From sequence record NC_047770.1: a DNA stretch of 64,000 nucleotides. The stretch is one strand, 5' to 3'. The position numbers and the translations under genes were made by a program. Position 1 is the first letter of the stretch; every line of letters begins with the position of its first letter. The notes beneath the pieces are model-generated. The model did not search any database and had not been told where the DNA came from. It saw nothing but the letters and a program-made list of their open reading frames with translations. This document shows, piece after piece, positions 1-64,000 of this stretch. The DNA is from Escherichia phage ESCO13.

Positions 1-1084
1 ACCGACACAGAACAAAACTGAATAAATCGCGGTATCGAGCTAATCAACCAGCAAACGAATAACCATACCTCCCAGGGTTACAGGCTGTTAGAGAGCCATT
101 TAGAGCGGTTAAAATCGATCAACAACCAACAACAAACCATCAAAAACACCCTTTTACCTCCTTTCTAGTGCAATGATAACCATTATCATCTACCCATGAT
201 TATCTATGCAATATAAGCGCATAATTATAATGTTGATAATAGTTCGCAACAACTAACCAACAAACAACATAAAACAATAAGCAAACTAATCATAATCAAA
301 GGAATAATAGCAAGATGATTGATAACGACAAACAATCAAACCATGATGAATACTAAGCAAGATAACGATAACACGACAAAACAACCAACTAACGAACAAT
401 AACAAACGAAACCATTAAAATAATAACTATTAGCAAAATAGTGCATGAATGAAATCATTACAAAACGAATCATTCACAGAGTCATCATTAGCACGCTATG
501 CCGGACACATAGCGAGCTAATAATAAGCCAACTACACCCCAACAATCATAACCATCGGTGACGGTTATTTCTTGTTACTGCGTAGCTTGCAATAATTGCA
601 AGCGTAATGACGCTTACACTTATTGCGCTGGCTTATTATTAGCATTATATGTAATTACCAAGATCATAACATTAGCGCAATAACAATAATCATTGTAATG
701 GTTACATAAGGAAACAATTAGCATAGCAATAATTATTGGGGGCAATGGGAGGATGATTATCATCATTCCGATACATTGCACACTATGCACATAATAGAAT
801 AAAAGTCAATAATTTTGGGGGCGAAATGTTACCGCCACAGGCGGGAATGTTGAGCACCTTCTCTTAAACGTAAATAAAATCAGAATAATCTTGATTTATT
901 TTAATTTTTATGTTAATAAACGTTTAAATAATAATCATTCTCATATAAATAATAGTCCGTCTGTCATGAGCGGGATCAGTTGACATTGTTCTGTCATATG
1001 ATGAAGTTGCCAAGCCATTGATAAATAAGTGTTTGTGTGATTTATAATCAAGTGGCCCACCTTGTCGCTACGTTGGCATGAGCC
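1..1084. other. ORF-free A/C-rich non-coding region (+ strand T- and G-poor)
   Basis: No ORF >=60 aa in six frames; caacaa/aacaa low-complexity tracts; 8-bp inverted repeat gcttgcaa/ttgcaagc at 585-603. Confidence 0.5.
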
Positions 1085-1465
1085 TTGCATAAGTCATTGA
1101 ATACGAATGATAATTATTCTCATTCGCATGATATTTGGGAATTGTCGCTGCGTGGACCTGACGGCCCGAAAATTCGCGTTAAGCACTTCTTACGTATGCG
1201 CCATGATTTTTGCCATATCATATTGATTCTATTAGATATTCTTGCCATTATTGCCATGAAACAGGGTGTCCCGAAATAATCTCTCCCCGTAGATATTTTG
1301 GGTTACTTTTTATACAAGAGCGGGGTGTCAAAAATAATCGGTATATATGGGATAATTGATAGGAATCCCCTATGATAAATCGATTGTAATTCCTTAAGAT
1401 TGATTGTATGATGTTGGTGATTGATGATTGCCATGAAAGATGGCTAACGATGAGAGGAGATTGTC

Positions 1466-1810
1466 ATGCAAGAGAGTAAAAATGTTCCGTTGAGTAGTTT
1501 ACGTCTAATGAAGTTTTACAAAGCTTGGTTTGCTGGTGAGGTAGAAGGTCACACAACGAGTGGTTTGTGCATATGTTTGATTAAGTATGTAGAGGGAACA
1601 TACCCTGATGAACTGTTACCTCGTCTACAACAAGAGATGAAATCCCAGTTTATTGGTGCAGGACTAGATTACAATTTCCCGTTTAATGAAGGTGGTTATG
1701 AGGAATACACCTTTGAACATAAAAAACATATTTGCCATAAAAACAAACATCGTATACAATGGGTGCTAGATAGAATTCAAGATTATGAAGGAGAGAAAAA
1801 TGACAAATAG
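1466..1810 (+). CDS. hypothetical protein, early paralog family A (copy 1 of 7)
   Basis: SD gagaggag upstream; motifs FYKAW..TSGLCxCL..AGLDYNFPFN..WVLDRI shared with 6 other ORFs. Confidence 0.6.
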   Translation: MQESKNVPLSSLRLMKFYKAWFAGEVEGHTTSGLCICLIKYVEGTYPDELLPRLQQEMKSQFIGAGLDYNFPFNEGGYEEYTFEHKKHICHKNKHRIQWVLDRIQDYEGEKNDK

Positions 1811-2168
1811 TATTCCGTTGAGCAGTGCAACATTGCTTCGCTTCTATAAAGCATGGATTGCCAACTATCCTGCAATGAATCGCACAACGAGTGGCTTATG
1901 TGGTTGTCTGGTAGATTATGTAGATGATTTTGTTGGTGAGACAACTAGAGAAGAAGATAGAAGGTGGCGTGATCATTTGTTAGACCGTTTGAAATATGAA
2001 ATGAGGAAACAATTTACATGTGCAGGGCTGGACTACAATCTTCCGTTCAATGCAGATTGCATGGATTACCTTTCAGAGTGTATAAATTTGGCGTGTCATA
2101 CCAACACGTTACGTCTTCAATGGGTGAAAGATCGCATTGAAGATGCAAATAATGCTTGCATTGAATAA
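1800..2168 (+). CDS. hypothetical protein, paralog family A (copy 2)
   Basis: Start moved to ATG 1800 after SD gaaggagag; motifs FYKAW..GLCGCL..AGLDYNLPFN..WVKDRI. Confidence 0.6.
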   Translation: MTNSIPLSSATLLRFYKAWIANYPAMNRTTSGLCGCLVDYVDDFVGETTREEDRRWRDHLLDRLKYEMRKQFTCAGLDYNLPFNADCMDYLSECINLACHTNTLRLQWVKDRIEDANNACIE

Positions 2169-2226
2169 AAATGTCTGTATGATAGTTTGCATACCGCGCA
2201 TAACAAACAGCTAATGAGGAGATGAA

Positions 2227-2436
2227 ATGAAGAATTTGAAAACTGTCACAATGTTCTTGACTGATCCTACACGTGTGCAAGCACTGGCTAAAGCCAGCCG
2301 TGTAGCTGTAGAATTCCAAAACTTTAAGCCGTCCGTTGTGACAGGCAGTGAAACGTGTGTTATCGATTTCATTAACGAATACTTCCGAGGGAATCCGGTT
2401 GGTCGTTACTTTATTAAGGGTCTGAAGGATGCATAA
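2227..2436 (+). CDS. hypothetical protein
   Basis: ORF with SD gaggag 6 nt upstream. Confidence 0.5.
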   Translation: MKNLKTVTMFLTDPTRVQALAKASRVAVEFQNFKPSVVTGSETCVIDFINEYFRGNPVGRYFIKGLKDA

Positions 2437-2659
2437 CATGAAACGCATGAAAATTCGTATTGAGAATGATGGTGGTTATAAAGGACTTACCCGTGCAAAA
2501 TTTCCACTTGTGTTGGAAGCTACTGTGGAATACAGTGGGCTTGCTCATGTGCGATTCTCGAAGATGATGGAAGTGCAGGAATGGTTTTGGGACGAGATAG
2601 ATGCACGAGAAGGGGAAGATTATGTTTTCTTTCCTCACGAATATGAAATTGTCTATTAA
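2429..2659 (+). CDS. hypothetical protein (family D; C-terminus W-W-E-DYVFF shared with 7048-7269)
   Basis: ORF, weak SD; paralog-like C-terminus. Confidence 0.45.
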   Translation: MHNMKRMKIRIENDGGYKGLTRAKFPLVLEATVEYSGLAHVRFSKMMEVQEWFWDEIDAREGEDYVFFPHEYEIVY

Positions 2660-2662
2660 GGG

Positions 2663-2911
2663 TTGTGTGCAATGATCACACCACAACAGAATGAAGCAGC
2701 AATGGATCTTCTCGATAGTTTGTATTTCGATAATTGGTACTCTGAATGTGAATGGATGAATATGCAAACTCTGAAAGAGAAGACAAAAGCGTTGATTACA
2801 GTAGATCAATTTCTTGCAGAGACGGAAAGAATGAATTATGATATGGCATCTCGCGCACGACGCGTTTCCATTTTCAATAAAATGTTAGCATTATGGGGAG
2901 GTAGAAAATGA
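2663..2911 (+). CDS. hypothetical protein
   Basis: ORF packed between neighbours. Confidence 0.45.
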   Translation: MCAMITPQQNEAAMDLLDSLYFDNWYSECEWMNMQTLKEKTKALITVDQFLAETERMNYDMASRARRVSIFNKMLALWGGRK

Positions 2912-3369
2912 GACAATTCACTATACTGGCAGCTTATGTGCAATGTGTTCACGATTATGTTAGTGCTCATACAGGTTTGCTGGAAGTTACCAGTAAAATT
3001 GAAGGTAATATGGGTACTGTCTGTGTGCAACATACTTTATCCAATGTGCCGTTTAAAGTGTTCACTGTTGTAGCTGCCGATTACAATCGTGTAGATGTGC
3101 GTTTCTTGGATCATAATTTTCGTAACGCACTAGATAATATTGAAGATTATCTTCCCGTGAAACCTTTGTCGTTTCCACCGAGTCGTGCAAATAATGTAGT
3201 GACAAACCTTAATGAAAGGAATGTGGCTATGCACAAAAAAGTCCGTCAATTGAAAATGCTGATGGAAATGCAAGAAGAGATTGAAAAAGAGCTAAAAGAA
3301 GATTTTGGTATGCTTCCAAAAGACGCTTTGAAATGGTATGATGAACTAGGAGGAGAGAGCAATGTTTAA
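2908..3369 (+). CDS. hypothetical protein
   Basis: SD ggggagg upstream; start overlaps preceding stop. Confidence 0.5.
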   Translation: MRQFTILAAYVQCVHDYVSAHTGLLEVTSKIEGNMGTVCVQHTLSNVPFKVFTVVAADYNRVDVRFLDHNFRNALDNIEDYLPVKPLSFPPSRANNVVTNLNERNVAMHKKVRQLKMLMEMQEEIEKELKEDFGMLPKDALKWYDELGGESNV

Positions 3370-3820
3370 AGAAGGTCATGTCTACCGTTTCCAGGATGAG
3401 GATTATATGCGACTATATTCTACCTTTGATAACAGTATTGCGGCTATCATTGGAGAGAATTTTTTCGAGGTGTTGAGCACTGATGCAAATGGTAATATCT
3501 TGTCAATGGTTGTAATAGGTATGAGAGATGGTATTATCACTGCTGGTGATGGGGATCGTTACATAATCAATTCTGCTCATATAGATTATTTTGTTGACGG
3601 TGGTGTTCGTGGTGGTCGTGGAAAACCCCAAGAAGAACCTGTTGATACAACAAAAGAAGAGTGGTATGTTGTAATGACTGATGACACCTGTATTTCTGGA
3701 TTTGAAAGTTATGAAGAAGCTTTGAAAGAAGCAGCAGAGCATAAAATGGCTAATCCTACAGAAGAGGTTGAAGTTTATAAACGTCTGGTTGTTGCTACCA
3801 TCGGCGTATCTTTTGTTTAA
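3362..3820 (+). CDS. hypothetical protein, paralog family B (MFK-G-VY-F N-terminus)
   Basis: SD aggagg; N-terminus MFKEGHVYRFQDED similar to next two ORFs. Confidence 0.55.
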   Translation: MFKEGHVYRFQDEDYMRLYSTFDNSIAAIIGENFFEVLSTDANGNILSMVVIGMRDGIITAGDGDRYIINSAHIDYFVDGGVRGGRGKPQEEPVDTTKEEWYVVMTDDTCISGFESYEEALKEAAEHKMANPTEEVEVYKRLVVATIGVSFV

Positions 3821-3832
3821 AAGGAGAATGTT

Positions 3833-4618
3833 ATGTTTAAAGTAGGTTTTGTTTATAATTTCAAATCAGAAGATACCAAAAAGAATTTTGGTAAAGCCAG
3901 TATTCGTAACGCTTTCTTTGTAGGTTGCATTCAAGATAGCAAGTTTAAAGTTTTAGATGTTGATTTTCTAGGTTCTGTGTCAAAGGTGAAAGTATTAGAC
4001 ACAAATAAGATCATCGAAGGTAGTTCTGGGCTTTTCCCTGAAGGTTATAAGCTTGTAAGTTGTATGGATTATACTCGTTTTGAAGAACATACTCCTGAAG
4101 ATTATGAAGATTCTCCTACAGGAGGCTGTGTCTTTGTAGAAGGTGGTGTCTATAAGTTTGCAAGTGAACAAGATCGTAAGCTTTTCGCCAATTATATTGA
4201 CGGCGGACAAACGACAAACAATGTAAACCGAAAAATTTCCGATCTTATTGGCGATGATCCTTTCGTGATCACAAAGATGGTTGGACAAGATGTAACAGCA
4301 ATCCGTAGGCTTGTATGTAATACAAATCATGTAGCAGGTGAAGGTTGGTTCAAAGAAGCTTGTGCACTGCTAATCAAAAGCGATAACCCTTACTTTAAAA
4401 ATATTAAAGATGCTGTTGAGCCTAAACAAGAGGAACCCGCAGTGAATTTTAAACACTATGCTATTGTTAAAGGTATGAATGTCCAACTGGTGTCACATTC
4501 TTACGAAGAGATCGCCACAGAAGCAAAAAAGATGAAAGAAGAATACCCAATTTCTACTGTTGAGATCTATGAGCGTATTGGTGTTGTTAGTATTGAGCCT
4601 ACTGCGGTAATAAAATAA
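3833..4618 (+). CDS. hypothetical protein, paralog family B
   Basis: SD aaggag; N-terminus MFKVGFVYNFKSED. Confidence 0.55.
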   Translation: MFKVGFVYNFKSEDTKKNFGKASIRNAFFVGCIQDSKFKVLDVDFLGSVSKVKVLDTNKIIEGSSGLFPEGYKLVSCMDYTRFEEHTPEDYEDSPTGGCVFVEGGVYKFASEQDRKLFANYIDGGQTTNNVNRKISDLIGDDPFVITKMVGQDVTAIRRLVCNTNHVAGEGWFKEACALLIKSDNPYFKNIKDAVEPKQEEPAVNFKHYAIVKGMNVQLVSHSYEEIATEAKKMKEEYPISTVEIYERIGVVSIEPTAVIK

Positions 4619-4627
4619 GGAGCTATT

Positions 4628-5065
4628 ATGTTCAAAGCTAATGCTGTTTACTGTTTCAAAAGCAAAGCTGCATGTGAAGCTTTCTCTATGATCTCTGATG
4701 AAAATTTCAAAATGGCAGCTTTGATTGACGGATCTTGTTTCCGCGTCGAAGCTGTTAGTGAATCAGGATCTGTTTGCTCGTTGACTTTATTGGACAGCGG
4801 AGATATTATTGAAGCTGGACAGTATCCGTTCAGAAGTTGGGAGATATTGTTAGCTCGCGGAGAGCGTAACTTTTTTATGTGCGTGTCTGCGGGGGAAGTT
4901 GTGAAAGAAACTAAGGATGTTTCTGTTTACAATTCTGAATTTATAAGTTATAGTGAGTATCAATATCTGGAAGGCATTGTTGGTCACTTGTTATCTCTGA
5001 TTGATACTGAATGTGACTTGCCTGAATCATTGAAAGAAGAGTTGAAAGCATTAGATCTGTTATAA
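4628..5065 (+). CDS. hypothetical protein, paralog family B
   Basis: SD aaggag; N-terminus MFKANAVYCFKSK. Confidence 0.55.
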   Translation: MFKANAVYCFKSKAACEAFSMISDENFKMAALIDGSCFRVEAVSESGSVCSLTLLDSGDIIEAGQYPFRSWEILLARGERNFFMCVSAGEVVKETKDVSVYNSEFISYSEYQYLEGIVGHLLSLIDTECDLPESLKEELKALDLL

Positions 5066-5092
5066 TGTTTCGCACAACGAAAGGAGAATAAG

Positions 5093-5392
5093 ATGAATCT
5101 GACCGAACAGTTACGCCGTATTGCAAAAGAAGCTTCCTTCAACTTCCCTGTTGAAGAAGTGATCGAGACATGTTTTGCTGAAGCACGAGCGGGAAACTCT
5201 TCAAGAAATTTCACGCCATCTGATTTTGGTTTGGATAATTCCCCTACCCACCCAGGGGAGATCTACAATCAGGTGAAGTGGATGGATGAAGCAGTAGCAA
5301 TTCTTCGTGAGCGTGGGCTTATTGTTTATAAAGAAATGGATCTGAACGGGGCATACGAGTGGATCACTATTGATTGGTCGGAGGTGAAATAA
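5093..5392 (+). CDS. hypothetical protein
   Basis: SD aaggag upstream. Confidence 0.5.
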   Translation: MNLTEQLRRIAKEASFNFPVEEVIETCFAEARAGNSSRNFTPSDFGLDNSPTHPGEIYNQVKWMDEAVAILRERGLIVYKEMDLNGAYEWITIDWSEVK

Positions 5393-5601
5393 TGGTTACT
5401 ATCACATTGACAGTTACACAAGAGCAAGCAGAAGAATTACGTGATGCAGTGGCATACATGGGACGCTCTTATTATATGCCTTATAAATCACAAGATGTTT
5501 TTGCTACAGCCATTGAGAAAGCTTTAAACAAATATCGAGAAACTCATGCCGTTCCTAAAGTATCAGCAGAAGAGTTTGGCACTTGGCACGAAGTTCACTA
5601 A
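5392..5601 (+). CDS. hypothetical protein
   Basis: Start moved to ATG 5392 after SD ggaggtg. Confidence 0.45.
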   Translation: MVTITLTVTQEQAEELRDAVAYMGRSYYMPYKSQDVFATAIEKALNKYRETHAVPKVSAEEFGTWHEVH

Positions 5602-5611
5602 GGAGGTTTCG

Positions 5612-5845
5612 ATGAAAGGTAATAAGATGAAAGTTAATCAAGTGCCGAGTGCATACACTTTGTGGCTTGCGCGAGCGTTACACCAGACGATCAAAGACCC
5701 TAAGAAGCCAATGAAGAGTGGGAAGAAGTTTATGTCTAAGGGCAAAACAACCTTTGGCTTCACTCGTATGTCTGTTAAGATGAAAAGGCTGGGGTATAAG
5801 CCAAACTACGCTCGTTACCCTTCCGAATACAACTGGTTTGATTAA
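5612..5845 (+). CDS. hypothetical basic (Lys-rich) protein
   Basis: Start moved to ATG 5612 after SD aaggagg. Confidence 0.45.
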   Translation: MKGNKMKVNQVPSAYTLWLARALHQTIKDPKKPMKSGKKFMSKGKTTFGFTRMSVKMKRLGYKPNYARYPSEYNWFD

Positions 5846-5860
5846 AGAGGAGAACAAAAC

Positions 5861-6145
5861 ATGAAAACATCTATTCGCGTAAAACATGATCCAAACAGCA
5901 GTTACCCATACGCGGATGTTGAACGTCATGAAGGAGACTATTACACCATAAAACGTAAAGTCCCAACTGATACAGGGTTTAACTTTGATGTTATTGCACT
6001 GGATGATCAAGGTGTTGATAATCTGGTGAATGCATTACTCGCATTGAAGGAAGTACGATATGAAAATCAGACTAAAGGTAAAGTGGCTTTCGATTCTTGT
6101 GATCGTTTAGCCGAAGAGATTGCCGAATGGCGTGATACTCACTAA
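5861..6145 (+). CDS. hypothetical protein
   Basis: SD agaggag upstream. Confidence 0.5.
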   Translation: MKTSIRVKHDPNSSYPYADVERHEGDYYTIKRKVPTDTGFNFDVIALDDQGVDNLVNALLALKEVRYENQTKGKVAFDSCDRLAEEIAEWRDTH

Positions 6146-6160
6146 AACAGGAGAAAGATT

Positions 6161-6337
6161 ATGGCTACTTTTCAACAATTGAAAGATGTTTCACGTTTAA
6201 TAAGAAAAATCCGAGAAGCAGACGCTGCTGTGCGGAATGCATTAACGCCAGCAGAGCGTGAAGATCTTGAAGAGGAGGTGAAAACAGCCGAGAATGCTTT
6301 TGCTGCGTATCTTTCAACACTGTATACAGGAGGTTAA
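6161..6337 (+). CDS. small hypothetical protein (58 aa, not in ORF track)
   Basis: ATG with SD caggag; fills gap; stop abuts next ATG. Confidence 0.35.
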   Translation: MATFQQLKDVSRLIRKIREADAAVRNALTPAEREDLEEEVKTAENAFAAYLSTLYTGG

Positions 6338-6652
6338 ATGTCAGAGGAACTTAAAGAATTTTATCAGGCATATCATAACTGGCTATTAGCTGGTGCTCCA
6401 GATAATAATCCTTTCTGGCATGATAAAGGATTATGTAGTTGCCTCTACCTTTGGACTGGTGGTTACGATGATCTAAATTATGAAATGCAAATGCAATTCC
6501 GTGAGGCAGGATTGTCTGAAGAATACCCGTTTGATGACGGAGATTGGTTTAAATATGATTTTGCACAAAGAAACGGGCTATTGCATTTGAATGCTGCCCG
6601 TATAAAATGGGTAAAAGATCATGCTACACAGGAGGATGTGCAATGCCAATAG
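6338..6652 (+). CDS. hypothetical protein, paralog family A (copy 3)
   Basis: SD acaggagg; motifs FYQAY..GLCSCL..AGLSEEYPFD..WVKDH. Confidence 0.6.
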   Translation: MSEELKEFYQAYHNWLLAGAPDNNPFWHDKGLCSCLYLWTGGYDDLNYEMQMQFREAGLSEEYPFDDGDWFKYDFAQRNGLLHLNAARIKWVKDHATQEDVQCQ

Positions 6653-6843
6653 TGTTTAGTTTCTTGGTAATTGTTATAGTTGTTCTTTTCGCAGCATGGC
6701 TTTGGGATTTTGACCCAGGAGCAGCGCAGCAAAGAGCTACAGACTGGAAAGAACAATGTATTGTGCTCAAACATGAACGAAATGCGGAGAAATTTCTTGA
6801 CCTGGAGTGTGATCGCCTTGTAAGATACAAGCAAGATAAATAA
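6643..6843 (+). CDS. small membrane protein, family C (KEQCIVxK..KFLD)
   Basis: Start moved to ATG 6643 after SD aggagg; hydrophobic N-terminus; paralog of 12317-12523. Confidence 0.5.
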   Translation: MPIVFSFLVIVIVVLFAAWLWDFDPGAAQQRATDWKEQCIVLKHERNAEKFLDLECDRLVRYKQDK

Positions 6844-6857
6844 CCTTGAGGTGCAAA

Positions 6858-7046
6858 ATGGTAATTGAGATTAAACTTGAATATGCTGGGGCTGTTGCCT
6901 TGATCGCACAAACGTTTGGAGCAAAAATTGAAGAAGTGTATATCAATGCCTGGAGCGTAGAGATTGATGTTCCTATGGATAACATTGCGAATCGCTTGCT
7001 GGTGGCAGAGTGTGAACGCACCAACATAATCTACAAAGGAGCATAA
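6858..7046 (+). CDS. hypothetical protein
   Basis: Start moved to ATG 6858 after SD gaggtg. Confidence 0.4.
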   Translation: MVIEIKLEYAGAVALIAQTFGAKIEEVYINAWSVEIDVPMDNIANRLLVAECERTNIIYKGA

Positions 7047-7047
7047 T

Positions 7048-7269
7048 ATGAAAATTAGAGTTTGTGATGTATTGGGTTATGTTGGTTTTGAGAATGTTCA
7101 GATTCCTTTTGTTGTTGAAGCACATCTTGTTAGCGATGATATGACAACATTCTTTGTTACGATAGAAGAAATGTCCAAAGTTGAGGGATGGGAGTGGTTT
7201 GAAGAAGATGTTTGGGAAGGTTGTGATTACGTATTTTTCTCTGATGAAGTGAATGTTCTTTCGGAGTAG
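7048..7269 (+). CDS. hypothetical protein (family D)
   Basis: SD aaggag; C-terminus WEWFEEDVWEGCDYVFF resembles 2429-2659. Confidence 0.5.
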   Translation: MKIRVCDVLGYVGFENVQIPFVVEAHLVSDDMTTFFVTIEEMSKVEGWEWFEEDVWEGCDYVFFSDEVNVLSE

Positions 7270-7271
7270 GT

Positions 7272-7478
7272 ATGTCTTGTTTTACAAAAGCAGTGTCCAT
7301 ATGTAAGAAACAGTATGAAAGTGATTACGGAATATTTAATATTCCAGCAGATCATACGGAGTATTGTTCATGTGGTGGCAGGATGAAGAAAACAGTGATT
7401 TATGCGGATAGTGGAGACGAACTTGTTCCGGTTATGGTTTGCAAAGCTTGTCATTCTATTAAAACATTAAAAGCGTAA
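7272..7478 (+). CDS. hypothetical Cys-rich protein
   Basis: ORF with SD ggag; CxC..CxxC. Confidence 0.45.
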   Translation: MSCFTKAVSICKKQYESDYGIFNIPADHTEYCSCGGRMKKTVIYADSGDELVPVMVCKACHSIKTLKA

Positions 7479-7573
7479 GGAGTCGGGACACCCGACGATT
7501 GGAGCTAAAAATTTTGCGTACAACCCTTTCCGCCCAACAGGGGCGCGTCGGGTAAATAAAGAGGAGAGTTTAT

Positions 7574-7972
7574 ATGAAAAAGATCATTGTAGGTTTATTG
7601 CTACTCGTTGCATCACTTGGAACAGCAAATGCGTCTCAAGTTTATGAGTGTGTGTCAGATGTGGTTGTTAAAAATCTGAAAGGTGAAGTGATTTCTGGTC
7701 CTAAGAAAATGGCTTCTGTTGTCATTAATAAAGATAACTCCTTTATCCTTAAAAATTCAGGTGGTGCTTTGATGAGTGGCATTCTGCAATACACAGGAGA
7801 AAAAAGTAAAGATGGTAGTGCTATGTACGGTTCACAACAATTTATTGGCACTACTGAAGTAGTAATGATGCGCACAGAGTATCGAGACACTTTGGCTTGG
7901 TTTGCATTTCTAAAAAATGATAAAACAATAACGAATGTTCTTACTCTAGAAGCTGATTGTACGCAACGATAA
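7574..7972 (+). CDS. secreted hypothetical protein (signal peptide)
   Basis: SD agaggag; N-terminus MKKIIVGLLLLVASLGTANA. Confidence 0.55.
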   Translation: MKKIIVGLLLLVASLGTANASQVYECVSDVVVKNLKGEVISGPKKMASVVINKDNSFILKNSGGALMSGILQYTGEKSKDGSAMYGSQQFIGTTEVVMMRTEYRDTLAWFAFLKNDKTITNVLTLEADCTQR

Positions 7973-7981
7973 GGGGGATTT

Positions 7982-8428
7982 ATGACTAAAATGAGACATT
8001 ACGCTGTAAACTGCAACGATGTTTGGCGTTTGTGTCCTGATGATCCGACAGAAGGCACATTTGTAAGATATGAGGATTATAAAGAGTTATCGGATGCTGT
8101 AGTCGCATTGTTAACAGATATCCGTTCACGTTATCCAGGACAAGATTTCACTTGCCCTCACATCAAACTTCTTGCCCTTCTGGTAGAAGGTGAGAAAGAA
8201 GTGGAAGATGGCTTCAAGCGTGTAGAGTATCAAGGTGAAACTTTAGAGGTTCCTGAATTTGTTAATTATATTGCAACAGATTCGAGTGGCGAGCGTTATG
8301 GCTACAGCCATAAGCCAGAGATTCCTGATTGGATTCCCGCTTGGAGATATTCCGTTAGTACCGGAGACTATATCTTCCTTGGTGTAGGTAGTAGTAAGGA
8401 TTGGCGTTTCTCTTTGACAGAGGTTTAA
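7982..8428 (+). CDS. hypothetical protein
   Basis: SD aaggggg upstream. Confidence 0.5.
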   Translation: MTKMRHYAVNCNDVWRLCPDDPTEGTFVRYEDYKELSDAVVALLTDIRSRYPGQDFTCPHIKLLALLVEGEKEVEDGFKRVEYQGETLEVPEFVNYIATDSSGERYGYSHKPEIPDWIPAWRYSVSTGDYIFLGVGSSKDWRFSLTEV

Positions 8429-8432
8429 TAAT

Positions 8433-8696
8433 ATGAAAGAGACATTGCCAGCAGCATACCGTTTGAATGATGAACGTATTTGGGAGTGGACCGACGTTTC
8501 TTGTTTTTACCCTGAAATAGTTCAATATTGGCGAGCAAAAGGGTGTGTTGTAGTTATCAACCCTTGTGGACCAGTGGATGAAGATTGCTTGTATCTCGAT
8601 GGAAAGTGGCACAGTTATTGTCGCTGGCCTTTTGAGTGGATGTGTAAAGAAGATCTCCCAGAGGGTTGGGAGTATCCAAAAGCAAATAGGAGATAA
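8433..8696 (+). CDS. hypothetical Cys/Trp-rich protein
   Basis: ORF with SD gagg. Confidence 0.45.
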   Translation: MKETLPAAYRLNDERIWEWTDVSCFYPEIVQYWRAKGCVVVINPCGPVDEDCLYLDGKWHSYCRWPFEWMCKEDLPEGWEYPKANRR

Positions 8697-8697
8697 T

Positions 8698-9060
8698 ATG
8701 TCTAAAGATTTTGTTGAAGTGTTTGTCAAAGATGAAGAAACTGGTTTAGGCACGGGTTTCATTTGTGAAGAAACTTTTAAACGTGAACAAGAAAAAGCTA
8801 TCCTTATGCGAAACTATGATCATGCATTAGAACAATGGAAAAATGCAGAACAAAAATGCAAAAACCTTTATGCAGAAAATAGAAAACTACAAGATCAAAT
8901 GGAGTTGTTAGCTATCAGTTTACGATCTCTCATTTTGGCTGTAGAAGACGGTTTTAAAAATCCAGATGGTTTTCCTGTGAGCGATATTGAACATGATTTG
9001 TATCTTGCTCGTGGTGCTTACTTTTATGTTAAACAGAAGTCTGTAGAAGGAGAGAAGTGA
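8698..9060 (+). CDS. hypothetical protein
   Basis: Start moved to ATG 8698 after SD aggaga. Confidence 0.45.
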   Translation: MSKDFVEVFVKDEETGLGTGFICEETFKREQEKAILMRNYDHALEQWKNAEQKCKNLYAENRKLQDQMELLAISLRSLILAVEDGFKNPDGFPVSDIEHDLYLARGAYFYVKQKSVEGEK

Positions 9061-9257
9061 TGGAAGAAAAACTGGAACGTATTATCGAGTTAGCCATGTC
9101 TATTGGCTACGACGATTGTTTTCTCCAAACTATTGGAGAAACACAGAACGATTACGACTCTTGGGTGAAAGAGTTGGAAGAACTCAAAACTTCCTTGATT
9201 GCTGACTTTGCTGAAGCCGAGGATAAAGCAGATCGTTACAACTATCTGTGTCGATAA
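9057..9257 (+). CDS. hypothetical protein
   Basis: ATGA start/stop overlap with upstream gene. Confidence 0.45.
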   Translation: MMEEKLERIIELAMSIGYDDCFLQTIGETQNDYDSWVKELEELKTSLIADFAEAEDKADRYNYLCR

Positions 9258-9319
9258 GCCTTGACATTTATTTTATGTATGGTATACATACATTATCAAC
9301 GTGAGCAAGGTGGTGTAAT

Positions 9320-9592
9320 ATGAATAAAGATCGGTTTCTTTCTTTAGTCGCGGAAGCTCCTTTTGATGTTCTTGGGGTGAGATTATGGAAAGACAGAAAC
9401 TATGGGTTAGATGTTCAAACATACTCTCTTTGGTTGGTTGGGGAGCACAGCTTAGATGAAAGCTTGTGCATGGGTAGGGATTCTCGTTCCCTCTGTTTAA
9501 AGTTCAGAAGCTTAGAACGCGCAAACAAAGAGCAAGAAAAACTAACGAGGTGGCTAAATGAAAACAAGCACAAGGTTGATGGAGTTTTATAA
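9320..9592 (+). CDS. hypothetical protein
   Basis: SD aaggtgg upstream. Confidence 0.45.
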   Translation: MNKDRFLSLVAEAPFDVLGVRLWKDRNYGLDVQTYSLWLVGEHSLDESLCMGRDSRSLCLKFRSLERANKEQEKLTRWLNENKHKVDGVL

Positions 9593-9884
9593 AATTTATC
9601 TAGCATGGATTGATGTTGGTGCTCCTGATGGTAAACCTTTTCGGCGGGATTGTGGTTTGTGTGCCAACTTGTTCGATTATGTGCACAGAGGTAATTACAA
9701 CCCCATTATAACAACCTTGTCAGATGAAATGCACGCACAGTTTTACCACAAAGGGTTGAGTCAAGCACTCCCTTTCAATGAGAACTACGATGCATATATC
9801 TTAGAATCAGATGCAGAGGTATGTCACCTGAACGTGGACAGGATTAATTGGGTAAGAGATCGTATTGCAGAGGAGGATGAATAA
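9558..9884 (+). CDS. hypothetical protein, paralog family A (copy 4)
   Basis: SD gaggtgg; motifs FYKIY..GLCANL..KGLSQALPFN..WVRDRI. Confidence 0.6.
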   Translation: MKTSTRLMEFYKIYLAWIDVGAPDGKPFRRDCGLCANLFDYVHRGNYNPIITTLSDEMHAQFYHKGLSQALPFNENYDAYILESDAEVCHLNVDRINWVRDRIAEEDE

Positions 9885-10111
9885 TGTCGGATTATAACTG
9901 GTATGAACTTGAGGCTGTTTGTCAGTTTTATGACTCAATAGTTCTGCGTGATCCAATCTGTCAAGAATTGAGTCGCCGTGCAAGTGCATTGGCAATCCGT
10001 GTTAAAATAAACGGTTGGAACGCAGATTTGGAAAAAGAGTTGGAATTTCTCTTAGAAAACACGCGGGTCTTCCGCAAAGTGTTCCCTGAATGGTTTGAGA
10101 TGGAAGAATGA
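9884..10111 (+). CDS. hypothetical protein
   Basis: SD gaggagg; start overlaps upstream stop. Confidence 0.45.
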   Translation: MSDYNWYELEAVCQFYDSIVLRDPICQELSRRASALAIRVKINGWNADLEKELEFLLENTRVFRKVFPEWFEMEE

Positions 10112-10329
10112 TCATGTGGATTGTGCGTCTTAAATATGATGGCCCTGATCCTTGGGTGAGAACAGTTTGCGGATGTGATACTAAAGAGTCAGCAGATAAA
10201 GCTGGAAGAATGATAAGTGCCTTTTATAATAGTAAACCTCTTTGTTTAGAAATGTCTGGTGTGGTTTGTATGAGCATGTTCGAATACTACTCTTATGAAA
10301 TCAAAGAACACCAAGGGGAATGGAAATAA
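10108..10329 (+). CDS. hypothetical protein
   Basis: ATGA overlap with upstream gene. Confidence 0.4.
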   Translation: MIMWIVRLKYDGPDPWVRTVCGCDTKESADKAGRMISAFYNSKPLCLEMSGVVCMSMFEYYSYEIKEHQGEWK

Positions 10330-10391
10330 ATCGTTGACAGAAGGATTTGTCTTTGTCATAATCATCTCATCGAAACAAAGAGGAGAAAATC

Positions 10392-10946
10392 ATGAAAAAG
10401 TTTATTTGCACCCGTTCCACTAACAGTGATATCCTTGTAGGTAAAGTTATCAAAGGAGAACTCTTCCATGCAAACGGTAAGAAATATATTCTGCTGAAAG
10501 ATTCTTTCAACGGGGAATATCCACGCTGCACTTTCTTCAATTACAATACTCCATTTGCTTTAGAAGGAGATGCTTGGGACTGGGCTGAACTTCATCCTTT
10601 CTGTGAAGATGGACAGACAGAAGAGCAGGAAGAATCTACGGGAAGTTTACGTGATAAACTGCGTAATAAAGCACTGCAAGCAAATTCCCATTTTACTGAA
10701 ATGGTAGACGCCGTTCTATTAGAGATTGAAGATTGTGCGGAACAAGGGAAGTTTGAAAAATACTTTGAACCTTCCAGTTTTGGTTTGTGCAATAACCCTT
10801 CTTCTTATGAACAGATAAGTGAGCAGAAAAGAGGGGCAAATGTTGTAGCTACAATGCTACGTGCAAAAGGTTTGGATGTAACGTTGGCAACCGCAGAGCA
10901 CAGTATTTTTGGGATTATTAAACACATCATCATCAGTTGGAACTAA
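10392..10946 (+). CDS. hypothetical protein
   Basis: SD agaggag; downstream of promoter at 10334. Confidence 0.5.
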   Translation: MKKFICTRSTNSDILVGKVIKGELFHANGKKYILLKDSFNGEYPRCTFFNYNTPFALEGDAWDWAELHPFCEDGQTEEQEESTGSLRDKLRNKALQANSHFTEMVDAVLLEIEDCAEQGKFEKYFEPSSFGLCNNPSSYEQISEQKRGANVVATMLRAKGLDVTLATAEHSIFGIIKHIIISWN

Positions 10947-10959
10947 GAGGAGAGAGCAT

Positions 10960-11274
10960 ATGAAAATAGAAGAGGTAGAAGCAATCCTGCAAGCGGCTGT
11001 TGAGAAAGGTGCAATCGCTAAGTATGACCGTCAGAAAGAAGAGCACGACACTCATTTCGCTCGTGAGTTTTACATCACAGGTGTAGACGGCACAGAAGTG
11101 ATGTTGGAATGGTATGTAAACATGATGACCTTACATATTGGCAGTTTCGAGATGTGGGTGTGGAGCATAGGGATCTCCGATACCCACCCTGGCTTCCGAG
11201 TGAGTTTGGATTTCACCTCTTACGAAGGTGATCGCTGTGCCCGTATTGGTCGTCGCAATTCATTTCAAGGTTAA
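10960..11274 (+). CDS. hypothetical protein
   Basis: Start moved to ATG 10960 after SD agaggagag. Confidence 0.45.
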   Translation: MKIEEVEAILQAAVEKGAIAKYDRQKEEHDTHFAREFYITGVDGTEVMLEWYVNMMTLHIGSFEMWVWSIGISDTHPGFRVSLDFTSYEGDRCARIGRRNSFQG

Positions 11275-11285
11275 CTGGAGGGTTT

Positions 11286-11624
11286 ATGAAAAAGGCACTA
11301 CTGATCGCGCTGTTCCTGGTGACTCCTCCTGTTATGGCAGACACTGTACCTAAAGTTAATGGCTTTGGGGATTCAAAAGTTGTAACCAAGGATCGCTTTG
11401 TCCAAACTGGTATGACTGGGGCTTTGGATTATATCATTACAGACACAAAGACAGGGTGCCAGTTTGCTATCGTCTATAATGGCGGGGTCATTCCTTTGGG
11501 TTGCTTCTCGGAGACTGGGGCTTTGGATTATATCATTACAGACACAAAGACAGGGTGCCAGTTTGCTATCGTCTATAATGGCGGGGTCATTCCTTTGGGT
11601 TGCTTCTCGGAGTTCAAAAAATGA
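11286..11624 (+). CDS. secreted protein with perfect 33-aa tandem repeat
   Basis: Signal peptide MKKALLIALFLVTPPVMA; unit TGALDYIITDTKTGCQFAIVYNGGVIPLGCFSE occurs twice. Confidence 0.5.
   Translation: MKKALLIALFLVTPPVMADTVPKVNGFGDSKVVTKDRFVQTGMTGALDYIITDTKTGCQFAIVYNGGVIPLGCFSETGALDYIITDTKTGCQFAIVYNGGVIPLGCFSEFKK
11415..11612 (+). repeat. perfect 99-bp direct tandem duplication (2 copies) inside CDS
   Basis: Identical run actggggctttggattatatcattacagacacaaagacagggtgccag... repeated back to back. Confidence 0.7.
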
Positions 11625-12028
11625 AAAATATCCGTGTGAAGTTTCTTGCCTCTAAGTTTATTAATGTTCGAGACTATTTGACCATAGGTCGGATCTACAA
11701 CGCCAAAGTAGCAGATGAGAACTGTTTCATTGTTGTGGATGATGAAGGATCTGAACTCTATTGTCTGTTTGAAAATTGCAGCTATGGGGTGTGGCAAGTT
11801 ATGTCGGAAGAAGACGAAAAGAAAGAGAGCGAAATGTATATCCCAGAAGGATACGTCTTGGTCCCGAAAGAGCCTACCCCAGAAATGTTGGAGGCAGCGA
11901 AGGACTGGACGGGGCTAACCCGAACAGCAGAAGTTGTCTATAAGTCGATGATCGCGGCTTCGCCGCTTATTGGAAAAGGGGTAGGGAAAGAAAATGAGAT
12001 CAAGCGAAGCTTTACTGGAGTTTTATGA
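11621..12028 (+). CDS. hypothetical protein
   Basis: Start moved to ATG 11621 (ATGA overlap, SD ggag). Confidence 0.45.
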   Translation: MKNIRVKFLASKFINVRDYLTIGRIYNAKVADENCFIVVDDEGSELYCLFENCSYGVWQVMSEEDEKKESEMYIPEGYVLVPKEPTPEMLEAAKDWTGLTRTAEVVYKSMIAASPLIGKGVGKENEIKRSFTGVL

Positions 12029-12320
12029 GTGGTGGTTGGATCAGGCTATGGGTCAAGATCCAAACGAAAACATCAAAGCTTGTGGTTTGTGTCATGCAGT
12101 GGAAGTGTATTGCGGGGAAGACCAAGATTTGTATCTTTCCCTTTTTGATGAAATGACAGAACAGTTTGAAGCGGAAGGTTTGGAATGGAACTATCCTTTC
12201 TATGGTGAGTGGGATCTGTCAGGTTGGATTCCTTGTTATTGGATTGAGAAGAAGTCCGGCACCCAACATAAAAACTTCCACCGTCTTTCTTGGGTCTATG
12301 ACCGTCTGGAGGAGGCATGA
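11994..12320 (+). CDS. hypothetical protein, paralog family A (copy 5)
   Basis: Motifs FYEWW..GLCHAV..EGLEWNYPFY..WVYDRL. Confidence 0.55.
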   Translation: MRSSEALLEFYEWWLDQAMGQDPNENIKACGLCHAVEVYCGEDQDLYLSLFDEMTEQFEAEGLEWNYPFYGEWDLSGWIPCYWIEKKSGTQHKNFHRLSWVYDRLEEA

Positions 12321-12523
12321 GTTTTCACGCTTTCTTTAATCTTTTGTTATTATTGATCTTTTTGGGATTCCTGATTCTCCTTGCCAGTGTTGCATCAGAT
12401 ATGCAAAAAGAACAGATAGATCTTAAGGAACAATGTATCGTTTTTAAACAAGAAAAAGATGCCAATAAATTTCTTGACAACAATTGCTTCAACTTTGTAA
12501 AATGGAACCCTGATAAAGATTGA
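12317..12523 (+). CDS. small membrane protein, family C
   Basis: Hydrophobic N-terminus; KEQCIVFKQEKDANKFLD matches 6643-6843. Confidence 0.5.
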   Translation: MSFHAFFNLLLLLIFLGFLILLASVASDMQKEQIDLKEQCIVFKQEKDANKFLDNNCFNFVKWNPDKD

Positions 12524-12533
12524 GGAATAAATC

Positions 12534-13205
12534 ATGAAAAAGTTTGTTGTTTACAGTCGTCTTTCTAAACAGAAAAAAGGTGAGGCACAATATGGTATGG
12601 AGAGCCAAGAGAATGATATCCGTTACTTCTTAGACTCTGTGCCTGATGCTGAAGTTATTGGTCAATTTTCTGAATACTATTCGGGTAAGGGCGATTGGAA
12701 GCAACGTAAGGAACTGGTCAAAGCGGTTGAAATGTGTAAAGCTACCGGAGCAACTTTATTGGTAGCTAAAGTTGACCGCTTGGGTCGTAACAACGCCTCC
12801 GTAGCAACTCTTCTAGAAATGATCGATGTTAAGATAGCCATCATGCCAGATGCAGATAAAATGGTTATACAGCTTCTGTCTGTTCTGGCTGAACAAGAAG
12901 TCAGAGGTATTGCTGATCGTATTAAAAAGGGTCTTGCTGTAGCAAAAAGCAAAGGTGTTTTATTAGGCAGTGCTAATCCTAAAACTGCCGCTGCACGTAG
13001 AAAAGGAAAAATGGAATACAATTCTGTTAAAGCAGACGCTTTTGCAGAGACATTCCGTGAACGCTTGGAGATCCTTAGAGATTTAAATACACCTTACAAA
13101 ACTATTGCTGAAAAATTCAATAGTAAGAAAATCGCAACAGCACGTGGTGGTAAGTGGGATGCTAAAACTGTTTCTCGCTTGTGTGCTAGATTGAACATTA
13201 AATAG
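12534..13205 (+). CDS. serine recombinase (resolvase/invertase family)
   Basis: N-terminal YSRLS with catalytic Ser; VDRLGRN; QLLSVLAEQEVRGIADRIKKG; C-terminal HTH; SD gaggaataaatc. Confidence 0.7.
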   Translation: MKKFVVYSRLSKQKKGEAQYGMESQENDIRYFLDSVPDAEVIGQFSEYYSGKGDWKQRKELVKAVEMCKATGATLLVAKVDRLGRNNASVATLLEMIDVKIAIMPDADKMVIQLLSVLAEQEVRGIADRIKKGLAVAKSKGVLLGSANPKTAAARRKGKMEYNSVKADAFAETFRERLEILRDLNTPYKTIAEKFNSKKIATARGGKWDAKTVSRLCARLNIK

Positions 13206-13213
13206 GAGAGGAT

Positions 13214-13624
13214 ATGAAACAAGAAAATGAATCTGTAGATCACTTAATCATGCTGTCAGCCCTTTTTGCCGGATGGGAGGTATTTTTTGAAAATTTGTTC
13301 AATTCTGCTACAGATGGTTCTGATTTTATGCGCCAATTTAAACGACGAACTGTTGAGGACTATACTTTCTATTCAGGTCGGATTGAAAAAGGTTACGAAG
13401 ATACAAATACAACACTCACCATTAAAGTTTTAGATGTGATGTTTAGTGTTATAGATGCTATCGATGAAAGTCTTCCGATTTTAGAAGATTGCAATACGAA
13501 AGCTTATGTTTACAAAATAGCCCGTGCTTATGTGTCTGCAAACAGTTGTCTTCTTTCCACCCAAATTGCGGTGAACAATCTTGCCAACTTGTTCGATGAA
13601 GGAGAAACTTTTTATGACAATTGA
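13214..13624 (+). CDS. hypothetical protein
   Basis: SD ggagagg upstream. Confidence 0.45.
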   Translation: MKQENESVDHLIMLSALFAGWEVFFENLFNSATDGSDFMRQFKRRTVEDYTFYSGRIEKGYEDTNTTLTIKVLDVMFSVIDAIDESLPILEDCNTKAYVYKIARAYVSANSCLLSTQIAVNNLANLFDEGETFYDN

Positions 13625-13979
13625 TTTGAAGTGTAAGAGGATTCTTTTAGATTTCTATAATAATTGGTTAGAACACCTCCGTCTCTTTCCACGAGAAAGT
13701 GGTTACGCTGATGTTGGCTTATGCCGAGGTCTACGTATGTATATAAGTGATGAATTTCGAGCCGATCATTCTTTAGCATATTCTGTTTATGGTATGCAAT
13801 TAGCCAGTTTTGAAAATGCTGGTTTAGATACAACTTTCCCGTTTAACACAGCAAAATCTTTTGAGCAAGAGTGTAAGGAAAAACGTTGCATGTTTAATGA
13901 AAAACGTGTACAGTGGGTTAAGGATCGAGTTAAACAACTGGAACAAGAGTTGGATTTCTTCTATGATGAGGCAGAATAA
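13614..13979 (+). CDS. hypothetical protein, paralog family A (copy 6)
   Basis: Start moved to ATG 13614 after SD ggagaaa; motifs FYNNW..GLCRGL..AGLDTTFPFN..WVKDRV. Confidence 0.55.
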   Translation: MTIDLKCKRILLDFYNNWLEHLRLFPRESGYADVGLCRGLRMYISDEFRADHSLAYSVYGMQLASFENAGLDTTFPFNTAKSFEQECKEKRCMFNEKRVQWVKDRVKQLEQELDFFYDEAE

Positions 13980-14251
13980 TGGATAGACAAACCTTAAAAA
14001 CAATGGCAGATGCCACTAATTCCCCGTACTTTGAAAAAGTAAGTAAATTGGTAGCTCAAGCCGCAGAGGAAGGATATTATAACATAAACATCCACAACCC
14101 AAGTCTTATACTAGAAATGCCAAGTGATAAGAAGATACAAGAGAGTATCTGTGAAGGTATTGTTAGTTACTGGCGCGAGCGTGGGTGTGGTGCAAACATG
14201 GCTTTAGACAGTGCAAACATTGTAAGATATATAAATATTTCTTGGGGGTGA
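13979..14251 (+). CDS. hypothetical protein
   Basis: TAATG overlap with upstream gene. Confidence 0.45.
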   Translation: MDRQTLKTMADATNSPYFEKVSKLVAQAAEEGYYNINIHNPSLILEMPSDKKIQESICEGIVSYWRERGCGANMALDSANIVRYINISWG

Positions 14252-14255
14252 TTTT

Positions 14256-14867
14256 ATGATTCAATGCACTCATATCCAAATTACTTGGAGAGATGAACTT
14301 TACCATTTGGGACAATTTACTGTAGGGGAAACATACCCTGTCATTAAACATAATCCTAACATCGCAAACTTTGACAGGATGGTTCTTGTTGAGGACGATC
14401 TAGGTCAAACTTATTCTTTAGATCTAAAATATCCGTTTTCTTACGGCTACGATTGGATCGTTACTTTTGAAGACGTGGAGGAAAATAAAACAATGAACGA
14501 AAAAAATTCTTGGTATTATCGTTGTGAACTGCCGCCAGTAGGTGAAAAGGTTATCTTTGTTCCTGATTTGGAAAGATATTCTTGGGACAGTTCTTATTCT
14601 GTTCCTAAAGAAGGAACAGAAGTTGAAGTTATTGCACATCGCACAACTTCGCATGGTAACGATGTAGCAGTTGTTTTCTGGGATGATGAAGGCGCTGCTT
14701 GTGCAGGTGGCTTTGTTGCAGGTAATTTTGAACCCCTGCCAGATCCTTTGAAGGAGGCAATTTTAGGCGTAGCTTCTTTTGGACTCTCTTACACGTCTGC
14801 ACAGGAGATCGTAGAAGGTATTTTAAACGGTACCGTTCCAAACGAAATTTTCAAACAGATTAAATAA
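14256..14867 (+). CDS. hypothetical protein
   Basis: SD gggggtg; followed by terminator hairpin. Confidence 0.5.
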   Translation: MIQCTHIQITWRDELYHLGQFTVGETYPVIKHNPNIANFDRMVLVEDDLGQTYSLDLKYPFSYGYDWIVTFEDVEENKTMNEKNSWYYRCELPPVGEKVIFVPDLERYSWDSSYSVPKEGTEVEVIAHRTTSHGNDVAVVFWDDEGAACAGGFVAGNFEPLPDPLKEAILGVASFGLSYTSAQEIVEGILNGTVPNEIFKQIK

Positions 14868-14873
14868 CAGTTG

Positions 14874-14900
14874 CACCCCGTTCTTCGGGGTGTTATTGTA
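14874..14900 (+). terminator. intrinsic terminator hairpin
   Basis: caccccg-ttctt-cggggtg followed by ttattgt. Confidence 0.5.
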
Positions 14901-14918
14901 TACGTAAAGGAGGAGATA

Positions 14919-15257
14919 ATGTATTACACTGAAGACTACATACTGTATAACTTTTTTAAAGGCTGGTTGAAATGGGCTGAACAAGCTCCTGTCGGAGATT
15001 GTGTTTTTCCTTGGGATTCTCGTCAAGGTTTGTGTCGTTGTTTGGAAGATTGGCTTATAACCACAAACTACAACTCAGAAACTAAGAAATCTACATCACA
15101 GAGACTAAAAATGTTATTTGAAGAAGATGGTTTAGATCCGATTTATCCTTTCGGTGAGGAAAGTTTCCACAATGGTCTTTTCCTTGGCACTCAACATTAT
15201 GATAAAGATCGTGTAGATTGGGTAAAAGAAAAGGTAGCACAGTATGAATGGGGTTAA
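14919..15257 (+). CDS. hypothetical protein, paralog family A (copy 7)
   Basis: Start moved to ATG 14919 after SD aaaggaggag (track start would span the terminator); motifs FFKGW..GLCRCL..DGLDPIYPFG..WVKEKV. Confidence 0.55.
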   Translation: MYYTEDYILYNFFKGWLKWAEQAPVGDCVFPWDSRQGLCRCLEDWLITTNYNSETKKSTSQRLKMLFEEDGLDPIYPFGEESFHNGLFLGTQHYDKDRVDWVKEKVAQYEWG

Positions 15258-15447
15258 GAATTATCACCGCTGGTTAGAAAGCTATCTTAAGAAATGCGAA
15301 CTTGGTGTTCCAGGTTATACTTACGACACGGACGAGATTCTTGATGAAATGGAAGTTTGGTTTAAAGAGCCTCGTGAACTATTGGCAAATATTCTAATGG
15401 CTTGGGATGGTACGGCACAAAGCATCGAAGGAGGTAGAAATGAGTAA
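15244..15447 (+). CDS. hypothetical protein
   Basis: ORF overlapping upstream stop. Confidence 0.4.
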   Translation: MNGVKNYHRWLESYLKKCELGVPGYTYDTDEILDEMEVWFKEPRELLANILMAWDGTAQSIEGGRNE

Positions 15448-15574
15448 GAAATTGTTTAATATTCGTGAGAATCGTGATGGATCGTTCTCTGTAGTCAATG
15501 AATTTAACGTTTCGGTTGGGACTTTTATTACTAAACGTCAAGCAGAACAAGTAAGAGATACTTTAAACAAGTAA
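15440..15574 (+). CDS. small hypothetical protein (44 aa, not in track)
   Basis: ATG 7 nt after SD gaaggaggt. Confidence 0.3.
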   Translation: MSKKLFNIRENRDGSFSVVNEFNVSVGTFITKRQAEQVRDTLNK

Positions 15575-15591
15575 GTTTTAAGGGGGGACTT

Positions 15592-16011
15592 ATGTTAGGT
15601 AAGATCAAAGCTTTTTTCAAACGTGTTATTGAAGGAAGTCCAACAGAAGGTGCATTAGGAAGATCCCTAACAGGAGAACCACTTGCCATAATTTCTATCA
15701 GTCGGCATGGTGGATATTCCATTCGACAAACACCTTTAGGTATAAAAGGTAGTATGCTTTCTTGGACAATATCTCAAGTTGGTGATAACAGGCTTGCAGC
15801 TATAGCATTGCTTCGTGGGGAGTATGACTATTGTTTATCAGCATCTTGTAAAAAGCACCTTATAGAGCACATTAGAGACAGAGTAGAAAGAGAAGGCGGA
15901 TACTTCTTCGAAACTAAGAGAAACGAACAAGGGACTCTTGACTTCACTAAGGTTTACTGGGACAATCATACTCGTCAAACTGTTGAACAACTTCTGGAGG
16001 AAAGATGTTAA
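15592..16011 (+). CDS. hypothetical protein
   Basis: SD aagggggg upstream. Confidence 0.5.
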   Translation: MLGKIKAFFKRVIEGSPTEGALGRSLTGEPLAIISISRHGGYSIRQTPLGIKGSMLSWTISQVGDNRLAAIALLRGEYDYCLSASCKKHLIEHIRDRVEREGGYFFETKRNEQGTLDFTKVYWDNHTRQTVEQLLEERC

Positions 16012-16214
16012 AAGCTTTTGCTATATACTCTACTGTAGGATTCTTTTATTGGATTATAGTTATTGTTGGATGTTGGTTAGGTTCTTGTGTTGTGATGGGA
16101 GAATGGTTAACATACAATGTATTTGAATGGGATGTAGTTTGTAGATCATTACTTGTTATATGGACTGTTATTGTTTGTTGGATAACTGTTAGTCTAACAT
16201 TGGATCTATACTGA
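16005..16214 (+). CDS. small membrane protein (2 predicted TM helices)
   Basis: SD ggaggaaag; hydrophobic Trp/Cys-rich sequence. Confidence 0.45.
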   Translation: MLKAFAIYSTVGFFYWIIVIVGCWLGSCVVMGEWLTYNVFEWDVVCRSLLVIWTVIVCWITVSLTLDLY

Positions 16215-16371
16215 TTAATAGATGGTAGATAGATGATCATAGTTTATCTACCTTCACTTACGTTTCATACCTCACTATCGTGAGTAACATGAAACATTAT
16301 TATATAGAAATCTACTACTCGCTATCGCTCGTAAACATATGTTTAGGGTACCATATTTTTTTGAAAAAGTC

Positions 16372-16470
16372 AATGCTGATTCACCTATCAATCATCTGTT
16401 TAAGATAAGTCTTACCTATCAATCTAAGTCTTAACTAGTATTGCACCTATAGTAAGACTATTCCTATAGT
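16372..16470. repeat. intergenic repeated motifs (cctatcaatc x2, cctatag x2)
   Basis: Direct repeats in the 360-bp gap before promoter at 16508. Confidence 0.4.
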
Positions 16471-16507
16471 TATTAACCCTCTTCTTCTGTAGAATGTAAT
16501 TAGATCC

Positions 16508-16536
16508 TTGACAAACTCACAAAGCTTGTGTTACAT
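16508..16536 (+). promoter_or_regulatory. sigma70-like promoter
   Basis: TTGACA-17-TTACAT. Confidence 0.45.
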
Positions 16537-16574
16537 TGTGTCTCACAGGTGAATAATACCGAACAGGAGGAAGA

Positions 16575-16790
16575 ATGAGTTCCAATTTTCTATACAAAGC
16601 AAAAGATTCACGAGATGGAGAGAACCATTGGTGGTTGATCACAGGAGATGGTGTTATCATCCTACCGTGGGACGGAGAGACAAAAGTTCAAATACTAGAG
16701 AAAGTAAAAGGTGTTAGTTTTAATGTTAGTCATGACATAACAACTTTCAAAGCTTTTGCTATGAATCCTAGTCTTGTTGCTGAATGGTAA
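16575..16790 (+). CDS. hypothetical protein
   Basis: SD caggagg upstream. Confidence 0.45.
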   Translation: MSSNFLYKAKDSRDGENHWWLITGDGVIILPWDGETKVQILEKVKGVSFNVSHDITTFKAFAMNPSLVAEW

Positions 16791-16803
16791 TCCAGGAGAA
16801 AAT

Positions 16804-17022
16804 ATGACTAAAATGTATGCAGCCGTTGATAAGCTGGATGGGTCTGATTCTGTTTTTATTTTGAATAAAATGGGTGTCTTAGTTTATGCCCGAACTTCTC
16901 AAAACATAGAACACCAAGTGGAAGCAGCACAAATTTTAGAGCAAATAACCCCTCCATACCTATACTCAAATGTTGAGCGTTTTAACGATGCACTTGGTTT
17001 GACGTTAATAGCGGAATGGTAG
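16804..17022 (+). CDS. hypothetical protein
   Basis: Start moved to ATG 16804 after SD ccaggagaa. Confidence 0.45.
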   Translation: MTKMYAAVDKLDGSDSVFILNKMGVLVYARTSQNIEHQVEAAQILEQITPPYLYSNVERFNDALGLTLIAEW

Positions 17023-17222
17023 TAATGGCGAAAATGTTGGAAATTGATAATGTCGTAACAATCACTACGTCCATACCTTGTCCTCCTATGCCTTGCCCCT
17101 ATTGTGGTGGTGCAGGATATGTTATGGCGGACGTAGGTCAAATTTACGAGTGCAACCCGTGCAAAACCACAGGTTATATCCAAATAGAATCAGAGGAGAA
17201 ACACTATGAGCCAAAACGCTAA
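17016..17222 (+). CDS. hypothetical Cys-rich (zinc-ribbon-like) protein
   Basis: CPPMPCPYCGG...CNPCK. Confidence 0.4.
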   Translation: MVVMAKMLEIDNVVTITTSIPCPPMPCPYCGGAGYVMADVGQIYECNPCKTTGYIQIESEEKHYEPKR

Positions 17223-17655
17223 AGAAAAAGAAGTAATCACGGTAATCCGTCAGATGGAAGGTGCCGAAAACAATGCTTTTGTTACTAAGATTCTTCTTAA
17301 TATCTTTGAAGATGTTATTTTAAACAACCCTGGTCATAAAGATTATCAGTATGATGTTATGATGGGTGCTTTGCTTGAGATTAACAAAAACACTTTTGCT
17401 GAATATGAGCAACACATGCTTTTACCAGAGGAAGATCAGGATTATTTGTTATCTGGTGCTTTAAGTGCACAAGAAAATTTCTACCACGTTCTTAATATGG
17501 CTTATGCAGATGAACTTGCTGTTTCCCTTGAAGAGCGTATTCAAATGGTTCGTGATGTGATGAATGAACAAATCCAAGAAGTTGAAGACTTGGTAGCAGA
17601 ACCTTTAGCAGAAATTCGTGCAGCTATTGAAAAACAAAAAGGAACTCAATCATGA
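17206..17655 (+). CDS. hypothetical protein
   Basis: SD agaggag upstream. Confidence 0.5.
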   Translation: MSQNAKEKEVITVIRQMEGAENNAFVTKILLNIFEDVILNNPGHKDYQYDVMMGALLEINKNTFAEYEQHMLLPEEDQDYLLSGALSAQENFYHVLNMAYADELAVSLEERIQMVRDVMNEQIQEVEDLVAEPLAEIRAAIEKQKGTQS

Positions 17656-17819
17656 TGCAAGTAGGTGATGTGGTTTGCCTTAAAGGTGCAAACAAACAAA
17701 TGACAGTAATAGAAAGTTATGGTGAATCTTGTAAAGTAACTTGGTTCGATGAAAACGGGGAATTGCAACACGCCATATTCGATCAAAAAGCTTTGAGGAA
17801 GGTTGAAGAAAAAGAATGA
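17652..17819 (+). CDS. small hypothetical protein (55 aa, not in track)
   Basis: ATGA overlaps on both sides; fills gap. Confidence 0.3.
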   Translation: MMQVGDVVCLKGANKQMTVIESYGESCKVTWFDENGELQHAIFDQKALRKVEEKE

Positions 17820-18079
17820 GCCATCCGTCAATATTTTTCTGTTTTGTAGATCTTGAAAACGAGTCTTTAATCGTTGATAGTGAGGGTTACTTCACTTATT
17901 GGGAATCCGAGCACGAAACTATAAGTGTAGTGAAAGAAATTATGCAAACCAATCCAAGCCTACCAGCGCATAAGTACGGTATTGCAAAAGTGTTTGTTAC
18001 TAAAACAGAGTACACAAAAGAGCGAAGCACTTTGTACCATAATATTGAAGTGATTCACTATTTCAAAGATGTTATTTAG
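17816..18079 (+). CDS. hypothetical protein
   Basis: ATGA overlap start. Confidence 0.45.
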   Translation: MSHPSIFFCFVDLENESLIVDSEGYFTYWESEHETISVVKEIMQTNPSLPAHKYGIAKVFVTKTEYTKERSTLYHNIEVIHYFKDVI

Positions 18080-18087
18080 GAGGTTAT

Positions 18088-18696
18088 ATGGAAGAGAAGA
18101 TTTGGGATGGTAAAGATCCTTTAGAAGTTGGACACGTAGCGCGTGTCAAAAAATCTACTACAGGTCCTGGTTTTTCTGGTTTGTATCATATACCAGAAGA
18201 AGGTCAGCACGTTACAATTTTGGCTCGTGACAAACAAAACGGAGCAACGCCTGTGTGGATTGTTCGTTGGTATGACAAAGATCTTAACATTTGCTTGTCA
18301 CCTATTATGGCTCATTTGCTGGAAGCCCCTTGCTCTGAAGAAGCTCTAATTTTTGTTTCGGCTTTTCAGAAAGCCACAGGTTTAACATTAGATGCAAAAG
18401 ATGTGCAAAAAGCATTTGACATTATTCAGGAAGACAACGATACTACATCTAACGACGAACTGGTTGAAGTTACAATCTTATCTTCAGCAGATATCCGAGA
18501 GATTGATAATTGTGATTTTCCAATCACATTTAAAATGTCGCAGAAAGACATGCAGTCATCTGGAAGTTGTTTTGGTATACCTCGTTGGTTTTTTGATTCT
18601 ATCAAAAATTCTACTACAGAGGGATCAGACTATGATCAAGATGACGTGCTTTGGTTCTTAAAAAACCGAGAGATTGTTCTCTCACCACTTAAATAA
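18088..18696 (+). CDS. hypothetical protein
   Basis: SD aggaggt upstream. Confidence 0.5.
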   Translation: MEEKIWDGKDPLEVGHVARVKKSTTGPGFSGLYHIPEEGQHVTILARDKQNGATPVWIVRWYDKDLNICLSPIMAHLLEAPCSEEALIFVSAFQKATGLTLDAKDVQKAFDIIQEDNDTTSNDELVEVTILSSADIREIDNCDFPITFKMSQKDMQSSGSCFGIPRWFFDSIKNSTTEGSDYDQDDVLWFLKNREIVLSPLK

Positions 18697-18705
18697 GGAG
18701 AAATA

Positions 18706-18807
18706 ATGGTTTCATTTATCGTAGGTGTAGTTGTAGGCTATCTTATTAACAAATATCAAGACGTTATCACGGCAAAAGTAAAAGACATTTTAGACTCATC
18801 TAAATAA
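18706..18807 (+). CDS. small membrane peptide (33 aa, not in track)
   Basis: ATG after SD taaggag; hydrophobic core. Confidence 0.3.
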   Translation: MVSFIVGVVVGYLINKYQDVITAKVKDILDSSK

Positions 18808-18859
18808 TCTATCAAAGCTGCATCTTCAATAGGTGCAGCCTTTTAAAAGGAGATATGGC

Positions 18860-19033
18860 ATGACTAAACGCACTGATTTTAAATGTATGCATTGTGGGAA
18901 ATCTTTTGGGGATCATCAAGCTCGCACATTCAACTGTCCACGTAAAGGTCGCGGAAATTTTAAAGGTTTTAATCCCGCACATGTTTATTCTCCAGATTAC
19001 GATAAGCCAGAAGAAGAAAAATTTGTTATTTAA
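18860..19033 (+). CDS. small zinc-finger-like protein
   Basis: Start moved to ATG 18860 after SD aaggag; CMHCGK...CPRKG. Confidence 0.4.
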   Translation: MTKRTDFKCMHCGKSFGDHQARTFNCPRKGRGNFKGFNPAHVYSPDYDKPEEEKFVI

Positions 19034-19045
19034 TAAGGAGGTCAT

Positions 19046-19327
19046 ATGGAACTCGTTCAAGAATTGTATAATGCTTTAGGAGCAAAAGGAAAAGATTGGC
19101 CCGAACATGCGCTTATTGCTATAAGAGACTCCGATGGTGAGATTAAGTTTTCAAGCGTAAGTAAAGAGCACATCGTAGAAACAAAACTGGGTATTTACAT
19201 GCGTGGAACTTATTGCTTATTCAACACCAGAATGGTAGAAGCCCCTGTTATCGAGGATGGAACAAAAGATTGCCCCACAATCGTAACAAAATCTGAATAT
19301 GAGAAGTTTTTCTACGCTAAGGCTTGA
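19046..19327 (+). CDS. hypothetical protein
   Basis: SD aaggaggt upstream. Confidence 0.5.
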   Translation: MELVQELYNALGAKGKDWPEHALIAIRDSDGEIKFSSVSKEHIVETKLGIYMRGTYCLFNTRMVEAPVIEDGTKDCPTIVTKSEYEKFFYAKA

Positions 19328-19372
19328 CACAGAAACAATACTATAGGATAGTGATCCTATCGTAGCAATAGA

Positions 19373-19394
19373 ACCCGCTTCGGCGGGTTTTTTC
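19373..19394 (+). terminator. intrinsic terminator (UUCG tetraloop)
   Basis: acccgc-ttcg-gcgggt then T6. Confidence 0.65.
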
Positions 19395-19418
19395 ATATCT
19401 GTAGCAATAGGAGGTCGT

Positions 19419-19649
19419 GTGTTAAATAAAATCGAAGAAGGTTGTATGGCATTTTTGGTAGATAACCCGTTTCCCTTTATGGTTAAGGTCCATGTAGGAG
19501 AGTATTTAGGTTATGACGAATGGGATTGTAGTATCAATAGTGAAATGCACCACTATCAACCAACAATACTTAAGACGGATCAAATGGCGCGTATTACAGT
19601 AGAGGATGAATTGATCATTGAGTTATACGAGAGAGCACTACACAAGTAA
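19419..19649 (+). CDS. hypothetical protein (GTG start)
   Basis: GTG 5 nt after SD aggaggt. Confidence 0.45.
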   Translation: MLNKIEEGCMAFLVDNPFPFMVKVHVGEYLGYDEWDCSINSEMHHYQPTILKTDQMARITVEDELIIELYERALHK

Positions 19650-19692
19650 GCTAGAACCCACCTAAATCGAACAGAGACGCTCTAAAATAGAA

Positions 19693-19720
19693 AAGGCACC
19701 CACTTGGGTGCCTTTGTTTT
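19693..19720. terminator. bidirectional terminator at the +/- convergence point
   Basis: ggcaccc-actt-gggtgcc flanked by A-run upstream and T-run downstream. Confidence 0.6.
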
Positions 19721-19991
19721 ATTCTTCGTTAGATTGCGTCTCAGACGCGTTAAATTCGGTTTCAGTACAACTTGCTAGGTAGCTTATATTTTGCATCACT
19801 ACAACTACAGGTGTTTGAAGTTTATCTTCTAGCCCCGCAGCCACTTGAGCCAAGGCATTATCAATATTTGATTTCCTAACGCCTGTTCCATGTCCTGTTG
19901 CCAAGTAAAGATTACCTTCCCCTTTTTGTGTAGCATTGGCAAAGTAGTAAACGTAATGTGCAAGGTAGTAATCACGGATTTCTTCAGTCAT
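19719..19991 (-). CDS. hypothetical protein
   Basis: SD aggaga upstream (minus strand). Confidence 0.5.
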   Translation of the reverse strand: MTEEIRDYYLAHYVYYFANATQKGEGNLYLATGHGTGVRKSNIDNALAQVAAGLEDKLQTPVVVVMQNISYLASCTETEFNASETQSNEE

Positions 19992-20009
19992 TTTATTCTC
20001 CTAATAAGA

Positions 20010-20027
20010 AAGGGGCCGAAGCCCCTT
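20010..20027 (-). terminator. intergenic hairpin AAGGGGCCGAAGCCCCTT (copy 1 of 3)
   Basis: GGGGC-UUCG-GCCCC on the minus transcript, followed by U-rich tract. Confidence 0.45.
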
Positions 20028-20034
20028 GAGTGGT

Positions 20035-20850
20035 TTATTTGTTTAAGTGGTCTTCGACCATTTTAATGAAACCTTCATTGCTGAAGGCTGTTGCAGCTTT
20101 TTCTCGGTAAACAAAAACTCCACGATCTTCATAGAGAAGTGTTTCTTCGTAATTAACTCCAGGGTTAACTACAACCATTTTTGTACCCATACTAAGTGCA
20201 GGAAATAATTCCCAATTAAAATTGATAACTTGGTTTGAACATCCTACTACTACAACCAAATCTTGCATGGTCAAAGTATCGAACAAGTGAGCCATATCTA
20301 CATACAAAGGTGCAGCCTCACCAAAAAATACAACATTAGGCTTCACCCAGTTATAATCATCTATGTTTATACTATTGTAACCAATATCTACCAGTGTTTT
20401 GTAATCTCCAGGATGCATACGGTAAACTACTTCAGGAAGATATCCGTGTACGTGAATAACAGAATCTCTGTCTACACCTGCTCGCTCTAGTAGATCATCA
20501 ACGTTTGTTGTCAAGTTTACTATTTGGTTAGGATATTCCTTAAACCACTTTGCTATTTGAATATGTGCAGCATTAGGTTGTACATCTTTAAGCTCAACAC
20601 GTCTTTTGTTATAAAATTCGTGTGTTTTGGCATACAAATCCATACCGTTCTCATCTACACCACCGACCACTGGAAGACCTGGAGATGTTCTAACACGATA
20701 ACCTGCTTGGAAAGCTCCAATATCGCAGACCTCTTCTAAATCATATTCTTCCCATAAAGCACGACCACTATCTGTGTCTGTTCTAAATGTTCGAATCCCA
20801 CTGTCTGCACTTAAACCTGCACCGCTTACAAAAATCACTCGTCTTGGCAT
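20035..20850 (-). CDS. Sir2-like (sirtuin-family) NAD-dependent protein
   Basis: VIFVSGAGLSADSGIRTFR (GAGxS..G..FR); TTNVDDL; HG; SD gaggagg. Confidence 0.7.
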   Translation of the reverse strand: MPRRVIFVSGAGLSADSGIRTFRTDTDSGRALWEEYDLEEVCDIGAFQAGYRVRTSPGLPVVGGVDENGMDLYAKTHEFYNKRRVELKDVQPNAAHIQIAKWFKEYPNQIVNLTTNVDDLLERAGVDRDSVIHVHGYLPEVVYRMHPGDYKTLVDIGYNSINIDDYNWVKPNVVFFGEAAPLYVDMAHLFDTLTMQDLVVVVGCSNQVINFNWELFPALSMGTKMVVVNPGVNYEETLLYEDRGVFVYREKAATAFSNEGFIKMVEDHLNK

Positions 20851-21320
20851 TCTTCCTCCTCAAATGGATCATAAGAATTGTACTCGTAAGTATCATCTTC
20901 TGAAAATTCTACTTCGAAATAAATATCAAACTCTGCAAACAGACGTAGGATGTTAGACATGCTGTAATAATTATCGTAGGCAGATTCAGCTTCATAGTAA
21001 ACATAAAGCAAATGGTTAGCCTTATCATCTTCCAAATATTTCCCGTCTGCATACGCATAGTCTGCATATGCTTTACCTGCATCTTCCACAAGAGAACGAT
21101 CAAGCAGAGTAGGAAATGGTTTCTCTTTTTCTTTTAGTTTGCTCACTAACCAATGTGCAATATCATTCCATTCTGCATCCATACCACTAAAGCAACTTGC
21201 TTCTTCTCCAAAAGAAGCTTCTCCTAAATCGCCACTAATACGAATAACATTAGATGAATTATAGCCACACGTTTCACAATCAGAGTAACTATTATGCACA
21301 TTGACATTTACTTGAAACAT
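20835..21320 (-). CDS. hypothetical acidic protein
   Basis: SD aggagg upstream. Confidence 0.45.
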   Translation of the reverse strand: MFQVNVNVHNSYSDCETCGYNSSNVIRISGDLGEASFGEEASCFSGMDAEWNDIAHWLVSKLKEKEKPFPTLLDRSLVEDAGKAYADYAYADGKYLEDDKANHLLYVYYEAESAYDNYYSMSNILRLFAEFDIYFEVEFSEDDTYEYNSYDPFEEEECQDE

Positions 21321-21378
21321 ATTCCCTCCTATAAAAGAAAAGCCCCCTGAAACAGGAGGCTTTGTTCAGATGCTGGCA

Positions 21379-22032
21379 CTATACCAGACTTTGTAGGTAT
21401 TTGTCAAGGGCTTCTTGATCGCCTTGACAAACATAGCAACGGAAGTCTTGAGCCGAAGGTTGTTTATTTTCATCCCAGTCCCAATAAACATTACCCTTAT
21501 AACGTGAACCAGGAAACTCAAAAGAGGCTGTATGTGTAATGTATCCTGGGCCACCAGTGAAATCACAGAATGAGAATTGGGGGTATGCCGCCTTTACTGC
21601 CTCAATAAACCAAGCTTTACGATCTAAAGCTTCATTGATGCTATACGCATGTCTCTCCATTTCTTCCCACGTTTTCCAGACACTTCTCTCATCAGGAGAA
21701 AAGACAAGCCATTCTGGAAGGTATAGAGTGTCATAGTAATCATCATATTCGATCTCGGAGGCGCACGAAGCTGACTCCTCCAGTTTTGAGTAATCAAAAG
21801 CAGAATATACCCACCAACCATCTTCCAGTAACGCTTTGATAGGGACGAAGCCTTTATCAGCATATTGATCGAATTGTTTGACACGGTGGCTTGTGCAGTC
21901 TTCAAACTCACATTCTAAACGATATGCACCTTTTCGACGAGCCTCAAGACCGTGTGTACTGAAAATAACAACACTTCCTTCACCATCATTACGATCTACT
22001 TGATAAGCAACCACTGGTTTTGAATTTGACAT
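21379..22032 (-). CDS. hypothetical protein
   Basis: SD aaggagaaa; ATGA overlap. Confidence 0.5.
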   Translation of the reverse strand: MSNSKPVVAYQVDRNDGEGSVVIFSTHGLEARRKGAYRLECEFEDCTSHRVKQFDQYADKGFVPIKALLEDGWWVYSAFDYSKLEESASCASEIEYDDYYDTLYLPEWLVFSPDERSVWKTWEEMERHAYSINEALDRKAWFIEAVKAAYPQFSFCDFTGGPGYITHTASFEFPGSRYKGNVYWDWDENKQPSAQDFRCYVCQGDQEALDKYLQSLV

Positions 22033-22715
22033 TATTTCTCCTTATCTAGAAGATTGTTAGACAAAAACACTGCACGAGCAAAACCACGTGCGGTTAGTGA
22101 TCTAAGTTGTTTTGTTTTTGCACTAGCTCCACCTAAGCTTTTCCAACCCCAGAAGCAGCCTATATGATCTACTGGTTTCTTCACTGGTTGAACAAAACCA
22201 TTGCCGTGCCAAATACAAGTTTTCTTTGTATACCCATCACGGGTAGGCATTTTAGGATGAAAGCTTCCTTCCTCTTCAAACAAATACCCACCATACTCAT
22301 AAGGATCAAAGTAAAAATCGGGTTTACGCCATAAGGTTGAAAGTTTACCTACTGGGTTCTCAATCATCCAAGGAACATTATATTTGTTACCCAAAGCTTC
22401 CACTACACGAATATTAGCTAAAGCTTCATCCAATTCCTCTGTGCTGCGTTCGTGTTTGCTACCACTACCTGCTAACATAGTGCAAGGTGGAAATCCAAAA
22501 ATAATATCGGGTTTAGGTATCCCATGATCTTCAGGGTTGAATGTAGAATCTATCCAGGCATTCACATAGGTTATGTTTGGGTGCTCCATCCTAACCTCGT
22601 ATTTACCGTGATCCCCTTCATCAGCGTTTACACAAAAACACTTGTGACCTGCTTCGGCATAACGTAACACCATGATCCCAGATCCGTCAAACATAGACAA
22701 AACTGTTTTACTCAT
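22032..22715 (-). CDS. DNA (cytosine-5)-methyltransferase-like protein
   Basis: Start moved to ATG 22715 after SD ggagggg; SMFDGSG (FxGxG), GFPPCT (PC), MIENPVG (ENV-like). Confidence 0.5.
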   Translation of the reverse strand: MSKTVLSMFDGSGIMVLRYAEAGHKCFCVNADEGDHGKYEVRMEHPNITYVNAWIDSTFNPEDHGIPKPDIIFGFPPCTMLAGSGSKHERSTEELDEALANIRVVEALGNKYNVPWMIENPVGKLSTLWRKPDFYFDPYEYGGYLFEEEGSFHPKMPTRDGYTKKTCIWHGNGFVQPVKKPVDHIGCFWGWKSLGGASAKTKQLRSLTARGFARAVFLSNNLLDKEK

Positions 22716-23103
22716 TACCCCTCCATTCAAGACAAGCCATAACTTTACGCCAATCACTTTCTGTAAGAAAAATCTCGTTTGCTTTCTTCCACAAATCTAA
22801 ATCGTGAAGGGTTGGAATACGATATGTTAGTTCACAGAATCTATGCTCTTCTTCTGTAATATAACCAAAATGCAGAGCCACATCGTGAAACCAACACCAA
22901 CCATGCATCTCTCGAACAACATGGTCATGTTGAGACATTATTTTATGCCGTAAACCTAACCAACAAGGAACAGATACTTTAGTAGTCTTTAATCTGTGAT
23001 CAACAGTATTAGAGTATTCAATAATAGCTGTCAGTTTCAATCGTGCTTTTTCTAAATCCTCATGCGTCACTTTGAAATAACTTTCTGAAAGATATCCACA
23101 CAT
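22708..23103 (-). CDS. hypothetical protein
   Basis: Start moved to ATG 23103 after SD gaaggagg. Confidence 0.45.
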   Translation of the reverse strand: MCGYLSESYFKVTHEDLEKARLKLTAIIEYSNTVDHRLKTTKVSVPCWLGLRHKIMSQHDHVVREMHGWCWFHDVALHFGYITEEEHRFCELTYRIPTLHDLDLWKKANEIFLTESDWRKVMACLEWRGNE

Positions 23104-23104
23104 A

Positions 23105-24046
23105 TTAATAACCTCCTTCAAAAGGCTTTACTACATGTTGATTAGCTTTAAAACGTTCAACATAGTCGTTTTCGCCCATGTTTTCATATAGCTTAATAAC
23201 AACATAAAAGTTTTCCCAAGCATATTCCCTAAACCAACCACTAGTGATGGATGTGCAGACTTTAGATAAAGCCATTATAAAACTTTGCTTAGGGGTTGGA
23301 CCTCCGATCTCTCCACCGAAAGGAATTTGTGAACGTTCCAAAGCCAAAACACACGCTTCTTCATAAACACCTAACAGGCGCACATGTTTTGGTTGAGCAA
23401 AAAACTTTTCTTTGCTGGTCATAACTTCACTTCCATCTTTCATATAAGATTTATATGCCGGAGCATCCATTACCGCGATTGCTTCATGGATAGAATCATG
23501 ATCATAAACATACGGAACCTCATCACCTTTAAAAAAGTCTTTACTTTTTACGTTTAAGTTCGGATGAGAGTAAGTGTATGTTTCTTTCTCACGCAACTCA
23601 TAAATACTCTTAAGATTTTCTGGGATCTTTGCGCCCAGTGATCGCATGAAATGAATATCTTTCATAGTTTTAAAGAAGTGAGGACTATCCTTTTTAAAAC
23701 GATGACTCATTTTAAGAAGGTAGAGCACATCTAAAGGAGCAACAACATGTCCAGCGTAAGTTCGACGAACATCATCAGAATCTTCACAATAACTAATCAA
23801 AGCTTCTGTGCTATCTCCTTGAGAAGCAATATCGTATTCCAAATGTGCACCAGCTATCATTTTGACATGGCCTTTGTTTCCTTTACGTTCTACAAGTTCA
23901 ACAAACTCCTCTTGAGAGAACATTTTTGATAATTCTTCCCACTCTTGTTCTGTACACAGGTAATCTAAATCTACACAAGGGCGATACAAGTCTTTTCCCA
24001 TGCCCATAGCATGAATTTGCAATGCACGGCTACCAATTAACACCAT
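23105..24046 (-). CDS. hypothetical protein, possible nucleotidyltransferase fold
   Basis: N-terminal LIGSRAL ... CVDLDY (GS...DxD pattern); SD agaggag. Confidence 0.4.
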   Translation of the reverse strand: MVLIGSRALQIHAMGMGKDLYRPCVDLDYLCTEQEWEELSKMFSQEEFVELVERKGNKGHVKMIAGAHLEYDIASQGDSTEALISYCEDSDDVRRTYAGHVVAPLDVLYLLKMSHRFKKDSPHFFKTMKDIHFMRSLGAKIPENLKSIYELREKETYTYSHPNLNVKSKDFFKGDEVPYVYDHDSIHEAIAVMDAPAYKSYMKDGSEVMTSKEKFFAQPKHVRLLGVYEEACVLALERSQIPFGGEIGGPTPKQSFIMALSKVCTSITSGWFREYAWENFYVVIKLYENMGENDYVERFKANQHVVKPFEGGY

Positions 24047-24100
24047 AATATTTCTCCTCTATTGGTTGATAGGTTAAGTTTATCAAGCTTCCAGATTCCT

Positions 24101-24127
24101 GTCAATAAAAAACCCGCCGAAGCGGGT
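24101..24127 (-). terminator. minus-strand intrinsic terminator
   Basis: acccgc-uucg-gcgggu on minus RNA, then U6. Confidence 0.5.
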
Positions 24128-24136
24128 TATTATTTA

Positions 24137-24409
24137 CTAACACATTGAGGAAGAAGAGATCCAAACACCTCTTGTGGTTAAACCATTTTCATCCAACTCT
24201 ACACCATAATCTTCACAAATAAAATCAATATAGTGATCTGCGGCTGGCGTTCCTGTAGGGTAATAAGTTTCTCCGTTACCGTAGTCACCTATCCAAGCTT
24301 GTTCCTGAAACTGTTCACAAAGTTCTTCAATTTCCTTACGAAACTTTCTTTGTGCTTGTTCCATCTCTTTAACTTTCTTTTTTATCAGCAGTTCGCCTTC
24401 AGACTCCAC
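24137..24409 (-). CDS. hypothetical acidic protein
   Basis: SD aaggagag upstream. Confidence 0.45.
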   Translation of the reverse strand: MESEGELLIKKKVKEMEQAQRKFRKEIEELCEQFQEQAWIGDYGNGETYYPTGTPAADHYIDFICEDYGVELDENGLTTRGVWISSSSMC

Positions 24410-24418
24410 AATCTCTCC

Positions 24419-24637
24419 TTAACAGCTACTACTGTGCCAAACGCCTTGAGAATTAACGACGAAACCCTCATCACCTTCACCATAACAAGAAGAGGATTGC
24501 CAATCTTCAAAACAGATTGCGTCATCTTCTAAACTAAGACCAAAACCAGCATCTTCAGCTTCTTTTGTAAGTTCGTCCACTAAAGCCATAATAGCTTGGG
24601 CTTTTTCAGTTAATTCTTCAACATTACGATAACTCAT
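24419..24637 (-). CDS. hypothetical protein
   Basis: Start moved to ATG 24637 after SD agaggag; TAATG overlap. Confidence 0.4.
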   Translation of the reverse strand: MSYRNVEELTEKAQAIMALVDELTKEAEDAGFGLSLEDDAICFEDWQSSSCYGEGDEGFVVNSQGVWHSSSC

Positions 24638-24906
24638 TAGTATTTCTCCTCTGGTTGGAAAACGGAACGACAGGCCCACATAGAAGCTTCTTTCAACTTA
24701 GTCTTTGCTATTGAAATTTGGTCAAGGCGGGTGGATATATTGGTAGACTCTTCCAAATCTTCACAATCATCCAATTCAGTCCACAATTCAGACATTAGAG
24801 CATCAAAGATTAAGCCTAATCGAACTTCAGCATCTTTAATAGCATTCACTTTACCAATTTTGTCATCGGTATGCGGTTTATAACCTTTGATATCTTCGAT
24901 TCCCAC
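24637..24906 (-). CDS. hypothetical protein (GTG start)
   Basis: Start moved to GTG 24906 after SD aggaggt. Confidence 0.4.
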   Translation of the reverse strand: MGIEDIKGYKPHTDDKIGKVNAIKDAEVRLGLIFDALMSELWTELDDCEDLEESTNISTRLDQISIAKTKLKEASMWACRSVFQPEEKY

Positions 24907-24917
24907 TTTACCTCCTA

Positions 24918-25115
24918 TTAACAACTTAAAGAAGATGGATGCCAATTTGTTCCAGTATTCTCATTTTCATCTTCTGGATCATAATAACCACCCATCCCAT
25001 ATTCAGGGGAGAAACTGAAACCTTCACCAGTCTCGTCTGCTAACTGCTCTGCTTCTGCTAAAGCCTCATAAGCTGCTTTTACGGCTTCTTCTACTGTTTT
25101 AAACTTGGTCGTCAT
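24918..25115 (-). CDS. hypothetical protein
   Basis: SD gagaggag upstream. Confidence 0.4.
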   Translation of the reverse strand: MTTKFKTVEEAVKAAYEALAEAEQLADETGEGFSFSPEYGMGGYYDPEDENENTGTNWHPSSLSC

Positions 25116-25389
25116 AAAATTTCTCCTCTCCTAAAGACATGTTGACATGAAATGCGCGGTATGTAAATTCGTTGTCCGTTGTGTTTGAATAAAACTCAAA
25201 TTGAACAACACCGTCTTGAGAAGACAAATACATGCCAATTTGAACTGTTCCTTCTGGTACCAGGTAAGCATACTCTGGACGTAGGGTTACATTGTAAAAA
25301 TAAAGTTCCCCAACACCCATTTCATCCCAAGCTTCCCAAGCGGTAACGAAGTTACTTTCAAAACTTGTTACTGATCCGAACTCTGCCAT
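25099..25389 (-). CDS. hypothetical protein
   Basis: SD gaggagg upstream. Confidence 0.45.
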   Translation of the reverse strand: MAEFGSVTSFESNFVTAWEAWDEMGVGELYFYNVTLRPEYAYLVPEGTVQIGMYLSSQDGVVQFEFYSNTTDNEFTYRAFHVNMSLGEEKFYDDQV

Positions 25390-25880
25390 AAAACCTCCTC
25401 AATCTTGTAGTTTGACTCCATCTCCAACACATTTCCACGAACGTCTCTCCGAAGAAAGGCATAAGCTTTATTAGGTATTGTAGACTCATATTTAACCATA
25501 TCTGGCACAGCAAAAGATACTACTACTCCTGCTGGGCTTCTGTCAAGAGCCTTATTAATATTTCTAAGGATATCATTAGCCAAGATTTCTGCCAATTCTC
25601 CAAGAACAGTTTCGGTTATATCTTTATATCCCATTAAGTATTTGTTGATATCTTTCATCTCTGTATTGTTCAGAGTATAATCCAAAGGATAGAAATTCAA
25701 AGCGGAGTCACTTTTATGTGTCCACATGAAATGCACCCGATCCGAGCAGAATCGTAACCCTCTTTGAAGAATATCTTCTACAACAGGCAGAATTTCTTTT
25801 GTCACATCATTAACCATGTTGTAATCTAAGATTTCTGCCAAGTTTGTTCTTTGTTCACCACGTTTACGTTTAGGAATCAC
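25368..25880 (-). CDS. hypothetical protein
   Basis: ORF with weak SD. Confidence 0.45.
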   Translation of the reverse strand: MIPKRKRGEQRTNLAEILDYNMVNDVTKEILPVVEDILQRGLRFCSDRVHFMWTHKSDSALNFYPLDYTLNNTEMKDINKYLMGYKDITETVLGELAEILANDILRNINKALDRSPAGVVVSFAVPDMVKYESTIPNKAYAFLRRDVRGNVLEMESNYKIEEVLWQSSDQ

Positions 25881-26451
25881 TTGTTATTGCCCTCATTACC
25901 AAAGGTCGTAGAAAATCGTAAATCTCTTGTTTTGTTTTCCCACGAATGTTTAAACAAGGAACATTATTGGCTTTAGCTATCTTCCAAGCCGTAGCTGTTC
26001 CACCTTTTGCATCTCCATGTTTATCAGTATTAGCACAAGCCAACAAGAAACATGATGGAGCAGGATTCTCCAAATCTCTACCTAACACTTGATGCACATT
26101 ACGTTGGTGCAATTTTCTAGCACCCTGCTTAAGCTTTTCATAGGCTGGGTGAACATCTTTGATCCATTGCACAGAGATAGCATAGTTCATTGTATCTGGT
26201 TTTGCAAGAACAATAACATCTCCTGGAATCTGATTACCTTTGAAATTTTCCCAAGGAACATAAATCTCCTTGTTAGTAGGATTTTCAGACTCTTGGACAC
26301 CTGTTTCAAAAGCAGAATCACTACCCTCTGCCTTCCCAGACCTTAATTTAAACCCAAGGTTTGAAAGCCATTTCCCTATGCCTACCATCAAAGCCCACTC
26401 TTCTTCGGATATGTCTCTACTTCCAACTCCCGTATAGAACAGTTCTGCCAT
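25870..26451 (-). CDS. hypothetical protein, possible DprA/SLOG-like nucleotide-binding fold
   Basis: Start moved to ATG 26451 after SD gaggtga; GVGSRD ... SGKAEGSDSAF. Confidence 0.35.
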   Translation of the reverse strand: MAELFYTGVGSRDISEEEWALMVGIGKWLSNLGFKLRSGKAEGSDSAFETGVQESENPTNKEIYVPWENFKGNQIPGDVIVLAKPDTMNYAISVQWIKDVHPAYEKLKQGARKLHQRNVHQVLGRDLENPAPSCFLLACANTDKHGDAKGGTATAWKIAKANNVPCLNIRGKTKQEIYDFLRPLVMRAITSDS

Positions 26452-26458
26452 AATCACC

Positions 26459-26767
26459 TCAACAAGTAATTTCAAAAGGTGTATACGGTTCCGTATTTCT
26501 CATGATCCAAGGACTGCTAGGATTGCTCGGATCATAAGGACCAAAAGGTTTTATGGTCGGTTGTGTTTCTTTCTTCTGAATCTCTTCAAAAATACGACGA
26601 AGTTCAGAATATTCTTGATCCACCATAAGATTCGGTGCATCTGATTCTACAGCTTGCAGGTTATCTTCCTTAAGAACAATCTCACGAACAAGATTAACAT
26701 CTTCTGTTTCTAAGATAACTTCTTTACGGATATTACCTACACTTTGAATAATTGTAATCTTATACAT
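26459..26767 (-). CDS. hypothetical protein
   Basis: SD gaggagg upstream. Confidence 0.45.
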   Translation of the reverse strand: MYKITIIQSVGNIRKEVILETEDVNLVREIVLKEDNLQAVESDAPNLMVDQEYSELRRIFEEIQKKETQPTIKPFGPYDPSNPSSPWIMRNTEPYTPFEITC

Positions 26768-27510
26768 TAATCCTCCTCAAGAGTTGAATAAAATTGAAGA
26801 CCACCGTCCATATCGAAATAAGCAAATGTTAAGTTATTATTGAACACAGATCCAGTATCCATATAAACACGATTCGCATTGATAATAGGTGTTTTTACAT
26901 AAGAGTGTCCATGAAACACATAATCCACACCCATCACAACAGGAAGTTTCATTCCCTCTTTAGCACAGTCTACCATATCTCTGTCCCACATAAGTGCTTC
27001 AGCAAAACGGTTTTCCTGTGTTTTTGTCATCTTCGAAATGTATTCTGGAATATCTGTTACAGGGAGATATTCCAAAGAAGATGGATACCCACCATGAATA
27101 AACGCAAGTTTCATGCCTCTGTAGTTAACAATGAGAACAACAGGTAAATCTTCTGTCATCATTGCTAAGGCTGTAGCTCCTTCTTCACCACATTCTTCAA
27201 AGACCGTATATCCTCCATTTTGATACCAACACTCGTAGTAGCTACGATCTCCTTCCAGCATACCTTTAATCATCATGTCTTCATGATTGCCACGAATAGC
27301 GTAGCGATTGTGTTTACGAGTAAATTCTAAAACACAACGAAAGTTTTGCTTTCCACGGTCAGTAAGATCTCCTAGAGATACAACCACATCTGTATCTCGG
27401 ATACCTAACTTTGCCTTTCCTTTTTCATACAAATTATAACAACCGTGTAGATCTCCAATTATAAAAAGATCTTGATCGCTTTTAACAGTAATTTCTCTGT
27501 GTATGATCAC
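26767..27510 (-). CDS. Ser/Thr protein phosphatase (PPP-type metallophosphoesterase)
   Basis: GDLHGCY; GDLTDRG; GNHE; SD gaggagg. Confidence 0.7.
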   Translation of the reverse strand: MIIHREITVKSDQDLFIIGDLHGCYNLYEKGKAKLGIRDTDVVVSLGDLTDRGKQNFRCVLEFTRKHNRYAIRGNHEDMMIKGMLEGDRSYYECWYQNGGYTVFEECGEEGATALAMMTEDLPVVLIVNYRGMKLAFIHGGYPSSLEYLPVTDIPEYISKMTKTQENRFAEALMWDRDMVDCAKEGMKLPVVMGVDYVFHGHSYVKTPIINANRVYMDTGSVFNNNLTFAYFDMDGGLQFYSTLEED

Positions 27511-27836
27511 TTATCCTCCTCAAAATCTAAGAAAATAAAAATATTCACCTTTCCTTCAATCTCTTGTTCTAAAACAAGATCGGCAAATTCTGCATAAGCT
27601 TTCTCTTCAACTTTTTCAATATGTTCTGCGGCATCTTTAAAAGGTGTATCCCCATCCACCTTTACTAATAAGAAAAGAGATCGCATTTCGACGCTTTTAC
27701 TGTTACGAGGAAGGAAATCTACAGCTTCAACAATTCTCCAACCCAAATAGCCAGGGGTTTTATGAATCTCCCCTAAATACTTTTCTAAGATTTTACGACC
27801 CTCGTCGATAAGGGCTTGTTCTGTAGTAATTTCCAT
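27507..27836 (-). CDS. hypothetical protein
   Basis: SD gaggagg upstream. Confidence 0.45.
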   Translation of the reverse strand: MEITTEQALIDEGRKILEKYLGEIHKTPGYLGWRIVEAVDFLPRNSKSVEMRSLFLLVKVDGDTPFKDAAEHIEKVEEKAYAEFADLVLEQEIEGKVNIFIFLDFEEDK

Positions 27837-27846
27837 TCCTTCCTCC

Positions 27847-28419
27847 TCAAATTATTAACGAAACCGCATGACTAAATCTTGGTTCAGATATAACCTCTGC
27901 TACAGTCACATATGTATCGTGCAGCCAAAAAGATTCTACTCTACAAACACAAATACCGTTGATAATGAAATCTACACAGGATTTATTATTTTCGCACACC
28001 TGTTGACTATAAACAACCCCTAAAGAGTCATAAAGTGATCTCACTGTTGCTACCATTTCATCTGTTTCGTCTTCCTGTGAAACAAAGAAAACGAATACAG
28101 ACAAGTTATTAGCGAAAGTATTGCTATTCTCTACTTCAACCGACTTACAAGGTAAAAAGGAGTAATATTTACCGTTAGGTATCAATTTCGCCTCAACCTG
28201 GTTAAGTATGCTTTGAGATGGTTTTGTTACATAAAAAAGATTTTCTGTTGGGTTTTCAACATTACTCCTTACTATGCAACGAGTGGGGTTCGAAGGATCA
28301 AAAACATGATCGAAATCGACACACACAGGTAAGTTAACAACTTTAAACTTTTTGCTAAGAATGCTTACTGCTGTAAAAATCAAACCAGCATTTATTTTGC
28401 CAGTGAAAGTTGAACGCAT
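27847..28419 (-). CDS. hypothetical protein
   Basis: Start moved to ATG 28419 after SD gaggag. Confidence 0.45.
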   Translation of the reverse strand: MRSTFTGKINAGLIFTAVSILSKKFKVVNLPVCVDFDHVFDPSNPTRCIVRSNVENPTENLFYVTKPSQSILNQVEAKLIPNGKYYSFLPCKSVEVENSNTFANNLSVFVFFVSQEDETDEMVATVRSLYDSLGVVYSQQVCENNKSCVDFIINGICVCRVESFWLHDTYVTVAEVISEPRFSHAVSLII

Positions 28420-28433
28420 AACTACTCCTCGGA

Positions 28434-28628
28434 TCATTCTACCAAAGAGAATTCCGCCTCTTCCAGGTAGATTACAGACCTTGTTGCATGATATTTAACG
28501 CTCCAGAAATTACCTTCGCGCCGTAAAAGTATCTCATTCACATCAAGATTGCTTAGAAAAACCATATAACTTAAAGCTTGTTGACGCGTTGAGAATTGTT
28601 TCTCTAAAAGTTCTTCTCCGCTCTGCAT
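28434..28628 (-). CDS. hypothetical protein
   Basis: SD aaggaggg upstream. Confidence 0.4.
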   Translation of the reverse strand: MQSGEELLEKQFSTRQQALSYMVFLSNLDVNEILLRREGNFWSVKYHATRSVIYLEEAEFSLVE

Positions 28629-28673
28629 AATCCCTCCTTAAAATACTCCCTCCGAAAAGGGAGTATAAGTATA

Positions 28674-28877
28674 TCACGTAGTTGTTATGTTGTCTTCTTG
28701 GATACTAGAATCCACTTCTGCAAACATATCTTCTGCACTGTAATTATTTCCAGTCCAGCGTGATAAAAGGATAGCACCAATCTCTTTTGCATGAGATTCG
28801 GACTCTGCATAAACGTTAGTCCCAGTGTCACCTTTTTTCTTTTCATGTGCATAAATGCAGTAATAATTGTAAGCCAT
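28674..28877 (-). CDS. hypothetical protein
   Basis: TAATG overlap start. Confidence 0.4.
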   Translation of the reverse strand: MAYNYYCIYAHEKKKGDTGTNVYAESESHAKEIGAILLSRWTGNNYSAEDMFAEVDSSIQEDNITTT

Positions 28878-29113
28878 TAATCTTCCCAGTCATTGCCCTC
28901 GGTAGAGTGAACTAAAGCTCGCACGATACCACCGTAATCTACTGCCTGATTTGCAGCATGTTCGGCATAAACTTCAATGGCTTTTTTGAAGAAAAGAGCA
29001 GTAGCTGCTTCAATATTATCCATTTCGCCATCTACGTCAGTAGAAAGTGAAAGGTTGAGGCTTTCATCTACTTCATCAAAATCAATAGCCACTGTCATAA
29101 TTAGTTTACCCAT
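28877..29113 (-). CDS. hypothetical acidic protein
   Basis: SD aaggag upstream. Confidence 0.4.
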   Translation of the reverse strand: MGKLIMTVAIDFDEVDESLNLSLSTDVDGEMDNIEAATALFFKKAIEVYAEHAANQAVDYGGIVRALVHSTEGNDWED

Positions 29114-29125
29114 AGTTCACACTCC

Positions 29126-29635
29126 TTAAACAAAATAAAATGGTTGAGAGAGGCCCAAACGATTCTTTGGGTCGTATACATACCAAGCGTATGCTGTCTT
29201 ATCTGTTCCACCTGCAACAAACGAAGGCCGTTCTGAAAGGACTATAAGGTTTGTTGGTGGATTCTTTTGATGGAACTCTCGTCGTTTCTTTGACTCCAAG
29301 AAGCCCAACCGAAGAAGATAAATACAAACATCCGCCTCTTTTAAGCTCTTTTCCAAGAACTCCATTGCTAACTTAAATGGAGGATTTGTGATTATAATGT
29401 CGGGACGATTTTCCCATTCATGACTAAAATAATCTTTACCTTCTTCAAGTTCGCAATATTCTGAACCTTCAGGAAAATGGCGATAAATCGCTTCAGCTTC
29501 ACCTCTGCAAGGTTCTGCAAAAACCCAACCTTCTTCCTTTAGATTTTTGAAATCTATAACACTAAACAAACTATTGATTGCTTTTTGCGGTGTCGGATAA
29601 TAATCGCTCGTTGGGCGATCATAATCTAATGCCAT
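29126..29635 (-). CDS. phage-type DNA N6-adenine methyltransferase-like protein
   Basis: DYYPTP; EPCRGEAEAI; IITNPPF (NPPF motif IV); SD agaggag. Confidence 0.6.
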   Translation of the reverse strand: MALDYDRPTSDYYPTPQKAINSLFSVIDFKNLKEEGWVFAEPCRGEAEAIYRHFPEGSEYCELEEGKDYFSHEWENRPDIIITNPPFKLAMEFLEKSLKEADVCIYLLRLGFLESKKRREFHQKNPPTNLIVLSERPSFVAGGTDKTAYAWYVYDPKNRLGLSQPFYFV

Positions 29636-30053
29636 CTAAAATCTCCTCTTTTGTAATATTATCCAACTCTTTAAAGGATGAAATCTCGTTTAATAATCCT
29701 ATTTGATCAGCCTCTAGAGGATAAGTGTTTTTATCTGTTTTTCTAGACAGAATATCTTCAACAAACTTATCAATAGCCAAAGAAGAATCATAAAATTTTA
29801 AAAGTTGGTAATCCATAGGAGATATTTTGTCATCTCTTAGAAATATTTCTAACATGTTTTCAGGAGTATCGTGGTTTAGTTTATGTTCACCAAAAATATT
29901 AACTTCGTAAACATCTTTGCCAAACCAACGTTTCTTCTTTTCAACAGTATAGGTTTTTGCCACCAGACCATCTAAACAGTTTCTTGCCCTCTTACATGTT
30001 TGACGGTAAGAGTGGATAGCGCCTTCAACAAACTTAGCAGGAACTTGTAACAT
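29619..30053 (-). CDS. hypothetical protein
   Basis: SD taggagatt upstream. Confidence 0.45.
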   Translation of the reverse strand: MLQVPAKFVEGAIHSYRQTCKRARNCLDGLVAKTYTVEKKKRWFGKDVYEVNIFGEHKLNHDTPENMLEIFLRDDKISPMDYQLLKFYDSSLAIDKFVEDILSRKTDKNTYPLEADQIGLLNEISSFKELDNITKEEILDGIRL

Positions 30054-30065
30054 TATTAATCTCCT

Positions 30066-30093
30066 ATGTTTAAGAAATGCCCCCGAAGGGGCA
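30066..30093 (-). terminator. minus-strand hairpin with U-rich tail
   Basis: ugcccc-uucg-ggggca on minus RNA, then uuucuu. Confidence 0.4.
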
Positions 30094-30098
30094 GTTTG

Positions 30099-30791
30099 TT
30101 AAATAGCGGTTCCTTCGAAATCCGCCACATTTACGAGATTAATATTTTCAGATTTAGAAGTCAAGTTGTTTTCTGCAACAGATTTTTCTTCAGTATCCGC
30201 CTCGTTACCTGCCACGTTACGAGGTTCTTCTTCACCGTAGGGATTACCGAATTTCAAAAGATTGATCAATTCTTCTTTGGAGAAGTTTTCTAAATCATCA
30301 TCTGTTAATTCAATAATCTCGTCTTGTTCTTCAATAAATGTTTCACCACCAGAAAAAGCATCTCGCTTTTTAGCTACTTCCATAGCCTGTTCTGGTGTTG
30401 CCCCTGCATCAAGAGCAGCTAAAGCAAAGTCTGACCCGCTTCCTACCGCATAATATTCTTCATCAATCGGATATGCACGTGTTGGGTTATTACCTTCGTG
30501 CAGGAAAATACGTCCGTCTGGATGAACAACAAGTGCAATAAACTCTTCATCTTCTTTATCTGGATCAGAGTGAATCATCAAACCAGGGACAGCATCACGT
30601 GCTGCTTCGCACTGTAGATTTTGTTCAAACCATTGAAAGAAAGAAAGCACGGAGGTCAGACGACCAGCACCACCTACAAGGTAATCTCCAATTTTTCGGA
30701 CCTTTTTGAAATTAATAGAATCTACACGTCCACCAAAAGTTACCTTACCGTCACTCAAAATCTTATTTTTGGTTGCAATAATTGTCGTCAC
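30099..30791 (-). CDS. HslV (ClpQ)/proteasome beta-subunit-like Ntn peptidase with acidic C-terminal extension
   Basis: MTTIIATK (Thr2 nucleophile); KKVRK; GGAG; GSGSDFALAA; resembles E. coli HslV (from memory); SD gaggagg. Confidence 0.65.
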   Translation of the reverse strand: MTTIIATKNKILSDGKVTFGGRVDSINFKKVRKIGDYLVGGAGRLTSVLSFFQWFEQNLQCEAARDAVPGLMIHSDPDKEDEEFIALVVHPDGRIFLHEGNNPTRAYPIDEEYYAVGSGSDFALAALDAGATPEQAMEVAKKRDAFSGGETFIEEQDEIIELTDDDLENFSKEELINLLKFGNPYGEEEPRNVAGNEADTEEKSVAENNLTSKSENINLVNVADFEGTAI

Positions 30792-31294
30792 TATTCTTCC
30801 TCCTCTGTTAATGTTTTAAGAACCGCTTTCCCGCCATTCACATATTTGCAGATGTATTCTATCGCACGTAGTGTCTCTTTGTCAACAAAAATTTGATCAG
30901 ACGTTGCGAGCGGGTTATTAAGAAGATCACTACAATCACGAACAAGCAGTGCTTTCTTATTAAACAAATTACTTAAGAACAGTAACTTCGCCTCTTCTTC
31001 TGTTATGTGCAGAAGGCTGGGATCGGAGCCAGCTATTCCTATTATACAATCAAACAAGCTTTCTTTACTATCAGAAAGTTCTTGAAAATGGTTTAAAAGC
31101 CAATCTTCTCCTAGACACCAACATTTAAACATTTCCAGTTTATCTCGGAGGGTCATATTCTCTAAAGTAAGAGCAATCTCTTTTTCAATATGGTTTACAC
31201 AAATTTGACGAAATTCGTTAGGTTTTACGAGTCCCGTTTGATAGCACTCATCTATACCGCTTCTTCCGATAGCTATTGTTGCTACACCCATCAA
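30791..31294 (-). CDS. hypothetical protein
   Basis: SD aaggagg upstream. Confidence 0.45.
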   Translation of the reverse strand: MMGVATIAIGRSGIDECYQTGLVKPNEFRQICVNHIEKEIALTLENMTLRDKLEMFKCWCLGEDWLLNHFQELSDSKESLFDCIIGIAGSDPSLLHITEEEAKLLFLSNLFNKKALLVRDCSDLLNNPLATSDQIFVDKETLRAIEYICKYVNGGKAVLKTLTEEEE

Positions 31295-31326
31295 TCCTCC
31301 TTATAAATGGCTTCCCTGCCACATTA

Positions 31327-32085
31327 TTAAATAAACACTTCAGTAATCAGTTTAGACAAACGTCCACGTTTATTATCGTCCGTTGTCAGTTCAACGTATC
31401 CAATAAAATCTACAATTGGCTCACGAACACCTTCTTCATTTTCTGGATATAAAAGTTCCAAAATTTGATGCAGACCATTGCTACGTTTTTTAATTGCATA
31501 TGTCTGGCGAACATCGCCTAATACAATAACATGCGTATTAATACCTGCACGTTCAATAAGAAGTTTAAGTGTTTCTGTTGACATAAGTTGTGCTTCGTCA
31601 ATAATGACGATTGTATTATCCAGGGTAGCCCCCAACAAATAGTTAGGAATATTCAATTCGATCTTACCTGATCCAATATCGTTTTCCAATTTGTTGGCGG
31701 TCATGAATTGCTGGAAAATACGTTTTGTAGATTCATAGTGTGCTGCTAGTTTATCTGTTTTATCCCCAGACAAGAAACCAATCTGGTCATCTCCGACTTC
31801 AGTAGGGTTCTTGATAAAAAGTAGTTTACGGAAGTCTCCTGAACGAAGCATCTGCAAAGCTTTCCATAAAGCAACAGAGGTTTTACCAGTCCCTGCCGGA
31901 GCATTTACAACAGTCAGATCATTCCAGATCATGCTTTGAACAATCTTATTTTGGTCCCCTTCAGGCATAAATTCATCTAAACGGTAATCGTCATTACCTA
32001 CCGCTTTTGCTGCATAACGGCTTTCAATCTTTGCTGAATTAGCCAGTTTCTGCCGTTGTGTTTTAGCTGCGGTTTTATTTCCCAT
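31327..32085 (-). CDS. phoH: PhoH-like ATPase
   Basis: Walker A NAPAGTGKTSVAL; Walker B-like IVIIDEAQ; start moved to ATG 32085 after SD aaggag, which places the GGGGCCGAAGCCCC hairpin in the intergenic gap. Confidence 0.75.
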   Translation of the reverse strand: MGNKTAAKTQRQKLANSAKIESRYAAKAVGNDDYRLDEFMPEGDQNKIVQSMIWNDLTVVNAPAGTGKTSVALWKALQMLRSGDFRKLLFIKNPTEVGDDQIGFLSGDKTDKLAAHYESTKRIFQQFMTANKLENDIGSGKIELNIPNYLLGATLDNTIVIIDEAQLMSTETLKLLIERAGINTHVIVLGDVRQTYAIKKRSNGLHQILELLYPENEEGVREPIVDFIGYVELTTDDNKRGRLSKLITEVFI

Positions 32086-32102
32086 AGTAGCACTCCTTTT
32101 AG

Positions 32103-32120
32103 AAGGGGCCGAAGCCCCTT
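32103..32120 (-). promoter_or_regulatory. intergenic hairpin AAGGGGCCGAAGCCCCTT (copy 2 of 3)
   Basis: Identical 18-mer between lysozyme stop and phoH SD. Confidence 0.45.
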
Positions 32121-32122
32121 TA

Positions 32123-32623
32123 TTAGTTGTAAGCATCTAAAGTTCCAGAAGTCAGAACTTTAATTACTCGTTCAGCACGGTTTGGCGTCTGGCTATACCA
32201 TCGGCTTTTACGCATGTTTTTACCTGCTTGAGTATAATATGCATTGCTGATTAAAGTCAAGCTATTTTGAAACCCTTCAGCACCTTTTAACCCCAACTGG
32301 AAAACCATGTTGATTATTCCCAATTTACGAGTATCACTCACCTTATCATAGATTGGTGATAAGATAGCACTGTTTTTTATGTCTCTCTTCACTTTTGCAA
32401 CATCGTCAGCAAAGATTTGACGGGCTTCTTTTTCTGTGATAACTCCATTAGTCTTACGACCAAGAAGATTATCTAAGATTTGAATAGCCTTTGCTTTATC
32501 TTTTATTTTAGTCAGAAGGTGTCCTATGCCGACTGTCCAATAACCAAGATGATCTTGGTAAACAGTAAGCTTCAGTCCTTCATCGACTCGTAGCATATCA
32601 AACTCATCTACTACTTTAGCCAT
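32123..32623 (-). CDS. T4-type lysozyme (endolysin)
   Basis: EGLKLTVYQDHLGYWTVGIGHLL resembles the T4 lysozyme catalytic region; SD aggaag. Confidence 0.75.
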   Translation of the reverse strand: MAKVVDEFDMLRVDEGLKLTVYQDHLGYWTVGIGHLLTKIKDKAKAIQILDNLLGRKTNGVITEKEARQIFADDVAKVKRDIKNSAILSPIYDKVSDTRKLGIINMVFQLGLKGAEGFQNSLTLISNAYYTQAGKNMRKSRWYSQTPNRAERVIKVLTSGTLDAYN

Positions 32624-32630
32624 TTACTTC

Positions 32631-32780
32631 CTATTCGTCGTCTCCTACTCCGTGATCCAACTCATTAAACAACAGATGTTCTGGAGAAGTTTCACGTTTT
32701 GGTTTCGTTTTCTTTATGTTGGACTTCAGCTCATTTGCCAAAGCACGAGAAAAGATCTTACGTTTCTGTTTACTTTTCAT
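32631..32780 (-). CDS. small basic protein (49 aa, not in track)
   Basis: ATG after SD ggagtaa; fills lysozyme-glutaredoxin gap. Confidence 0.3.
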   Translation of the reverse strand: MKSKQKRKIFSRALANELKSNIKKTKPKRETSPEHLLFNELDHGVGDDE

Positions 32781-32785
32781 AATTG

Positions 32786-33046
32786 TTACTCCGCAATTTG
32801 AGCCATGAGATCACGCAGTTCGGTAAAACCGCCTACGTATGTTACCTCCCCGTTCACTTCAGACAGAATTTGTGGAAATGTGCGTGGAGGAACTCCGGTA
32901 AGATCAACAACTGTTTTAGTCATTGATTCTAAATCATAGTCTTGGTCAAGACTTAAATATTCAAACTGTTTATTGCGCATAGTCAATAGTTGTTTTGACA
33001 TTTCACAAAATTGACAGTTAGGTTTACCAAAAATTACAAATTCCAT
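32786..33046 (-). CDS. glutaredoxin/NrdH-like redoxin
   Basis: CQFC active site near N-terminus; about 86 aa; SD aaggagagg. Confidence 0.6.
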   Translation of the reverse strand: MEFVIFGKPNCQFCEMSKQLLTMRNKQFEYLSLDQDYDLESMTKTVVDLTGVPPRTFPQILSEVNGEVTYVGGFTELRDLMAQIAE

Positions 33047-33888
33047 TACCTCTCCTTATTAAGTAATACTGCTAAAGACTGTTCAATACCTTTATTTAAA
33101 TCTGATTTTGTAAGATAGTGACTGGTTACTAGTTGTGACTTCACCGGACGTGCTGCTGGAGCATTATAGGTTGAAGCTGATACCGCCGATATCTTAACAG
33201 GTTCTGGCATCTGTGTCAAGATCTTTTCCGCAAACTCCGCCCAAGAAATAAGATGGCTTCCTGCAAAATGGTAAGTCTTAACAGACCTTGACCAACCTGT
33301 TTTTAATACTTCAAAAATAGCTTCTGCTAAATCTGGAGCATATGTTGGACAAGAGAACTGATCAGCAACAATAATAAAATCACGTTGTCCATCATTATAG
33401 CGAGACAACATAGTTTTTAGAAAGTTATTTCCAAATTCGCTATATACCGAGGCTGTTCGAATAATATATGCATTTGGGTTAACTCCTCGCACCATTTTTT
33501 CACCAAGTTCTTTCGTATACCCATAATTGTTTATTGGGTTAGGTGTAGTGTCTTCAAAAATAGGATGAGAATAATTAAAAATATAGTCTGTGGAAATATG
33601 CACAAAATCAATTTTAAGTTTGCTGCACACTGCCGCAATATTTGCAGGGCCATAAGCATTAACAGCCAAAGCAGTAGCAAAATCTTGTTCGGCTTTATCT
33701 ACAGCCGTATAAGCGGCGCAATTAATAACACCATCTACATAATCTTCAACAATAGCGTTTCGCACAGCTTCAAAATTTGTAATATCTACACGTTCTTTAG
33801 GATAAATTAAAGATACATTTGCAGGGGCAACTTTACGTAAAGCTTGTCCCAGTTGTCCATTACCACCCAATACCAGATATGTTAGCAT
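33046..33888 (-). CDS. rmlD: dTDP-4-dehydrorhamnose reductase
   Basis: [17 protein letters not shown] Rossmann N-terminus; last gene of rml order. Confidence 0.65.
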   Translation of the reverse strand: MLTYLVLGGNGQLGQALRKVAPANVSLIYPKERVDITNFEAVRNAIVEDYVDGVINCAAYTAVDKAEQDFATALAVNAYGPANIAAVCSKLKIDFVHISTDYIFNYSHPIFEDTTPNPINNYGYTKELGEKMVRGVNPNAYIIRTASVYSEFGNNFLKTMLSRYNDGQRDFIIVADQFSCPTYAPDLAEAIFEVLKTGWSRSVKTYHFAGSHLISWAEFAEKILTQMPEPVKISAVSASTYNAPAARPVKSQLVTSHYLTKSDLNKGIEQSLAVLLNKER

Positions 33889-34448
33889 ACACCCTCGCTA
33901 CGTAACTGTTGAAAAGATTTAGCCATTGCATCTTTTGTTGATAGGATAGGTTTAAAACCTTCATCAAAAATCATATCGAAGCCCCAATCGATCCCTATAT
34001 CAGGATCATCCCAACGTAAACTTTCTTCACTAGAAGGGTCGTATGGAGTTGTGCATTTGTATTCAAAGATAGCATCCATACTCAAAACTATAAAACCATG
34101 TGCCAAACCAGGTGGAAGCCAAAACTGCGTATGGTGTCGTGCACGAAGAACAACACCGTCCCAAGCACCGTAAGTAGGACTATCTTTACGTAAGTCTACA
34201 GCGAAATCCAATACTTCACCACTTACACAACGAACAAGCTTACCTTGCGGATTATTTGTTTGAAAGTGCATTCCTCGCAAAACACCGAAGTTTGATTTAG
34301 ACATGTTATCTTGAACGAAAGTTTGTCTACCAATGATATCTTCGTATTTTTGTTCATTATATGTTTCTAAAAAGAAACCACGGTCGTCTTTATAAACGTC
34401 TGGTTTGATAATTACCGCACCTTCAATTTTTGTTTTTTCTACTTTCAT
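33882..34448 (-). CDS. rmlC: dTDP-4-dehydrorhamnose 3,5-epimerase
   Basis: Start moved to ATG 34448 (ATGA overlap with rmlA stop); cupin-like RmlC sequence. Confidence 0.65.
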
Positions 34449-35323
34449 TTTCCCTCCGCTAATTTGAGTAGGTATTGCCCGTACTCTGTTTTCTTCAGTG
34501 AGTTTCCATGGTAGACCAAAGTCTCTAAAGAAATCCACCCTTTTTTGAAAGCAATTTCTTCCAGGCACGCAATCTTCAATCCTTGACAGTTCTCAATAGT
34601 CTGCACGAATTGACCAGCTTCCATCAGACTGGCGTGTGTTCCTGTGTCAAGCCAAGTAAATCCTCGTCCGAGAACTTCCACTTGTAACTTCCTGTCTTCG
34701 AGGTAGCTGCGATTGATATCAGTGATCTCCAGTTCTCCACGCGCGGAAGGGGTTACTTCTAATGCACGTTGAATAACAGAGTTATCATAGAAATACAAAC
34801 CTGTGACAGCATAATCTGATTTAGGATTTTCAGGTTTCTCTTCAATAGAAATAACTTGACGATTACTCCCAAATTCAACCACACCGAATCGTTCAGGATC
34901 TTTCACCAAACACCCGAAGATACAAGCTCCGCCCCAAACATCTACCATCTCACTAGCGTCAATCAGTAGTTTACCAAAGCTTTGTCCGAAGAATAGGTTG
35001 TCACCTAAAATAAGAGCAACAGAGTCTTCTCCGATAAAATCTTTACCGATGATGAAAGCGTCCGCAAGACCTCGTGGCTTGGATTGGATTGCGTAAGTGA
35101 GTTTTATCCCAAACATAGACCCATCTCCAAGAAGATACTCAAAGTCTTCCTGATCGCCTGGTGTGGTGATGATTAAGATATCCTTAATGTCAGCCAACAT
35201 CAATACCGATAAAGGGTAGTAGATCATGGGTTTGTCATACACAGGGAGCAATTGCTTGCTCACACTGCGTGTTACCGGATGAAGGCGGGTTCCACTTCCT
35301 CCCGCCAAAATAATACCTTTCAT
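34445..35323 (-). CDS. rmlA: glucose-1-phosphate thymidylyltransferase
   Basis: [20 protein letters not shown] aaggagg. Confidence 0.8.
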
Positions 35324-35331
35324 AACCCTCC

Positions 35332-36324
35332 TTAAATCTTCTCACTCCACCATTGAGGGTTGTTTAAGTACCATTCAATCGTTGAGTAGAGATCTTGTTC
35401 AAATGTAGAGTTTGCACTCCAACCCAGTTCAGACTCTATTTTAGAAGGATTGATTTCATAACGCAAGTCATGTCCTTTACGATCTTCAACAAAAGTTATC
35501 AAGTTGGAAGAAGGGTAGGTTCCTGCTTCTGGATGTACAGCATCCATGTAGTCACAAACCATATAGATGATCTCCATATTGGTTTTGGGATTACGTGTTC
35601 CAACATTATACGTTTGACCTGGTTCTCCACCTGTTGCCACTTGAAGAATAGCTCGCGCATGATCCTCAACAAAAAGCCAGTCTCGCACCTGATCGCCTTT
35701 ACCATACACCGGAATCTCTTTATTCGTCAAGATACTTGTGATGATTTTTGGGATCAGCTTTTCTGGATGTTGATAAGGTCCAAAGTTATTGGAGCAGTTG
35801 GTTATCACAACAGGTAAACCGTAGGTACGGTACCAAGCTTTCACAAGATGGTCAGATGCTGCCTTAGACGCACTGTACGGGCTTGAAGGGGCATAAGCTG
35901 TCTCTTCGGTAAAGGGAACGCCAGAGTCTGCCATATCGCCGTACACTTCGTCTGTGGAGACATGTACGAACATCTTAAGTTTATTTTTTGGGAGGAGCCT
36001 TGCAGCTTCCAATAAATTGTATGTACCAATAATATTGGAGTCGATGAAAACTCGTGGATTCTTGATAGAATTATCCACATGACTCTCTGCCGCTAAGTGA
36101 ATGATGAAATCGGGATTGCACTCTACTACTAAACTTTTGACCTGGGTTTCGTTTGCCAAATCTGTTATGCTCAGTTTAACGTGAGTGATATCGCCTACAT
36201 TCTCAATATCTGCTGCATAGCCCATCTTATCAACGACAAAAACTTCGTTATTGGGATCTTGACAAAGAGAGCGCACCACGGCACTCCCAATAAAACCAAG
36301 ACCACCTGTTACCAGATAGCGCAT
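35332..36324 (-). CDS. rmlB: dTDP-glucose 4,6-dehydratase
   Basis: [22 protein letters not shown] (YxxxK); SD aaggagaa. Confidence 0.8.
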
Positions 36325-36333
36325 CAGTTCTCC

Positions 36334-36660
36334 TTACCAGACATGTTGAGAAATAATAGTTTCCGTTTTAATGTTATATTTTTCAAGTAGCTTTGCATAG
36401 GCTTCTTTTGCATTCTCATTCAATTGCTCAAGATCTACAGCTATGCTTCCTTCTCCGCCTTCTAAATCAAGGCCATATATGCAATAAGACTCATCCGCAT
36501 CGTAGAAAGGAGAGATGCGGCTTAAGTCAAGACCTTCTTGTAAGAACCAGTTAAAATCTCCGTCAAATTCTTCTTCAATTCTAGGATCTTCTCCTACAGC
36601 CTCTTCCCACTTATTTAAAGGTGCACCCTGTAACATACGCCATTCGATATCAATACCCAT
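36334..36660 (-). CDS. hypothetical acidic protein
   Basis: SD ggaggag upstream. Confidence 0.45.
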   Translation of the reverse strand: MGIDIEWRMLQGAPLNKWEEAVGEDPRIEEEFDGDFNWFLQEGLDLSRISPFYDADESYCIYGLDLEGGEGSIAVDLEQLNENAKEAYAKLLEKYNIKTETIISQHVW

Positions 36661-36814
36661 TTTTCATCTCCTCCTCTTCTTGAGCAGCTTTAATAATTGC
36701 TTCATAAATATCGTAAGCAATGCCTCCACAACATCTAGCTTCGAAAGCTATTGCTTCTGCAATGTGATCTGTTAATTCTCGTGGAATGCGAACATACTCT
36801 TTTTCACTCTCCAT
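36650..36814 (-). CDS. small hypothetical protein (54 aa, not in track)
   Basis: ATG after SD ggaggtag. Confidence 0.3.
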   Translation of the reverse strand: MESEKEYVRIPRELTDHIAEAIAFEARCCGGIAYDIYEAIIKAAQEEEEMKNGY

Positions 36815-36956
36815 CTTCTACCTCCAACCCTTCTTTTTCAAAGACTACTACTCGTCCCTCACCATGACAATTCAGGCAAGGAAATGTTACCATAATTTCC
36901 ACTTCCATCTGTCCCGTCCCACCGCACACAGGACAAAAAATAAGTTTTTCAGCCAC
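36804..36956 (-). CDS. small zinc-ribbon protein (50 aa, GTG start, not in track)
   Basis: GTG after SD aaggagg; CPVC...CLNC. Confidence 0.3.
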   Translation of the reverse strand: MAEKLIFCPVCGGTGQMEVEIMVTFPCLNCHGEGRVVVFEKEGLEVEDGE

Positions 36957-37165
36957 TATTCCTCCTTAATTATTTCAAATTTGGCAACACCATTTACAAT
37001 AATATGACCACAAGACATAACTCCTAGCCAAGGATCGCCGTTTTTCTTCAGGCGTTTACCGAATACATCACAAAAACCATTCTTCATTTCAGAGGCTTCA
37101 TAAGAAGCCCCTTTATCAAAAACGTCTTTGAATGTGTCGATTATACCAACACATTTCAAAATCAT
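36956..37165 (-). CDS. hypothetical protein
   Basis: SD gaggag; ATGA overlap with nrdB stop. Confidence 0.4.
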   Translation of the reverse strand: MILKCVGIIDTFKDVFDKGASYEASEMKNGFCDVFGKRLKKNGDPWLGVMSCGHIIVNGVAKFEIIKEE

Positions 37166-38250
37166 TCGAAGTCAAGCTCCTCATCATCAGAGAGATCTTT
37201 GTTAGCTGAATTCAATTTGTAGTTAGTTAACTGAATCTCTTGGGCTGCTGACTGAATCAAATCAGGATTCAACCATTTTTCCATCCAAGCTAAAGGGCTA
37301 TGTTTAGGTGCTTTAAACTTGGCTTTCATTTTCAATCGACGATAAATAGGAGCAGCATTGAAATAAACCCACTGTTTAGACAATTCGGCGTTAAGACCTA
37401 CAATAAAACGACCTTCACTAAACAGGTAGTCACACCACTGTTCCTCTTGTTCAACAACAGTGTCGAGGATCAAAGTCAACTCTTCAATATTGTCTTCGTA
37501 AATTTTACGCCAAATTGGGTCATGCATCAATGCATCAATTACAGCATAATCCATCTTAACATGCAAGATTTCATCTAGCATAATTTTCTGGATCAGTTTA
37601 CAAGCCCCAACAAACAGTTGTTGTTCTGCCATAGCAAAAGTAGCAGAGAAGGAAGATATAAACTGAATACCTTCTAATCCAATCAGGGCTACCATCCCTT
37701 TAAGAATCAGCAGTCGAAGTTCATCGTTAGCTTCAATCAATCCTAGAGCATACTTATGACCAGCTTCTTCCAACTGACCCATGATATCAGCAATGATACC
37801 CATACGATTGAAAATTTTATCATTAATCATAATCTGATTGATGACTTCAATTGGATCTGGAGTACATTGACGGATTATTTCAGAATACGTTAACGCATGG
37901 AGAACTTCCATTTCACTCTGCTTCATCATCATAGCACAGGCTTCATTGTTACTCAAAAATGGAGAGAACAAAGTGATGATTGATTTTGCAAGAGAATCAT
38001 TTTCCCATTGGAACGATAAGTTTTTAATCATAACATCATAGTTGTTTTTAGAACAAGCTACGAAATCTTTACGTGTCTGATCCAGATTGACTTCATTCTC
38101 ATCCCAATCTTGTGCTTTTTGAAGTTTGTAGAGTTTGTGCATTTCTGGATAAGTTACGTTAACAGAATCAAAGATCCCTAATTGCTCCCCCAAAAATACT
38201 GGATATTTTCCTGTTTTGTAAACTTCATTGTGTAAATTAATTGCTGCCAT
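37162..38250 (-). CDS. nrdB: ribonucleotide reductase class Ia small subunit
   Basis: Ferritin-like motifs EVLHALTY and GLEGIQFISSF; acidic C-terminal tail DDEELDFE; SD gtggagga. Confidence 0.8.
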   Translation of the reverse strand: MAAINLHNEVYKTGKYPVFLGEQLGIFDSVNVTYPEMHKLYKLQKAQDWDENEVNLDQTRKDFVACSKNNYDVMIKNLSFQWENDSLAKSIITLFSPFLSNNEACAMMMKQSEMEVLHALTYSEIIRQCTPDPIEVINQIMINDKIFNRMGIIADIMGQLEEAGHKYALGLIEANDELRLLILKGMVALIGLEGIQFISSFSATFAMAEQQLFVGACKLIQKIMLDEILHVKMDYAVIDALMHDPIWRKIYEDNIEELTLILDTVVEQEEQWCDYLFSEGRFIVGLNAELSKQWVYFNAAPIYRRLKMKAKFKAPKHSPLAWMEKWLNPDLIQSAAQEIQLTNYKLNSANKDLSDDEELDFE

Positions 38251-38575
38251 TTAAGTCCTCCACTATATAACACATGCTTTTAAGTTCTGCAATATCTTCT
38301 TCGCTTGCTCCGTCTATCTTATAAACACCTTCTAGACCATCCCATACACTTTTAGTTAAGATTATTGTTATGTTATTTTCTGATCTTGCTCTACCTAATG
38401 CAAAAGCCGTTGCACTAGGATCATCAGAAGCCCATATTTGTATATCCCTAAGTTGGTAGGCAGCAATATAATTGCAACACCAATGTAAAGTAAAATCTTT
38501 GGAATCTACCAAGATAACGGTTCCATCACGTTTATGGATAGGTGATGCGCCTGGTAACACTATTAATGTTTCCAT
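38237..38575 (-). CDS. hypothetical protein
   Basis: SD aaggaga upstream. Confidence 0.45.
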   Translation of the reverse strand: METLIVLPGASPIHKRDGTVILVDSKDFTLHWCCNYIAAYQLRDIQIWASDDPSATAFALGRARSENNITIILTKSVWDGLEGVYKIDGASEEDIAELKSMCYIVEDLNGSN

Positions 38576-38594
38576 ATTTTCTCCTTAGAAAATA

Positions 38595-38612
38595 AAGGGG
38601 CCGAAGCCCCTT
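38595..38612 (-). terminator. intergenic hairpin AAGGGGCCGAAGCCCCTT (copy 3 of 3)
   Basis: Directly after nrdA stop; U-rich tail on minus transcript. Confidence 0.5.
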
Positions 38613-38616
38613 GATA

Positions 38617-40863
38617 TCACATAGAGCAGCCTTCACAACCAGATTCTTTTAAGTTATCTTCTTGTGCTAAAGAGTCTGCTGATTTTGTTCTACTGTTAAG
38701 GTAATACAATGACTTGCCACCCAGTCTAGCAAAATTCAGAATAAACTGCATCTCAGCTTTCACTGATAAACGTCCACCTACCAATTTAGAATAATCTAGC
38801 CAAGAATCACAAGAAATTCCTTGGTCCGTAAACTTGGTAAAGATACCATACATTTCTGCAAGATCTTTAGCCGGAGTGTCCCAGGCAGACTGGTAGAACA
38901 TTTTCAGTTTTTCATAATCTGGAACAATAAATAATACGCTACCTTTCTGACTTTGTTTATACATAATAGTATCACGAACAGGGTACAGAGAGTTAGTAGT
39001 ATTGCTTACCAAACTGCTGGACTCATTAGGTGCAATAGCAGCCAAGACACTGTTACGGATACCACCTTGTTCAATGATTTCAGCACGTAAGCCTTCCCAG
39101 TCCATTTTAAGATCAAAATTACCGATACTATCTACTGTTTTAGCATAAGTGTCAATTGGTAGCCAACCTTGAGGCCATTTGGTCTTATCGATCCATTCTG
39201 CATTACCTTTTTCCTTAGCCAGACGCAGAGAGGCTTTTGCCAACCAAAAGTAATGACGTTCTGCAAGTTCATGCATTAATTTTTTAGCATAAGCATCTGA
39301 ATAATTTACAAAATTACTTGCCAAATAATGCGCTAAGTTTGTAATACCTACACCAATAGATCTACGTGCTTTAGCAGTTATTTCGTTATGTTTAAATGGA
39401 TAATCCATTGTTTCAATAACGTTGTCAATTGTCAATACAGTGTAGTATGCAACATCCTCATATTCTTCAGGTAAGACACGACCAGCGACAATAGAAGATA
39501 AGAAGCATAAAGCCAATTCTTGATCTTCTGTATTCTCACCAGTAAAGAGATCCGGCATATTGTGGAAAGCTTTAGTTGGTAAGAAGATCTCTTGACACAG
39601 GTTTGATTGATACACCGTATCCAGGAAAGGTGTATGGTTGTTAACGTTGTCAGCAAAGAACATGTAAATACGTCCTGTTTCTGCACGTTGAACAATAATC
39701 TCTGTCAGAAGATCACGAGCCTTAACAAATTTTTTCTTAATGCGACGACGGCTTACTTTGTCATAAACTGCATCAAACTCTTCTTCACTTTTATACAAGG
39801 CTTCATAAAGTTCAGGAGCATCATCACAACTAACTAACATCCAGTCTTCGTTTTTTGCTGCTCGACGCAAGAACGAACGGTTAACAACAATAGAATAATC
39901 TAGTTTGTCTACTCGTTTATCTATAGGTGTTGTTGGATTCTTCAGTCGAATCAGATCGTCGAAGTCTGGTTCAAGTATGGTAAAGGTAACTGTAGCACTA
40001 CCTCCACGGCTTGCTTGCTTCGAAGCTCCAACACTATCTTCCATCCATTTCAGATATGGAAGAAGACCACCATGAATAATACGATTATTCTTAACACCTT
40101 GACCTGTGGCACGAGTTTGAAGATTAACACCAATACCTGCGTTATTCAACGTATACTCATGAGCTAAGTAATTAGCAATGGCTAAAGACTCTGCCGTATC
40201 GTCTGCACGGAACAAACAACAAGACGCACTTCCTTTGATTGGAGTTCGTAGAGTTGTCAGATATGGCGATGGCAGATTAATCTTAAGATCGCTGACATAA
40301 GTATAAAGTTTTTTAATATCTTCTATACGGCGTTCTTTTGGTTGGATCTCCATAACCTTCATTGCGATACCAATGAAAAGGAACTGTGGAGACTCATGCA
40401 CCACATCGTTTACTGCATCTCGAATAAGATATTTATCCACCATTTGACGTAAAACAGAATAACCATAAGTTAGATTTTTATTATGCTTTACAATCTTACC
40501 GATTTCTTTGATCTCTTCATCAGTATAATCCATTTTAGCCCAATGACCACGTTCTACCATATCATGATAAAAGGTATTCAGTGAAGGGATACTGTGGTAT
40601 CCCCCATGAGCCTGTTTGTAAATCATACCCAGAAGAAGTCTTCCTGCCATATCACTGTAAGCTTGTGTTTTCTTGTCAATACACGCTGCAATCATTGCTT
40701 TATGCAGATCACGTGTAGACACACCGTCATAACACCGCTTCACAGCTTCTAATTCAATTTCAGACCAGTTTAGTTTACCTGCTGCAAATTCAGACCACTT
40801 GCGAAGTTTTTCTGGATTAAACTCCTCTGTCTTACCGTTAGATTTAGTTACAAAACGAATCAA
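38617..40863 (-). CDS. nrdA: ribonucleotide reductase class Ia large subunit
   Basis: 748 aa; N-terminal ATP-cone-like region; C-terminal Cys pair CEGC; adjacent nrdB; SD gggaggag. Confidence 0.85.
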   Translation of the reverse strand: MIRFVTKSNGKTEEFNPEKLRKWSEFAAGKLNWSEIELEAVKRCYDGVSTRDLHKAMIAACIDKKTQAYSDMAGRLLLGMIYKQAHGGYHSIPSLNTFYHDMVERGHWAKMDYTDEEIKEIGKIVKHNKNLTYGYSVLRQMVDKYLIRDAVNDVVHESPQFLFIGIAMKVMEIQPKERRIEDIKKLYTYVSDLKINLPSPYLTTLRTPIKGSASCCLFRADDTAESLAIANYLAHEYTLNNAGIGVNLQTRATGQGVKNNRIIHGGLLPYLKWMEDSVGASKQASRGGSATVTFTILEPDFDDLIRLKNPTTPIDKRVDKLDYSIVVNRSFLRRAAKNEDWMLVSCDDAPELYEALYKSEEEFDAVYDKVSRRRIKKKFVKARDLLTEIIVQRAETGRIYMFFADNVNNHTPFLDTVYQSNLCQEIFLPTKAFHNMPDLFTGENTEDQELALCFLSSIVAGRVLPEEYEDVAYYTVLTIDNVIETMDYPFKHNEITAKARRSIGVGITNLAHYLASNFVNYSDAYAKKLMHELAERHYFWLAKASLRLAKEKGNAEWIDKTKWPQGWLPIDTYAKTVDSIGNFDLKMDWEGLRAEIIEQGGIRNSVLAAIAPNESSSLVSNTTNSLYPVRDTIMYKQSQKGSVLFIVPDYEKLKMFYQSAWDTPAKDLAEMYGIFTKFTDQGISCDSWLDYSKLVGGRLSVKAEMQFILNFARLGGKSLYYLNSRTKSADSLAQEDNLKESGCEGCSM

Positions 40864-40879
40864 CTTCTCCTCCCTATTA

Positions 40880-41122
40880 TTAATGCATATTCAAAACATC
40901 TACATCATAACCGAACTTCATTTCATTAAAAAGTCCATTAGCATATAGAAAACCTTCAAAATGAGTTATGTCATCAAACCCTTTTGCTTTTGCTCGACGG
41001 TCTGCTTCTTGTCTTTTAGGAGATAAACGTTTTGAAGTGTCTAGAATTACAGTTACATTACAACCAACAGTTTCATCAAAATAGACTTCGATTTCACAGC
41101 CTTCATATTTATTATCAGTCAT
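40880..41122 (-). CDS. hypothetical protein
   Basis: Start moved to ATG 41122 after SD gagagg. Confidence 0.4.
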   Translation of the reverse strand: MTDNKYEGCEIEVYFDETVGCNVTVILDTSKRLSPKRQEADRRAKAKGFDDITHFEGFLYANGLFNEMKFGYDVDVLNMH

Positions 41123-41130
41123 TGTCCCTC

Positions 41131-41574
41131 TCATTGATTAGTATCATCTGCTTTCGCAGGATCATAAGAGTTACCGAAATCATCCATCTTAATATGTGAC
41201 GCACCCCAACCTGTAAATTCTTCATCACCAAAATGAAAAATATCATTTTCTTGATAGATTCGTTTAAAACCACAATTAGGTGAAACAGGGAAAGTGAAAA
41301 GCGTTGTATTTGCAAACACTACTCGCTTATCGTTATTGCTTCGGATATTCACATTACGCTCAACAGAATAGTGTGAATCTTCAGCCATACCCAGCATTAC
41401 AAGCGACGCTCTAATAACAGCATTTTGTTTCTCGTGTGGGATATTGCCATTGTGTTTATTTGATTCTAGTTTCCAGATAGGGGTAGACATTACAGTAGAC
41501 ATGCTTACGGTAGCCCAAGTTGTAGTATTTACTAATGACATATTTTCTCCTTCATTTTGAATGGGAGGACTCAC
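41131..41574 (-). CDS. hypothetical protein
   Basis: SD ggaggagg upstream. Confidence 0.45.
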   Translation of the reverse strand: MSPPIQNEGENMSLVNTTTWATVSMSTVMSTPIWKLESNKHNGNIPHEKQNAVIRASLVMLGMAEDSHYSVERNVNIRSNNDKRVVFANTTLFTFPVSPNCGFKRIYQENDIFHFGDEEFTGWGASHIKMDDFGNSYDPAKADDTNQ

Positions 41575-41639
41575 CTCCTCCCAGTATTGTGCTATATTAT
41601 ACTAAAACTAATACTAAAGTCAATAACTATTTAAACAGA

Positions 41640-42638
41640 TCACCATTTAGTATGATTTGTTAAAAGTTGACGATGTTGAATCCAGCCTTTGAAATTGCCA
41701 GACCAAAACTTACCATTACGATCTACATGGGTAATACCTGGTTCCCAAGAGTTAAAATCCCAAGGAGCATTGATAAACAAATCTTCAAAACAGTTCTCTC
41801 CATATTGTTCGCATGTTTCTTGCATTGGAGTGGCTTGATGTTCAAACGGAGAAGCATGAACCTTGCGCCCAGTCAGCAAGCGACCATAGATATCTAAAGC
41901 TTTATCTTTAGTTGCATTTAAACGACGATAGCTAACCTGTGCACAACACGAAGCTGAAATAGCTTTGGCTTCTTCCAAAGTAAGCACAACGACTTCTCCA
42001 GATTCATTTTGAACGTAGTATCCACCAAAAACAAAATGATCGTCACCTTCTGTGCCAATAGTATCATAGAAATGGTCTACATAAGGTGTGTGCCATTGCC
42101 CTGGTTTCAGCACTTCTGGTGTAGATCCTTCATACTCTTTGTGCATCTCTTTAGCCAAAGCTTCGATAGTAGGATCGGCTTCTTTGTCATCACGTAGCCA
42201 CCAGAAATTTTCATATTCTGTTGCTGTCAGAACTGTTTTAATTCGTTGGAAAGGTTCCAGAAGACGGTTTGCAACTTGTTTGTGGTACCCTGCCAAAGAA
42301 AATTCTTCTGCAAAACGTGCTGCACTAAGCGCGGCAAGATCCCACCACTCTTGAGCAGTATAACCTGCATCAATAAGAGCGTCATGATCAACACCTTTAT
42401 CCTGCATACCAGGTTGGTTAGCCCCAAAACGATAAGGACGAGCAGGTTGATTTCGCACCATTTCAATCAGTGTTTTAACAGGTATAGCACGGCTAGAAGC
42501 AGCATTACGACTGAACAGGCGGTGAGTCATCAATTCTGAATGAATAATACGTGGATATTCTAGTTCAAAAGTTACAATCTCTTTTCCGTCTTCAGTGATG
42601 GAATGCGCAATAATACTAGCCGAAATCTGTTTTGTCAT
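41640..42638 (-). CDS. ThyX-like flavin-dependent thymidylate synthase homolog (long, divergent)
   Basis: THRLFSRNAASSRA resembles the ThyX RHRxxSxNExSxRY motif with first Arg replaced by Thr; 332 aa; SD aaggaga. Confidence 0.5.
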   Translation of the reverse strand: MTKQISASIIAHSITEDGKEIVTFELEYPRIIHSELMTHRLFSRNAASSRAIPVKTLIEMVRNQPARPYRFGANQPGMQDKGVDHDALIDAGYTAQEWWDLAALSAARFAEEFSLAGYHKQVANRLLEPFQRIKTVLTATEYENFWWLRDDKEADPTIEALAKEMHKEYEGSTPEVLKPGQWHTPYVDHFYDTIGTEGDDHFVFGGYYVQNESGEVVVLTLEEAKAISASCCAQVSYRRLNATKDKALDIYGRLLTGRKVHASPFEHQATPMQETCEQYGENCFEDLFINAPWDFNSWEPGITHVDRNGKFWSGNFKGWIQHRQLLTNHTKW

Positions 42639-42647
42639 TTTTTCTCC

Positions 42648-43256
42648 TTAGTTTTTAAAATTGTTCAAAGTGTTAAAAACATCCAAACATGTTAGCCACT
42701 GATCTTCTAAACCTGTGATCACAACATTTGGTTTTTTCTTTAGTTCTTCTAGATGGTTATCTTTATAAGGCGTATTAAAATATATTTTAACCACTTCATC
42801 TGGAAAATATAGTAGGTTATCAGCCCTGTCATCTATTGCTATATCACAAGGCAATAAGTATTTTTCTTTCGTAGCAAAAAAGCCGTTGCCAGATCCTTTG
42901 CTAAAATCAATCGTATCTAATGTTCTTAAAACATGCTTATGTTTAGAACTTAAGTGACCACCTTTTGTCACACTCGCGATCAAAAGATTGCTACCTTTCC
43001 TTGAAACATACTTTAAGAAATCTGGCATACCTGGAACAAAACCCATTGTATCGTAGAGATGAGGATTATCCAGAAATCCGTAAGGATCTATGTTGAACTC
43101 TTCCCTGAAACCAGGAAAATAGTTGGTAAGATCATAATCTGCATTTTTTGTGAATGTGTCGATTTTAACACCAAGGCCACTAATCTTATTCAACCATTCT
43201 AACCAAGCAACATCTAACGGAGCCACAACTAAATCCCAATCACATACTATCTGCAT
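42648..43256 (-). CDS. HAD-like phosphatase, possible 5'(3')-deoxyribonucleotidase
   Basis: N-terminal VCDWDLVV (DxD-type motif I); IAIDDRADN; SD gaggagg. Confidence 0.4.
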   Translation of the reverse strand: MQIVCDWDLVVAPLDVAWLEWLNKISGLGVKIDTFTKNADYDLTNYFPGFREEFNIDPYGFLDNPHLYDTMGFVPGMPDFLKYVSRKGSNLLIASVTKGGHLSSKHKHVLRTLDTIDFSKGSGNGFFATKEKYLLPCDIAIDDRADNLLYFPDEVVKIYFNTPYKDNHLEELKKKPNVVITGLEDQWLTCLDVFNTLNNFKN

Positions 43257-43292
43257 AAAACCTCCTCTCTCTTTTAGTATAGTTATCTTATA

Positions 43293-43868
43293 CTAACTTT
43301 CAATTTCCTGCAATAGGATTTTGACTATTTGTTTACGGCGTTTTGCTACTGTGCTTTCAGGTTCTATTTTACGCTTCTTCAGCCATGCTTTATCTTTCTT
43401 AGCTCTACACAAAGCTATCGCTTCTTTTTCAGCTTTTGCTTCTTCAAAAGATATGCCTTGCTTGTCTGCATAAGCAAGAATAGAGTTGCACAATTTACAA
43501 ACCATTCGCAAATCTTCTTCTTTCACATAGATCAAACGGAAAACAAAAAGAGGAATATCATCAAAACATTGAAGTTGTTTTGCTGCGTGAATATGATCCA
43601 CTTGGAAGTCTTTCATTCCTCCTCTATGTCCACATATTTCGCACTCACAATTCCAAACTTGTTTTGGTTTTCCAGTTTTCTTATCTAGTATTACATTGCC
43701 GTCTTTATCTACGCGATCAACTTTAAAACGCCTTGCATTGATAACCTTAATTTTATTAGGGTGTCTCATCCATGCTTTTCTAAAACATCCCCTAAGATAA
43801 GTATAAAATTCCGCTTGTGTTTTCCAGGGTGTTCCTTCACCCCACATTATTTTTGGTTCACCTGCCAA
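43293..43868 (-). CDS. HNH endonuclease
   Basis: CECEICGH ... VDHIHA ... CKLCN. Confidence 0.65.
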   Translation of the reverse strand: MAGEPKIMWGEGTPWKTQAEFYTYLRGCFRKAWMRHPNKIKVINARRFKVDRVDKDGNVILDKKTGKPKQVWNCECEICGHRGGMKDFQVDHIHAAKQLQCFDDIPLFVFRLIYVKEEDLRMVCKLCNSILAYADKQGISFEEAKAEKEAIALCRAKKDKAWLKKRKIEPESTVAKRRKQIVKILLQEIES

Positions 43869-44035
43869 TATTGCTCACCTTTTTAGCTGTATATTCCCCT
43901 GGTGGGATATTGTGTTTAAAAAACAAAAGGCGGTCTAACCCCGCCTTGCACATTGTTTCTGGAATAGTCAAAGTTAGTAAAAGTTTATCACCTTTTCGGT
44001 TGAATATTTTATAAACTTCTCCTGCTCCATATTGT

Positions 44036-44437
44036 TTAGTATTGCTCGCCACTAATACGTTCCTTAAGTTGTTTAATAGCTTCGATTGCATCTACATAAG
44101 AAGAGTTATACATGTGTTTCAGTGCCACTCGGATTAAAGGATCTTTTGTGAAGAAATCAATAAGAAGCATAGCTTGATCATGTTTAGCTGCATTTGTCAT
44201 AGATGGATAATTTTCACGAACCATATACGTGTTATTTTGCATAAGGGTTCTTTCTAGTTCGATACAATGAATAGCTTTATCTAGGTTAATCTGACGTTCA
44301 CCTTTAATACGTGTTGCGTATTTTGCCAATTTGCAAAAACAAGGTGTGCCACCAACCAAATAAGCTAGTTCAATAGGTTGCATTGCCATTTTTGTGTAGT
44401 GATCACCGTCAACCTGATTATCAAAAGCATTAGACAT
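44036..44437 (-). CDS. hypothetical protein
   Basis: SD caggagg upstream. Confidence 0.45.
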   Translation of the reverse strand: MSNAFDNQVDGDHYTKMAMQPIELAYLVGGTPCFCKLAKYATRIKGERQINLDKAIHCIELERTLMQNNTYMVRENYPSMTNAAKHDQAMLLIDFFTKDPLIRVALKHMYNSSYVDAIEAIKQLKERISGEQY

Positions 44438-44657
44438 AATTTTCCTCCTGAATTCCTACTGCGCCTTCTTCTGGGTAATCTGTGTAATAAGCTACCCTAC
44501 CTTGATAGATAACATCACCATCATCATTGTAGATTGCTGTATCTTCTTGAATTGTTATTTTAACGTCAAGTAAATCTGGGTCTTTCTCGATGGTATAGTT
44601 TAAACCTAACATTTCAAACAGTTCGAAAATTTCGTTACCTGTTAATGTAATGCTCAT
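44430..44657 (-). CDS. hypothetical protein
   Basis: Start moved to ATG 44657 after SD aaaggagg; downstream of minus promoter. Confidence 0.4.
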   Translation of the reverse strand: MSITLTGNEIFELFEMLGLNYTIEKDPDLLDVKITIQEDTAIYNDDGDVIYQGRVAYYTDYPEEGAVGIQEENYV

Positions 44658-44684
44658 ATTTCCTCCTTTTATTGTGGTTAGCAG

Positions 44685-44713
44685 AGTATACACTAATATA
44701 AAATTTTTGTCAA
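44685..44713 (-). promoter_or_regulatory. sigma70-like promoter (minus strand)
   Basis: TTGACA-17-TATACT read on the minus strand. Confidence 0.5.
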
Positions 44714-44740
44714 TAAAAAAGGGAGCAATAAGCTCCCTGA
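44713..44740 (-). terminator. minus-strand intrinsic terminator
   Basis: agggagc-uuauu-gcucccu then U6 on minus RNA, directly after the exonuclease gene. Confidence 0.55.
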
Positions 44741-44743
44741 TTA

Positions 44744-45703
44744 TTAGATTCCAATAATAGTTGCTGCTCGTTTATCTTTGGATCTGGTGTTTGCTCTACT
44801 ACGTGACAAACCTCCACAAGATTCACAACGAATGATATCGAAAGAACTTACCGCAGTGTGGTATTGCTTACCAGTAACAACGTGAACATGATCACTGCCG
44901 CAACGAGAACAACGGACTTTCTCATCTGGGTAATAAGCGGATAAGTTAGGATGCTGTGGAATCCACGGAAGGATTTTCATATACAAATCACGGAGTGAAA
45001 CAACATCACCGTCATTGTAAATCTGCATACGTTCAAAAGCATCACGATCACCTTCACAACATGCTTTCCATAAAGGGAACCCCTCGTTATCCAGTTTTTC
45101 ACTTTCTGTTTCGAAATATGCTCCCATTTCTTTAAGGGAGTTGGAAGGAAGTGCAAATTGTTTCTTAGCTGCCTTCAATGTATCAACAACTACATAATTA
45201 GAAGGAGGAGCCATATCGTGATATGCAAATCGTTGGTTAATGTATGCACGGTCAAACTTATATCCGTTGTGTGCCACAACTACATCTGCCTCATTCAGAA
45301 GGTTCCAAAGATCTTGGCAAAGCTCCCAATCATCTGTATGATCAATATCAAAAAGAGGATAAGAAGACAAGTTCTTACCTTCCACTTCACCAGTATACAG
45401 GTCGGCAGAAGAGTAAGATAACAAATAACCCCTACGAATTACTTGATCTGGAGAAATGAAGGCTTTGAATCGACGGAAAGTATATGCAATCTCTGGTGCA
45501 GTTTCAACATCAATAATTTTAATAACTGGTTGTTTCTTTTTAACTGGCTCTTGTTTACTTGCACCGAAACGTGCAAGGAAATCATTTACTGTGCTTTTTC
45601 TTGTCGGGCTACCTAAAACAATTGCTGCAATATTGCGAGAAGACATACCCTCTGCACTCATACTAAGGATATCTGCTTTCTGCTCTTCTGTTAATCTGCT
45701 CAC
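44744..45703 (-). CDS. DnaQ-like (DEDD) 3'-5' exonuclease with N-terminal HTH and C-terminal zinc ribbon
   Basis: IIDVETA (Exo I), VAHNGYKFD (Exo II), YNDGDVVSLRDLY (Exo III); CSRCGS...CESCGG; SD aggagg. Confidence 0.55.
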   Translation of the reverse strand: MSRLTEEQKADILSMSAEGMSSRNIAAIVLGSPTRKSTVNDFLARFGASKQEPVKKKQPVIKIIDVETAPEIAYTFRRFKAFISPDQVIRRGYLLSYSSADLYTGEVEGKNLSSYPLFDIDHTDDWELCQDLWNLLNEADVVVAHNGYKFDRAYINQRFAYHDMAPPSNYVVVDTLKAAKKQFALPSNSLKEMGAYFETESEKLDNEGFPLWKACCEGDRDAFERMQIYNDGDVVSLRDLYMKILPWIPQHPNLSAYYPDEKVRCSRCGSDHVHVVTGKQYHTAVSSFDIIRCESCGGLSRSRANTRSKDKRAATIIGI

Positions 45704-46389
45704 TCTGCCTCCTGTTGTGAGATGTATGACTGAAGCATACTCTCAAATGTTGTATCGTCATTATCCCAGCGTTTCATGTATACCAACTGGAAAATTGTTT
45801 CTATCCATTCATCTGTTGTCATATGGACTTCTTCTCCATCCCAAGAAGTAAAATTAACACCATCTGGGAACCACGAGTAGTAAGTATCTTTAACTGTTTG
45901 GAAAAGCTCTGCTTGAGTTTTACAAGCTGAAAGAAGATTAAAACAAGTAATATCTCCAAACTTAATATCAAAATCTTGATAAGGTCGGATACTATCTGTT
46001 TTATCTCCCATTAGCATCTGATAGGCTAACCAATAACTTCCCCAACCTTTAACTTCTTTCTTTTTACCTTTATCTACGATCCATATGTCGCCAATAGACT
46101 CGTCAATAAGAATTATATCTGGATTTTTAAATACTCCATCCTCTTTGTAGAAATTAAAAAGGATACTAGGAGTATGTAAACTATCTTTATCTATAGACAC
46201 TACAATATAAGAAAATTTACCCGTCCTTTTATAATCTTTATAACCTTGGAAACCATACTTCTCTAACTCATCGTCAGCCTCTATTACAGTAACAACATCA
46301 CCATTGTGGAACTCCACAAGATAATCTTTGGTTTCTGAAAGCTGAAGTGGTTTGATATCTAATCGTTCAGACTTATATTCTACAGGCAT
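45700..46389 (-). CDS. hypothetical protein; reading frame stays open 147 codons further upstream (to 46830) with no ATG/GTG/TTG
   Basis: Track ORF from ATG 46389 has no SD; the in-frame extension contains Walker A-like GVIGVGKT. Confidence 0.4.
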   Translation of the reverse strand: MPVEYKSERLDIKPLQLSETKDYLVEFHNGDVVTVIEADDELEKYGFQGYKDYKRTGKFSYIVVSIDKDSLHTPSILFNFYKEDGVFKNPDIILIDESIGDIWIVDKGKKKEVKGWGSYWLAYQMLMGDKTDSIRPYQDFDIKFGDITCFNLLSACKTQAELFQTVKDTYYSWFPDGVNFTSWDGEEVHMTTDEWIETIFQLVYMKRWDNDDTTFESMLQSYISQQEAE

Positions 46390-46830
46390 TTTGAAGGCGT
46401 GTCTGAAAGTTTTTCCTACGCCAATAACTCCGCAATATTTTTCTAAACGTAGATGTTTTAGAATACCTAAGACTTTTGTTTTAGCTGCTTGGAAGGTGTG
46501 TCCGATATCTTCTGGCGGGTATTGCTTATCAATAATTTCGAACTCTTCCTTTGTGAAGGGACGTTTGTTTTTGGAGGCTCTTTCTGCATTTGTATCTCCT
46601 AGCCAACCTCCAATTTTAGTCTTACTTTTACCCCAAAACTCTGTCTTATTTTTAAATTCCTTTTGAGCACCTGAAGGGATGTGCTTCGCAATGATTGTTC
46701 TTTTCTCTAATGCAGACGCTGCTTGGAAAGCAATCTGATCATAATCAATTGCAGCTATTGTCTCTTCGTTGACATATAAATGAAGATCTTCAGGTTTAAT
46801 TAAAATATAACCGCTAATATTTCCCCCTAA

Positions 46831-47040
46831 TTATTCATCGTCATCCTCTGTTGAGAATGTTTTAGTATACGGACATTGACGACTTTTCGGGATTGCTATA
46901 ACTTCATCTTGGTTAGCGTTAGAATAGTAGCAATATTTTGTGTTGCCATTAACTTCAGAATCAGACAAGATTAAAGTAATTTGACCTGCTGCTACTGTGA
47001 AACTAAAAGCTAAAAGAACGACTGTCAGAATCTTTTTCAT
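46831..47040 (-). CDS. small secreted protein (signal peptide)
   Basis: MKKILTVVLLAFSFTVAAG; SD aggagg. Confidence 0.45.
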   Translation of the reverse strand: MKKILTVVLLAFSFTVAAGQITLILSDSEVNGNTKYCYYSNANQDEVIAIPKSRQCPYTKTFSTEDDDE

Positions 47041-47112
47041 AACGCCTCCTAAAAAGCCTACCTCATTAAGTAGGTAGGCATAATATCATAACTAATCCCG
47101 CAAGTCAAGAAC

Positions 47113-47991
47113 TTATTTAAGGATTGTTGCTTTGGTTAAATCTTCCATCAGACCTCGAATCTCATTGAAGCACAGAAGGACTGAAGCTTCAATACTACCT
47201 TCTTCGTCTGCAAAATATTTCGGAAAACGTAGTTTAGAAAGTTTAAACTCTTTATCCACTACAAAATCTACAACACCGTCATATTCAAGACCGATTGCAA
47301 CAACATCTTTACCATCTTCTTTTAGTTCGACAGCTTTAGACTCGTATAGAGATTCTTTACTCCAAACAACAACGCCCTCGCTATCCTCCATTTTGATATA
47401 ATTTCCGAGAGTAATACGATCTGCTTCGTGATTCTCCAGCAATTCACCAAAACCTTTTACAATAGCTTCTTCGTGCACACTAAAACCTACCGAAGGGAAA
47501 GTCCCCAGGACGGAACGGAGGAAAGAAGTAATCTCTTCTGCAACCTTTTTACTTCCATTAAGAACATAAAGAAGATTCGTAGTTTTATCCAAGACAACAT
47601 AGTTAAAGAAATCTTCAGGTTCTGTTTCAGGCAATAGTGCAAATTCAATATCTTCTTTCATTGCTTTGACTACTTCTTTATCGACATAAAACTCTTTACC
47701 TTCGCTCTCCATGTCCTGACGCATTTCTTCTAGACGTTCATTCAGAATACGTTTAACTTTCTTTTTATCTACCTTCTTCACAGATTGACCTACATTAAGC
47801 AGTTCAAGATCTGAAAACTCTTTTACAAATTTAGAGTCATCTTCGAAACGAACAAGACCGATAGTGTGTGACTGGGAGCCTTCTGCTGTTACAAATTCCA
47901 GAGGAATATCTGTAATGCTGTTAAGGGATGCTACAGAAGCATTGTCACCAACAACCATAGGCAGAGCGGATTTAAAAGATTTTACAAACAT
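47113..47991 (-). CDS. RdgC-like recombination-associated protein
   Basis: Central LLPE...NLLYVLNGSKKVAEEI..LRSVLGTFP resembles E. coli RdgC (from memory); about 290 aa; SD taggagg. Confidence 0.45.
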   Translation of the reverse strand: MFVKSFKSALPMVVGDNASVASLNSITDIPLEFVTAEGSQSHTIGLVRFEDDSKFVKEFSDLELLNVGQSVKKVDKKKVKRILNERLEEMRQDMESEGKEFYVDKEVVKAMKEDIEFALLPETEPEDFFNYVVLDKTTNLLYVLNGSKKVAEEITSFLRSVLGTFPSVGFSVHEEAIVKGFGELLENHEADRITLGNYIKMEDSEGVVVWSKESLYESKAVELKEDGKDVVAIGLEYDGVVDFVVDKEFKLSKLRFPKYFADEEGSIEASVLLCFNEIRGLMEDLTKATILK

Positions 47992-48047
47992 GTTTCCTCC
48001 TATTTAATACATCTCACATTACCGCCCATAAAGGGCGGCTTACAACA

Positions 48048-48773
48048 TTACTTATTAATAATACCTGCAATATTAGGTTTGACAAAGGTCGATGGTTTCA
48101 TGATCTTACCTTTATCATCAAAGAACACATACACTTTCTGTTTTTCATTATAAACAGCATGAACACCAGTGTATGCCCCTTCTGGACGATTGGCATTTCG
48201 TTCTTCAATTGCAGCGCATTCTTGTGCAATGGCTGAATCGATATCCGAAGTTTTCCAAGTTTTCAGCAACTGTTGTTTAGTTGGATACTTGGAATCATTA
48301 CTTTTCAATACCTCTTTAATAACTTTCTTTTCTGGATATTTTGAACGGATTAGAGTGTCACGAGACATACGCATAATACCAGCAGCCATTAGTGCCATTT
48401 GAACTGGCTCTGTAAATGTTTGTTCCAAAGCATCAAAATCAGTATACACAGTTGGAGTAAAAACATCGCCTACAGCATAGTCCAAGAAATTCATCGTATG
48501 TTCTTCACCAAAGAACATGTAGGTCAGATAACTGGATACTACAAAAATATCCGCTGCTGCATCCAAGAGTTCTACATGATCGTTTACTTTCGCGGCTGTT
48601 TCATACTCTTTAAGCTCTTCACGAACGAATCCGATTTGGGACATAAATAGCTCTTGAGTGAATTCAGGTTGTTCACCACCTCGTGCTTTAGCATTCCAAT
48701 CAATCACGTGCTTCGCTGCATTTTTGAAAAATTCAGTATCGAACTTAATATCTTTAAAAAAATTCTCGATCAT
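48048..48773 (-). CDS. MazG-like nucleotide pyrophosphohydrolase (putative)
   Basis: REELKEYE ... ELLDAAADIFVV resembles the MazG EExxE...D core; SD aaggag. Confidence 0.4.
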   Translation of the reverse strand: MIENFFKDIKFDTEFFKNAAKHVIDWNAKARGGEQPEFTQELFMSQIGFVREELKEYETAAKVNDHVELLDAAADIFVVSSYLTYMFFGEEHTMNFLDYAVGDVFTPTVYTDFDALEQTFTEPVQMALMAAGIMRMSRDTLIRSKYPEKKVIKEVLKSNDSKYPTKQQLLKTWKTSDIDSAIAQECAAIEERNANRPEGAYTGVHAVYNEKQKVYVFFDDKGKIMKPSTFVKPNIAGIINK

Positions 48774-48782
48774 TATAACTCC

Positions 48783-48965
48783 TTATTTAAAATAGCTTTC
48801 TAGAAAGTTGCTAATATTTACTACAGTCTCACCCATGTAAATTCCTGCGAAACCGAAAACAAGCATACGTGGAATATTGAAATACCATTTATCCGCTGGA
48901 AAAGATGCCAGAATTACAATAGCAATTGCTATCAGCATCATAAGAATTGTTGCTAAAATTATCAT
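48783..48965 (-). CDS. small membrane protein
   Basis: Start moved to ATG 48965 after SD ggaggc; hydrophobic. Confidence 0.4.
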   Translation of the reverse strand: MIILATILMMLIAIAIVILASFPADKWYFNIPRMLVFGFAGIYMGETVVNISNFLESYFK

Positions 48966-49156
48966 AAAAATGCCTCCAGGTATTTTGAACAATGATAAGC
49001 TAAGAAACAAGAAACTACCGCATACCCAACTCCAGACATACATGAATCAATCACAACACATACGGTTCTTTTCTTTGAATTCTTAGGAAAGTTTTCCGAA
49101 GCATTCATACAATAAAAAGAAAGTACACTGAAAACGATTAAAATGGCTAAGAACAT
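48962..49156 (-). CDS. small membrane protein
   Basis: SD aaggagg; hydrophobic N-terminus. Confidence 0.45.
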   Translation of the reverse strand: MFLAILIVFSVLSFYCMNASENFPKNSKKRTVCVVIDSCMSGVGYAVVSCFLAYHCSKYLEAFL

Positions 49157-49165
49157 TTTTCCTCC

Positions 49166-50281
49166 TTACTCTGCTGGTTCCCAAGTGCCTGGGATCATTT
49201 CTCGAATACGAACACCAACAGGTTTTGTTGGAATACCTTCATCTGAAAATTCTTCATACTCTATTTCAACGAACTGATTAATCAAGGTAGAAGCATTCTC
49301 TGCTTTACGATAATTGATAGTCTCATGAGCATCTTTACGCATTAAGAATTCGACTACTTTACCATTTTCCATCTCACCTGTCAACACTCCATCGCCATTT
49401 TTATCGCTTTTTGAATTTGTTACTTTAACTTCAAGGGTGTGGCGAGGCTTACGTTTAATAACGTCATAAGAACGTTTATCAAATTCGTAAACTCCGTGAG
49501 CATTACGATATACTACACCTTCAGCTTTCTCAAGTAAAGCTTTTTCATAGAAAGCGTCAAACTGCTCTTGGTTTTCAATATACTCTGTATGAACTACACA
49601 AATAAGCTCGTCAAGACCATAATCTTCAACTACTGCCTTAAGAGCAGCAAGAGCATCAACACGTTTTTCAAACGGTAGACCTGGAACTGGAATATCGTAT
49701 ACGTAATAATTCAGCAAAGGTGTATTTGCATTATGCTTCTTCCAAGCACTGTTAATTTGTTGCAGACTAAGGACACCTAACCCAGCAAACACTTCACCAT
49801 CAAGAGGATGACCAACAACTTCACTAATAAAGTTTGGAATACCTTTCCAATGAGGTGGCAGGTTATACACTTCCCCAGCTTTTGATAAACACTCCCCTTT
49901 CATGTTAATCATAGAACGTAACCCGTTCAGTTTGTATTGTGCATAACCAGGGAACACAACCCTTTCAGGATAATCTTTATAATCCTGGCATTTCATTGGT
50001 GTGGAAGGAACATGGTTTTCAGCTTCTTCTTTTGTTTTATAATAGCCATTCTTTAACTGTTTTGTCCATTTGGCAAAAGCTTCAAGTTCAGCTTGTTCTT
50101 CCGGTGTTGTTTCATTGGAACGACCAATGTTTTTTGCTTCTGCTGTATAAGATTTTTCTGTGATCTTTCCACCTACTCTTCCATGAGCTACAGTAACAAC
50201 TGCACCATCTGTATATACTGTCCACTGTTTAAGTTTTCCTTTTGAATCTTTACCATACAGCGTTTGATTTGTTTGTTGCAT
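49166..50281 (-). CDS. ATP-dependent DNA ligase
   Basis: KLNGLR (motif I), LDGEVF (III), EGVVYR (IV), VIKRK (V); start uncertain between 50281 and 50293. Confidence 0.7.
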   Translation of the reverse strand: MQQTNQTLYGKDSKGKLKQWTVYTDGAVVTVAHGRVGGKITEKSYTAEAKNIGRSNETTPEEQAELEAFAKWTKQLKNGYYKTKEEAENHVPSTPMKCQDYKDYPERVVFPGYAQYKLNGLRSMINMKGECLSKAGEVYNLPPHWKGIPNFISEVVGHPLDGEVFAGLGVLSLQQINSAWKKHNANTPLLNYYVYDIPVPGLPFEKRVDALAALKAVVEDYGLDELICVVHTEYIENQEQFDAFYEKALLEKAEGVVYRNAHGVYEFDKRSYDVIKRKPRHTLEVKVTNSKSDKNGDGVLTGEMENGKVVEFLMRKDAHETINYRKAENASTLINQFVEIEYEEFSDEGIPTKPVGVRIREMIPGTWEPAE

Positions 50282-50502
50282 TAGTCCTCCCATTTAAAAA
50301 CTGAAATTTTCAATCTGTTACACACTTCATCCAAATCTGCGTCGAGTAACGTTGTAGATGTTGCCAACATATAATCAATGCTTGTGAAACCTTGCCCTTT
50401 GGCATAGTCAAGCATATCTTCATACATATCTTCAAGATCACCGTCATCAAAAGTAGCTAGAAAATCCTCGTCTCCGCTACGAACATAAAATGCAGTACTC
50501 AT
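50281..50502 (-). CDS. hypothetical acidic protein
   Basis: ATGA overlap with upstream gene. Confidence 0.4.
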   Translation of the reverse strand: MSTAFYVRSGDEDFLATFDDGDLEDMYEDMLDYAKGQGFTSIDYMLATSTTLLDADLDEVCNRLKISVFKWED

Positions 50503-50690
50503 TCTTCTTCATCCCAAGATTCAAAAGCACAACAATCATCGGTTTCTATAATACCAACACGTCCGCAGGTATTGCAAGTGATTTTATCCCCGTAGAATAA
50601 ATAATTTTTATCACCCTCTGTGTTTACAGTTATGTCATTACTACCACAAGGGCAAGTCAGCCAACCAACAACAACGATATCTTTTTTCAT
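50499..50690 (-). CDS. small zinc-ribbon protein
   Basis: CPCGS ... CNTCGR; SD aaggaggg. Confidence 0.4.
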   Translation of the reverse strand: MKKDIVVVGWLTCPCGSNDITVNTEGDKNYLFYGDKITCNTCGRVGIIETDDCCAFESWDEEE

Positions 50691-50699
50691 AATCCCTCC

Positions 50700-51026
50700 T
50701 TAAGCGTTCAGTTCGTTGTTGAGTTCGTAAATCTCTTCTTGAAGAGCATCAATCTCTTCCTCCAAACGGGAGATCTCTTCTTTTAGATATACCATTTCGG
50801 ATTCTTTCTCTTCTAATTCATTTTCAAATTTTACTTTATTAGCCTCATTTTCATAATGCAGTTCAGCGTAATCATCACGCATTTGTTCAATAAGATGAAT
50901 CAGAGACAAGATATAATTGTCTCCCGTTTCATCACGCCACTCTTCACCGTGACGGAGAACGGTAATTCGTCCAGTATCTTCATCTAAAATTGTCTCATAT
51001 TTACGATCATCTGTATAAATCTGCAT
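50700..51026 (-). CDS. hypothetical coiled-coil protein
   Basis: SD aaggagaaa; heptad-rich acidic C-terminus. Confidence 0.45.
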   Translation of the reverse strand: MQIYTDDRKYETILDEDTGRITVLRHGEEWRDETGDNYILSLIHLIEQMRDDYAELHYENEANKVKFENELEEKESEMVYLKEEISRLEEEIDALQEEIYELNNELNA

Positions 51027-51035
51027 TATTTCTCC

Positions 51036-51440
51036 TTATTGAAGTTTAAGTGAACCACGAAGACGTTTCTCTTGCTGATCACGGATATATTGTGGAACCT
51101 CGTGAATTGAATCATTACCGTGCCTATTTTCAACAATTAAAGAGATAACTTGATAACCAAACTCTTCAGCAAGAGCTAGATAAGGTTTAAGTTCTTTCTC
51201 TGTGGTTGAAGTATTAGAAACAATAATCTTGTTAAGATTAGATGCCATAGCATCACGAACAATACCCTGACACCATGCGTGTGCTTTACCTACATTTTCT
51301 GGCTTCCAATCGTAAACACCACTCTCTGTGTAATGATATTGATCTGCCTCACAGATAGGCCAATAACCTTCAGAAATAATTTCTGCTACTGTAGATTTAC
51401 CAGCACCTGAAACGCCACGTAAAATGATAAGTTGTTTCAT
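51036..51440 (-). CDS. Pnk-like P-loop 5'-OH polynucleotide kinase
   Basis: LIILRGVSGAGKSTVAE (Walker A) and IIVSNTSTTEKELKPY resemble the T4 Pnk kinase domain (from memory); SD ggagga. Confidence 0.55.
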   Translation of the reverse strand: MKQLIILRGVSGAGKSTVAEIISEGYWPICEADQYHYTESGVYDWKPENVGKAHAWCQGIVRDAMASNLNKIIVSNTSTTEKELKPYLALAEEFGYQVISLIVENRHGNDSIHEVPQYIRDQQEKRLRGSLKLQ

Positions 51441-52373
51441 TTATCCTCCAAAAAAGTTTTCGATTTTTTCACGTCGCTCTTGCTGATTTAAAGCAGCCCA
51501 TTGAGTCTTCGTAAAATTATTTCGAATCCATTCTAACAAAGCGTAATATTCTTCGTCAACCATTTGTTTGGCATTTTTTGGATTATCCCAAATCAGATCC
51601 CACTTTTTATCTCCACCGCGCATAAGAAACTTCTTAGTAAGATAGTGTGGTGATTTAATTTTTAAAAGTAAGTTGAACGGATAGTTTGTTTCACGAACTA
51701 CAAACCCTTCGTGTTTACAATGTTTAGACATTTCAACAACATCTGAAAACTTAACCATTGGATGAACTTCAGGACGCTTAAATTTGGTGACAGAAGCAAT
51801 TCCATCAAGAGCACCTTCAGGTAACATAAAACTTGTCCCATCAGGATTTTGAATTCTGGCACCAATTAAGTATGCACCTGGTTCTTCTTCGACAATATGC
51901 GGATCAGAAGGATCACAGATTTCAAAAAGGAAAGTTGCTTTTGCACTCTCTGTCCATTTGATGAAATGTTCTATGTCATCACACTCTGAAACAATACGAT
52001 TCTTTGCAATACTTGCAAAATCTGATTCAAGGCTTCCTGTTGTCGATACAATAAGTTGACCTTTATATACACCTACAGAGGCCATAAAACCATTTACTTT
52101 ACGAACCACATCTACAAGTTCATCCAATGGTAGATCTGTGCCATTCTCAAAACGATTAAAAATCTTAGTGAAAGGCCAAATAACAACATTGTCATCAGCA
52201 TCAACAACGATTCCGCGACATTCTAGAAGACGAGAATCAATGCTCCATAAGTTATCCCAGAAAACTTTGTTCTTATACTTAAGAACAGATAGACCAGAAT
52301 ACTCTCCTTCTTTATATGTTTTCTTATGAACTAAACCTTTTTCAACCAAATCGTCGCAATTAAATTTATTCAC
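51441..52373 (-). CDS. RNA ligase-like nucleotidyltransferase (Rnl2-like)
   Basis: KVNG (motif I), HEGFVVRE (IV), LLLKIKSP (V); SD aaggagag. Confidence 0.6.
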   Translation of the reverse strand: MNKFNCDDLVEKGLVHKKTYKEGEYSGLSVLKYKNKVFWDNLWSIDSRLLECRGIVVDADDNVVIWPFTKIFNRFENGTDLPLDELVDVVRKVNGFMASVGVYKGQLIVSTTGSLESDFASIAKNRIVSECDDIEHFIKWTESAKATFLFEICDPSDPHIVEEEPGAYLIGARIQNPDGTSFMLPEGALDGIASVTKFKRPEVHPMVKFSDVVEMSKHCKHEGFVVRETNYPFNLLLKIKSPHYLTKKFLMRGGDKKWDLIWDNPKNAKQMVDEEYYALLEWIRNNFTKTQWAALNQQERREKIENFFGG

Positions 52374-52374
52374 A

Positions 52375-52926
52375 TTACTCTCCTTTGATTATTTTGTGAT
52401 GGTCTACAGTCACGATATCTCGTTTACTCATCATAGAAATTATCTCATCAAAATGCAAGATTTTTCCGTGTGCATCCCAACCCACATCTAACATTTTACC
52501 ATAAGCTTCATCAGGGAAAGATCCGTGGGAATGCCCGTGTAGCATGATTGATCCACGACCTTGTTTATTCCAGGAGGCCATAGGGTAATGACTTAAGACG
52601 AAGAACAGCTTCTGATATTTCACTTCGTCATAATACACCACTTCACCATACTCTGCAAGCACTTCTCGGTGTTTGCTGTAGTCATGGTTCCCAACACAGT
52701 AGGTGATATCTCCTTGGAGACGAGAAGCAATTTTACGGGTATCTTCTTCAGTTCCGAAACAGAAGTCGCCCAAATGCCACATCTTAACACCAGGAGTAGT
52801 AGCACATTTGTTCCATGCTTCGATCAAGGCTTCTGTCATGTGGTCCATATCTTCCCACGGACGATATTCAGGAGCAAACTCTCGAATACGTTTATGCATA
52901 AAATGCAAATCGCTTGTAATAAACAT
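52375..52926 (-). CDS. calcineurin-like metallophosphoesterase (end-healing phosphatase candidate)
   Basis: SDLHF (DxH), LGDF (GD), GNHD, HGHSH; SD gaggga. Confidence 0.65.
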   Translation of the reverse strand: MFITSDLHFMHKRIREFAPEYRPWEDMDHMTEALIEAWNKCATTPGVKMWHLGDFCFGTEEDTRKIASRLQGDITYCVGNHDYSKHREVLAEYGEVVYYDEVKYQKLFFVLSHYPMASWNKQGRGSIMLHGHSHGSFPDEAYGKMLDVGWDAHGKILHFDEIISMMSKRDIVTVDHHKIIKGE

Positions 52927-53282
52927 TAGTATAATCCCTCGCTAAATAATTCATGGTCGTGACCATTACGCTCATGGTCGATCTGGTCAGCATTTTCCGC
53001 GATGATGTAAGCATCCGCACGACTCCACCAATTGTAATACTGATCGATAAAGCCTTGATTATCTGGTGTGCACAAAGTTTTGTTGATTACACCTGCTTCT
53101 TTCAACACGTTTAACTGTGCATATAGTACAGGATTTGCATGTCGAACACAAGGAATAATTAACTCTTCACCATTATTCAAAATATACTTATTTGCAGCAC
53201 AGACGATAACACGTTGCGCATAATGACCCTCACCCATCCAGGTAAGAGGTTGGTAACAAATATTGTTTTCAATACCACTCAT
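52926..53282 (-). CDS. hypothetical protein
   Basis: SD gaggagg upstream. Confidence 0.45.
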   Translation of the reverse strand: MSGIENNICYQPLTWMGEGHYAQRVIVCAANKYILNNGEELIIPCVRHANPVLYAQLNVLKEAGVINKTLCTPDNQGFIDQYYNWWSRADAYIIAENADQIDHERNGHDHELFSEGLY

Positions 53283-53288
53283 TGTTTC

Positions 53289-53432
53289 CTAATCCTCCTC
53301 TCTTAAGTTATCCTCGAAAAAACTAGTGTCTGGAAGTAAAAGATCATTACTTGTGTCGGGCCAATCCTCTTCTTCTCGGTAGATAAAGTAACCTTCGTCC
53401 TCTTCTTGTTCCGACCAAACCGAATGATGCAT
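53289..53432 (-). CDS. small acidic protein (47 aa, not in track)
   Basis: ATG after SD aaggaga; fills 150-nt gap. Confidence 0.3.
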   Translation of the reverse strand: MHHSVWSEQEEDEGYFIYREEEDWPDTSNDLLLPDTSFFEDNLREED

Positions 53433-53441
53433 GTTCTCTCC

Positions 53442-53786
53442 TTAGTAGTGCACACGAATCATTTTAATACCATAACGCAGCATAGATTCTTTTGCAAGCA
53501 TGAATTTATCCCCAGCGGCGGGATTAGAAGTATGCACGAAAATGGTGGGTGAACCAAAGCAAGGTTTACCAAACGCCAGAAGTTCTTCCAGGTACAGGAA
53601 AACATCATACCCATCTTGGTCTGACTCCATACCTAAATCATTGTCAAAAGACCACTCGGTTACTCTTCGATACAGTTTAGCAGGATCGTTGAGAAAGGCC
53701 ATAGCTTCTTGTGACGTTTTAAACCAAATTGCATCCTCCTGTCCATAGTCGGCTGGGTTCCGCATATCATCTATCCAAACTTTCAT
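53442..53786 (-). CDS. hypothetical protein
   Basis: SD aaggagg upstream. Confidence 0.45.
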   Translation of the reverse strand: MKVWIDDMRNPADYGQEDAIWFKTSQEAMAFLNDPAKLYRRVTEWSFDNDLGMESDQDGYDVFLYLEELLAFGKPCFGSPTIFVHTSNPAAGDKFMLAKESMLRYGIKMIRVHY

Positions 53787-53796
53787 ATAACCTCCT

Positions 53797-54267
53797 TTAA
53801 GCTGGCATGATTAAAAAAGAACTTTCCACTTCAAAATGCCAATCATCAACAAGCCCTGATTCCCAATCCTTCTCTTCATGGAAAGAGCAAATCCAACGGT
53901 ACATACCTGGCGGTGTATTCTCAACATCTTCTGGCAACCCATAATCCAAAGCTGTCTTACCGTTCTCTGTAAAACTAGGATGGAGATTAGGAGCCTTCAG
54001 TACAGAAACCATACCTCCAACATCCACAGCTACGATCCACTCTGTCATGTATGGGCTGTCATATTGAGGCTCATCAGAACCTACCTCAACAGCCTCTGTG
54101 CGTAAGATGATAATAGCCTGCTCTGTGATTGGGGCTTTGACAATATAACCGTGGTCCTCAAAAAGATCGATAACCTCGAACTCATCGCCGTTTTCGACAC
54201 CATAACTCTTATTCAAAGAGATAAACTTCGGGTTATCATCGTAAGCTTTAGTTACTTTAATTCTCAT
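53797..54267 (-). CDS. hypothetical protein
   Basis: SD gaaggagg upstream. Confidence 0.45.
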   Translation of the reverse strand: MRIKVTKAYDDNPKFISLNKSYGVENGDEFEVIDLFEDHGYIVKAPITEQAIIILRTEAVEVGSDEPQYDSPYMTEWIVAVDVGGMVSVLKAPNLHPSFTENGKTALDYGLPEDVENTPPGMYRWICSFHEEKDWESGLVDDWHFEVESSFLIMPA

Positions 54268-54467
54268 TTTTCCTCCTTCACTTTAACCTCAAATTCTACA
54301 GGATTACCCTCAATGTAAAAACACTGATACTCTGCCTTATCATCATCACGAGGCCAAGTTACCAAGGAGTTATAGCAATCTTCTGGTGCTTTGAAGATGG
54401 TTTTAGTCTCCACAGTAACATTCCCATTAAGTGTTGCCAATACCACCCACCCAGCTACAGGGATCAT
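54264..54467 (-). CDS. hypothetical protein
   Basis: Start moved to ATG 54467 after SD ggagg. Confidence 0.35.
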   Translation of the reverse strand: MIPVAGWVVLATLNGNVTVETKTIFKAPEDCYNSLVTWPRDDDKAEYQCFYIEGNPVEFEVKVKEEK

Positions 54468-54646
54468 AGTGCCTCCACTTTCCACGTTTTACCATTATCA
54501 ACCAAGGTTTTTGCTACAGCATACTCCTTCCCATTAATAATGAAATAATAAACTATAAAAGATTTTCCGATTGTTACTGTCTTAGTAACCTCTACACGTT
54601 TAACACCTTGCATGTATTTCGCCTTACCGGAATAAAGTAAAATCAT
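54464..54646 (-). CDS. hypothetical protein
   Basis: SD agagga upstream. Confidence 0.4.
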   Translation of the reverse strand: MILLYSGKAKYMQGVKRVEVTKTVTIGKSFIVYYFIINGKEYAVAKTLVDNGKTWKVEAL

Positions 54647-54924
54647 TTTGCATTCCTCTTATTGTTGATAACATCCATAGTAGTATATGGTTTATTAGTG
54701 CCATGATATTCCAGAATCATTGGAGAGCCTTCTTGCACTACTTCAAAAATACCATAAACAGAACTTTCAGCAAATACCATTTGCTTCGTGCCTTCATCGT
54801 TTACAACGAGAGAAAACTTCTTGCCTGTCCCGTTGAGGATCTCGTATTTCTTGCCAGCAGTGAATAATCCAGAGTACCACTCGTTATCTGTTGCTTTTAC
54901 ACACTTCAGGAAAGTCTTGATCAT
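54643..54924 (-). CDS. hypothetical protein
   Basis: SD agaggag; ATGA overlap. Confidence 0.45.
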   Translation of the reverse strand: MIKTFLKCVKATDNEWYSGLFTAGKKYEILNGTGKKFSLVVNDEGTKQMVFAESSVYGIFEVVQEGSPMILEYHGTNKPYTTMDVINNKRNAK

Positions 54925-55274
54925 TTCTTTTTGCTCCTCTTTTTAGATTTCTCATACAAACCTAACACAGCCGCTTCTTTTGCACAAGTAGGAACCGAAG
55001 TCATTCCCCTTCTTTTTGCTTCTGGTAGTTGCAAAGTCCATATTCCCCACCAATAAATTTGGTCTGCCGTGAGTGGTTCAGCCATTGGATCTGCCTCCTG
55101 CTCCTCAAGACGTTGCAACGCTTCTTCAATCTTCTCGATTGGTGTGTCAAAGACGAATGCCTCCGTATCAAATTTATCTTTCTTAGGAACTGATTTGGCT
55201 ACTTTGAGAACCTCGTTTTTCGGTTTCTTAGTAACGTTCTTTGGCTTTGATAACTTCTTCGGTGTTTTCGCCAC
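54921..55274 (-). CDS. hypothetical Lys-rich basic protein
   Basis: SD ggaggt; Lys-rich termini. Confidence 0.45.
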   Translation of the reverse strand: MAKTPKKLSKPKNVTKKPKNEVLKVAKSVPKKDKFDTEAFVFDTPIEKIEEALQRLEEQEADPMAEPLTADQIYWWGIWTLQLPEAKRRGMTSVPTCAKEAAVLGLYEKSKKRSKKK

Positions 55275-55467
55275 TTACTACCTCCATACGATCTAAAAAG
55301 TCATTCACAAATCTCCAGTAACGTTGACCTGTTCTAAGATCTTCATAGATAACCACAGGATCAAACACTTTAGATATTCCGGCAGGTTTTGGAAATTCCA
55401 CTACCGTATATAAACCACCTTTTGCTACACAAGAATAGGTTACGCCTGTAATTGGATAGTTGCTCAT
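55228..55467 (-). CDS. hypothetical protein
   Basis: SD ggag upstream. Confidence 0.45.
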   Translation of the reverse strand: MSNYPITGVTYSCVAKGGLYTVVEFPKPAGISKVFDPVVIYEDLRTGQRYWRFVNDFLDRMEVVSGENTEEVIKAKERY

Positions 55468-55658
55468 TTCTTTACGTACTCCATGATTGGGGTATGGTCG
55501 CCAGTAAGCGTAACACGGCTGTAGGACACATCTTGTGTCTTCAGTGTATCAATCCACTCTAAGAAGTGTTCTTTCGCTTCTGTGTAGTTCTGTGTGCCTT
55601 TAACAACGTGTATACCATCTAGAGTTACACGGAATACCATTTGAATAACGTCTTTCAT
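55464..55658 (-). CDS. hypothetical protein
   Basis: SD aaggagg; ATGA overlap. Confidence 0.4.
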   Translation of the reverse strand: MKDVIQMVFRVTLDGIHVVKGTQNYTEAKEHFLEWIDTLKTQDVSYSRVTLTGDHTPIMEYVKK

Positions 55659-55771
55659 TTCTTACCTCCTTTGTTGTCAAAATAACTTACCAGAACATCG
55701 TGAACCACACACATGGCAAAAATCAGAACAATTGTTGTCAGGACTGGATTCTCACTAATTAGTGCTATCAT
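55655..55771 (-). CDS. small membrane peptide (38 aa)
   Basis: Start moved to ATG 55771 after SD ggaggtgg. Confidence 0.3.
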   Translation of the reverse strand: MIALISENPVLTTIVLIFAMCVVHDVLVSYFDNKGGKK

Positions 55772-56078
55772 CTTTAACCACCTCCAATTGCCTTTCGAGT
55801 TTGACTTTGTTTGAGAACTGATAATGACACAACTTACATTGCATGTCAACAATCTGATCGTGATTTAACCCTACAATTTTAACTTCCTTTGCACCATCCC
55901 ATTCCAAATACTCAAAGCCATCCAAATGAGTACTCTTGTCCAACAAAAATGCTATCTGCTGCCATTCGATCTGAATGTCATTTAAATGATATGCTGCACA
56001 GAAGATATCCTCGTAGTAAAAGACGATCATTGTCATTGCTTCGTCCAGCACAACTACCTCTTGTCTTGTAAATCTCAT
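55755..56078 (-). CDS. hypothetical protein (first gene of the minus-strand block)
   Basis: SD aggagg 5 nt upstream. Confidence 0.45.
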   Translation of the reverse strand: MRFTRQEVVVLDEAMTMIVFYYEDIFCAAYHLNDIQIEWQQIAFLLDKSTHLDGFEYLEWDGAKEVKIVGLNHDQIVDMQCKLCHYQFSNKVKLERQLEVVKDDSTN

Positions 56079-56332
56079 TCTAGCCTCCTAAACGCGTCTC
56101 TGACGCACTTTTTATATATAAGATGATAAATCACCTTACCTAGTAAGTGAACTTGCTCTACGAGCCTCTTATGAAGCTTATGTTATAGGCTATACTATTG
56201 CTACCTGTTTAAGCAAGGTTTTTGCACACAGAAAATAATTTTAATAAAACTCTTGACTTTTGTGTTCGAAGTATGCTACCCTAGAAATCTATTAACGAGC
56301 GCAGCGAGTTAAGGTTTTAGGTTGTTGATGTA

Positions 56333-56366
56333 GTACTCTGTACTCAAGTACTGTACTCCGTACTAG
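56333..56366. repeat. five tandem GTACT(C) heptamer repeats
   Basis: gtactct gtactca agtact gtactcc gtactag in the divergent intergenic region. Confidence 0.6.
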
Positions 56367-56520
56367 ATTAATAATTATTAAATATTAATAATAAATAATT
56401 ATTAGATCTAACAAACAGGTACAGTGTATCAGAACTGGTACGTACAGATCAACTTCTATCAATTAAAAATAAAATAATAAATTATTATAAATAATACTTG
56501 ATCTATAGATCAGTATGAAG
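56367..56520. promoter_or_regulatory. AT-rich palindromic block with further GTAC-containing motifs
   Basis: attaataattattaaatattaataataaataattatt; ggtacagtg, ggtacgtacag, gtacagtacgg. Confidence 0.4.
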
Positions 56521-56558
56521 TACAGTACGGAACATCTTAACAAGAATGGAGGTGTGCA

Positions 56559-56744
56559 ATGATTAGCGAGAATCCGTGCAAATGGCATCATGTACCTATT
56601 AAAGATTGTATGTCTTGTAATCCACGTTCTATTTATAACATTGCATCTTATGACGATGACAATGTGTTAGACGATGATGAAGGCTGGGAGGATTTAGATT
56701 GGACTGGTTATGAAACCAAAAAGGATAAAATTATTCCTAGTTGA
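56559..56744 (+). CDS. hypothetical protein
   Basis: SD ggaggtg upstream. Confidence 0.45.
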   Translation: MISENPCKWHHVPIKDCMSCNPRSIYNIASYDDDNVLDDDEGWEDLDWTGYETKKDKIIPS

Positions 56745-56781
56745 CTTAAGATATCCTTCGTGCTAAACTAGAAGTGAGGAG

Positions 56782-57033
56782 ATGCCGATCACTCCCCATT
56801 TGGGGTTCGAAGGATATATGCAAAATAGTTTTTATTTTAGGTGCCGTGCTTGTAATAGGCATTTGACAAACCACTCCAGACGTGATAAAAATGGAGTCAT
56901 CAAGGAATCAGACCTCTGTTCTATTTGCACAGGTTTGGCTTTTGATGATAGTCCCGAAAGGGTTTATCAGCATCAATGTATAACAGACGTTCTCGTGTCA
57001 AACTTGGTAGAGGACGAACAACTAACAGATTAG
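56782..57033 (+). CDS. hypothetical Cys-rich protein
   Basis: SD gaggag; CRACN...CSIC. Confidence 0.45.
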   Translation: MPITPHLGFEGYMQNSFYFRCRACNRHLTNHSRRDKNGVIKESDLCSICTGLAFDDSPERVYQHQCITDVLVSNLVEDEQLTD

Positions 57034-57041
57034 GAGGAACA

Positions 57042-57290
57042 ATGTCTCTATTAGAAAAACACGTGTTTGAAGATGGTAACGGCAATGCAGTTTTTCTTTT
57101 CCATCCAGAAAAATACACATCTGAAAACAATGGTACAACTTCTATTGTAATCACTAAAGATGTTAAAGTTATTGATTTCTTGGCTCTGATGCGAGAGATG
57201 GATCTTGAAATTAACACTTTTAACGCAGAAGCTTTGGTTGTTGCTCTTCTGGAAAAGAAAGATAGTGAAGAAGTAGCAGAATATGCTTAA
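57042..57290 (+). CDS. hypothetical protein
   Basis: Start moved to ATG 57042 after SD taggagg. Confidence 0.45.
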   Translation: MSLLEKHVFEDGNGNAVFLFHPEKYTSENNGTTSIVITKDVKVIDFLALMREMDLEINTFNAEALVVALLEKKDSEEVAEYA

Positions 57291-57297
57291 ATAACTA

Positions 57298-57327
57298 TTG
57301 ACAAACGTATCCTTCATATGTTAGGAT
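57298..57327 (+). promoter_or_regulatory. possible promoter ahead of the tRNA cluster
   Basis: TTGACA-18-TAGGAT (weak -10). Confidence 0.3.
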
Positions 57328-57536
57328 ACGTTCATCAAGTGTGGTAACAGGGTCGTTGACTTTTGTTAAGAGGGGCTTGCACTGCGGTAGTGTTAGAGAC
57401 TACTTCTTCAGAGGTTAGCTACCAAAGAGGAAAAGGAATAGTCTCGGCTCAAGAACTTTTACGCTGAAAGTTGGGCTTGGTCTTAGAGAATGTAGCGGTT
57501 CTCTACAATCGTCAGCGTCTCTGTTACCACATTTAT

Positions 57537-57608
57537 GGCCCTGTAGCTCAATGGGAGAGCTGTCGGCTCATAACCGATAGGTAGCTGGATCGAAACCAGC
57601 CAGGGCCA
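57537..57608 (+). tRNA. tRNA-Met or Ile2 (anticodon CAT)
   Basis: Hand-folded cloverleaf; acceptor ggccctg/cagggcc; loop cuCAUaa; CCA encoded; resembles E. coli tRNA-Ile2 (from memory). Confidence 0.7.
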
Positions 57609-57613
57609 CCAAA

Positions 57614-57685
57614 GTCTTTATGGTGTAATGGATAGCACAGGAGTCTTCTAAACTCTTAGTCAAGGTTCGATTCCTTGTAAAGACA
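57614..57685 (+). tRNA. tRNA-Arg (anticodon TCT)
   Basis: Acceptor gtcttta/taaagac; loop cuUCUaa; T-arm caagg-ttcgatt-ccttg; CCA encoded. Confidence 0.7.
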
Positions 57686-57884
57686 CCAGAACATTTTAAC
57701 ATGAATTAGCTCAAGTGATTTGAACCCACTACTGATCATGGTGGCAGAGAATGAGGCAAGTATGTCAGACATTATAAACAAAGGCCACGGTTATATTAGA
57801 AGACATAAATGCTCGAAGAGCACCGTTCGTGGAGAACGGGGGTTGGTGGAGTCACCATTCATGGTAAAATGTTTTAAAAAACTA

Positions 57885-57914
57885 TTGACAACAAACATTA
57901 TTTTATGTTAGATT
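57885..57914 (+). promoter_or_regulatory. sigma70-like promoter inside the tRNA cluster
   Basis: TTGACA-18-TAGATT. Confidence 0.4.
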
Positions 57915-57922
57915 ATAAGTAT

Positions 57923-58010
57923 GGAAGGGCAAATCGATGTGGCGACGAAAACGGTCTTGAAAACCGCCGAGCTTGAAAGAGCCTTGGGAGTTCGACTCTC
58001 CCTCCTTCCG
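57923..58010 (+). tRNA. tRNA-Ser (anticodon TGA)
   Basis: Long variable arm; loop cuUGAaa; T-arm gggag-ttcgact-ctccc; CCA encoded. Confidence 0.6.
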
Positions 58011-58018
58011 CCAGATTA

Positions 58019-58101
58019 GGTAGATTGGTGAAATGGTAGCCACGACAGTTTGCTAAACTGTAGTCGGAAACGGCGTGTAGGTTCGAGTCCTACATCTACC
58101 G
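58019..58101 (+). tRNA. tRNA-Ser (anticodon GCT)
   Basis: Acceptor ggtagat/atctacc; loop uuGCUaa; long variable arm; CCA encoded. Confidence 0.6.
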
Positions 58102-58234
58102 CCAAGTTCTTTTTAATGTAGCTTACTTTAGCAGAGTAAATCTTCGGCAAGTGGCGGTAACCACTTTACCGATACCTCATAGTTAGTGGTGTGAACACTG
58201 GCTATTTTAAAAAGAATTTAAATATTAGTATTTA

Positions 58235-58319
58235 GGTGAGTTAATTCCGTAGGGGTAGCGGGGCAGACTGTAAATCTGTTATCATTGCGATTCGGGTGGT
58301 TCGACTCCATCACTCACCA
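58235..58319 (+). tRNA. tRNA-Tyr (anticodon GTA)
   Basis: Acceptor ggtgagt/actcacc; loop cuGUAaa; long variable arm; CCA encoded. Confidence 0.65.
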
Positions 58320-58328
58320 CCAAATTAA

Positions 58329-58411
58329 GATGAGTTGGCTGAATGGTTTAAGCGGCGGACTGTTAATCCGTGTTCGAAAGAACAATATAGGTTCGAATCC
58401 TATACTCATCG
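58329..58411 (+). tRNA. tRNA-Asn (anticodon GTT) with unusually long variable arm
   Basis: Anticodon arm gcgga-cuGUUaa-tccgt matches E. coli tRNA-Asn (from memory); extra gttc-gaaa-gaac hairpin in variable region; CCA encoded. Confidence 0.55.
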
Positions 58412-58505
58412 CCAGAATTATGGACTTGTAGAGTTAAGGTAAACCCCCCAGTCGCCAATAGGCTTCTGGAATTGCAGGTATCGAATCCTGCCGAGTCCCA
58501 GCATT

Positions 58506-58577
58506 GCTCCTATAGTATAATGGCTATTACAACGGTTTTGTAATCCGTGGATCTCTGTTCGATTCAGTGTGGGAGCA
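58506..58577 (+). tRNA. tRNA-Thr (anticodon TGT)
   Basis: Acceptor gctccta/tgggagc; loop uuUGUaa; one mismatch each in anticodon and T stems; CCA encoded. Confidence 0.5.
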
Positions 58578-58854
58578 CCAACACAACATTAAGAGCACTG
58601 TGATTGATCGTCGTATCCTGTGCACAAGGTCTGCTCGAAAGACAGTGTTCTTAGTATTGTGTTGATCACAAAAAGAGTCACCCGAAACTTGACCGGAGTA
58701 GGGTTGGATGGGGCAAAATGAGAAGCGGCTCTCCCATCGACAGCAACGAAGAATAATATTTGACTTTGGTTTTGTATTATTTTAAGTTAGCTTACCGAAC
58801 GTAGGGCTAGTCACCCAACGGGATACTCGTCACTGTCCCAATCAATAAAAGTCT

Positions 58855-58883
58855 TGACAACAAATAGTAAAATGTAGTATAGT
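58855..58883 (+). promoter_or_regulatory. sigma70-like promoter upstream of tRNA-Gly
   Basis: TTGACA-17-TATAGT. Confidence 0.5.
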
Positions 58884-58894
58884 AAATATATATG

Positions 58895-58965
58895 GCGTTC
58901 TTGGTGTAGCGGTAGCATTCCGTCCTTCCAAGTCGGCGGCACGAGTTCGATCCTCGTAGAACGCT
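58895..58965 (+). tRNA. tRNA-Gly (anticodon TCC)
   Basis: Acceptor gcgttct/agaacgc; loop cuUCCaa; T-arm acgag-ttcgatc-ctcgt; CCA encoded. Confidence 0.65.
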
Positions 58966-59066
58966 CCAAATTATTTAATAAAGGGTTGCCAGAAAACTTT
59001 CTCTTTTACTCATGGTTTTCTCCTTCTCTCACACTTCTTCTGGTTGCCCTTCATTAAATGATTTAT

Positions 59067-59139
59067 TGGTTTGTAGTGTAGTCCGGTAGCACACGACACT
59101 TTGACTGTCGTAGGTTTGGTTCAAATCCAGACAGACCAG
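59067..59139 (+). tRNA. tRNA-Gln (anticodon TTG)
   Basis: U1-A72 and discriminator G as in E. coli tRNA-Gln (from memory); loop cuUUGac; CCA encoded. Confidence 0.65.
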
Positions 59140-59235
59140 CCATATAACAAAGGTGAGTCACTACCTTAAGTGTGAAGTTAAAAACGAGGAGCCGCCGAAC
59201 ACTTTCTTTTGCGGTGTACCTTTAGAATGTTATCA

Positions 59236-59309
59236 CGGGACGTAGCACAGCTTGGTAGTGCGCTCGCTTTGGGAGCGAGAGGTCGAGTGTTCGAATCACT
59301 CCGTCCCGA
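59236..59309 (+). tRNA. tRNA-Pro (anticodon TGG)
   Basis: C1-G72 start as in bacterial tRNA-Pro; loop uuUGGga; T-arm gagtg-ttcgaat-cactc; CCA encoded. Confidence 0.7.
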
Positions 59310-59318
59310 CCAATTAAA

Positions 59319-59389
59319 TGTTTCGTAGTTCAATGGTAGAACCCACGACTGATAATCGTGAGACACAAGTTCGATTCTTGTCGAAACAA
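59319..59389 (+). tRNA. tRNA-Ile (anticodon GAT)
   Basis: Anticodon arm cacga-cuGAUaa-tcgtg; T-arm acaag-ttcgatt-cttgt; CCA encoded. Confidence 0.65.
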
Positions 59390-59470
59390 CCAGTTTCCCG
59401 TTAGACTTACAGGATAAGAGTTCCACAGCTTATTGTGATGCTGGTTCGAATCCAGCACGGGATACATAAT

Positions 59471-59546
59471 AGCGGGATAGAGGAGTCTGGTCGTCCTCGC
59501 CAGTTTCATATGCTGGAGATCATCGGTTCAAATCCGATTCCCGCCT
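59471..59546 (+). tRNA. tRNA-Met (anticodon CAT), A1-C72 mismatch
   Basis: D-stem gagg/cctc; anticodon arm ccagt-uuCAUau-gctgg; T-arm atcgg-ttcaaat-ccgat; CCA encoded. Confidence 0.6.
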
Positions 59547-59664
59547 CCAAATATCGCTTGCCAGCGGTATCTTTGAAGACCTTGCCTGGTTCCTTCTAAG
59601 ATGGAGGGGTGCGACTCCTTAACGCACAATTATAATAAAGCATTTCAACTTAACAGTATTTACT

Positions 59665-59688
59665 AGCCTCCTTATTGGAGGCTTTTTG
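59665..59688 (+). terminator. intrinsic terminator after the tRNA cluster
   Basis: agcctcc-ttatt-ggaggct then TTTT. Confidence 0.65.
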
Positions 59689-59706
59689 CTATCTATTGAA
59701 TAAAAC

Positions 59707-59735
59707 TTGACTTATTATTTTTTATATGTTAAGAT
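59707..59735 (+). promoter_or_regulatory. sigma70-like promoter
   Basis: TTGACT-17-TAAGAT; precedes SD aggagg and ATG 59757. Confidence 0.5.
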
Positions 59736-59756
59736 AAAGTTTAGGAGGATTTTATT

Positions 59757-60053
59757 ATGCCTAAACTAAAACGTGGTCGTGGAAGACCAACAGCCGAAAT
59801 GCAACAGATCTACGCAATGGATGCGGCGCAAGCAAGTGTAAAAGAATTATTTGCAGAGCATTATTTAGAAGCTATGCGATATATTGTTGAACTTGTTAAT
59901 GATAAGGATGCAGCAAAACCTCTCCGCTTCCAAGCAGCTAAAGCTATTAAAGAGCAAGTAGAAGAATGGTTAGAAGAACATTATGAAGCTATGGAAGAAG
60001 AAACTCCTGCCGTGCAGAATACAGATGACGTTCCTAAAAAGATCGTAATCTAA
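59757..60053 (+). CDS. hypothetical protein with basic N-terminus (KRGRGRPT)
   Basis: SD taggagga; possible DNA-binding or small terminase candidate (speculative). Confidence 0.5.
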   Translation: MPKLKRGRGRPTAEMQQIYAMDAAQASVKELFAEHYLEAMRYIVELVNDKDAAKPLRFQAAKAIKEQVEEWLEEHYEAMEEETPAVQNTDDVPKKIVI

Positions 60054-60194
60054 TCCCTCTCCTCTCTTGGGGCTTTGCCCCCTCCTCCTTGTTATTTTTA
60101 ACACCCCTCTCCGAAAGGTTAGGGGCTTTTTTATTTTTAATGCTTGCAATTGTATATACTTTTGTGATAAGATCAGATATGAGGAGGATAAAAT

Positions 60195-60365
60195 ATGCGC
60201 AATTTTGTAGTTAAAAATGATTTTAACCGTTCTTCTTATCATAAAGATAAAAAGAATGATTACACACGGGCTTGGAACTTGGAGGAAGAACTTTATGATG
60301 ACAGAGAAGACGTGGGAAGAGATCCTAGTGGAGGCTCAACCGATGGAAGTGAAGAAGATAGTTAA
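60195..60365 (+). CDS. small hypothetical protein (56 aa); alternative overlapping ORF 60295-60432
   Basis: ATG 7 nt after SD gaggagg; a second SD/ATG at 60295 in another frame. Confidence 0.3.
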   Translation: MRNFVVKNDFNRSSYHKDKKNDYTRAWNLEEELYDDREDVGRDPSGGSTDGSEEDS

Positions 60366-60415
60366 CAACGCCCCTTCTCTTCCTAAAATAAAATTTTATG
60401 AGGAAGTAGAAGATA

Positions 60416-60808
60416 ATGAATCTAAAGACTAAAACTGTATTAGGTTTTGTTTTAATTGTTGTTCTTATTCTTGCCGGAATGTTTGCTTATAACAAGATAC
60501 ATGAGTCTGGCTACAAAGATGGTGTTGCCTATCAAGCGCAATTATATCAAGCAGCCCAAGCAAAAGCAAAACAGGATTTTGATGTTCTTCAAAAAAGAGC
60601 AGATGAAGAAAGAGCATTATTAAATACCCAAATAAACAACTTGTCTAAAAACAATGCACAATTAAAAGCAGATTTAGAGAAGAAGAAACAAACGATCAAT
60701 GAGGATACAACGAATTATGCAAAAACTAATTCTGGCAGTATGTCTTGCTTTGCCCCTAATGATGACGGGTTGTTCATCATCAACAAAAGTTTCCCCAGTT
60801 CTTATTGA
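60416..60808 (+). CDS. i-spanin-like protein (N-terminal TM helix plus coiled coil)
   Basis: LGFVLIVVLILAGMFAY TM segment followed by Q/A/K-rich helix. Confidence 0.45.
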   Translation: MNLKTKTVLGFVLIVVLILAGMFAYNKIHESGYKDGVAYQAQLYQAAQAKAKQDFDVLQKRADEERALLNTQINNLSKNNAQLKADLEKKKQTINEDTTNYAKTNSGSMSCFAPNDDGLFIINKSFPSSY

Positions 60809-61043
60809 TGAGTGTAAGGCTGTAGCCATAGAAAAGGTTAAAGGTCCAGATTCGGATTTGATGGATAAAGTATCGACACCTGTGCCATACACTAAAAATC
60901 AAATTGCAAAAGGGGTTAGTAGATCTGAAGTTGTTAACAACCAAACTCAAAACAACGCTCTTTGGGAGCAAGATAGACGAAAGGTTTTAGGTTTACAAAC
61001 ATATATTAAAACACTGCAAGAAAAAGGTATTATTGCTGAATAA
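60699..61043 (+). CDS. o-spanin-like outer-membrane lipoprotein, gene overlaps the i-spanin candidate
   Basis: Lipobox LMMTGC after signal peptide; out-of-frame overlap with 60416-60808. Confidence 0.45.
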   Translation: MRIQRIMQKLILAVCLALPLMMTGCSSSTKVSPVLIDECKAVAIEKVKGPDSDLMDKVSTPVPYTKNQIAKGVSRSEVVNNQTQNNALWEQDRRKVLGLQTYIKTLQEKGIIAE

Positions 61044-61052
61044 GGAGGGAAT

Positions 61053-63128
61053 GTGGCAAAGAAAAAGGCAGCAGGTAGTTTAGCTGGAGTAGATATTGAA
61101 GTAAAGGCTCAACCAGGTAAACAGACTCTTGCAATGGATTTAATGCCAGAAGTTATGATTTATGGTGGTGCCGCTGGATGTGTTTCTGCTGAAACGGAAT
61201 ATCTTACAAAAGATGGTTGGAAACAGATTAGTGAATATTCGGGAGAGGATATTTACCAATACAACCCTAAGAATAAGCGTTTAGAATTGGTAACACCTTA
61301 CTTTGTAGAATACGATTTAAATGGAGATAATCTATACAGAATAACAAATGGTGTAGGATTGTTCCAAGAACTTAGTATGGAACACCGTTTTGTATTCTAT
61401 AAGAAAAAGAAATCAAAGAAACATTTCGAGATTCTTGTAGGAGATCTTATTGCATTACAGCAAATAGGAAAACCCCTGCAAGGTTATGTAGAAAATCCAT
61501 TCGGTAAACGTGTTCCTTTTAACATACCTGGTAAAAAGAGCACTTACTTAAAAATACACGAGGTTATTTCAACAGATGATAAGAAATATTGTTTTGAGAC
61601 TCCAAGCAGCTATATTGTCTTTAGACGTGGCGATCACTGCTTCGTTACTGGGAATAGCGGCAAGTCTCGTCTGCTATTGCTGAAAGCTTTAAAATACGCC
61701 TACAAAGACCCTTTGTTTGGTGGAATACTTTTCCGTAAGAACACCACTGCTCACCGTAAACCAGGTGGTCTGTTTACAGAAGCAAAACGTTTGTATCTTC
61801 CTTTACAACCGCACGTAAAAGAAAGTACAATGGATATCATTTTTGAAGCCACTGGCGGCGGAACCCTCAAATTTGACCATTTGGAAAACGATAACGTAAC
61901 CGCAGAAACAAACCATCAGGGTACACAGTATTCAATGGTAGGTTTTGACGAGTTAACCCACTTCACACAGTATGAAATGCTCTATCTTCTGGGACGTATG
62001 CGTTCAGAATCAGAAACAAGCTTCATGTTGTGCACATGTAACCCCGATGCAGATAGTTGGGTTTTGAATTGGGTACTACCTTATCTCGATGAGGGCGGTT
62101 ATCCTAGAGAAGATATGTGTGGTAAACAAAAATATTTCATCATTGTTAACGATGAACCTGTTTTTGCTGACACACCTGAAGAACTGAAAGAAAAATATCC
62201 AGAAAACTGTTTCATGGAAAACCCTAATACAGGGGAGACAGTTGTTATTGAACCACAAACTTTCGTATTTATCGGTGGGACAATATTTGATAACCCAGAA
62301 TTGATTAGGCTTAACCCTAATTATTTAGCACAGCTTAAATCACAAACAGCAATCAAAAGAGCACAACTCTTGGACGGCTGTTGGTTTGCACGTATACAGA
62401 AAGAGTCTTTCTTCCAACGTGAATGGTTGCATAAGATATCTTATAAAGATGTTCCTAATAATCTTAAACTAATGCGAGCATGGGATAAAGCTGTTTCAGT
62501 TCCTACAGAAACTTATCGTTATCCAGACTATACAACATCTGTCAAAATGGGTAAAGACCAAGATGGTAATATCTACATCTTTGGTGACTATGATTATGAT
62601 GCTGTGGATGAGAAAAGTAAAATTTTCGGAAGGTTTCGAAGATTACCTGGGGAAAGGGATAACCTGATTCTAAATCAATGTAAGATTGATGGACCAGAAG
62701 TTACAGTAGTTCTTCCTAAAGACCCATCTGGTGCTGGGACAATAGAATATACAGAGTCTGCAAAGAAACTTATTCTAGAGGGTTTTGTTGTTAAACCAGA
62801 TGCTATGCCAGGCAACAAGAAAAAGCTTCAGCGTTTTATGCCTTTTAGTAGTGCGTGTCAAAACGGTTTTGTTTATATTGTTGAAGATTCTTTCCCTAAT
62901 GTGGAAACTTTAACCCACTTTTATAAAGAATTGGAATCTTTCAATGGTGAAAGATCTACAGCCACTATTAAAGATGACATTCCCGATGCTGCTGCTTCTT
63001 GTTTCAATACTCTGTCAAAAGAGAATACTTTCAAAGCAGTAGCTATCCCTGCAACAACAAATGCTCCTACAGGATACAGTAGAATGAACAGCGGATTTCA
63101 CCAACCGTATAGTGTCCGTAAAAGATAA
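61053..63128 (+). CDS. terminase large subunit with mini-intein inserted in Walker A (GTG start)
   Basis: Extein junction GGAAG/SGKS reconstitutes Walker A; Walker B-like MVGFDE; about 690 aa directly upstream of probable portal; SD aaggaggg. Confidence 0.6.
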   Translation: MAKKKAAGSLAGVDIEVKAQPGKQTLAMDLMPEVMIYGGAAGCVSAETEYLTKDGWKQISEYSGEDIYQYNPKNKRLELVTPYFVEYDLNGDNLYRITNGVGLFQELSMEHRFVFYKKKKSKKHFEILVGDLIALQQIGKPLQGYVENPFGKRVPFNIPGKKSTYLKIHEVISTDDKKYCFETPSSYIVFRRGDHCFVTGNSGKSRLLLLKALKYAYKDPLFGGILFRKNTTAHRKPGGLFTEAKRLYLPLQPHVKESTMDIIFEATGGGTLKFDHLENDNVTAETNHQGTQYSMVGFDELTHFTQYEMLYLLGRMRSESETSFMLCTCNPDADSWVLNWVLPYLDEGGYPREDMCGKQKYFIIVNDEPVFADTPEELKEKYPENCFMENPNTGETVVIEPQTFVFIGGTIFDNPELIRLNPNYLAQLKSQTAIKRAQLLDGCWFARIQKESFFQREWLHKISYKDVPNNLKLMRAWDKAVSVPTETYRYPDYTTSVKMGKDQDGNIYIFGDYDYDAVDEKSKIFGRFRRLPGERDNLILNQCKIDGPEVTVVLPKDPSGAGTIEYTESAKKLILEGFVVKPDAMPGNKKKLQRFMPFSSACQNGFVYIVEDSFPNVETLTHFYKELESFNGERSTATIKDDIPDAAASCFNTLSKENTFKAVAIPATTNAPTGYSRMNSGFHQPYSVRKR
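61179..61655 (+). mobile_element. candidate mini-intein (about 159 aa) within the terminase gene
   Basis: Starts Cys (CVSAETEYLTKDGW), ends ...FVTGN followed by Ser; no homing-endonuclease-sized insert. Confidence 0.5.
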
Positions 63129-63132
63129 TTGT

Positions 63133-63161
63133 TGACAAAAGTCACTTTAAAGTGTATTATA
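63133..63161 (+). promoter_or_regulatory. sigma70-like promoter between terminase and portal
   Basis: TTGACA-17-TATTAT. Confidence 0.5.
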
Positions 63162-63228
63162 ACTAGATAGGTGAGGTTGTATATAATACAGCCTTGCCTT
63201 AACGATTTTATACCTGACTGGAGGAACA

Positions 63229-64000
63229 AGTGTCAACAGGAAAAAGAACGTACACTAAAAAGTCAGAATACTGGGACAAAGGTGCTGCAAATAAAGCTGC
63301 TCTCTCTCCAACAAAAGAGGCAGAGAAAGAGAAAACGTTACTCCTGTCACCTGAAATAGGAACGATCGGATTAAACTCAATCAAAGCATTTACGAATTTC
63401 ATGCAACCTTATGAGACTCGTTTCCCAGAATGTATTCGCACTTTTAAAGAGATGGGTGAAGACCCTGATGTAGCTACTGCTCTTGACGCTACATATATCT
63501 TTGTAGATAGAGCATTCTTTGATTTCAAGATAAAATACAATGTAAACTCGGCAAAGTCAAGAAAAGCTGCTAAGTTTATTGATTACATGTTACGCAATAT
63601 GCAAGCCCCTCTACGTCAATATGTTAGATCACTTTTGACATATAAGCAATATGGTTTTGCATTCGCAGAGAAAGTTTATGAGTTGGATGAAGATCCTAAG
63701 AGTCCTTACTTTGGGTATTGGCGATTGACCAAACTGGCTTTTAGACCACAAGACACTCTTCACATGGCTCAACCTTTTACATATTCGGCAGACGGACGTT
63801 CTATTCTATCTGTTAACCAGAATATCACCAATACGATGTTAGCTCCAGGTAATACAACTTTAGAAACTGGTATTAAAGAAATTCCTTTCAGTAAAGTTTT
63901 ATTTGTTGGTAGTAACATTACAGAGAATAACCCACTAGGAGTTAGTCCGCTTTTAGCTGTATATCGTAGCTGGCGTGAAAAATCTCTTATTCAGGAATTT
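63229..64000 (+). CDS. probable portal protein, 5' partial (runs off window end; GTG start)
   Basis: Open frame to the end of the window after SD ggagg; position right after terminase. Confidence 0.45.

Follow-up and report, generated by a model that had tools for sequence, protein, structure and literature searches.

The UUCG-capped hairpins in the gene gaps of the Escherichia phage ESCO13 window (the whole stretch of 64,000 nucleotides analysed) are real and functional-looking, but ordinary. They were judged to be mostly terminators or attenuators, with a U-poor pair at 32103 and 28643 likely acting as stability or insulating hairpins; a probability of roughly 0.7 was assigned to this reading. 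The sequence, fold, orientation, position, conservation and loop-substitution pattern of the hairpins were shown directly.

The window belongs to Phapecoctavirus (phAPEC8-like) and is 99.3% identical to ESCO25. It was searched for the 18-mer AAGGGGCCGAAGCCCCTT, which a preliminary description had placed in three gaps of the minus-strand block. Exact matches were found at all three (20010-20027, 32103-32120 and 38595-38612), with no further match in the window even at up to 3 mismatches; the expected count was 0.01 (100 dinucleotide shuffles). Read on the minus (coding) strand, the 18-mer is AAGGGGCUUCGGCCCCUU. A census of perfect-stem tetraloop hairpins in the window returned three other perfect c(UUCG)g hairpins, at 19372-19389(+), 24111-24128(-) and 30078-30093(-). 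The preliminary description had reported GC stems at 24112 and 30078 reading UUCG on the minus transcript and a plus-strand terminator at 19373 reading UUCG on the plus strand, and the census placed each of these within one base. The minus-strand sequences are AACCCGCUUCGGCGGGUU at 24111-24128 and UGCCCCUUCGGGGGCA at 30078-30093; the hairpins at 19372(+) and 24111(-) have the identical 18-mer AACCCGCUUCGGCGGGUU in their respective transcripts. A seventh UUCG loop, closed by a U·G pair, lies at 28643-28666(-). Shuffle counts ruled out a chance origin: six c(UUCG)g hairpins were observed against a mean of 0.01 and a maximum of 1 in 300 dinucleotide shuffles of the window.

UUCG rather than CGAA was read on the coding strand of the block in 6/6 perfect hairpins of the window, in 7/7 when the U·G-closed hairpin was included, and in 8/8 perfect c(UUCG)g hairpins across the whole ESCO25 genome (binomial probability of co-orientation with transcription, 0.004-0.016). 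Stems at the seven sites comprised 6-10 bp, five or more of them G-C pairs, and were capped by tetraloops, with hairpin free energies of -11 to -13 kcal/mol. Each hairpin was present in the MFE or centroid fold calculated with approximately 25 nt of context per side. The C-G closing pair was found at six sites, 28643 being the exception. All hairpins lie on the coding strand; the distance from the stop codon is 44 nt at 19372 and 2-8 nt at those minus-strand sites that were checked.

Terminator potential was scored with a re-implementation of the d'Aubenton-Carafa score using modern energy parameters rather than the original calibration; on this scale, five of the seven sites were positive (19372, 20010, 24111, 30078 and 38595) and two were negative (32103 and 28643). 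The U-run 3' of the stem was clear at 19372, 24111 and 38595, moderate at 20010 and 30078, and lacking at 32103 (CUAAAAGG) and 28643. An earlier proposal of two classes, terminator-like hairpins with U-tracts and stability or processing elements placed before a Shine-Dalgarno (SD) sequence, was reproduced in silico. A terminator scan of the window picked 20010, 24111, 30078 and 38595 on the minus strand. In the near-identical phage Schickermooser (MK373788.1), ARNold terminators are annotated at the equivalents of 19372, 20010, 24111, 28643 and 38595, and no terminator is annotated at the equivalents of 30078 and 32103. The ASO2A record carries a 'terminator' feature at the 19372 site. Swapping a terminator loop to UUCG has been found to improve termination (PMC5621056). 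A literature search returned no Phapecoctavirus transcriptome, no transcript 3'-end data and no specific description of these hairpins.

The hairpin at 19372..19389(+) is followed by UUUUUUCAUAUC and forms a predicted terminator near the end of the plus block (d = +17.7; z = -3.0), between the genes at 19046-19327 and 19419-19649. It is kept in Wec186 and PHB05. A conserved promoter-like TTGACA-17-GATAGT lies approximately 20 nt upstream, an oddity that counts against a pure terminator there. The hairpin at 24111..24128(-) is followed by UUUUUUAUUGACA (d = +21.0; z = -5.3) and is joined on its downstream side to a promoter-like TTGACA-17-TAAACT with an upstream TG (24105-24077); in context, its stem is extended only by A-U pairs broken by unpaired bases. 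The hairpin and a TTGACA are kept in PHB05, Wec186, KP13-26 and IMG/VR relatives. The third copy of the 18-mer, at 38595..38612(-), has the tail UAUUUUCUAAGGAG (d = +13.9; ARNold value in Schickermooser, -13.90). It starts 4 nt past the nrdA stop codon, with a 112-aa ORF and nrdB downstream, and its position is kept in all relatives examined. A fairly good terminator between nrdA and nrdB, genes needing balanced expression, speaks against the terminator view, and read-through or an internal promoter must be assumed there.

Copy 1 of the 18-mer, at 20010..20027(-), has the tail UCUUAUUAGGAG (d = +7.4). It starts 7 nt past the stop codon of a Sir2-like gene, and 7 nt separate its last paired base from the SD that serves the final minus-block gene. 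At the orthologous site the loop is UACG in Wec186 and GAAA in PHB05 and KP13-26. The hairpin at 30078..30093(-), with the tail UUUCUUAAACAUAGGAG (d = +3.2), sits between an HslV-like gene and the next gene. Its orthologous site carries other hairpins: AUGCCC-UCCG-GGGCAU in KP13-26, AACCCCC-UCAC-GGGGGUU in PHB05 and AUGCCUC-UUAG-GAGGCAU in L140. Copy 2, at 32103..32120(-), has the tail CUAAAAGGAG with no U-tract (d = -15.4), begins 2 nt past the lysozyme stop codon and ends 4-5 nt ahead of the phoH SD. In relatives its stem is invariant, its loop is UUCG, GCAA, GAAA or GUAA, and its tail is always U-poor. The U·G-closed hairpin at 28643..28666(-), AUACUCCCU-UUCG-GAGGGAGUAU, has the tail UUUAAGGAGG (d = -13.0), a poor U-tract (UUUAAGG) running directly into the SD. 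Wec186 and L139 have a related hairpin, whereas PHB05 and KP13-26 have a promoter-like site in its place.

Two further hairpins lack the UUCG loop, and both are annotated in Schickermooser. A 10-bp hairpin at 19692..19715, AAAGGCACCC-ACUU/AAGU-GGGUGCCUUU, carries T-runs on both sides (d = +24.7 and +22.7); it is part of the same terminator set, as a predicted bidirectional terminator where the plus and minus blocks converge. Within the minus block, AAAGCCUCCUG-UUU-CAGGGGGCUUU with the tail UCUUUUAU forms a predicted terminator at 21339..21363(-) (d = +18.9). Separately, a 5'-UTR hairpin was seen at 41562-41583, directly after a near-consensus promoter. A Pfam scan of the small ORFs adjoining the hairpins (the 112-aa ORF after nrdA, a 219-aa insert in relatives, and the ORFs at 19719 and 24137) gave nothing significant. 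An Rfam scan of the window at gathering thresholds returned only tRNAs, placing no hairpin in a curated family.

Termination, read-through and RNA protection by these hairpins are inferred as follows. Short G+C stems of 5 G-C pairs, together with A-U pairs from the flanking A-run and U-run and a c(UUCG)g cap, would fold in the nascent phage mRNA right behind the stop codon. The hairpin would act as a Rho-independent terminator for host RNA polymerase wherever it precedes a U-run; this role appears clear at 19372, 24111 and 38595 and weaker at 20010 and 30078. In four cases the SD of the next gene begins only 4-12 nt past the hairpin. A promoter would not fit into that gap, and termination at these four can therefore only be partial; they would be attenuators stepping expression down a long co-directional gene block. 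A hairpin remaining at the 3' end would also keep 3' exonucleases from degrading the upstream message. At 24111, a terminator coupled to a new promoter would mark a true transcription-unit boundary. The U-poor hairpins at 32103 and 28643 probably cause little termination, and are more likely intercistronic stability or folding-insulator hairpins.

The same gene junctions keep a hairpin in other Stephanstirmvirinae, namely Justusliebigvirus, the Klebsiella-phage clade and the Wec clade (~70-78% nucleotide identity). At orthologous sites the loops varied (UUCG, UACG, UCCG, GAAA, GCAA and GUAA) on a fixed GGGGC/GCCCC stem; at junction F, the stems vary between lineages. All 19 GGGGC-NNNN-GCCCC hairpins in relatives carried a UNCG (8) or GNRA (11) loop. 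A fixed stem with loops drawn only from extra-stable classes indicates that selection acts on hairpin stability, and not on UUCG or another specific recognition sequence. Switches of class between UNCG and GNRA loops were found at all three 18-mer junctions across the subfamily. At the lysozyme|phoH junction, comparison of the window (UUCG) with its congener Wec186 (GCAA) showed all 4/4 loop positions changed and the 10 stem bases identical, with 14 differences in the surrounding 80 nt (Fisher p = 0.001). This wholesale loop replacement on unchanged arms is a modest curiosity that hints at gene conversion between copies. The class switches suggest templated replacement from an identical-armed copy rather than stepwise point mutation. 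Concerted evolution of the three AAGGGGC-loop-GCCCCUU terminator hairpins, kept alike by short-patch gene conversion, is a possible but rather unlikely extension of this idea.

At least 120 IMG/VR contigs also contain the exact 18-mer, and 119 of these have no relation to this phage; a lineage-specific signal was rejected on these grounds. Among the IMG/VR occurrences, the 8 nt after the 18-mer included five or more T in 87/123 cases in the UUCG orientation versus 40/123 in the opposite orientation.

The hairpins might instead be mainly post-transcriptional, blocking 3'-to-5' exonucleases once an endonuclease has cut the message, or protecting the 5' end of the downstream cistron as stem-loops, and giving differing half-lives along one polycistronic mRNA with little or no termination. 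The failure of 32103 and 28643 to provide a usable U-tract favours this explanation and counts against the terminator view, and 32103 is kept as a U-poor hairpin subfamily-wide. All minus-strand copies other than 24111 lie 3-12 nt ahead of an SD, which means that the downstream genes need transcripts crossing the hairpin. An mRNA-stabilising effect is reported for the CUUCGG hairpins of T4 (PMC8948821), and the 5'-UTR hairpin described above shows that the phage also uses hairpins other than terminators. However, most copies have U-runs and are called by terminator predictors, and T-runs preferentially follow the same 18-mer in unrelated phages. A mainly post-transcriptional function was considered improbable, at about one chance in a handful, although the two roles are not mutually exclusive. 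RNase III cleavage, a further part of the preliminary description, is unlikely: a site of ~20 bp (roughly two helical turns) would be expected, and the perfect stems of 6-10 bp are too short. A translation-related role was thought much less probable still. Here a fast-folding, autonomous hairpin 3-12 nt 5' of the SD would stop the ribosome-binding site from pairing with the upstream coding sequence; alternatively, as the hairpin begins only 2-8 nt past the stop codon, it could tie read-through to the ribosome finishing the upstream gene. The tight spacing of stop codon, 2-8 nt, hairpin, 3-12 nt and SD recurs at 20010, 28643, 30078, 32103 and 38595, and the UUCG hairpin was first proposed as a folding nucleation site (PMC4371310). 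Such spacing is nevertheless the default in compact phage genomes, and 19372 and 24111 have no adjoining SD.

Least credible of all is the proposal that the 18-mers are mobile or recombinogenic copies, either a REP/MITE-like palindrome or a T4-type PeSL gene-shuffling cassette. It would account for three identical copies, for the 4/4 loop swap and for ORF gain and loss among relatives at the nrdA-nrdB junction beside the hairpin, and the 19372 module has a perfect 10-nt direct repeat, GTAGCAATAG, on its two sides. This repeat prompted a scan of 111 hairpins from the window and its relatives against 13,500 random positions. Flanking direct repeats of at least 7 nt were found at 5.4% of the hairpins versus 6.5% of the random sites, and the 19372 repeat was a lone outlier (control frequency ~0.0017 per site). 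No empty-site relative of the 19372 module was found among the relatives searched. The three copies share nothing beyond the 18 nt, and in other genera the orthologous position of each copy already carries the same stem, so the sites are old rather than recent insertions. Presence of the 18-mer in 119 unrelated phage contigs points to convergence. A REP/MITE-like mobile palindrome was thus rejected on orthology, lack of flank similarity and lack of direct-repeat enrichment. A PeSL-type cassette was also rejected; only the 18-mer is common to the three copies, and 24111 and 44720 share only TTTTTTATTGACA.

Intergenic phage hairpins capped by UUCG are already known (textbook since 1988), most of the sites are already annotated in near-identical genomes, and no new principle is involved. 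The intercistronic C(UUCG)G hairpins of T4 (Tuerk et al. 1988, PNAS 85:1364), as relayed in PMC8948821 and PMC4371310, are alike in loop, closing pair, intergenic placement in a large lytic coliphage, mRNA orientation and association with terminators and mRNA stability. Relative to that account, the lineage here is Stephanstirmvirinae rather than Tevenvirinae, three copies share the entire 18-nt hairpin, and in relatives the loop alternates with GNRA ones while the stem stays fixed. Rho-independent terminators of E. coli and its phages (ARNold or d'Aubenton-Carafa criteria) share the G+C-rich stem, tetraloop, 3' U-run and post-stop placement, and an upstream A-run makes some copies look bidirectional. 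The present set differs in that 32103 and 28643 have no U-run and that four copies run straight into the next SD, and so are not full stops. Polycistronic mRNAs are known to carry stabiliser hairpins between cistrons, among them the REP sequences of the malE-malF spacer; the T4 gene 32 5' leader is another example. The hairpins at 32103 and 28643 resemble these as stable, U-run-less stem-loops at conserved positions between cistrons. Unlike REP, they are much smaller, with no evident protein partner or mobility, and any stabilising effect is putative. PeSL (promoter-early stem-loop) cassettes were reportedly described in T4-type phages by Arbiol and colleagues in 2010. The terminator-plus-promoter units here, with TTTTTTATTGACA at both 24111 and 44720, are similar, but no extended repeated cassette surrounds the ORFs and the copies are alike only in the hairpin or in the T-run and -35 hexamer.

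The hairpins are of value for annotation: in phAPEC8-like phages, which are candidates for therapy, they mark likely transcription-unit boundaries and sites of attenuation within the blocks of early and middle genes, and operon maps or engineered insertions could be planned around them. A fixed G+C stem with a loop restricted to UNCG or GNRA also provides a clean natural illustration of selection for hairpin stability.

The window was assigned to Phapecoctavirus (phAPEC8-like, Stephanstirmvirinae) and shared 99.3% identity with Escherichia phage ESCO25 across 10 kb. As the preliminary description had stated, the 18-mer AAGGGGCCGAAGCCCCTT matched the plus strand exactly at 20010, 32103 and 38595 (three matches in the whole window; 0.01 expected from shuffles), and no further match was found in the window with up to 3 mismatches. 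By GC skew and the ORF map, all three copies fall within an extended run of minus-strand genes, so that their transcript carries AAGGGGCUUCGGCCCCUU, a 7-bp stem with a c(UUCG)g tetraloop. Ten perfect-stem tetraloop hairpins were counted in the window, six with a UUCG loop. The stems earlier placed at 24112 and 30078 (minus transcript) and 19373 (plus) were recovered in this census as AACCCGCUUCGGCGGGUU at 24111-24128 (-), UGCCCCUUCGGGGGCA at 30078-30093 (-) and, with the same transcript sequence as the 24111 copy, a hairpin at 19372-19389 (+). A broader energy-based census gave a seventh UUCG hairpin, closed by a U·G pair, at 28643-28666 (-). Dinucleotide shuffles (n = 300) contained a mean of 0.01 UUCG hairpins and a maximum of 1, and the coding strand of its own block reads UUCG, never CGAA, for every UUCG hairpin in the window. 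When folded in context, every hairpin was kept in the MFE or the centroid structure; that at 24111 was lengthened by A-run/U-run pairing (z = -5.3). The whole ESCO25 genome, reassembled from four database pieces, contained eight c(UUCG)g hairpins with perfect stems, each oriented with transcription; the 18-mer also has two near-variants there, AAGGGGCUUCUGCCCCUU and AAGGGCUUCGGCCCUU. The UUCG hairpins of the window are real and non-random, and very probably functional.

The minus-strand hairpins lie between Sir2-like and small-ORF genes (20010), two hypothetical genes (24111), HslV-like and hypothetical genes (30078), lysozyme and phoH (32103), and nrdA and a 112-aa ORF followed by nrdB (38595). 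Those examined start 2-8 nt past the stop codon of the upstream gene. At 20010, 28643, 30078, 32103 and 38595 the next Shine-Dalgarno sequence (SD) follows within 3-12 nt, which is too short for a promoter, and the downstream gene therefore needs transcripts reading through the hairpin. The U-run of the 24111 hairpin passes into TTGACA-17-TAAACT, with TG upstream, to give a terminator-promoter unit (24077-24128 (-)) that is kept in other genera. A second such unit, at 44680-44738 (-) with a different hairpin at 44720, shares TTTTTTATTGACA with it; in both, the U-run leads directly into the -35 TTGACA, and 17 nt further on stands a -10-like hexamer (TAAACT at 24111, TATACT at 44720).

Terminator strength was scored with our own re-implementation of the d'Aubenton-Carafa discriminant (d). 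Scores were +21.0 (24111), +17.7 (19372), +13.9 (38595), +7.4 (20010), +3.2 (30078), -13.0 (28643) and -15.4 (32103). The proposed division into terminators and pre-SD elements was supported: five sites were positive and the U-poor 32103 and 28643 negative. At 20010, 30078 and 38595 a positive d goes with an SD 3-12 nt on. In the public record of Schickermooser, a near-identical phage, the sites equivalent to 19372, 19692, 20010, 21339, 24111, 28643 and 38595 are labelled 'putative transcriptional terminator, determined by ARNOLD', and the ASO2A record likewise marks a terminator at 19372. Public data thus already list most of these hairpins as terminators. The Schickermooser record has no terminator annotation at the equivalents of 30078 and 32103, although both hairpins are present there.

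The exact 18-mer was found in at least 120 IMG/VR contigs; among the matches listed, G+C ranged from 21% to 65% and one contig of 120 was related to the window. Five or more T in the next 8 nt followed 87 of 123 listed occurrences in the UUCG orientation vs 40 of 123 in the opposite orientation. This bias and the spread across unrelated contigs indicate a generic terminator hairpin reached convergently, built from a C-G pair closing the tetraloop, four further G-C pairs and A/U pairs from flanking runs.

Orthologous junctions were compared in Justusliebigvirus (PHB05, JohannJBalmer, PaulScherrer, ESCO9), the Wec179/Wec186 clade, Klebsiella phage KP13-26 and nine IMG/VR relatives located through PhoH. 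The nrdA 3' junction carried a hairpin in every relative compared. The phAPEC8 and Wec clades have GGGGC-UUCG-GCCCC there, the Klebsiella clade GGGGC-GAAA-GCCCC and Justusliebigvirus GGGGG-CUUUGU-CCCCC. In genomes with an additional 219-aa ORF inserted behind nrdA, the hairpin lies downstream of that insert. The lysozyme/phoH junction keeps one invariant stem, AAGGGGC/GCCCCUU, and a U-poor tail in all lineages, with UUCG, GCAA, GAAA or GUAA as the loop. Loops at the Sir2 3' junction are UUCG, UACG or GAAA. The 24111 hairpin is invariant in all lineages compared, with TTGACA downstream, and the 30078 junction has different stems at the same position (UGCCCC, AUGCCC, AUGCCUC, AACCCCC). All 19 GGGGC-NNNN-GCCCC hairpins in the compared sequences, not all of them phylogenetically independent, had a UNCG (8) or GNRA (11) loop, classes that make up 12 of 256 possible tetraloops. 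The pattern favours selection for a stable hairpin over selection for a UUCG-specific recognition event.

The nrdA-nrdB spacer (38237-38620 (-)) is an indel hot spot, with no ORF in Schickermooser, the 112-aa ORF in this window, Wec and PHB05, the 219-aa ORF in ESCO9 and both in MirsaeidiM_Esher1; in each case the hairpin stays directly ahead of the next SD, and neither ORF had a Pfam match. At 41562-41625 (-) a near-consensus promoter, TTGACT-16-TATAAT, precedes the hairpin UGGGAGGA-GGUGAG-UCCUCCCA (-14 kcal/mol), which lies about 12 nt past the likely start site in the 5' UTR of the gene downstream of thymidylate synthase. Relatives keep a hairpin at this position with other stems (GGAGAGC, GGGAGAG, GGGGGA), and its probable role is 5' stabilisation or regulation. 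The strong hairpin GCCGCCC-UUUAU-GGGCGGU (-14 kcal/mol), between two genes at 48021-48039 (-), is followed by AAUGUGAG without a U-run and is another candidate non-terminator intercistronic hairpin. Outside the window, ESCO25 OM386656.1 123456-130939 contains a second hairpin family, GCGGCAAUGGUGCCGC, in seven plus-strand copies between small early ORFs; it has an AUGG loop and a G+C stem of 6-7 bp, and is not terminator-like because it has no U-run 3' of the hairpin. An eleventh tRNA-like sequence in the tRNA cluster, at 58235-58319 (+), was given by the Rfam tRNA model (39 bits, E = 1e-4) and is absent from the ARAGORN calls. Two stretches are ORF-poor: 1-1466, which matches 133714-135175 of ESCO25, where 1.4 kb is left without annotation, and ~56100-57500, just before the tRNA cluster where minus and plus blocks diverge.

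A mobile element or a promoter-early stem-loop cassette was rejected, the three copies being alike in 18 nt only and the sites orthologous across genera. Flanking direct repeats were no commoner at 111 hairpins than at 13,500 random sites. The 29-nt module at 19372 (hairpin and U-run) is bracketed by a perfect 10-nt direct repeat, GTAGCAATAG, at 19362-19371 and 19401-19410 (+), which resembles a target-site duplication. Its second copy overlaps the next gene's SD, and a promoter-like TTGACA-17-GATAGT (19324-19352) lies just upstream of the module. In PHB05 the same hairpin has a different exact 7-nt repeat around it (9/10 when extended). A systematic scan found no comparable flanking repeat at other hairpins, and the repeat around 19372 remains a lone outlier. 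Rfam matches in the window were tRNAs only, excluding a known RNA family. With stems of only 6-10 bp, RNase III cleavage, for which assays had been suggested earlier, is improbable.

Rho-independent termination or attenuation is the most likely mechanism; as a secondary effect the hairpin would shield the 3' end of the upstream message. The two U-poor hairpins (32103, 28643) are more likely intercistronic stability or insulating elements. Termination with mRNA protection agrees with the literature on CUUCGG hairpins: the passage of PMC8948821 citing Tuerk et al. 1988 describes them as common in phage intergenic regions, T4 above all, where they halt reverse transcriptase and stabilise mRNA, and the T4 hairpins so described share loop and intergenic location with those here. 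No loop is known to be more stable than UUCG, and it binds no protein (PMC4371310); in an engineered riboswitch, termination improved when UUCG replaced the terminator loop (PMC5621056). The hairpins are an ordinary, long-known kind of element, annotated already in sister genomes.

Each of the three GGGGC junctions has seen switches between UNCG and GNRA loops. The lysozyme/phoH loop differs at all four positions between two lineages of Phapecoctavirus (UUCG at 32103-32120 (-) of the window, GCAA in Wec186, L136 11938-11951), with the stem identical, the spacer nearly so and 14 differences in the surrounding 80 nt (p = 0.001). The loop may thus have been replaced in a single step, possibly by gene conversion from another copy. 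Short-patch gene conversion among copies with identical arms, if true, would explain both the wholesale loop swaps and the present three-fold identity.

What the first reader, a model, noticed from the sequence alone, without database searches (positions are those of the whole stretch)
20035..24046. Sir2-like protein clustered with a cytosine-5 MTase-like and a possible nucleotidyltransferase protein
The Sir2-like ORF has a strong GAGxS...G..FR NAD-binding signature. Downstream in the same operon are an acidic protein, a protein with FxGxG/PPC/ENP motifs resembling C5 methyltransferases, and a protein with a GS...DLD pattern suggestive of a nucleotidyltransferase. Sir2 domains are common in bacterial anti-phage effectors, so a phage-encoded copy may act in NAD metabolism, ADP-ribosylation or counter-defence.
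Basis: partly seen in the sequence, partly recalled or inferred. Interest (0 to 1): 0.6.

Follow-up and report, generated by a model that had tools for sequence, protein, structure and literature searches.

The report
Phage sirtuin beside methyltransferase and nucleotidyltransferase
This stretch of a well-known E. coli phage carries a real but uncharacterised zinc-less sirtuin next to a compact cytosine-methyltransferase-like gene and a nucleotidyltransferase gene. These are already-annotated accessory genes that occur apart in other phages, not a new three-part system.

Summary
The window is a Phapecoctavirus (phAPEC8-like E. coli myovirus), 99.8% identical over this region to published, annotated genomes. 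All three domain guesses hold.

- **Sirtuin (271 aa):** closest to E. coli CobB. The NAD loop, the Asn/Asp pair and the catalytic His are intact, as is the class III Y-x-x-R. All four zinc cysteines are missing.
- **Methyltransferase-like (227 aa):** predicted C5-cytosine methyltransferase fold, with motifs FDGSG, FPPC and ENP and a minimal target-recognition region.
- **Nucleotidyltransferase (313 aa):** predicted Pol-beta fold, closest to MenT/AbiEii toxins and ANT(2''), with invariant GS...DxD...E.

- The genes are on the minus strand, so the sirtuin is the last gene, not the first.
- A strong terminator hairpin and a promoter-like site separate it, with the overlapping acidic-protein gene, from the upstream four-gene unit.

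The arrangement is confined to Stephanstirmvirinae-like phages. Close relatives keep a 95-96% identical sirtuin but lack the other two genes. One 153-kb viral contig carries all three more than 30 kb apart. Each family mostly occurs alone.

The sirtuin belongs to a phage clade (T5, rV5, KVP40) already discussed in print but never tested biochemically. I found no evidence for a defence-type or counter-defence role.

The parts
24111..24128 (-). Intrinsic-terminator-like hairpin that ends the upstream transcription unit
   Evidence: 7-bp stem, 5 GC pairs, T-run. The equivalent hairpin sits before the NTase gene in KP13-26.
24077..24105 (-). Sigma-70-like promoter site (TTGACA-17-TAAACT, TG before the second hexamer) in front of the NTase gene
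   Evidence: The same hexamers are at the same position in KP13-26. The total number of promoter-like sites in the region is no more than chance, so this is a consensus match only.
23105..24046 (-). 313-aa Pol-beta-superfamily nucleotidyltransferase (Pfam DUF7277 + DUF7275; PHROG 2141), with a MenT/AbiEii/ANT-like fold
22708..23103 (-). 131-aa protein of unknown function (PHROG 16551). The ORF can also be read from TTG at 23121, giving 137 aa.
   Evidence: Absent from KP13-26.
22032..22715 (-). 227-aa compact C5-cytosine-methyltransferase-like protein (PHROG 757), with catalytic Cys78 in FPPC and Glu119 in ENP
21379..22032 (-). 217-aa acidic protein of unknown function (PHROG 8514). It is present upstream of Sir2 in most Stephanstirmvirinae-like loci examined, but is reduced to a fragment in JohannJBalmer.
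21378..21407 (-). Strong sigma-70-like site (TTGACA-18-TATAGT with TG, 11 of 12) at the 3' end of the 217-aa gene
   Evidence: Identical hexamers and spacing are found in KP13-26.
21339..21363 (-). Strong intrinsic-terminator-like hairpin (11 pairs, 6 GC, T-run) between the 217-aa gene and the acidic-protein gene
   Evidence: Annotated as a terminator in NC_048196. A hairpin is conserved at the equivalent place in KP13-26.
20835..21320 (-). 161-aa very acidic protein (pI 4.05; PHROG 9509). Its stop overlaps the Sir2 start by 16 nt.
   Evidence: Adjacency and overlap with Sir2 are also seen in Justusliebigvirus, where the protein is 37% identical.
20035..20850 (-). 271-aa Sir2/CobB-like sirtuin of the phage-specific zinc-less clade (PHROG 2162)
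20010..20027 (-). Terminator-like hairpin directly after Sir2
   Evidence: Annotated as a terminator in NC_048196.

Best explanation
This is an ordinary accessory-gene block in the minus-strand gene block of a phAPEC8-like phage. The sigma-70-like promoter sites suggest, but do not show, early transcription by host RNA polymerase. I read it as two adjacent transcription units of separately mobile genes, not one multi-enzyme system.

**Unit 1 (promoter-like site near 24.1 kb, terminator near 21.35 kb).** It encodes four tightly packed genes:
- A MenT/AbiEii-like nucleotidyltransferase.
- A 131-aa unknown protein.
- A minimal C5-cytosine-methyltransferase-like enzyme.
- A 217-aa unknown protein.

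**Unit 2.** It encodes a very acidic 161-aa protein whose gene overlaps a CobB-like sirtuin.

**Sirtuin: what is shown.**
- The NAD-binding loop is intact.
- The Asn116/Asp118 pair and the catalytic His135 are conserved.
- The Tyr80-x-x-Arg83 signature of class III sirtuins is present.
- The small-domain segment is about as long as CobB's but has no zinc cysteines.

**Sirtuin: what is inferred.**
- It binds and cleaves NAD+ and transfers ADP-ribose onto an anionic or acylated acceptor.
- Most likely it removes acetyl- or succinyl-type groups from lysines of host or phage proteins. I put this at about 0.4.
- Next most likely it acts on a 2'-phosphate in broken RNA, as proposed for this clade by Iyer et al. 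2022. I put this at about 0.25.
- The acidic partner may be a regulator or substrate mimic (speculative).

**Methyltransferase (inferred).** It most likely methylates C5 of cytosine in phage DNA. Its homologues in other phages sit beside primase/helicase and DNA polymerase genes.

**Nucleotidyltransferase (inferred).** It most likely adds a nucleotide to an RNA 3' end or to a small molecule. Its target is unknown.
For: **Identity of the phage.** The region is 99.8% identical to vB_EcoM_Schickermooser and other phAPEC8-like genomes, where Sir2 and a DNA methyltransferase are already annotated.

**Sir2.**
- Pfam, PHROG and NCBIfam CobB-type models all match, and E. coli CobB 1S5P is the best solved relative.
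- Invariant or nearly invariant in 23 homologues: G10-A11-G12, S17-G18, F22-R23, Y80, R83/R84, N116, D118, H135-G136.
- None of eight phage homologues has the zinc cysteines.
- No PADLOC model matches.

**Transcription units.** Terminator and promoter-like sites are conserved between the window and KP13-26.

**Separability of the three genes.**
- The phage distributions differ.
- In samples of viral contigs, Sir2 lies within 10 kb in 8 of 80 NTase loci. It does so in 9 of 80 MTase loci. An NTase lies within 10 kb in 10 of 75 Sir2 loci.
- Justusliebigvirus phages have a Sir2 95-96% identical to this one. They have no NTase, and at most a doubtful MTase remnant.
- Contig IMGVR_UViG_3300041405_000148 carries Sir2, NTase and MTase at about 55, 85 and 122 kb.
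- In Vequintavirus JeffSchatz the MTase homologue sits next to primase/helicase and DNA polymerase, with no Sir2 within 20 kb.

Against: - The order NTase-MTase-p217-Sir2 is kept across lineages that share only 50-75% protein identity. In one lineage (L017, L024) the whole cassette is inverted relative to both flanks while keeping its internal order. That would fit a cohesive module.
- An MTase homologue directly abuts Sir2 in an apparently unrelated 90-kb contig with a family-A DNA polymerase (L142).
- A short NTase homologue lies 2.4-2.9 kb upstream of Sir2 in KVP40-like Vibrio phages.
- No activity of any of the proteins has been measured.
- The methyltransferase has YTKKT where canonical enzymes have Q-x-R-x-R, and almost no target-recognition domain, so DNA is not a proven substrate.
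- Phages of this group are reported to be exceptionally sensitive to restriction-modification systems (PMC8594841).
Confidence: 0.6

Rival explanations
1. The sirtuin is an RNA-repair enzyme. Like the ADP-ribosyltransferase-fold enzyme Tpt1/KptA, it would use NAD+ to remove a 2'-phosphate left at a healed RNA break. It would work with the phage's RNA ligase, kinase and phosphoesterase to undo tRNA cleavage by host anticodon nucleases. This was proposed for this viral sirtuin clade by Iyer et al. 2022 (PMC9503650).
For: - In Vequintavirinae-type genomes Sir2 is embedded in the order phosphoesterase - Rnl1 - kinase - Sir2 - DNA ligase - MazG. This holds for FV3, Mydovirus VLCpiM5b and 12-13 of 75 sampled Sir2 loci.
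- In Serratia phage BF, Sir2 is flanked by a gene annotated 'RNA ligase', which Iyer et al. describe as a 2H phosphoesterase, and by a Nudix gene.
- The conserved Tyr80/Arg83 pair could hold an anionic group (inference).
Against: - In this phage the same RNA-repair block exists without Sir2, about 30 kb away at 48051-52926.
- T5-like loci, roughly half of the sample, show no such neighbours.
- To my knowledge no sirtuin has been shown to use a phosphate as acceptor.
- No biochemical study turned up in five literature searches.
Confidence: 0.25
2. NTase, MTase, the 217-aa protein and Sir2 form one functional cassette acting on one substrate. Two examples: a stepwise nucleic-acid modification (C5 alkylation, nucleotidylation, ADP-ribosylation), or a tRNA protection and repair set.
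For: - Gene order is conserved at 50-75% protein identity in several Stephanstirmvirinae-like lineages.
- The cassette is inverted as a unit in L017 and L024.
- MTase and Sir2 are adjacent in L142.
- An NTase homologue lies near Sir2 in KVP40-like phages.
- The NTase's best structural matches are tRNA-modifying MenT toxins.
- In jumbo-phage and related large-phage contigs, the NTase sits between Rnl1-PNKP and a metallophosphoesterase plus DNA ligase.
Against: - Natural partial deletions exist. L093 has Sir2, p217 and the acidic protein but no NTase or clear MTase. JohannJBalmer has only a p217 fragment, the acidic protein and Sir2.
- The three genes are dispersed in Vequintavirinae-like genomes.
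- Each family mostly occurs alone.
- A terminator and a separate promoter-like site lie between p217 and the acidic-Sir2 pair.
- Conserved order within related phages can be plain inheritance.
Confidence: 0.1
3. The sirtuin is a counter-defence or NAD-manipulating factor, for example an NADase or a decoy aimed at Thoeris, DSR or SIR2-HerA type systems.
For: Only circumstantial. NAD+ is a known battleground between phages and hosts. In some other phages Sir2 lies within a few kb of NAMPT and NMNAT-like genes.
Against: - No match to any PADLOC defence SIR2 model.
- The sequence is of the CobB/class III deacylase type, with catalytic His and Y-x-x-R.
- It has no sensor or effector fusion.
- No NAMPT homologue was found in this window.
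- No anti-defence report for this family was found.
Confidence: 0.05

Closest known systems
E. coli CobB and other class III sirtuins (PDB 1S5P; human SIRT5)
   Same: Best sequence match among solved structures (E=5e-19). NCBIfam CobB-type models match, though all fall below their curated cut-offs. The NAD loop GAGxSxxSGIxxFR is shared, as are the (T/Q)N(V/I)D motif, the HG catalytic histidine and the xPxVVxFGE motif. The FYNxRR segment carrying the Tyr/Arg pair aligns residue for residue. From my own knowledge, that pair recognises succinyl or malonyl groups in SIRT5 and CobB.
   Different: All four zinc-binding cysteines are replaced, although the segment length is about the same. Gln of TQNID is Thr. 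A 20-25-residue insertion at about residues 47-72 is present only in Stephanstirmvirinae-type homologues. No activity has been measured.
Phage sirtuin clade (T5 T5p100, rV5/FV3 gp077, KVP40/nt-1 Sir2/CobB; PHROG 2162)
   Same: This protein is a member. It is 52% identical to T5, 47% to FV3 and 36% to nt-1, and 982 phage records hold a homologue. The lack of zinc ligands was already noted for KVP40-like phages (PMC5107563). The clade was analysed by Iyer et al. 2022 (PMC9503650).
   Different: The genomic context differs. Here Sir2 is not in the RNA-ligase/kinase neighbourhood. It sits at the end of the minus-strand gene block, behind an acidic protein and the NTase-MTase-p217 unit. That arrangement is not among the three neighbourhood types listed by Iyer et al..
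Defence-associated SIR2 proteins (ThsA, DSR1/2, SIR2-HerA, SPARSA)
   Same: Same superfamily fold. Both lack the zinc module (for the defence proteins this is from my own knowledge).
   Different: No PADLOC model matches. It is a single-domain protein with no sensor domain. It retains the deacylase-type catalytic His and the class III Y-x-x-R. It is phage-encoded.
C5-cytosine DNA methyltransferases (DNMT3B, M.HhaI, M.HaeIII) and the phage carboxymethyltransferase CmoX
   Different: Only 227 aa. About 35 residues stand where the target-recognition domain should be. YTKKT replaces Q-x-R-x-R (sequence-pattern inference). Pfam PF00145 does not match. No CmoA-like Cx-SAM synthase is nearby, so nothing suggests carboxymethylation.
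MenT/AbiEii nucleotidyltransferase toxins and aminoglycoside/lincosamide nucleotidyltransferases (ANT(2''), LnuA)
   Different: No sequence-level match to their Pfam families. A larger, highly conserved C-terminal helical domain (DUF7275) rich in invariant His, Asp and Glu is present. The protein is phage-encoded, and none of the six cluster proteins matched an antitoxin family. It is widespread in T4-like and jumbo phages.
Tpt1/KptA RNA 2'-phosphotransferase
   Same: Both are NAD+-consuming. By Iyer et al.'s hypothesis they would fill the same slot next to RNA ligase and kinase genes.
   Different: Unrelated fold, and the equivalence is purely a prediction. In this window the RNA-repair genes are about 30 kb away.

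Membership tests
Sirtuin (Sir2) family, PF02146 | Profile match above the curated threshold | tested here: met
   Pfam 79.8 bits against a cut-off of 24, E=3e-22. PHROG 2162 E=6e-104.
Sirtuin (Sir2) family, PF02146 | NAD-binding loop GAGxSxxSGIxxFR | tested here: met
   Residues 10-23 read GAGLSADSGIRTFR. G10 A11 G12 S17 G18 F22 R23 are invariant in 23 homologues.
Sirtuin (Sir2) family, PF02146 | Catalytic His (HG motif) and the Asn/Asp of the TQNID motif | tested here: met
   H135-G136 and N116 are invariant, and D118 is at least 90% conserved. They align with CobB's HMHG and TQNIDN.
Sirtuin (Sir2) family, PF02146 | Four-cysteine zinc module in the small domain | tested here: not met
   There is no Cys between HG and KPNVVFFGE. 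The CobB cysteines align to other residues or to alignment gaps. The cysteines are absent from all eight phage homologues, as reported for KVP40-like phages (PMC5107563).
Class III (CobB/SIRT5-type) sirtuins | Tyr-x-x-Arg pair that binds acidic acyl groups | tested here: met
   F79-Y80-N81-K82-R83-R84 aligns with CobB FYNARR. Y80 is invariant and R83 at least 90% conserved. The functional meaning of the pair is from my own knowledge.
Sirtuin (Sir2) family, PF02146 | NAD+-dependent deacylase or ADP-ribosyltransferase activity | not testable with these tools
   Needs enzyme assays. No published assay for this clade was found.
Defence-associated SIR2 effectors (Thoeris ThsA, DSR, SIR2-HerA, SPARSA) | Match to defence-system SIR2 models, and fusion to or pairing with a sensor such as SLOG, HerA or pAgo | tested here: not met
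   No PADLOC hit at E<=0.01. The protein is a single 271-aa domain. None of the five neighbouring proteins matched a SLOG, HerA or Argonaute family in Pfam or PADLOC.
Viral RNA-repair sirtuin neighbourhoods (Iyer et al. 2022) | Sirtuin gene adjacent to RNA ligase, kinase, cREC, MazG, 2H, Nudix or HAD phosphatase genes | tested here: not met
   In the window Rnl1, kinase, phosphoesterase, DNA ligase and MazG lie at 48051-52926, about 30 kb from Sir2. The criterion is met in Vequintavirinae relatives.
C5-cytosine methyltransferases (PF00145) | Profile match | tested here: not met
   No Pfam hit at E<=0.1. Only weak PADLOC MTase_II/DruM hits at 1e-4 to 4e-3, and M.HaeIII at E=0.88 with a family profile. 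PHROG 757 'DNA methyltransferase' E=7e-85.
C5-cytosine methyltransferases (PF00145) | Motif I FxGxG, motif IV PC with catalytic Cys, motif VI ENV, in that order | tested here: met
   F9-D10-G11-S12-G13, F75-P76-x-C78-T79 and E119-N120-P121 are invariant in 26 homologues. They align to the M.HaeIII motifs.
C5-cytosine methyltransferases (PF00145) | Motif VIII Q-x-R-x-R and a target-recognition domain between motifs VIII and IX | tested here: inconclusive
   The corresponding segment reads Y162-T-K164-K-T166, with K164 and T166 invariant. Only about 35 residues follow before the LRSLTxRG segment. The correspondence rests on sequence pattern and secondary structure, not on a residue-level structural alignment.
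C5-cytosine methyltransferases (PF00145) | Fold | tested here: met
Pol-beta-superfamily nucleotidyltransferases (MenT/AbiEii, ANT group) | hG[GS] ... D-x-D ... third acidic residue | tested here: met
   G5, S6, D26, D28 and E70 are invariant in 27 homologues of 51-81% identity. The motif is also present in the short nt-1 homologue.
Pol-beta-superfamily nucleotidyltransferases (MenT/AbiEii, ANT group) | Fold | tested here: met
MenT/AbiEii toxin-antitoxin systems | Profile match to DUF1814/AbiEii and an adjacent AbiEi/MenA-type antitoxin | tested here: not met
   Pfam gives only DUF7277 and DUF7275. No PADLOC hit. The adjacent genes match no antitoxin family.

The most novel reading that the evidence does not exclude
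The NTase-MTase-p217-Sir2 cassette is a functional unit. In this reading an NAD+-using sirtuin, a minimal C5-methyltransferase-like enzyme and a MenT-like nucleotidyltransferase act in sequence on one nucleic acid. Candidates are a new DNA or RNA hypermodification, or a tRNA protection-and-repair pathway that counters host anticodon or acceptor-stem toxins. The very acidic protein overlapping Sir2 would be its regulator.
Probability: 0.1. Interest if true: 0.7.

Novelty: already known. Interest (0 to 1): 0.3.

Why it matters
Practically, this finding can be filed as explained at the annotation level. The genes are real, correctly guessed, and already present and named in more than a hundred published phage genomes.

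What remains open is the biochemistry of the phage-specific, zinc-less, CobB-like sirtuin clade. A homologue is present in 982 of 50,697 phage records, including T5, rV5-like and KVP40-like phages. Two published predictions compete: lysine deacetylation of host enzymes, and NAD-dependent RNA repair. I found no assay for either. Settling this would say what many large phages use NAD+ for.

The work here adds three useful details:
- The DUF7277/DUF7275 family has a MenT/AbiEii-like nucleotidyltransferase fold with an invariant catalytic triad.
- The 227-aa 'Dcm-like' phage proteins are minimal C5-MTase folds with a divergent motif VIII.
- Natural gene-loss and gene-scattering variants show that the sirtuin does not depend on its neighbours.

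Tried and rejected
- **Defence-type SIR2.** Rejected: no PADLOC match.
- **CmoX-like carboxymethylation or hypermodification cluster.** Considered because CmoX is among the top fold matches. Rejected because no CmoA- or CmoY-like gene is in the block.
- **CCA-adding role for the NTase in maturing phage tRNAs.** Not needed, since all ten phage tRNA genes in the window already encode CCA. A repair role is not excluded.
- **Sequence-profile searches of PDB with the NTase and MTase families.** Nothing significant. Only the fold comparison was informative.
- **The AlphaFold-database library (afdb50).** Not available.
- **Rfam and repeat scans of the region.** Nothing found.
- **The 131-aa, 217-aa and 161-aa proteins.** No Pfam, NCBIfam or PADLOC hit, apart from a sub-threshold DUF7000 match (E=0.062) for the 131/137-aa protein.
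- **Literature.** Five searches found no experimental study of a phage sirtuin of this clade, of DUF7275/DUF7277, or of the Stephanstirmvirinae cassette.
- **NAMPT elsewhere in this phage's genome.** Not determined. None is in the window, and a database-wide search was not specific enough to decide.

Full report
**What the window is.** The 4-kb region is 99.8% identical to Escherichia phage vB_EcoM_Schickermooser and to dozens of other phAPEC8-like genomes (genus Phapecoctavirus, subfamily Stephanstirmvirinae). In these records the 271-aa gene is already annotated as a Sir2 or NAD-dependent deacetylase. The 227-aa gene is annotated as a DNA methyltransferase or Dcm. GC skew and ORF structure show that everything from about 20 kb to about 55 kb is coded on the minus strand.

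**Anatomy.** Read in the direction of transcription on the minus strand, the region runs as follows.
- A terminator hairpin at 24128-24111.
- A sigma-70-like site, TTGACA-17-TAAACT, at 24105-24077.
- Four genes separated by at most one base or overlapping: a 313-aa protein (24046-23105), a 131-aa protein (23103-22708), a 227-aa protein (22715-22032) and a 217-aa protein (22032-21379).
- A strong sigma-70-like site, TTGACA-18-TATAGT with an upstream TG, at 21407-21378.
- Immediately after it, an 11-bp-stem hairpin with a T-run at 21363-21339.
- A 161-aa very acidic protein (21320-20835; pI 4.05). Its stop overlaps by 16 nt the start of the 271-aa Sir2 gene (20850-20035).
- A terminator hairpin at 20027-20010.

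The promoter-like site plus hairpin between the 217-aa gene and the acidic gene recur with identical hexamers in Klebsiella phage KP13-26. The proteins of that phage are only 55-75% identical. The other genes are upstream of Sir2. The block also looks like two units, although read-through is possible.

**The sirtuin.**
- Pfam SIR2 matches at 3e-22, PHROG 2162 at 6e-104, and several NCBIfam CobB-type models at up to 3e-30.
- The best solved relative is E. coli CobB (1S5P, 5e-19).
- In an alignment of 23 homologues the NAD loop (G10-A11-G12, S17-G18, F22-R23), N116 and H135-G136 are invariant, and D118 is at least 90% conserved.
- The class III Tyr-x-x-Arg pair is present. Y80 is invariant and R83 at least 90% conserved. 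The segment FYNKRR aligns with CobB FYNARR.
- The four zinc cysteines of CobB are replaced, although the segment between HG and KPNVVFFGE is about the same length. None of eight phage homologues (T5, FV3, Mydovirus, nt-1, BF and others) has them.
- The same zinc loss was reported for KVP40-like Vibrio phages in 2016 (PMC5107563).
- No PADLOC defence model matches.

I conclude that this is a probably active, single-domain, CobB-derived sirtuin of a phage-specific clade. A homologue is present in 982 of 50,697 phage records.

**The methyltransferase-like protein.**
- Pfam does not recognise it. PHROG 757 matches at 7e-85, and weak PADLOC cytosine-methylase hits appear.
- In 26 homologues FDGSG, FPxCT and ENP are invariant. 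They align with motifs I, IV and VI of M.HaeIII.
- It is unusually small. About 35 residues stand where the target-recognition domain should be.
- By sequence pattern, YTKKT replaces the canonical Q-x-R-x-R.
- Homologues are most common in 45-50-kb siphoviruses.
- In Vequintavirus JeffSchatz the homologue sits directly before the primase/helicase and DNA polymerase genes. That argues for DNA as the substrate.
- The BASEL study found Vequintavirinae and their relatives exceptionally sensitive to restriction-modification systems (PMC8594841). Any protection it gives must therefore be narrow.

**The nucleotidyltransferase.**
- Pfam assigns only DUF7277 and DUF7275.
- G5-S6, D26-x-D28 and E70 are invariant in 27 homologues. 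Many His, Asp and Glu residues of the C-terminal domain are also invariant.
The family is widespread in T4-like, Acinetobacter, Aeromonas, Pseudomonas and jumbo phages and in actinophages.
- In jumbo-phage and related large-phage contigs it sits between Rnl1-PNKP and a metallophosphoesterase plus DNA ligase.

**Is it one system? Evidence for cohesion.**
- The order NTase-MTase-p217-Sir2 is kept in Phapecoctavirus, in Klebsiella relatives and in a more distant metagenomic lineage (NTase 53%, Sir2 51-54% identical).
- In that distant lineage the whole cassette is inverted relative to both flanks while keeping its internal order.
- An MTase homologue directly abuts Sir2 in an apparently unrelated 90-kb contig that carries a family-A DNA polymerase.
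- A short NTase homologue lies 2.4-2.9 kb upstream of Sir2 in KVP40-like phages.

**Is it one system? Evidence against.**
- The three families have different phage distributions.
- In the NTase sample, Sir2 lies within 10 kb in 8 of 80 loci. In the MTase sample it does so in 9 of 80.
- In the Sir2 sample, an NTase lies within 10 kb in 10 of 75 loci and an MTase in 10 of 75. Most of these cases belong to the same Stephanstirmvirinae-like lineages.
- Justusliebigvirus, the sister genus, has a Sir2 95-96% identical to this one. One genome lacks the NTase and any clear MTase. JohannJBalmer retains only a p217 fragment, the acidic protein and Sir2.
- One 153-kb viral contig carries Sir2, NTase and MTase at about 55, 85 and 122 kb.
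- In Vequintavirinae, Sir2 sits in the order phosphoesterase - Rnl1 - kinase - Sir2 - DNA ligase - MazG. This phage has the same block without Sir2, at 48051-52926.

I therefore read the cluster as lineage-specific synteny in a variable accessory region. The only consistently tight partner of Sir2 in the E. coli members examined is the overlapping acidic protein.

**Mechanism.** Conserved catalytic residues support NAD+ binding and cleavage by the sirtuin. Everything beyond that is inference. I rank the sirtuin's possible roles as follows.
- Lysine deacylation, about 0.4. This rests on the CobB ancestry and on the retained class III Tyr/Arg pair and substrate-loop motifs. It was also the 2016 proposal.
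- NAD-dependent removal of RNA 2'-phosphate, about 0.25. This is the proposal of Iyer et al. 2022. It is supported by neighbourhoods in other phages but not in this one.
- A cassette function with the neighbours, about 0.1.
- A counter-defence or NADase role, about 0.05.

**Novelty and score.** The genes, their annotation, the zinc-less nature of the phage sirtuin and two functional predictions are already in the literature and databases. Five literature searches found no biochemical study. New here are the fold-level assignments of the DUF7277/DUF7275 protein and of the minimal methyltransferase. Also new is the comparative evidence that the genes are separable. I rate the finding as already known, with interest 0.3. 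The open question of what phage sirtuins do is real, but this locus does not make it unusually tractable.

Noticed in passing
window 48051-52926 (minus strand): A complete RNA/DNA end-healing and sealing block: calcineurin-like phosphoesterase, T4 Rnl1-like RNA ligase, a 134-aa P-loop kinase, a small gene, ATP-dependent DNA ligase and a MazG-like pyrophosphohydrolase. In Vequintavirinae the same block contains the Sir2 gene between the kinase and the DNA ligase. Here Sir2 has been relocated about 30 kb away.
   Followed up: partly
L010, L011, L012 and L025-L041 (NTase at about 10001 of each IMG/VR locus): In jumbo-phage and related large-phage contigs, the DUF7277/DUF7275 nucleotidyltransferase sits in a conserved position. 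Rnl1 and PNKP lie 4.4-7 kb upstream, and a metallophosphoesterase and DNA ligase lie 1-6 kb downstream. This hints at an RNA-end function for this NTase family.
   Followed up: partly
L093, L094, L169 compared with window 20035-21320: Sir2 is 95-96% identical between this Phapecoctavirus and Justusliebigvirus phages, while the adjacent acidic protein (37%) and p217 (67%) are much more diverged. Some Phapecoctavirus genomes have Sir2 only 66-71% identical. This suggests recent recombinational exchange of the Sir2 gene between genera.
   Followed up: no
L017, L024 (IMG/VR contigs 3300031418_000008 and 3300031087_000234): The NTase-MTase-p217-Sir2 cassette is inverted relative to both flanking gene blocks compared with the window. 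In both arrangements Sir2 remains the last gene before the point where transcription converges.
   Followed up: partly
window 33049-36324 (minus strand): A full dTDP-rhamnose-type sugar pathway (rmlA, rmlB, rmlC and an rmlD-like gene) is encoded by the phage. The BASEL paper refers to it as a putative dTDP glycosylation machinery whose target is unknown.
   Followed up: no
window 57537-59549 (plus strand): Ten tRNA genes (Met, Arg, Ser, Asn, Thr, Gly, Gln, Pro, Ile, Met). All have the 3' CCA encoded in the DNA.
   Followed up: yes
window 29129-29635 and 27850-28419 (minus strand): A second small (169-aa) gene is annotated as a DNA methyltransferase; its apparent homologue in JohannJBalmer is annotated N6-adenine type. 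A 190-aa gene is annotated as histidyl- or aminoacyl-tRNA-synthetase-like. In JohannJBalmer the acidic protein next to Sir2 carries the same 'putative aminoacyl-tRNA synthetase' label. Neither was examined.
   Followed up: no
phage database hits MG0656xx: Several records named 'Campylobacter phage' with host C. jejuni are 96-100% identical in these proteins to E. coli Phapecoctavirus, Justusliebigvirus and Vequintavirus phages. They are probably mislabelled or contaminant assemblies.
   Followed up: no
L009 (Serratia phage BF) 3812-9671, and L007 (Klebsiella phage VLCpiM5b) 2504-5126: In other phages the Sir2 gene lies within a few kb of NAD+ salvage genes (NAMPT, an NMNAT-like cytidylyltransferase, PRPP synthetase) and a Nudix hydrolase. 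No NAMPT homologue is in this window. The rest of this phage's genome was not checked.
   Followed up: partly

What the first reader, a model, noticed from the sequence alone, without database searches (positions are those of the whole stretch)
30099..30791. Phage-encoded HslV-like peptidase with no HslU partner in the window
The ORF begins MTTIIATK with the Thr nucleophile directly after Met and has GGAG and GSGSDFALAA motifs that resemble E. coli HslV. It carries an acidic C-terminal extension of about 60 aa and no HslU-like ATPase is nearby, so it may use the host ATPase or act in virion maturation.
Basis: partly seen in the sequence, partly recalled or inferred. Interest (0 to 1): 0.55.

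Follow-up and report, generated by a model that had tools for sequence, protein, structure and literature searches.

The report
Phage proteasome homolog (PPH-type peptidase)
This E. coli phage gene encodes a small proteasome/HslV-like threonine peptidase of an already described but functionally uncharacterised phage family (PPH); it has no partner ATPase, and its annotation is not new.

Summary
ORF 30099..30791 (minus strand, GTG start, 230 aa) begins MTTIIATK and keeps every catalytic residue of the proteasome-beta/HslV fold. The window is a Phapecoctavirus (phAPEC8/ESCO5-like E. coli myophage). The gene is 99.6% identical to RefSeq genes annotated 'peptidase HslV family', and phi92 gp058 is annotated 'putative 20S proteasome'. 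It is not an HslV orthologue: it scores 31-32 bits against NCBIfam cut-offs of 137-158. [quoted passage not shown] It adds a conserved two-helix module and an acidic disordered tail. Host-HslU use is unlikely because H2 and most named HslU-pocket residues are missing. A virion-maturation role is unlikely for three reasons: the gene sits in the early/middle region; a protease-like gene sits beside the portal gene; and phage VEcB carries a deletion that removes Thr1. The best reading is an accessory N-terminal-threonine peptidase that needs no ATPase, with unknown substrates. One new detail is a conserved all-alpha neighbour gene, translationally coupled upstream. Verdict: already known, low-to-moderate interest.

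The parts
30099..30791 (-). CDS of the proteasome-homolog peptidase (230 aa, GTG start, TAA stop at 30099-30101). Equivalent to ESCO5 gp077, phAPEC8 'peptidase HslV family' and phi92 gp058.
30327..30791 (-). Catalytic Ntn core, aa 1-155. Contains Thr2 (the nucleophile after Met removal), D14, K30, G40-G43, S118, and D144/S147 in RDAFSGG. Helix H1 spans aa 45-67. An acidic loop at 68-83 replaces helix H2.
30786..30788 (-). Codon of Thr2, the predicted N-terminal nucleophile. There is no propeptide.
   Evidence: 198 of 233 collected family members start MTT
30237..30326 (-). Conserved C-terminal two-helix module, aa 156-185. Family consensus: [LF]EExxEL[TS][RK]E[DE][LA]xx[ML][ST]KEEL[LI]xL[LI]F[GP].
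   Evidence: AF2 helices 164-169 and 172-181, pLDDT about 87. Conserved in 68 long-form representatives clustered at 50% identity.
30102..30236 (-). Acidic, poorly conserved, predicted disordered tail, aa 186-230 (net charge -8).
30799..30804 (-). Shine-Dalgarno AGGAGG, 7 nt before the GTG start. Conserved in phi92.
30078..30093 (-). GC-rich hairpin plus T-rich tail, 6 nt after the stop codon (terminator-like). phi92 has a hairpin of different sequence at the same place.
30791..31294 (-). Upstream gene 'X' (167 aa, phrog_14834). It is all-alpha with no known fold match. Its stop overlaps the peptidase start, so it is a candidate partner, regulator or substrate.
31327..32136 (-). PhoH-like P-loop NTPase, the first gene of the conserved order PhoH - X - peptidase.

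Best explanation
[quoted passage not shown] Shown: translation starts at a GTG coupled to the stop of the upstream gene, and the product begins Met-Thr-Thr with no propeptide. All residues of the proteasome-type active site are present: Thr1, Asp17, Lys33, the oxyanion-loop glycines, Ser129 and the RDxxSGG Asp166/Ser169 motif. The predicted fold is the HslV/20S-beta sandwich minus helix H2. Inferred: host methionine aminopeptidase removes Met1 and exposes the Thr alpha-amine. The protein then acts as an N-terminal-threonine peptidase. By analogy with HslV and BPH it probably forms a ring-shaped homo-oligomer with internal active sites, cleaving unfolded or disordered polypeptides. It would not need a dedicated unfoldase. 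It lacks the H2 part of the HslU-docking pocket, and where HslV has its pore motif it carries an acidic loop, as the unfoldase-independent BPH does. The conserved two-helix module and acidic tail probably project from the particle and recruit substrates or partners, or regulate access. It is an accessory function of the early/middle gene region, dispensable in the laboratory. It is plausibly used for host takeover or protein turnover. Its substrates are unknown.
For: Family and fold. Catalytic residues invariant. The beta5 alignments run through the RDxxSGG region (query 112-159 aligned to beta5 124-182). H2 absent: the AF2 loop at 68-83 agrees with the published statement that PPH/RPC lack H2. 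Continuous sequence link to ~140-aa PPH-sized proteins: 2334 clusters at E<=1e-3, with short forms at 1e-10 to 1e-14. No ATPase partner. The only classic AAA protein of the genome (ESCO5 gp153) has a phage distribution unrelated to that of the peptidase (against 8). The published survey also found no co-occurring AAA+. HslU pocket residues are not conserved. Accessory and early context holds in six phage lineages. Dispensability: the VEcB deletion.
Against: No biochemical data exist for any PPH. Oligomeric state, activity and substrates are inferred only. Loss of H2 could prevent ring assembly, and Fuchs et al. warn that some homologs may have unprecedented quaternary structures. All hosts of phages that carry it possess HslU, so host-HslU use cannot be excluded on distribution. 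The monomer AF2 model says nothing about assembly, and I could not inspect where the C-terminal helices pack. The VEcB deletion could be an assembly error or could be tolerated only on laboratory hosts.
Confidence: 0.55

Rival explanations
1. The phage peptidase docks onto host HslU (ClpY). This would form a hybrid ATP-dependent protease that redirects the host unfoldase to phage-chosen substrates, or titrates HslU away from host HslV.
For: Its closest solved relatives are HslVs. Arg35, Glu61 and Phe57 equivalents are retained. No phage ATPase is available. All known hosts are Proteobacteria that have HslU.
Against: Helix H2, which carries pocket residues Ala79/Lys80, is absent. F54->L and Q114->P, and Lys28->Ser (the role of Lys28 is from my memory of Sousa et al. 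2000). The HslV pore residue L88 aligns with a nearly invariant Asp. It scores far below the HslV equivalog cut-offs. The published survey found no AAA+ link.
Confidence: 0.15
2. It is the prohead or virion maturation protease.
For: The RefSeq annotation of ESCO5 names no prohead protease. It is one of only two protease-like genes I found in the genome.
Against: The gene lies about 33 kb from the head module, on the opposite strand, among nucleotide-metabolism genes. ESCO5 gp256, between the portal and scaffold genes, matches head-maturation-protease PHROGs (3e-12). In other phages the homolog is never in a head module. VEcB lacks the catalytic N-terminus. No known prohead protease family matches.
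Confidence: 0.04
3. It is not a degradative protease. Instead it is a monomeric or low-order, sequence-specific Ntn enzyme (processing peptidase, transpeptidase/ligase like connectase, or amidase). It would act on one phage or host target, possibly the product of the coupled upstream gene X.
For: Loss of H2 may disfavour ring stacking. There is precedent in connectase, a monomeric ligase in the same superfamily. Gene X is tightly coupled and conserved upstream. The variable C-terminal domains look like targeting modules.
Against: The active-site constellation is that of the degradative proteasome beta subunits, including RDxxSGG. There is no connectase-like S3/S4 insertion in the model. Short ~140-aa forms have no targeting domain at all.
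Confidence: 0.15
4. It is a catalytically irrelevant decoy or poison subunit that co-assembles with host HslV, or blocks it, to shut down host HslVU proteolysis.
For: It shares the HslV-like fold and interface helices H3/H4.
Against: Strict conservation of the whole catalytic set across more than 200 diverse sequences argues for selection on catalysis. It is only about 27% identical to E. coli HslV.
Confidence: 0.04

Closest known systems
[quoted passage not shown]
   Same: Proteasome-like beta-sheet core with Thr1/Asp17/Lys33 and the oxyanion Gly. No propeptide. Helix H2 missing. Encoded by tailed phages. No co-occurring AAA+ ATPase. Function unknown (compared).
   Different: PPH is described as about 140 aa, whereas this protein is 230 aa. 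It adds a conserved two-helix module and an acidic tail, so it resembles the 'with C-terminal extension' description of RPC. However, RPC is listed only for Proteobacteria, not phages. My scan of reference bacterial genomes found only a 425-bp contaminant contig. I could not compare it directly with the reference sequences WP_042125023.1 (PPH) and WP_140207863 (RPC).
Bacterial HslV (ClpQ), the peptidase of the HslVU protease
   Same: Best sequence and fold matches. Met-Thr-Thr N-terminus without a propeptide. Same Thr1/Asp17/Lys33/Ser124-Gly motifs.
   Different: Far below the equivalog cut-offs. About 20 residues shorter in the core, with H2 absent. HslU pocket residues are not conserved. No adjacent hslU. 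It has the proteasome-type RDxxSGG motif where E. coli HslV has GDICIYTN. It carries a C-terminal extension.
BPH (bacterial proteasome homolog; PDB 5OVS) and 20S proteasome beta subunits
   Same: Fold matches at E about 1e-9 to 1e-10. Pfam Proteasome scores above its gathering score. Like BPH it has no known unfoldase and an acidic loop after H1 (query 'DPDKEDEE'). The RDAFSGG region aligns with beta5.
   Different: BPH and beta subunits keep H2 and are longer. 20S needs alpha subunits and propeptide processing. No second proteasome-like gene is present in the window.
HslU/HslV-like gene pairs of jumbo Erwinia/Salmonella phages
   Same: Phage-encoded members of the same fold (for example Erwinia phage Special G).
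   Different: Those phages also encode an HslU-like ATPase. Phapecoctavirus does not.

Membership tests
HslV (ClpQ) orthologue | N-terminal Thr nucleophile directly after Met, with Asp17, Lys33 and the Ser124-Gly motif | tested here: met
   T2, D14, K30 and G117-S118-G119 are invariant and aligned to the E. coli HslV residues.
HslV (ClpQ) orthologue | Scores above the curated equivalog thresholds (NF003964, TIGR03692) | tested here: not met
   32.2 bits against a cut-off of 137, and 31.4 bits against 157.75.
HslV (ClpQ) orthologue | HslU C-tail docking pocket (helix H2 with Ala79/Lys80; Phe54, Phe57, Gln114) | tested here: not met
   No H2 in the AF2 model or in the published family description. 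The residues map to L, F, H, S, P; the pocket residues come from PMC6429459. The alignment in the H2 region is unreliable precisely because the element is missing.
HslV (ClpQ) orthologue | Cognate hslU encoded alongside | tested here: not met
   No HslU-like ORF in the window. HslU tblastn hits in phages are jumbo Erwinia/Salmonella phages and bacterial contaminant records, not Phapecoctavirus.
HslV (ClpQ) orthologue | Dodecamer of two hexameric rings | not testable with these tools
   Only monomer prediction was available.
PPH (Fuchs et al. 2021) | Proteasome-like core with the catalytic triad and oxyanion Gly, and no propeptide | tested here: met
PPH (Fuchs et al. 2021) | Second helix (H2) absent | tested here: met
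   The AF2 model shows H1 at 45-67, then coil at 68-83, then a strand at 84-89. Definition taken.
PPH (Fuchs et al. 2021) | Encoded by tailed phages or prophages | tested here: met
   232 phage records in more than 10 host genera. The window is a Phapecoctavirus.
PPH (Fuchs et al. 2021) | Length of about 140 residues | tested here: not met
   230 aa: a core of about 155 aa plus a 75-aa extension. It is linked to ~140-aa forms at E of 1e-10 to 1e-14 and 38-41% identity, so I treat it as a long form or RPC-like variant.
PPH (Fuchs et al. 2021) | Clusters with the reference PPH sequences (WP_042125023.1) in the authors' CLANS map | not tested
   The reference sequences and cluster file were not retrievable with these tools.
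20S proteasome beta subunit | Pfam PF00227 above its gathering score, and the RDxxSGG Asp166/Ser169 motif | tested here: met
   25.6 bits against 22.4. Beta5 alignments cover query 112-159. RDAFSGG lies at aa 143-149. That this motif is typical of beta subunits is from my own knowledge.
20S proteasome beta subunit | Partner alpha subunit and propeptide | tested here: not met
   No second family member in the window. The protein starts Met-Thr.
Prohead (head maturation) protease | Located in the head module, with homology to known prohead protease families | tested here: not met
   The context is early/middle genes. There are no such Pfam or PHROG hits. A different gene beside the portal has them.

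The most novel reading that the evidence does not exclude
The long-form phage proteasome homolog, together with the translationally coupled all-alpha protein X (and perhaps the adjacent PhoH-like NTPase), would form a phage-specific proteolytic module with a new quaternary architecture. It would need no AAA+ unfoldase. It would be targeted by its C-terminal module to particular host proteins, for example defence or stress-response factors, during early infection. That would make it the first functionally defined viral proteasome.
Probability: 0.2. Interest if true: 0.7.

Novelty: already known. Interest (0 to 1): 0.3.

Why it matters
Proteasome-fold proteins are widespread in phages: 45 BFVD structure clusters and more than 2000 sequence clusters. 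None has a known function, substrate or oligomeric state. This one sits in a culturable E. coli phage with many sequenced relatives and a natural deletion variant. That makes it a convenient model for asking what a viral proteasome homolog does, and whether it works without an unfoldase. The finding itself adds nothing to existing annotation or to the 2021 family description. The incremental points are the conserved C-terminal module, the conserved upstream partner gene, and explicit evidence against HslU docking and against a capsid-maturation role.

Tried and rejected
1. A second, divergent proteasome-like subunit upstream, as in Aeromonas phage 2L372D, which has two adjacent paralogs. Rejected for this phage. 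The 167-aa neighbour has no proteasome hits. Its confident AF2 model is all-alpha with no PDB match.

2. Remote homology between the 167-aa neighbour family and the 153-aa protein at the same position in Vibrio phage qdvp001. hhalign first gave 93% probability. That was my own artefact: alignment A8 wrongly included L013:4497-4958, which belongs to the 167-aa family. With that row removed, probability is 1.5% and E=0.034. The claim is withdrawn.

3. The genome's classic AAA ATPase (ESCO5 gp153, outside the window) as the missing unfoldase. Its phage distribution (Enterococcus, Bacillus, Staphylococcus, Lactococcus phages) does not follow that of the peptidase, and it resembles clamp or helicase loaders.

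4. A sigma-70-like promoter inside the upstream gene (30885-30856, 11 of 12 matches). It is not conserved in phi92, and promoter-like sites are not enriched over shuffles. I treat it as chance.

5. SAP/HeH identity of the C-terminal modules. Only Rho_N at E=0.058 appeared, in one homolog. This is unproven.

6. Literature searches for functional work on phage HslV/PPH proteins, for phi92 virion proteomics and for Phapecoctavirus transcriptomics found nothing usable. Ramachandran 2002 and Schwarzer 2012 are not held.

7. A PDB search with a 57-aa fragment, meant to display the beta5 alignment, returned nothing.

8. PADLOC gave no defence-system match.

9. The afdb50 fold library was unavailable.

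Full report
**What is there.** The ORF is at exactly the stated coordinates but on the minus strand: 30099..30791, GTG start, 230 aa, beginning MTTIIATKNKILSDGKVTFGG. An AGGAGG Shine-Dalgarno (30799-30804) lies 7 nt upstream. The GTG overlaps the TAG stop of the preceding gene by one base, so the two genes are translationally coupled. A GC-rich hairpin with a T-rich tail follows 6 nt after the stop codon (30078-30093). phi92 has a hairpin of different sequence at the same place.

**Where the window comes from.** The window is 99.5-99.9% identical over 4 kb to Phapecoctavirus genomes (phAPEC8, ESCO5, Schickermooser and others; Stephanstirmvirinae, E. coli myophages of about 150 kb). In RefSeq the same gene (99.6% protein identity) is already annotated 'peptidase HslV family'. 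Its phi92 orthologue, gp058, is annotated 'putative 20S proteasome'.

**Family assignment.** PHROG 1040 'peptidase HslV family' matches at E=1.6e-63 over the whole length. Pfam Proteasome (PF00227) scores 25.6 bits, just above its gathering score of 22.4. The NCBIfam HslV equivalogs reach only 31-32 bits against cut-offs of 137 and 158, so this is not an HslV orthologue.

The best solved relatives are HslVs. T. maritima 1m4y scores E=4.9e-9 with the single sequence and 4.8e-15 with a family profile. 20S beta5 subunits follow at about 3e-10. An AlphaFold2 model built on 47 homologs (mean pLDDT 81; core mostly above 90) matches HslV, archaeal and eukaryotic beta subunits and BPH at Foldseek E of about 1e-10.

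**Active site.** Two family alignments show T2, T3, D14, K30 and G117-S118-G119 as invariant. G41-A42-G43 and D144 are nearly invariant. Against E. coli HslV these map to T1, T2, D17, K33, S124-G125 and the G45-G48 loop. 198 of 233 collected relatives start MTT.

The segment RDAFSGG (aa 143-149) lies in the stretch that aligns with beta5 residues 124-182. From my own knowledge, RDxxSGG is the Asp166/Ser169 motif of proteasome beta subunits; E. coli HslV has GDICIYTN there. Neither is met.

**What differs from HslV.** The core is about 20 residues shorter. After helix H1 (aa 45-67) the model has a low-confidence acidic coil (aa 68-83...DAVPGLMIHSDPDKEDEE) where HslV has helix H2.

[quoted passage not shown] They describe a related group, RPC, as having a C-terminal extension. 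They found no informative gene context and no co-occurring AAA+ ATPase.

An exhaustive HMMER search found 2334 clusters (50% identity) at E<=1e-3. There is a continuous series from long forms (183-350 aa) to about 140-aa forms at 1e-10 to 1e-14. I therefore file the protein as a long-form PPH (RPC-like). One caveat: I could not compare it with the authors' reference sequences.

- Residues 156-185 form two confidently predicted helices (164-169 and 172-181, pLDDT about 87). They are conserved across 68 long-form representatives as [LF]EExxEL[TS][RK]E[DE][LA]xx[ML][ST]KEEL[LI]xL[LI]F[GP], followed by a conserved run of Glu/Asp.
- Residues 186-230 are poorly conserved even among close relatives and predicted disordered.

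Other long forms carry further domains. These include a Cys-rich segment and, often, a terminal motif like LxxxAxxLGVxYAHNIsxEKLxxRL that looks HeH/SAP-like. Pfam support for that is only Rho_N at E=0.058 in one sequence. The window protein lacks it.

**Partner ATPase.** No ORF in the window resembles HslU (best E=3.8), and none is a second proteasome homolog. E. coli HslU searched against 50,697 phage records hits jumbo Erwinia and Salmonella phages plus bacterial-contaminant records, but not the roughly 100 Stephanstirmvirinae genomes. The ESCO5 annotation shows no Clp, Lon or HslU gene. Its one classic AAA protein (gp153, outside the window) resembles clamp or helicase loaders. Its phage distribution is unrelated to that of the peptidase.

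**Could it use host HslU?** PMC6429459 lists the HslV residues that accommodate the HslU C-terminus: Phe54, Phe57 and Gln114, plus Ala79/Lys80, which lie in H2. Here H2 is absent, and the aligned residues are L, F, P and H/S. Lys28 is Ser here; by my recollection of Sousa et al. 2000 it binds the HslU C-terminal carboxylate.

The HslV pore residue Leu88 aligns with a nearly invariant Asp. This recalls the acidic pore loop of BPH, which Fuchs et al. contrast with the HslU-gated HslV.

All phages carrying the gene infect Proteobacteria that have HslU, so distribution cannot exclude the idea. I rate it about 0.15.

**Could it mature virions?** The gene sits in a leftward block with NrdAB, thymidylate synthase, glutaredoxin, lysozyme and PhoH. 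That block is about 33 kb from the head genes and on the opposite strand.

In ESCO5 the 159-aa gene between the portal and scaffold genes (gp256, annotated 'DNA methyltransferase') hits head-maturation-protease PHROGs (3e-12, 3.6e-4) and a 'protease' PHROG. A conventional candidate therefore exists.

In Aeromonas, Vibrio, Caulobacter, Rhizobium and Pseudomonas phages, and in metagenomic contigs, the homolog always lies among small accessory genes and never in a head module.

The isolate VEcB (Justusliebigvirus) has a single ORF that fuses PhoH residues 1-112 to the peptidase from about residue 63. This deletes PhoH's C-terminus, gene X, and Thr1/Asp17/Lys33 of the peptidase. If the assembly is correct, all three genes are dispensable for propagation.

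**Context worth noting.** The order lysozyme - PhoH - X - long-form peptidase recurs in several places:

- Stephanstirmvirinae;
- Vibrio phage qdvp001;
- Aeromonas phage 2L372D, where a second, divergent paralog is inserted;
- two metagenomic contigs whose peptidases are only 45-59% identical to the query.

The order holds even where the lysozyme belongs to a different family (GH19 instead of Phage_lysozyme).

X, the 167-aa product of 30791..31294, is found in 132 phage records and, in every genome examined, directly upstream of the peptidase gene. It has homologs in the two metagenomic contigs: 30% identity at E=4e-28, and hhalign probability 99.7%. Its AF2 model is a confident all-alpha structure (pLDDT 91) with no PDB fold match.

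The 153-aa protein at the same position in Vibrio phages is not demonstrably related. An initial positive result was caused by my own contaminated alignment and vanished on correction.

Because all these phages share overall genome order, the synteny may reflect common descent rather than function. Short PPHs in phiCbK-like, Rhizobium and Pseudomonas phages have no PhoH or X nearby.

**Most likely mechanism.**

- Shown: an intact proteasome-type active site on an HslV-like fold without H2 and without a propeptide, a conserved extra C-terminal module, and no unfoldase gene.
- Inferred: Met1 is removed by host methionine aminopeptidase, since Thr is a permissive second residue (E. coli hslV likewise starts GTG-Thr-Thr). 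The free Thr acts as nucleophile and general base together with Lys30 and Asp14. The protein probably forms rings, by analogy with HslV and BPH, and cleaves unfolded or disordered polypeptides without ATP. The C-terminal module and acidic tail face outward and bind partners or substrates, as Fuchs et al. suggest for C-terminal extensions in general. The role is accessory, in host takeover or protein turnover.

Confidence in family and chemistry is high. Confidence in the ATPase-independent, ring-forming, degradative mode is moderate. Substrates are unknown.

**Novelty and score.** The gene, its annotation and its family are already in the public record, and the absence of an ATPase partner has been published for the family. 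The incremental observations are the conserved two-helix module, the conserved coupled neighbour X, the VEcB deletion, and residue-level arguments against HslU docking. They are useful for designing experiments but do not change the category. Interest 0.3; novelty 'already known'.

Noticed in passing
Escherichia phage VEcB NC_052663.1 21498-22298 (protein P0066); corresponds to window about 30100-32086: A single 267-aa ORF fuses PhoH residues 1-112 in frame to the peptidase from about residue 63. This deletes the rest of PhoH, the 167-aa gene X and the peptidase's catalytic N-terminus. It looks like a natural triple knock-out in a viable isolate, if the assembly is correct.
   Followed up: partly
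ESCO5 NC_047776.2 63543-64022 (L006:13144-13623), outside the window: gp256, annotated 'DNA methyltransferase' and lying between the portal and scaffold genes, also matches head-maturation-protease PHROGs (phrog_3017 at 3e-12, phrog_34096 at 3.6e-4) and a 'protease' PHROG. It is probably the misannotated prohead protease.
   Followed up: partly
window 30791-31294 (-): The 167-aa protein X (phrog_14834) gives a very confident all-alpha AF2 model (pLDDT 91, pTM 0.81) with no PDB fold match (best E=0.19). It has 28 invariant residues, including a KPNEFRQ motif and a VDKETLRAIEY motif.
   Followed up: partly
L003 (Aeromonas phage 2L372D NC_048769.1) 4432-4983 and 5001-5885: Two adjacent proteasome-homolog genes. 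The upstream 183-aa paralog starts MTC and has GCG instead of GSG. This hints at hetero-oligomers or sub-functionalisation.
   Followed up: no
Homologs P0093, P0095, P0101, P0109, P0111, P0121, P0122, P0124; L003:5001-5885; L004:5001-5831: Many long-form relatives end in a conserved motif of about 35 aa (L..hA..LGV.YAHNI..EKL...L.EKV) that resembles HeH/SAP/Rho_N modules. Pfam support is sub-threshold (Rho_N E=0.058). The window protein lacks it.
   Followed up: partly
window 30078-30093 (-) and L008:3655-3675: The hairpin after the peptidase stop codon is kept in phi92 with a different stem sequence (GCCCC/GGGGC in the window, CCCCC/GGGGG in phi92). This suggests a functional terminator or RNA-stability element that ends this transcription unit.
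   Followed up: partly
Phage records MG065650.1, MG065656.1, MG065639.1 ('Campylobacter phage B15, C3, A150'): Records labelled as Campylobacter jejuni phages are 99.9% identical to E. coli Phapecoctavirus or Justusliebigvirus genomes. The host labels are probably wrong, or the records are contaminants.
   Followed up: no
(Erwinia phages Special G, Simmy50 and others; Salmonella SPAsTU): Jumbo phages encode an HslU-like ATPase. At least Erwinia phage Special G also has a proteasome-fold protein. Some phages may therefore carry a complete HslUV-like pair, in contrast to this phage.
   Followed up: no
L012 (JAPMLR010000072.1, Lysobacteraceae bacterium JHOS43, 425-bp contig): A 425-bp contig in a bacterial genome assembly is 100% identical at protein level to residues 68-208 of the window's peptidase. 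It is almost certainly phage contamination of that assembly.
   Followed up: no
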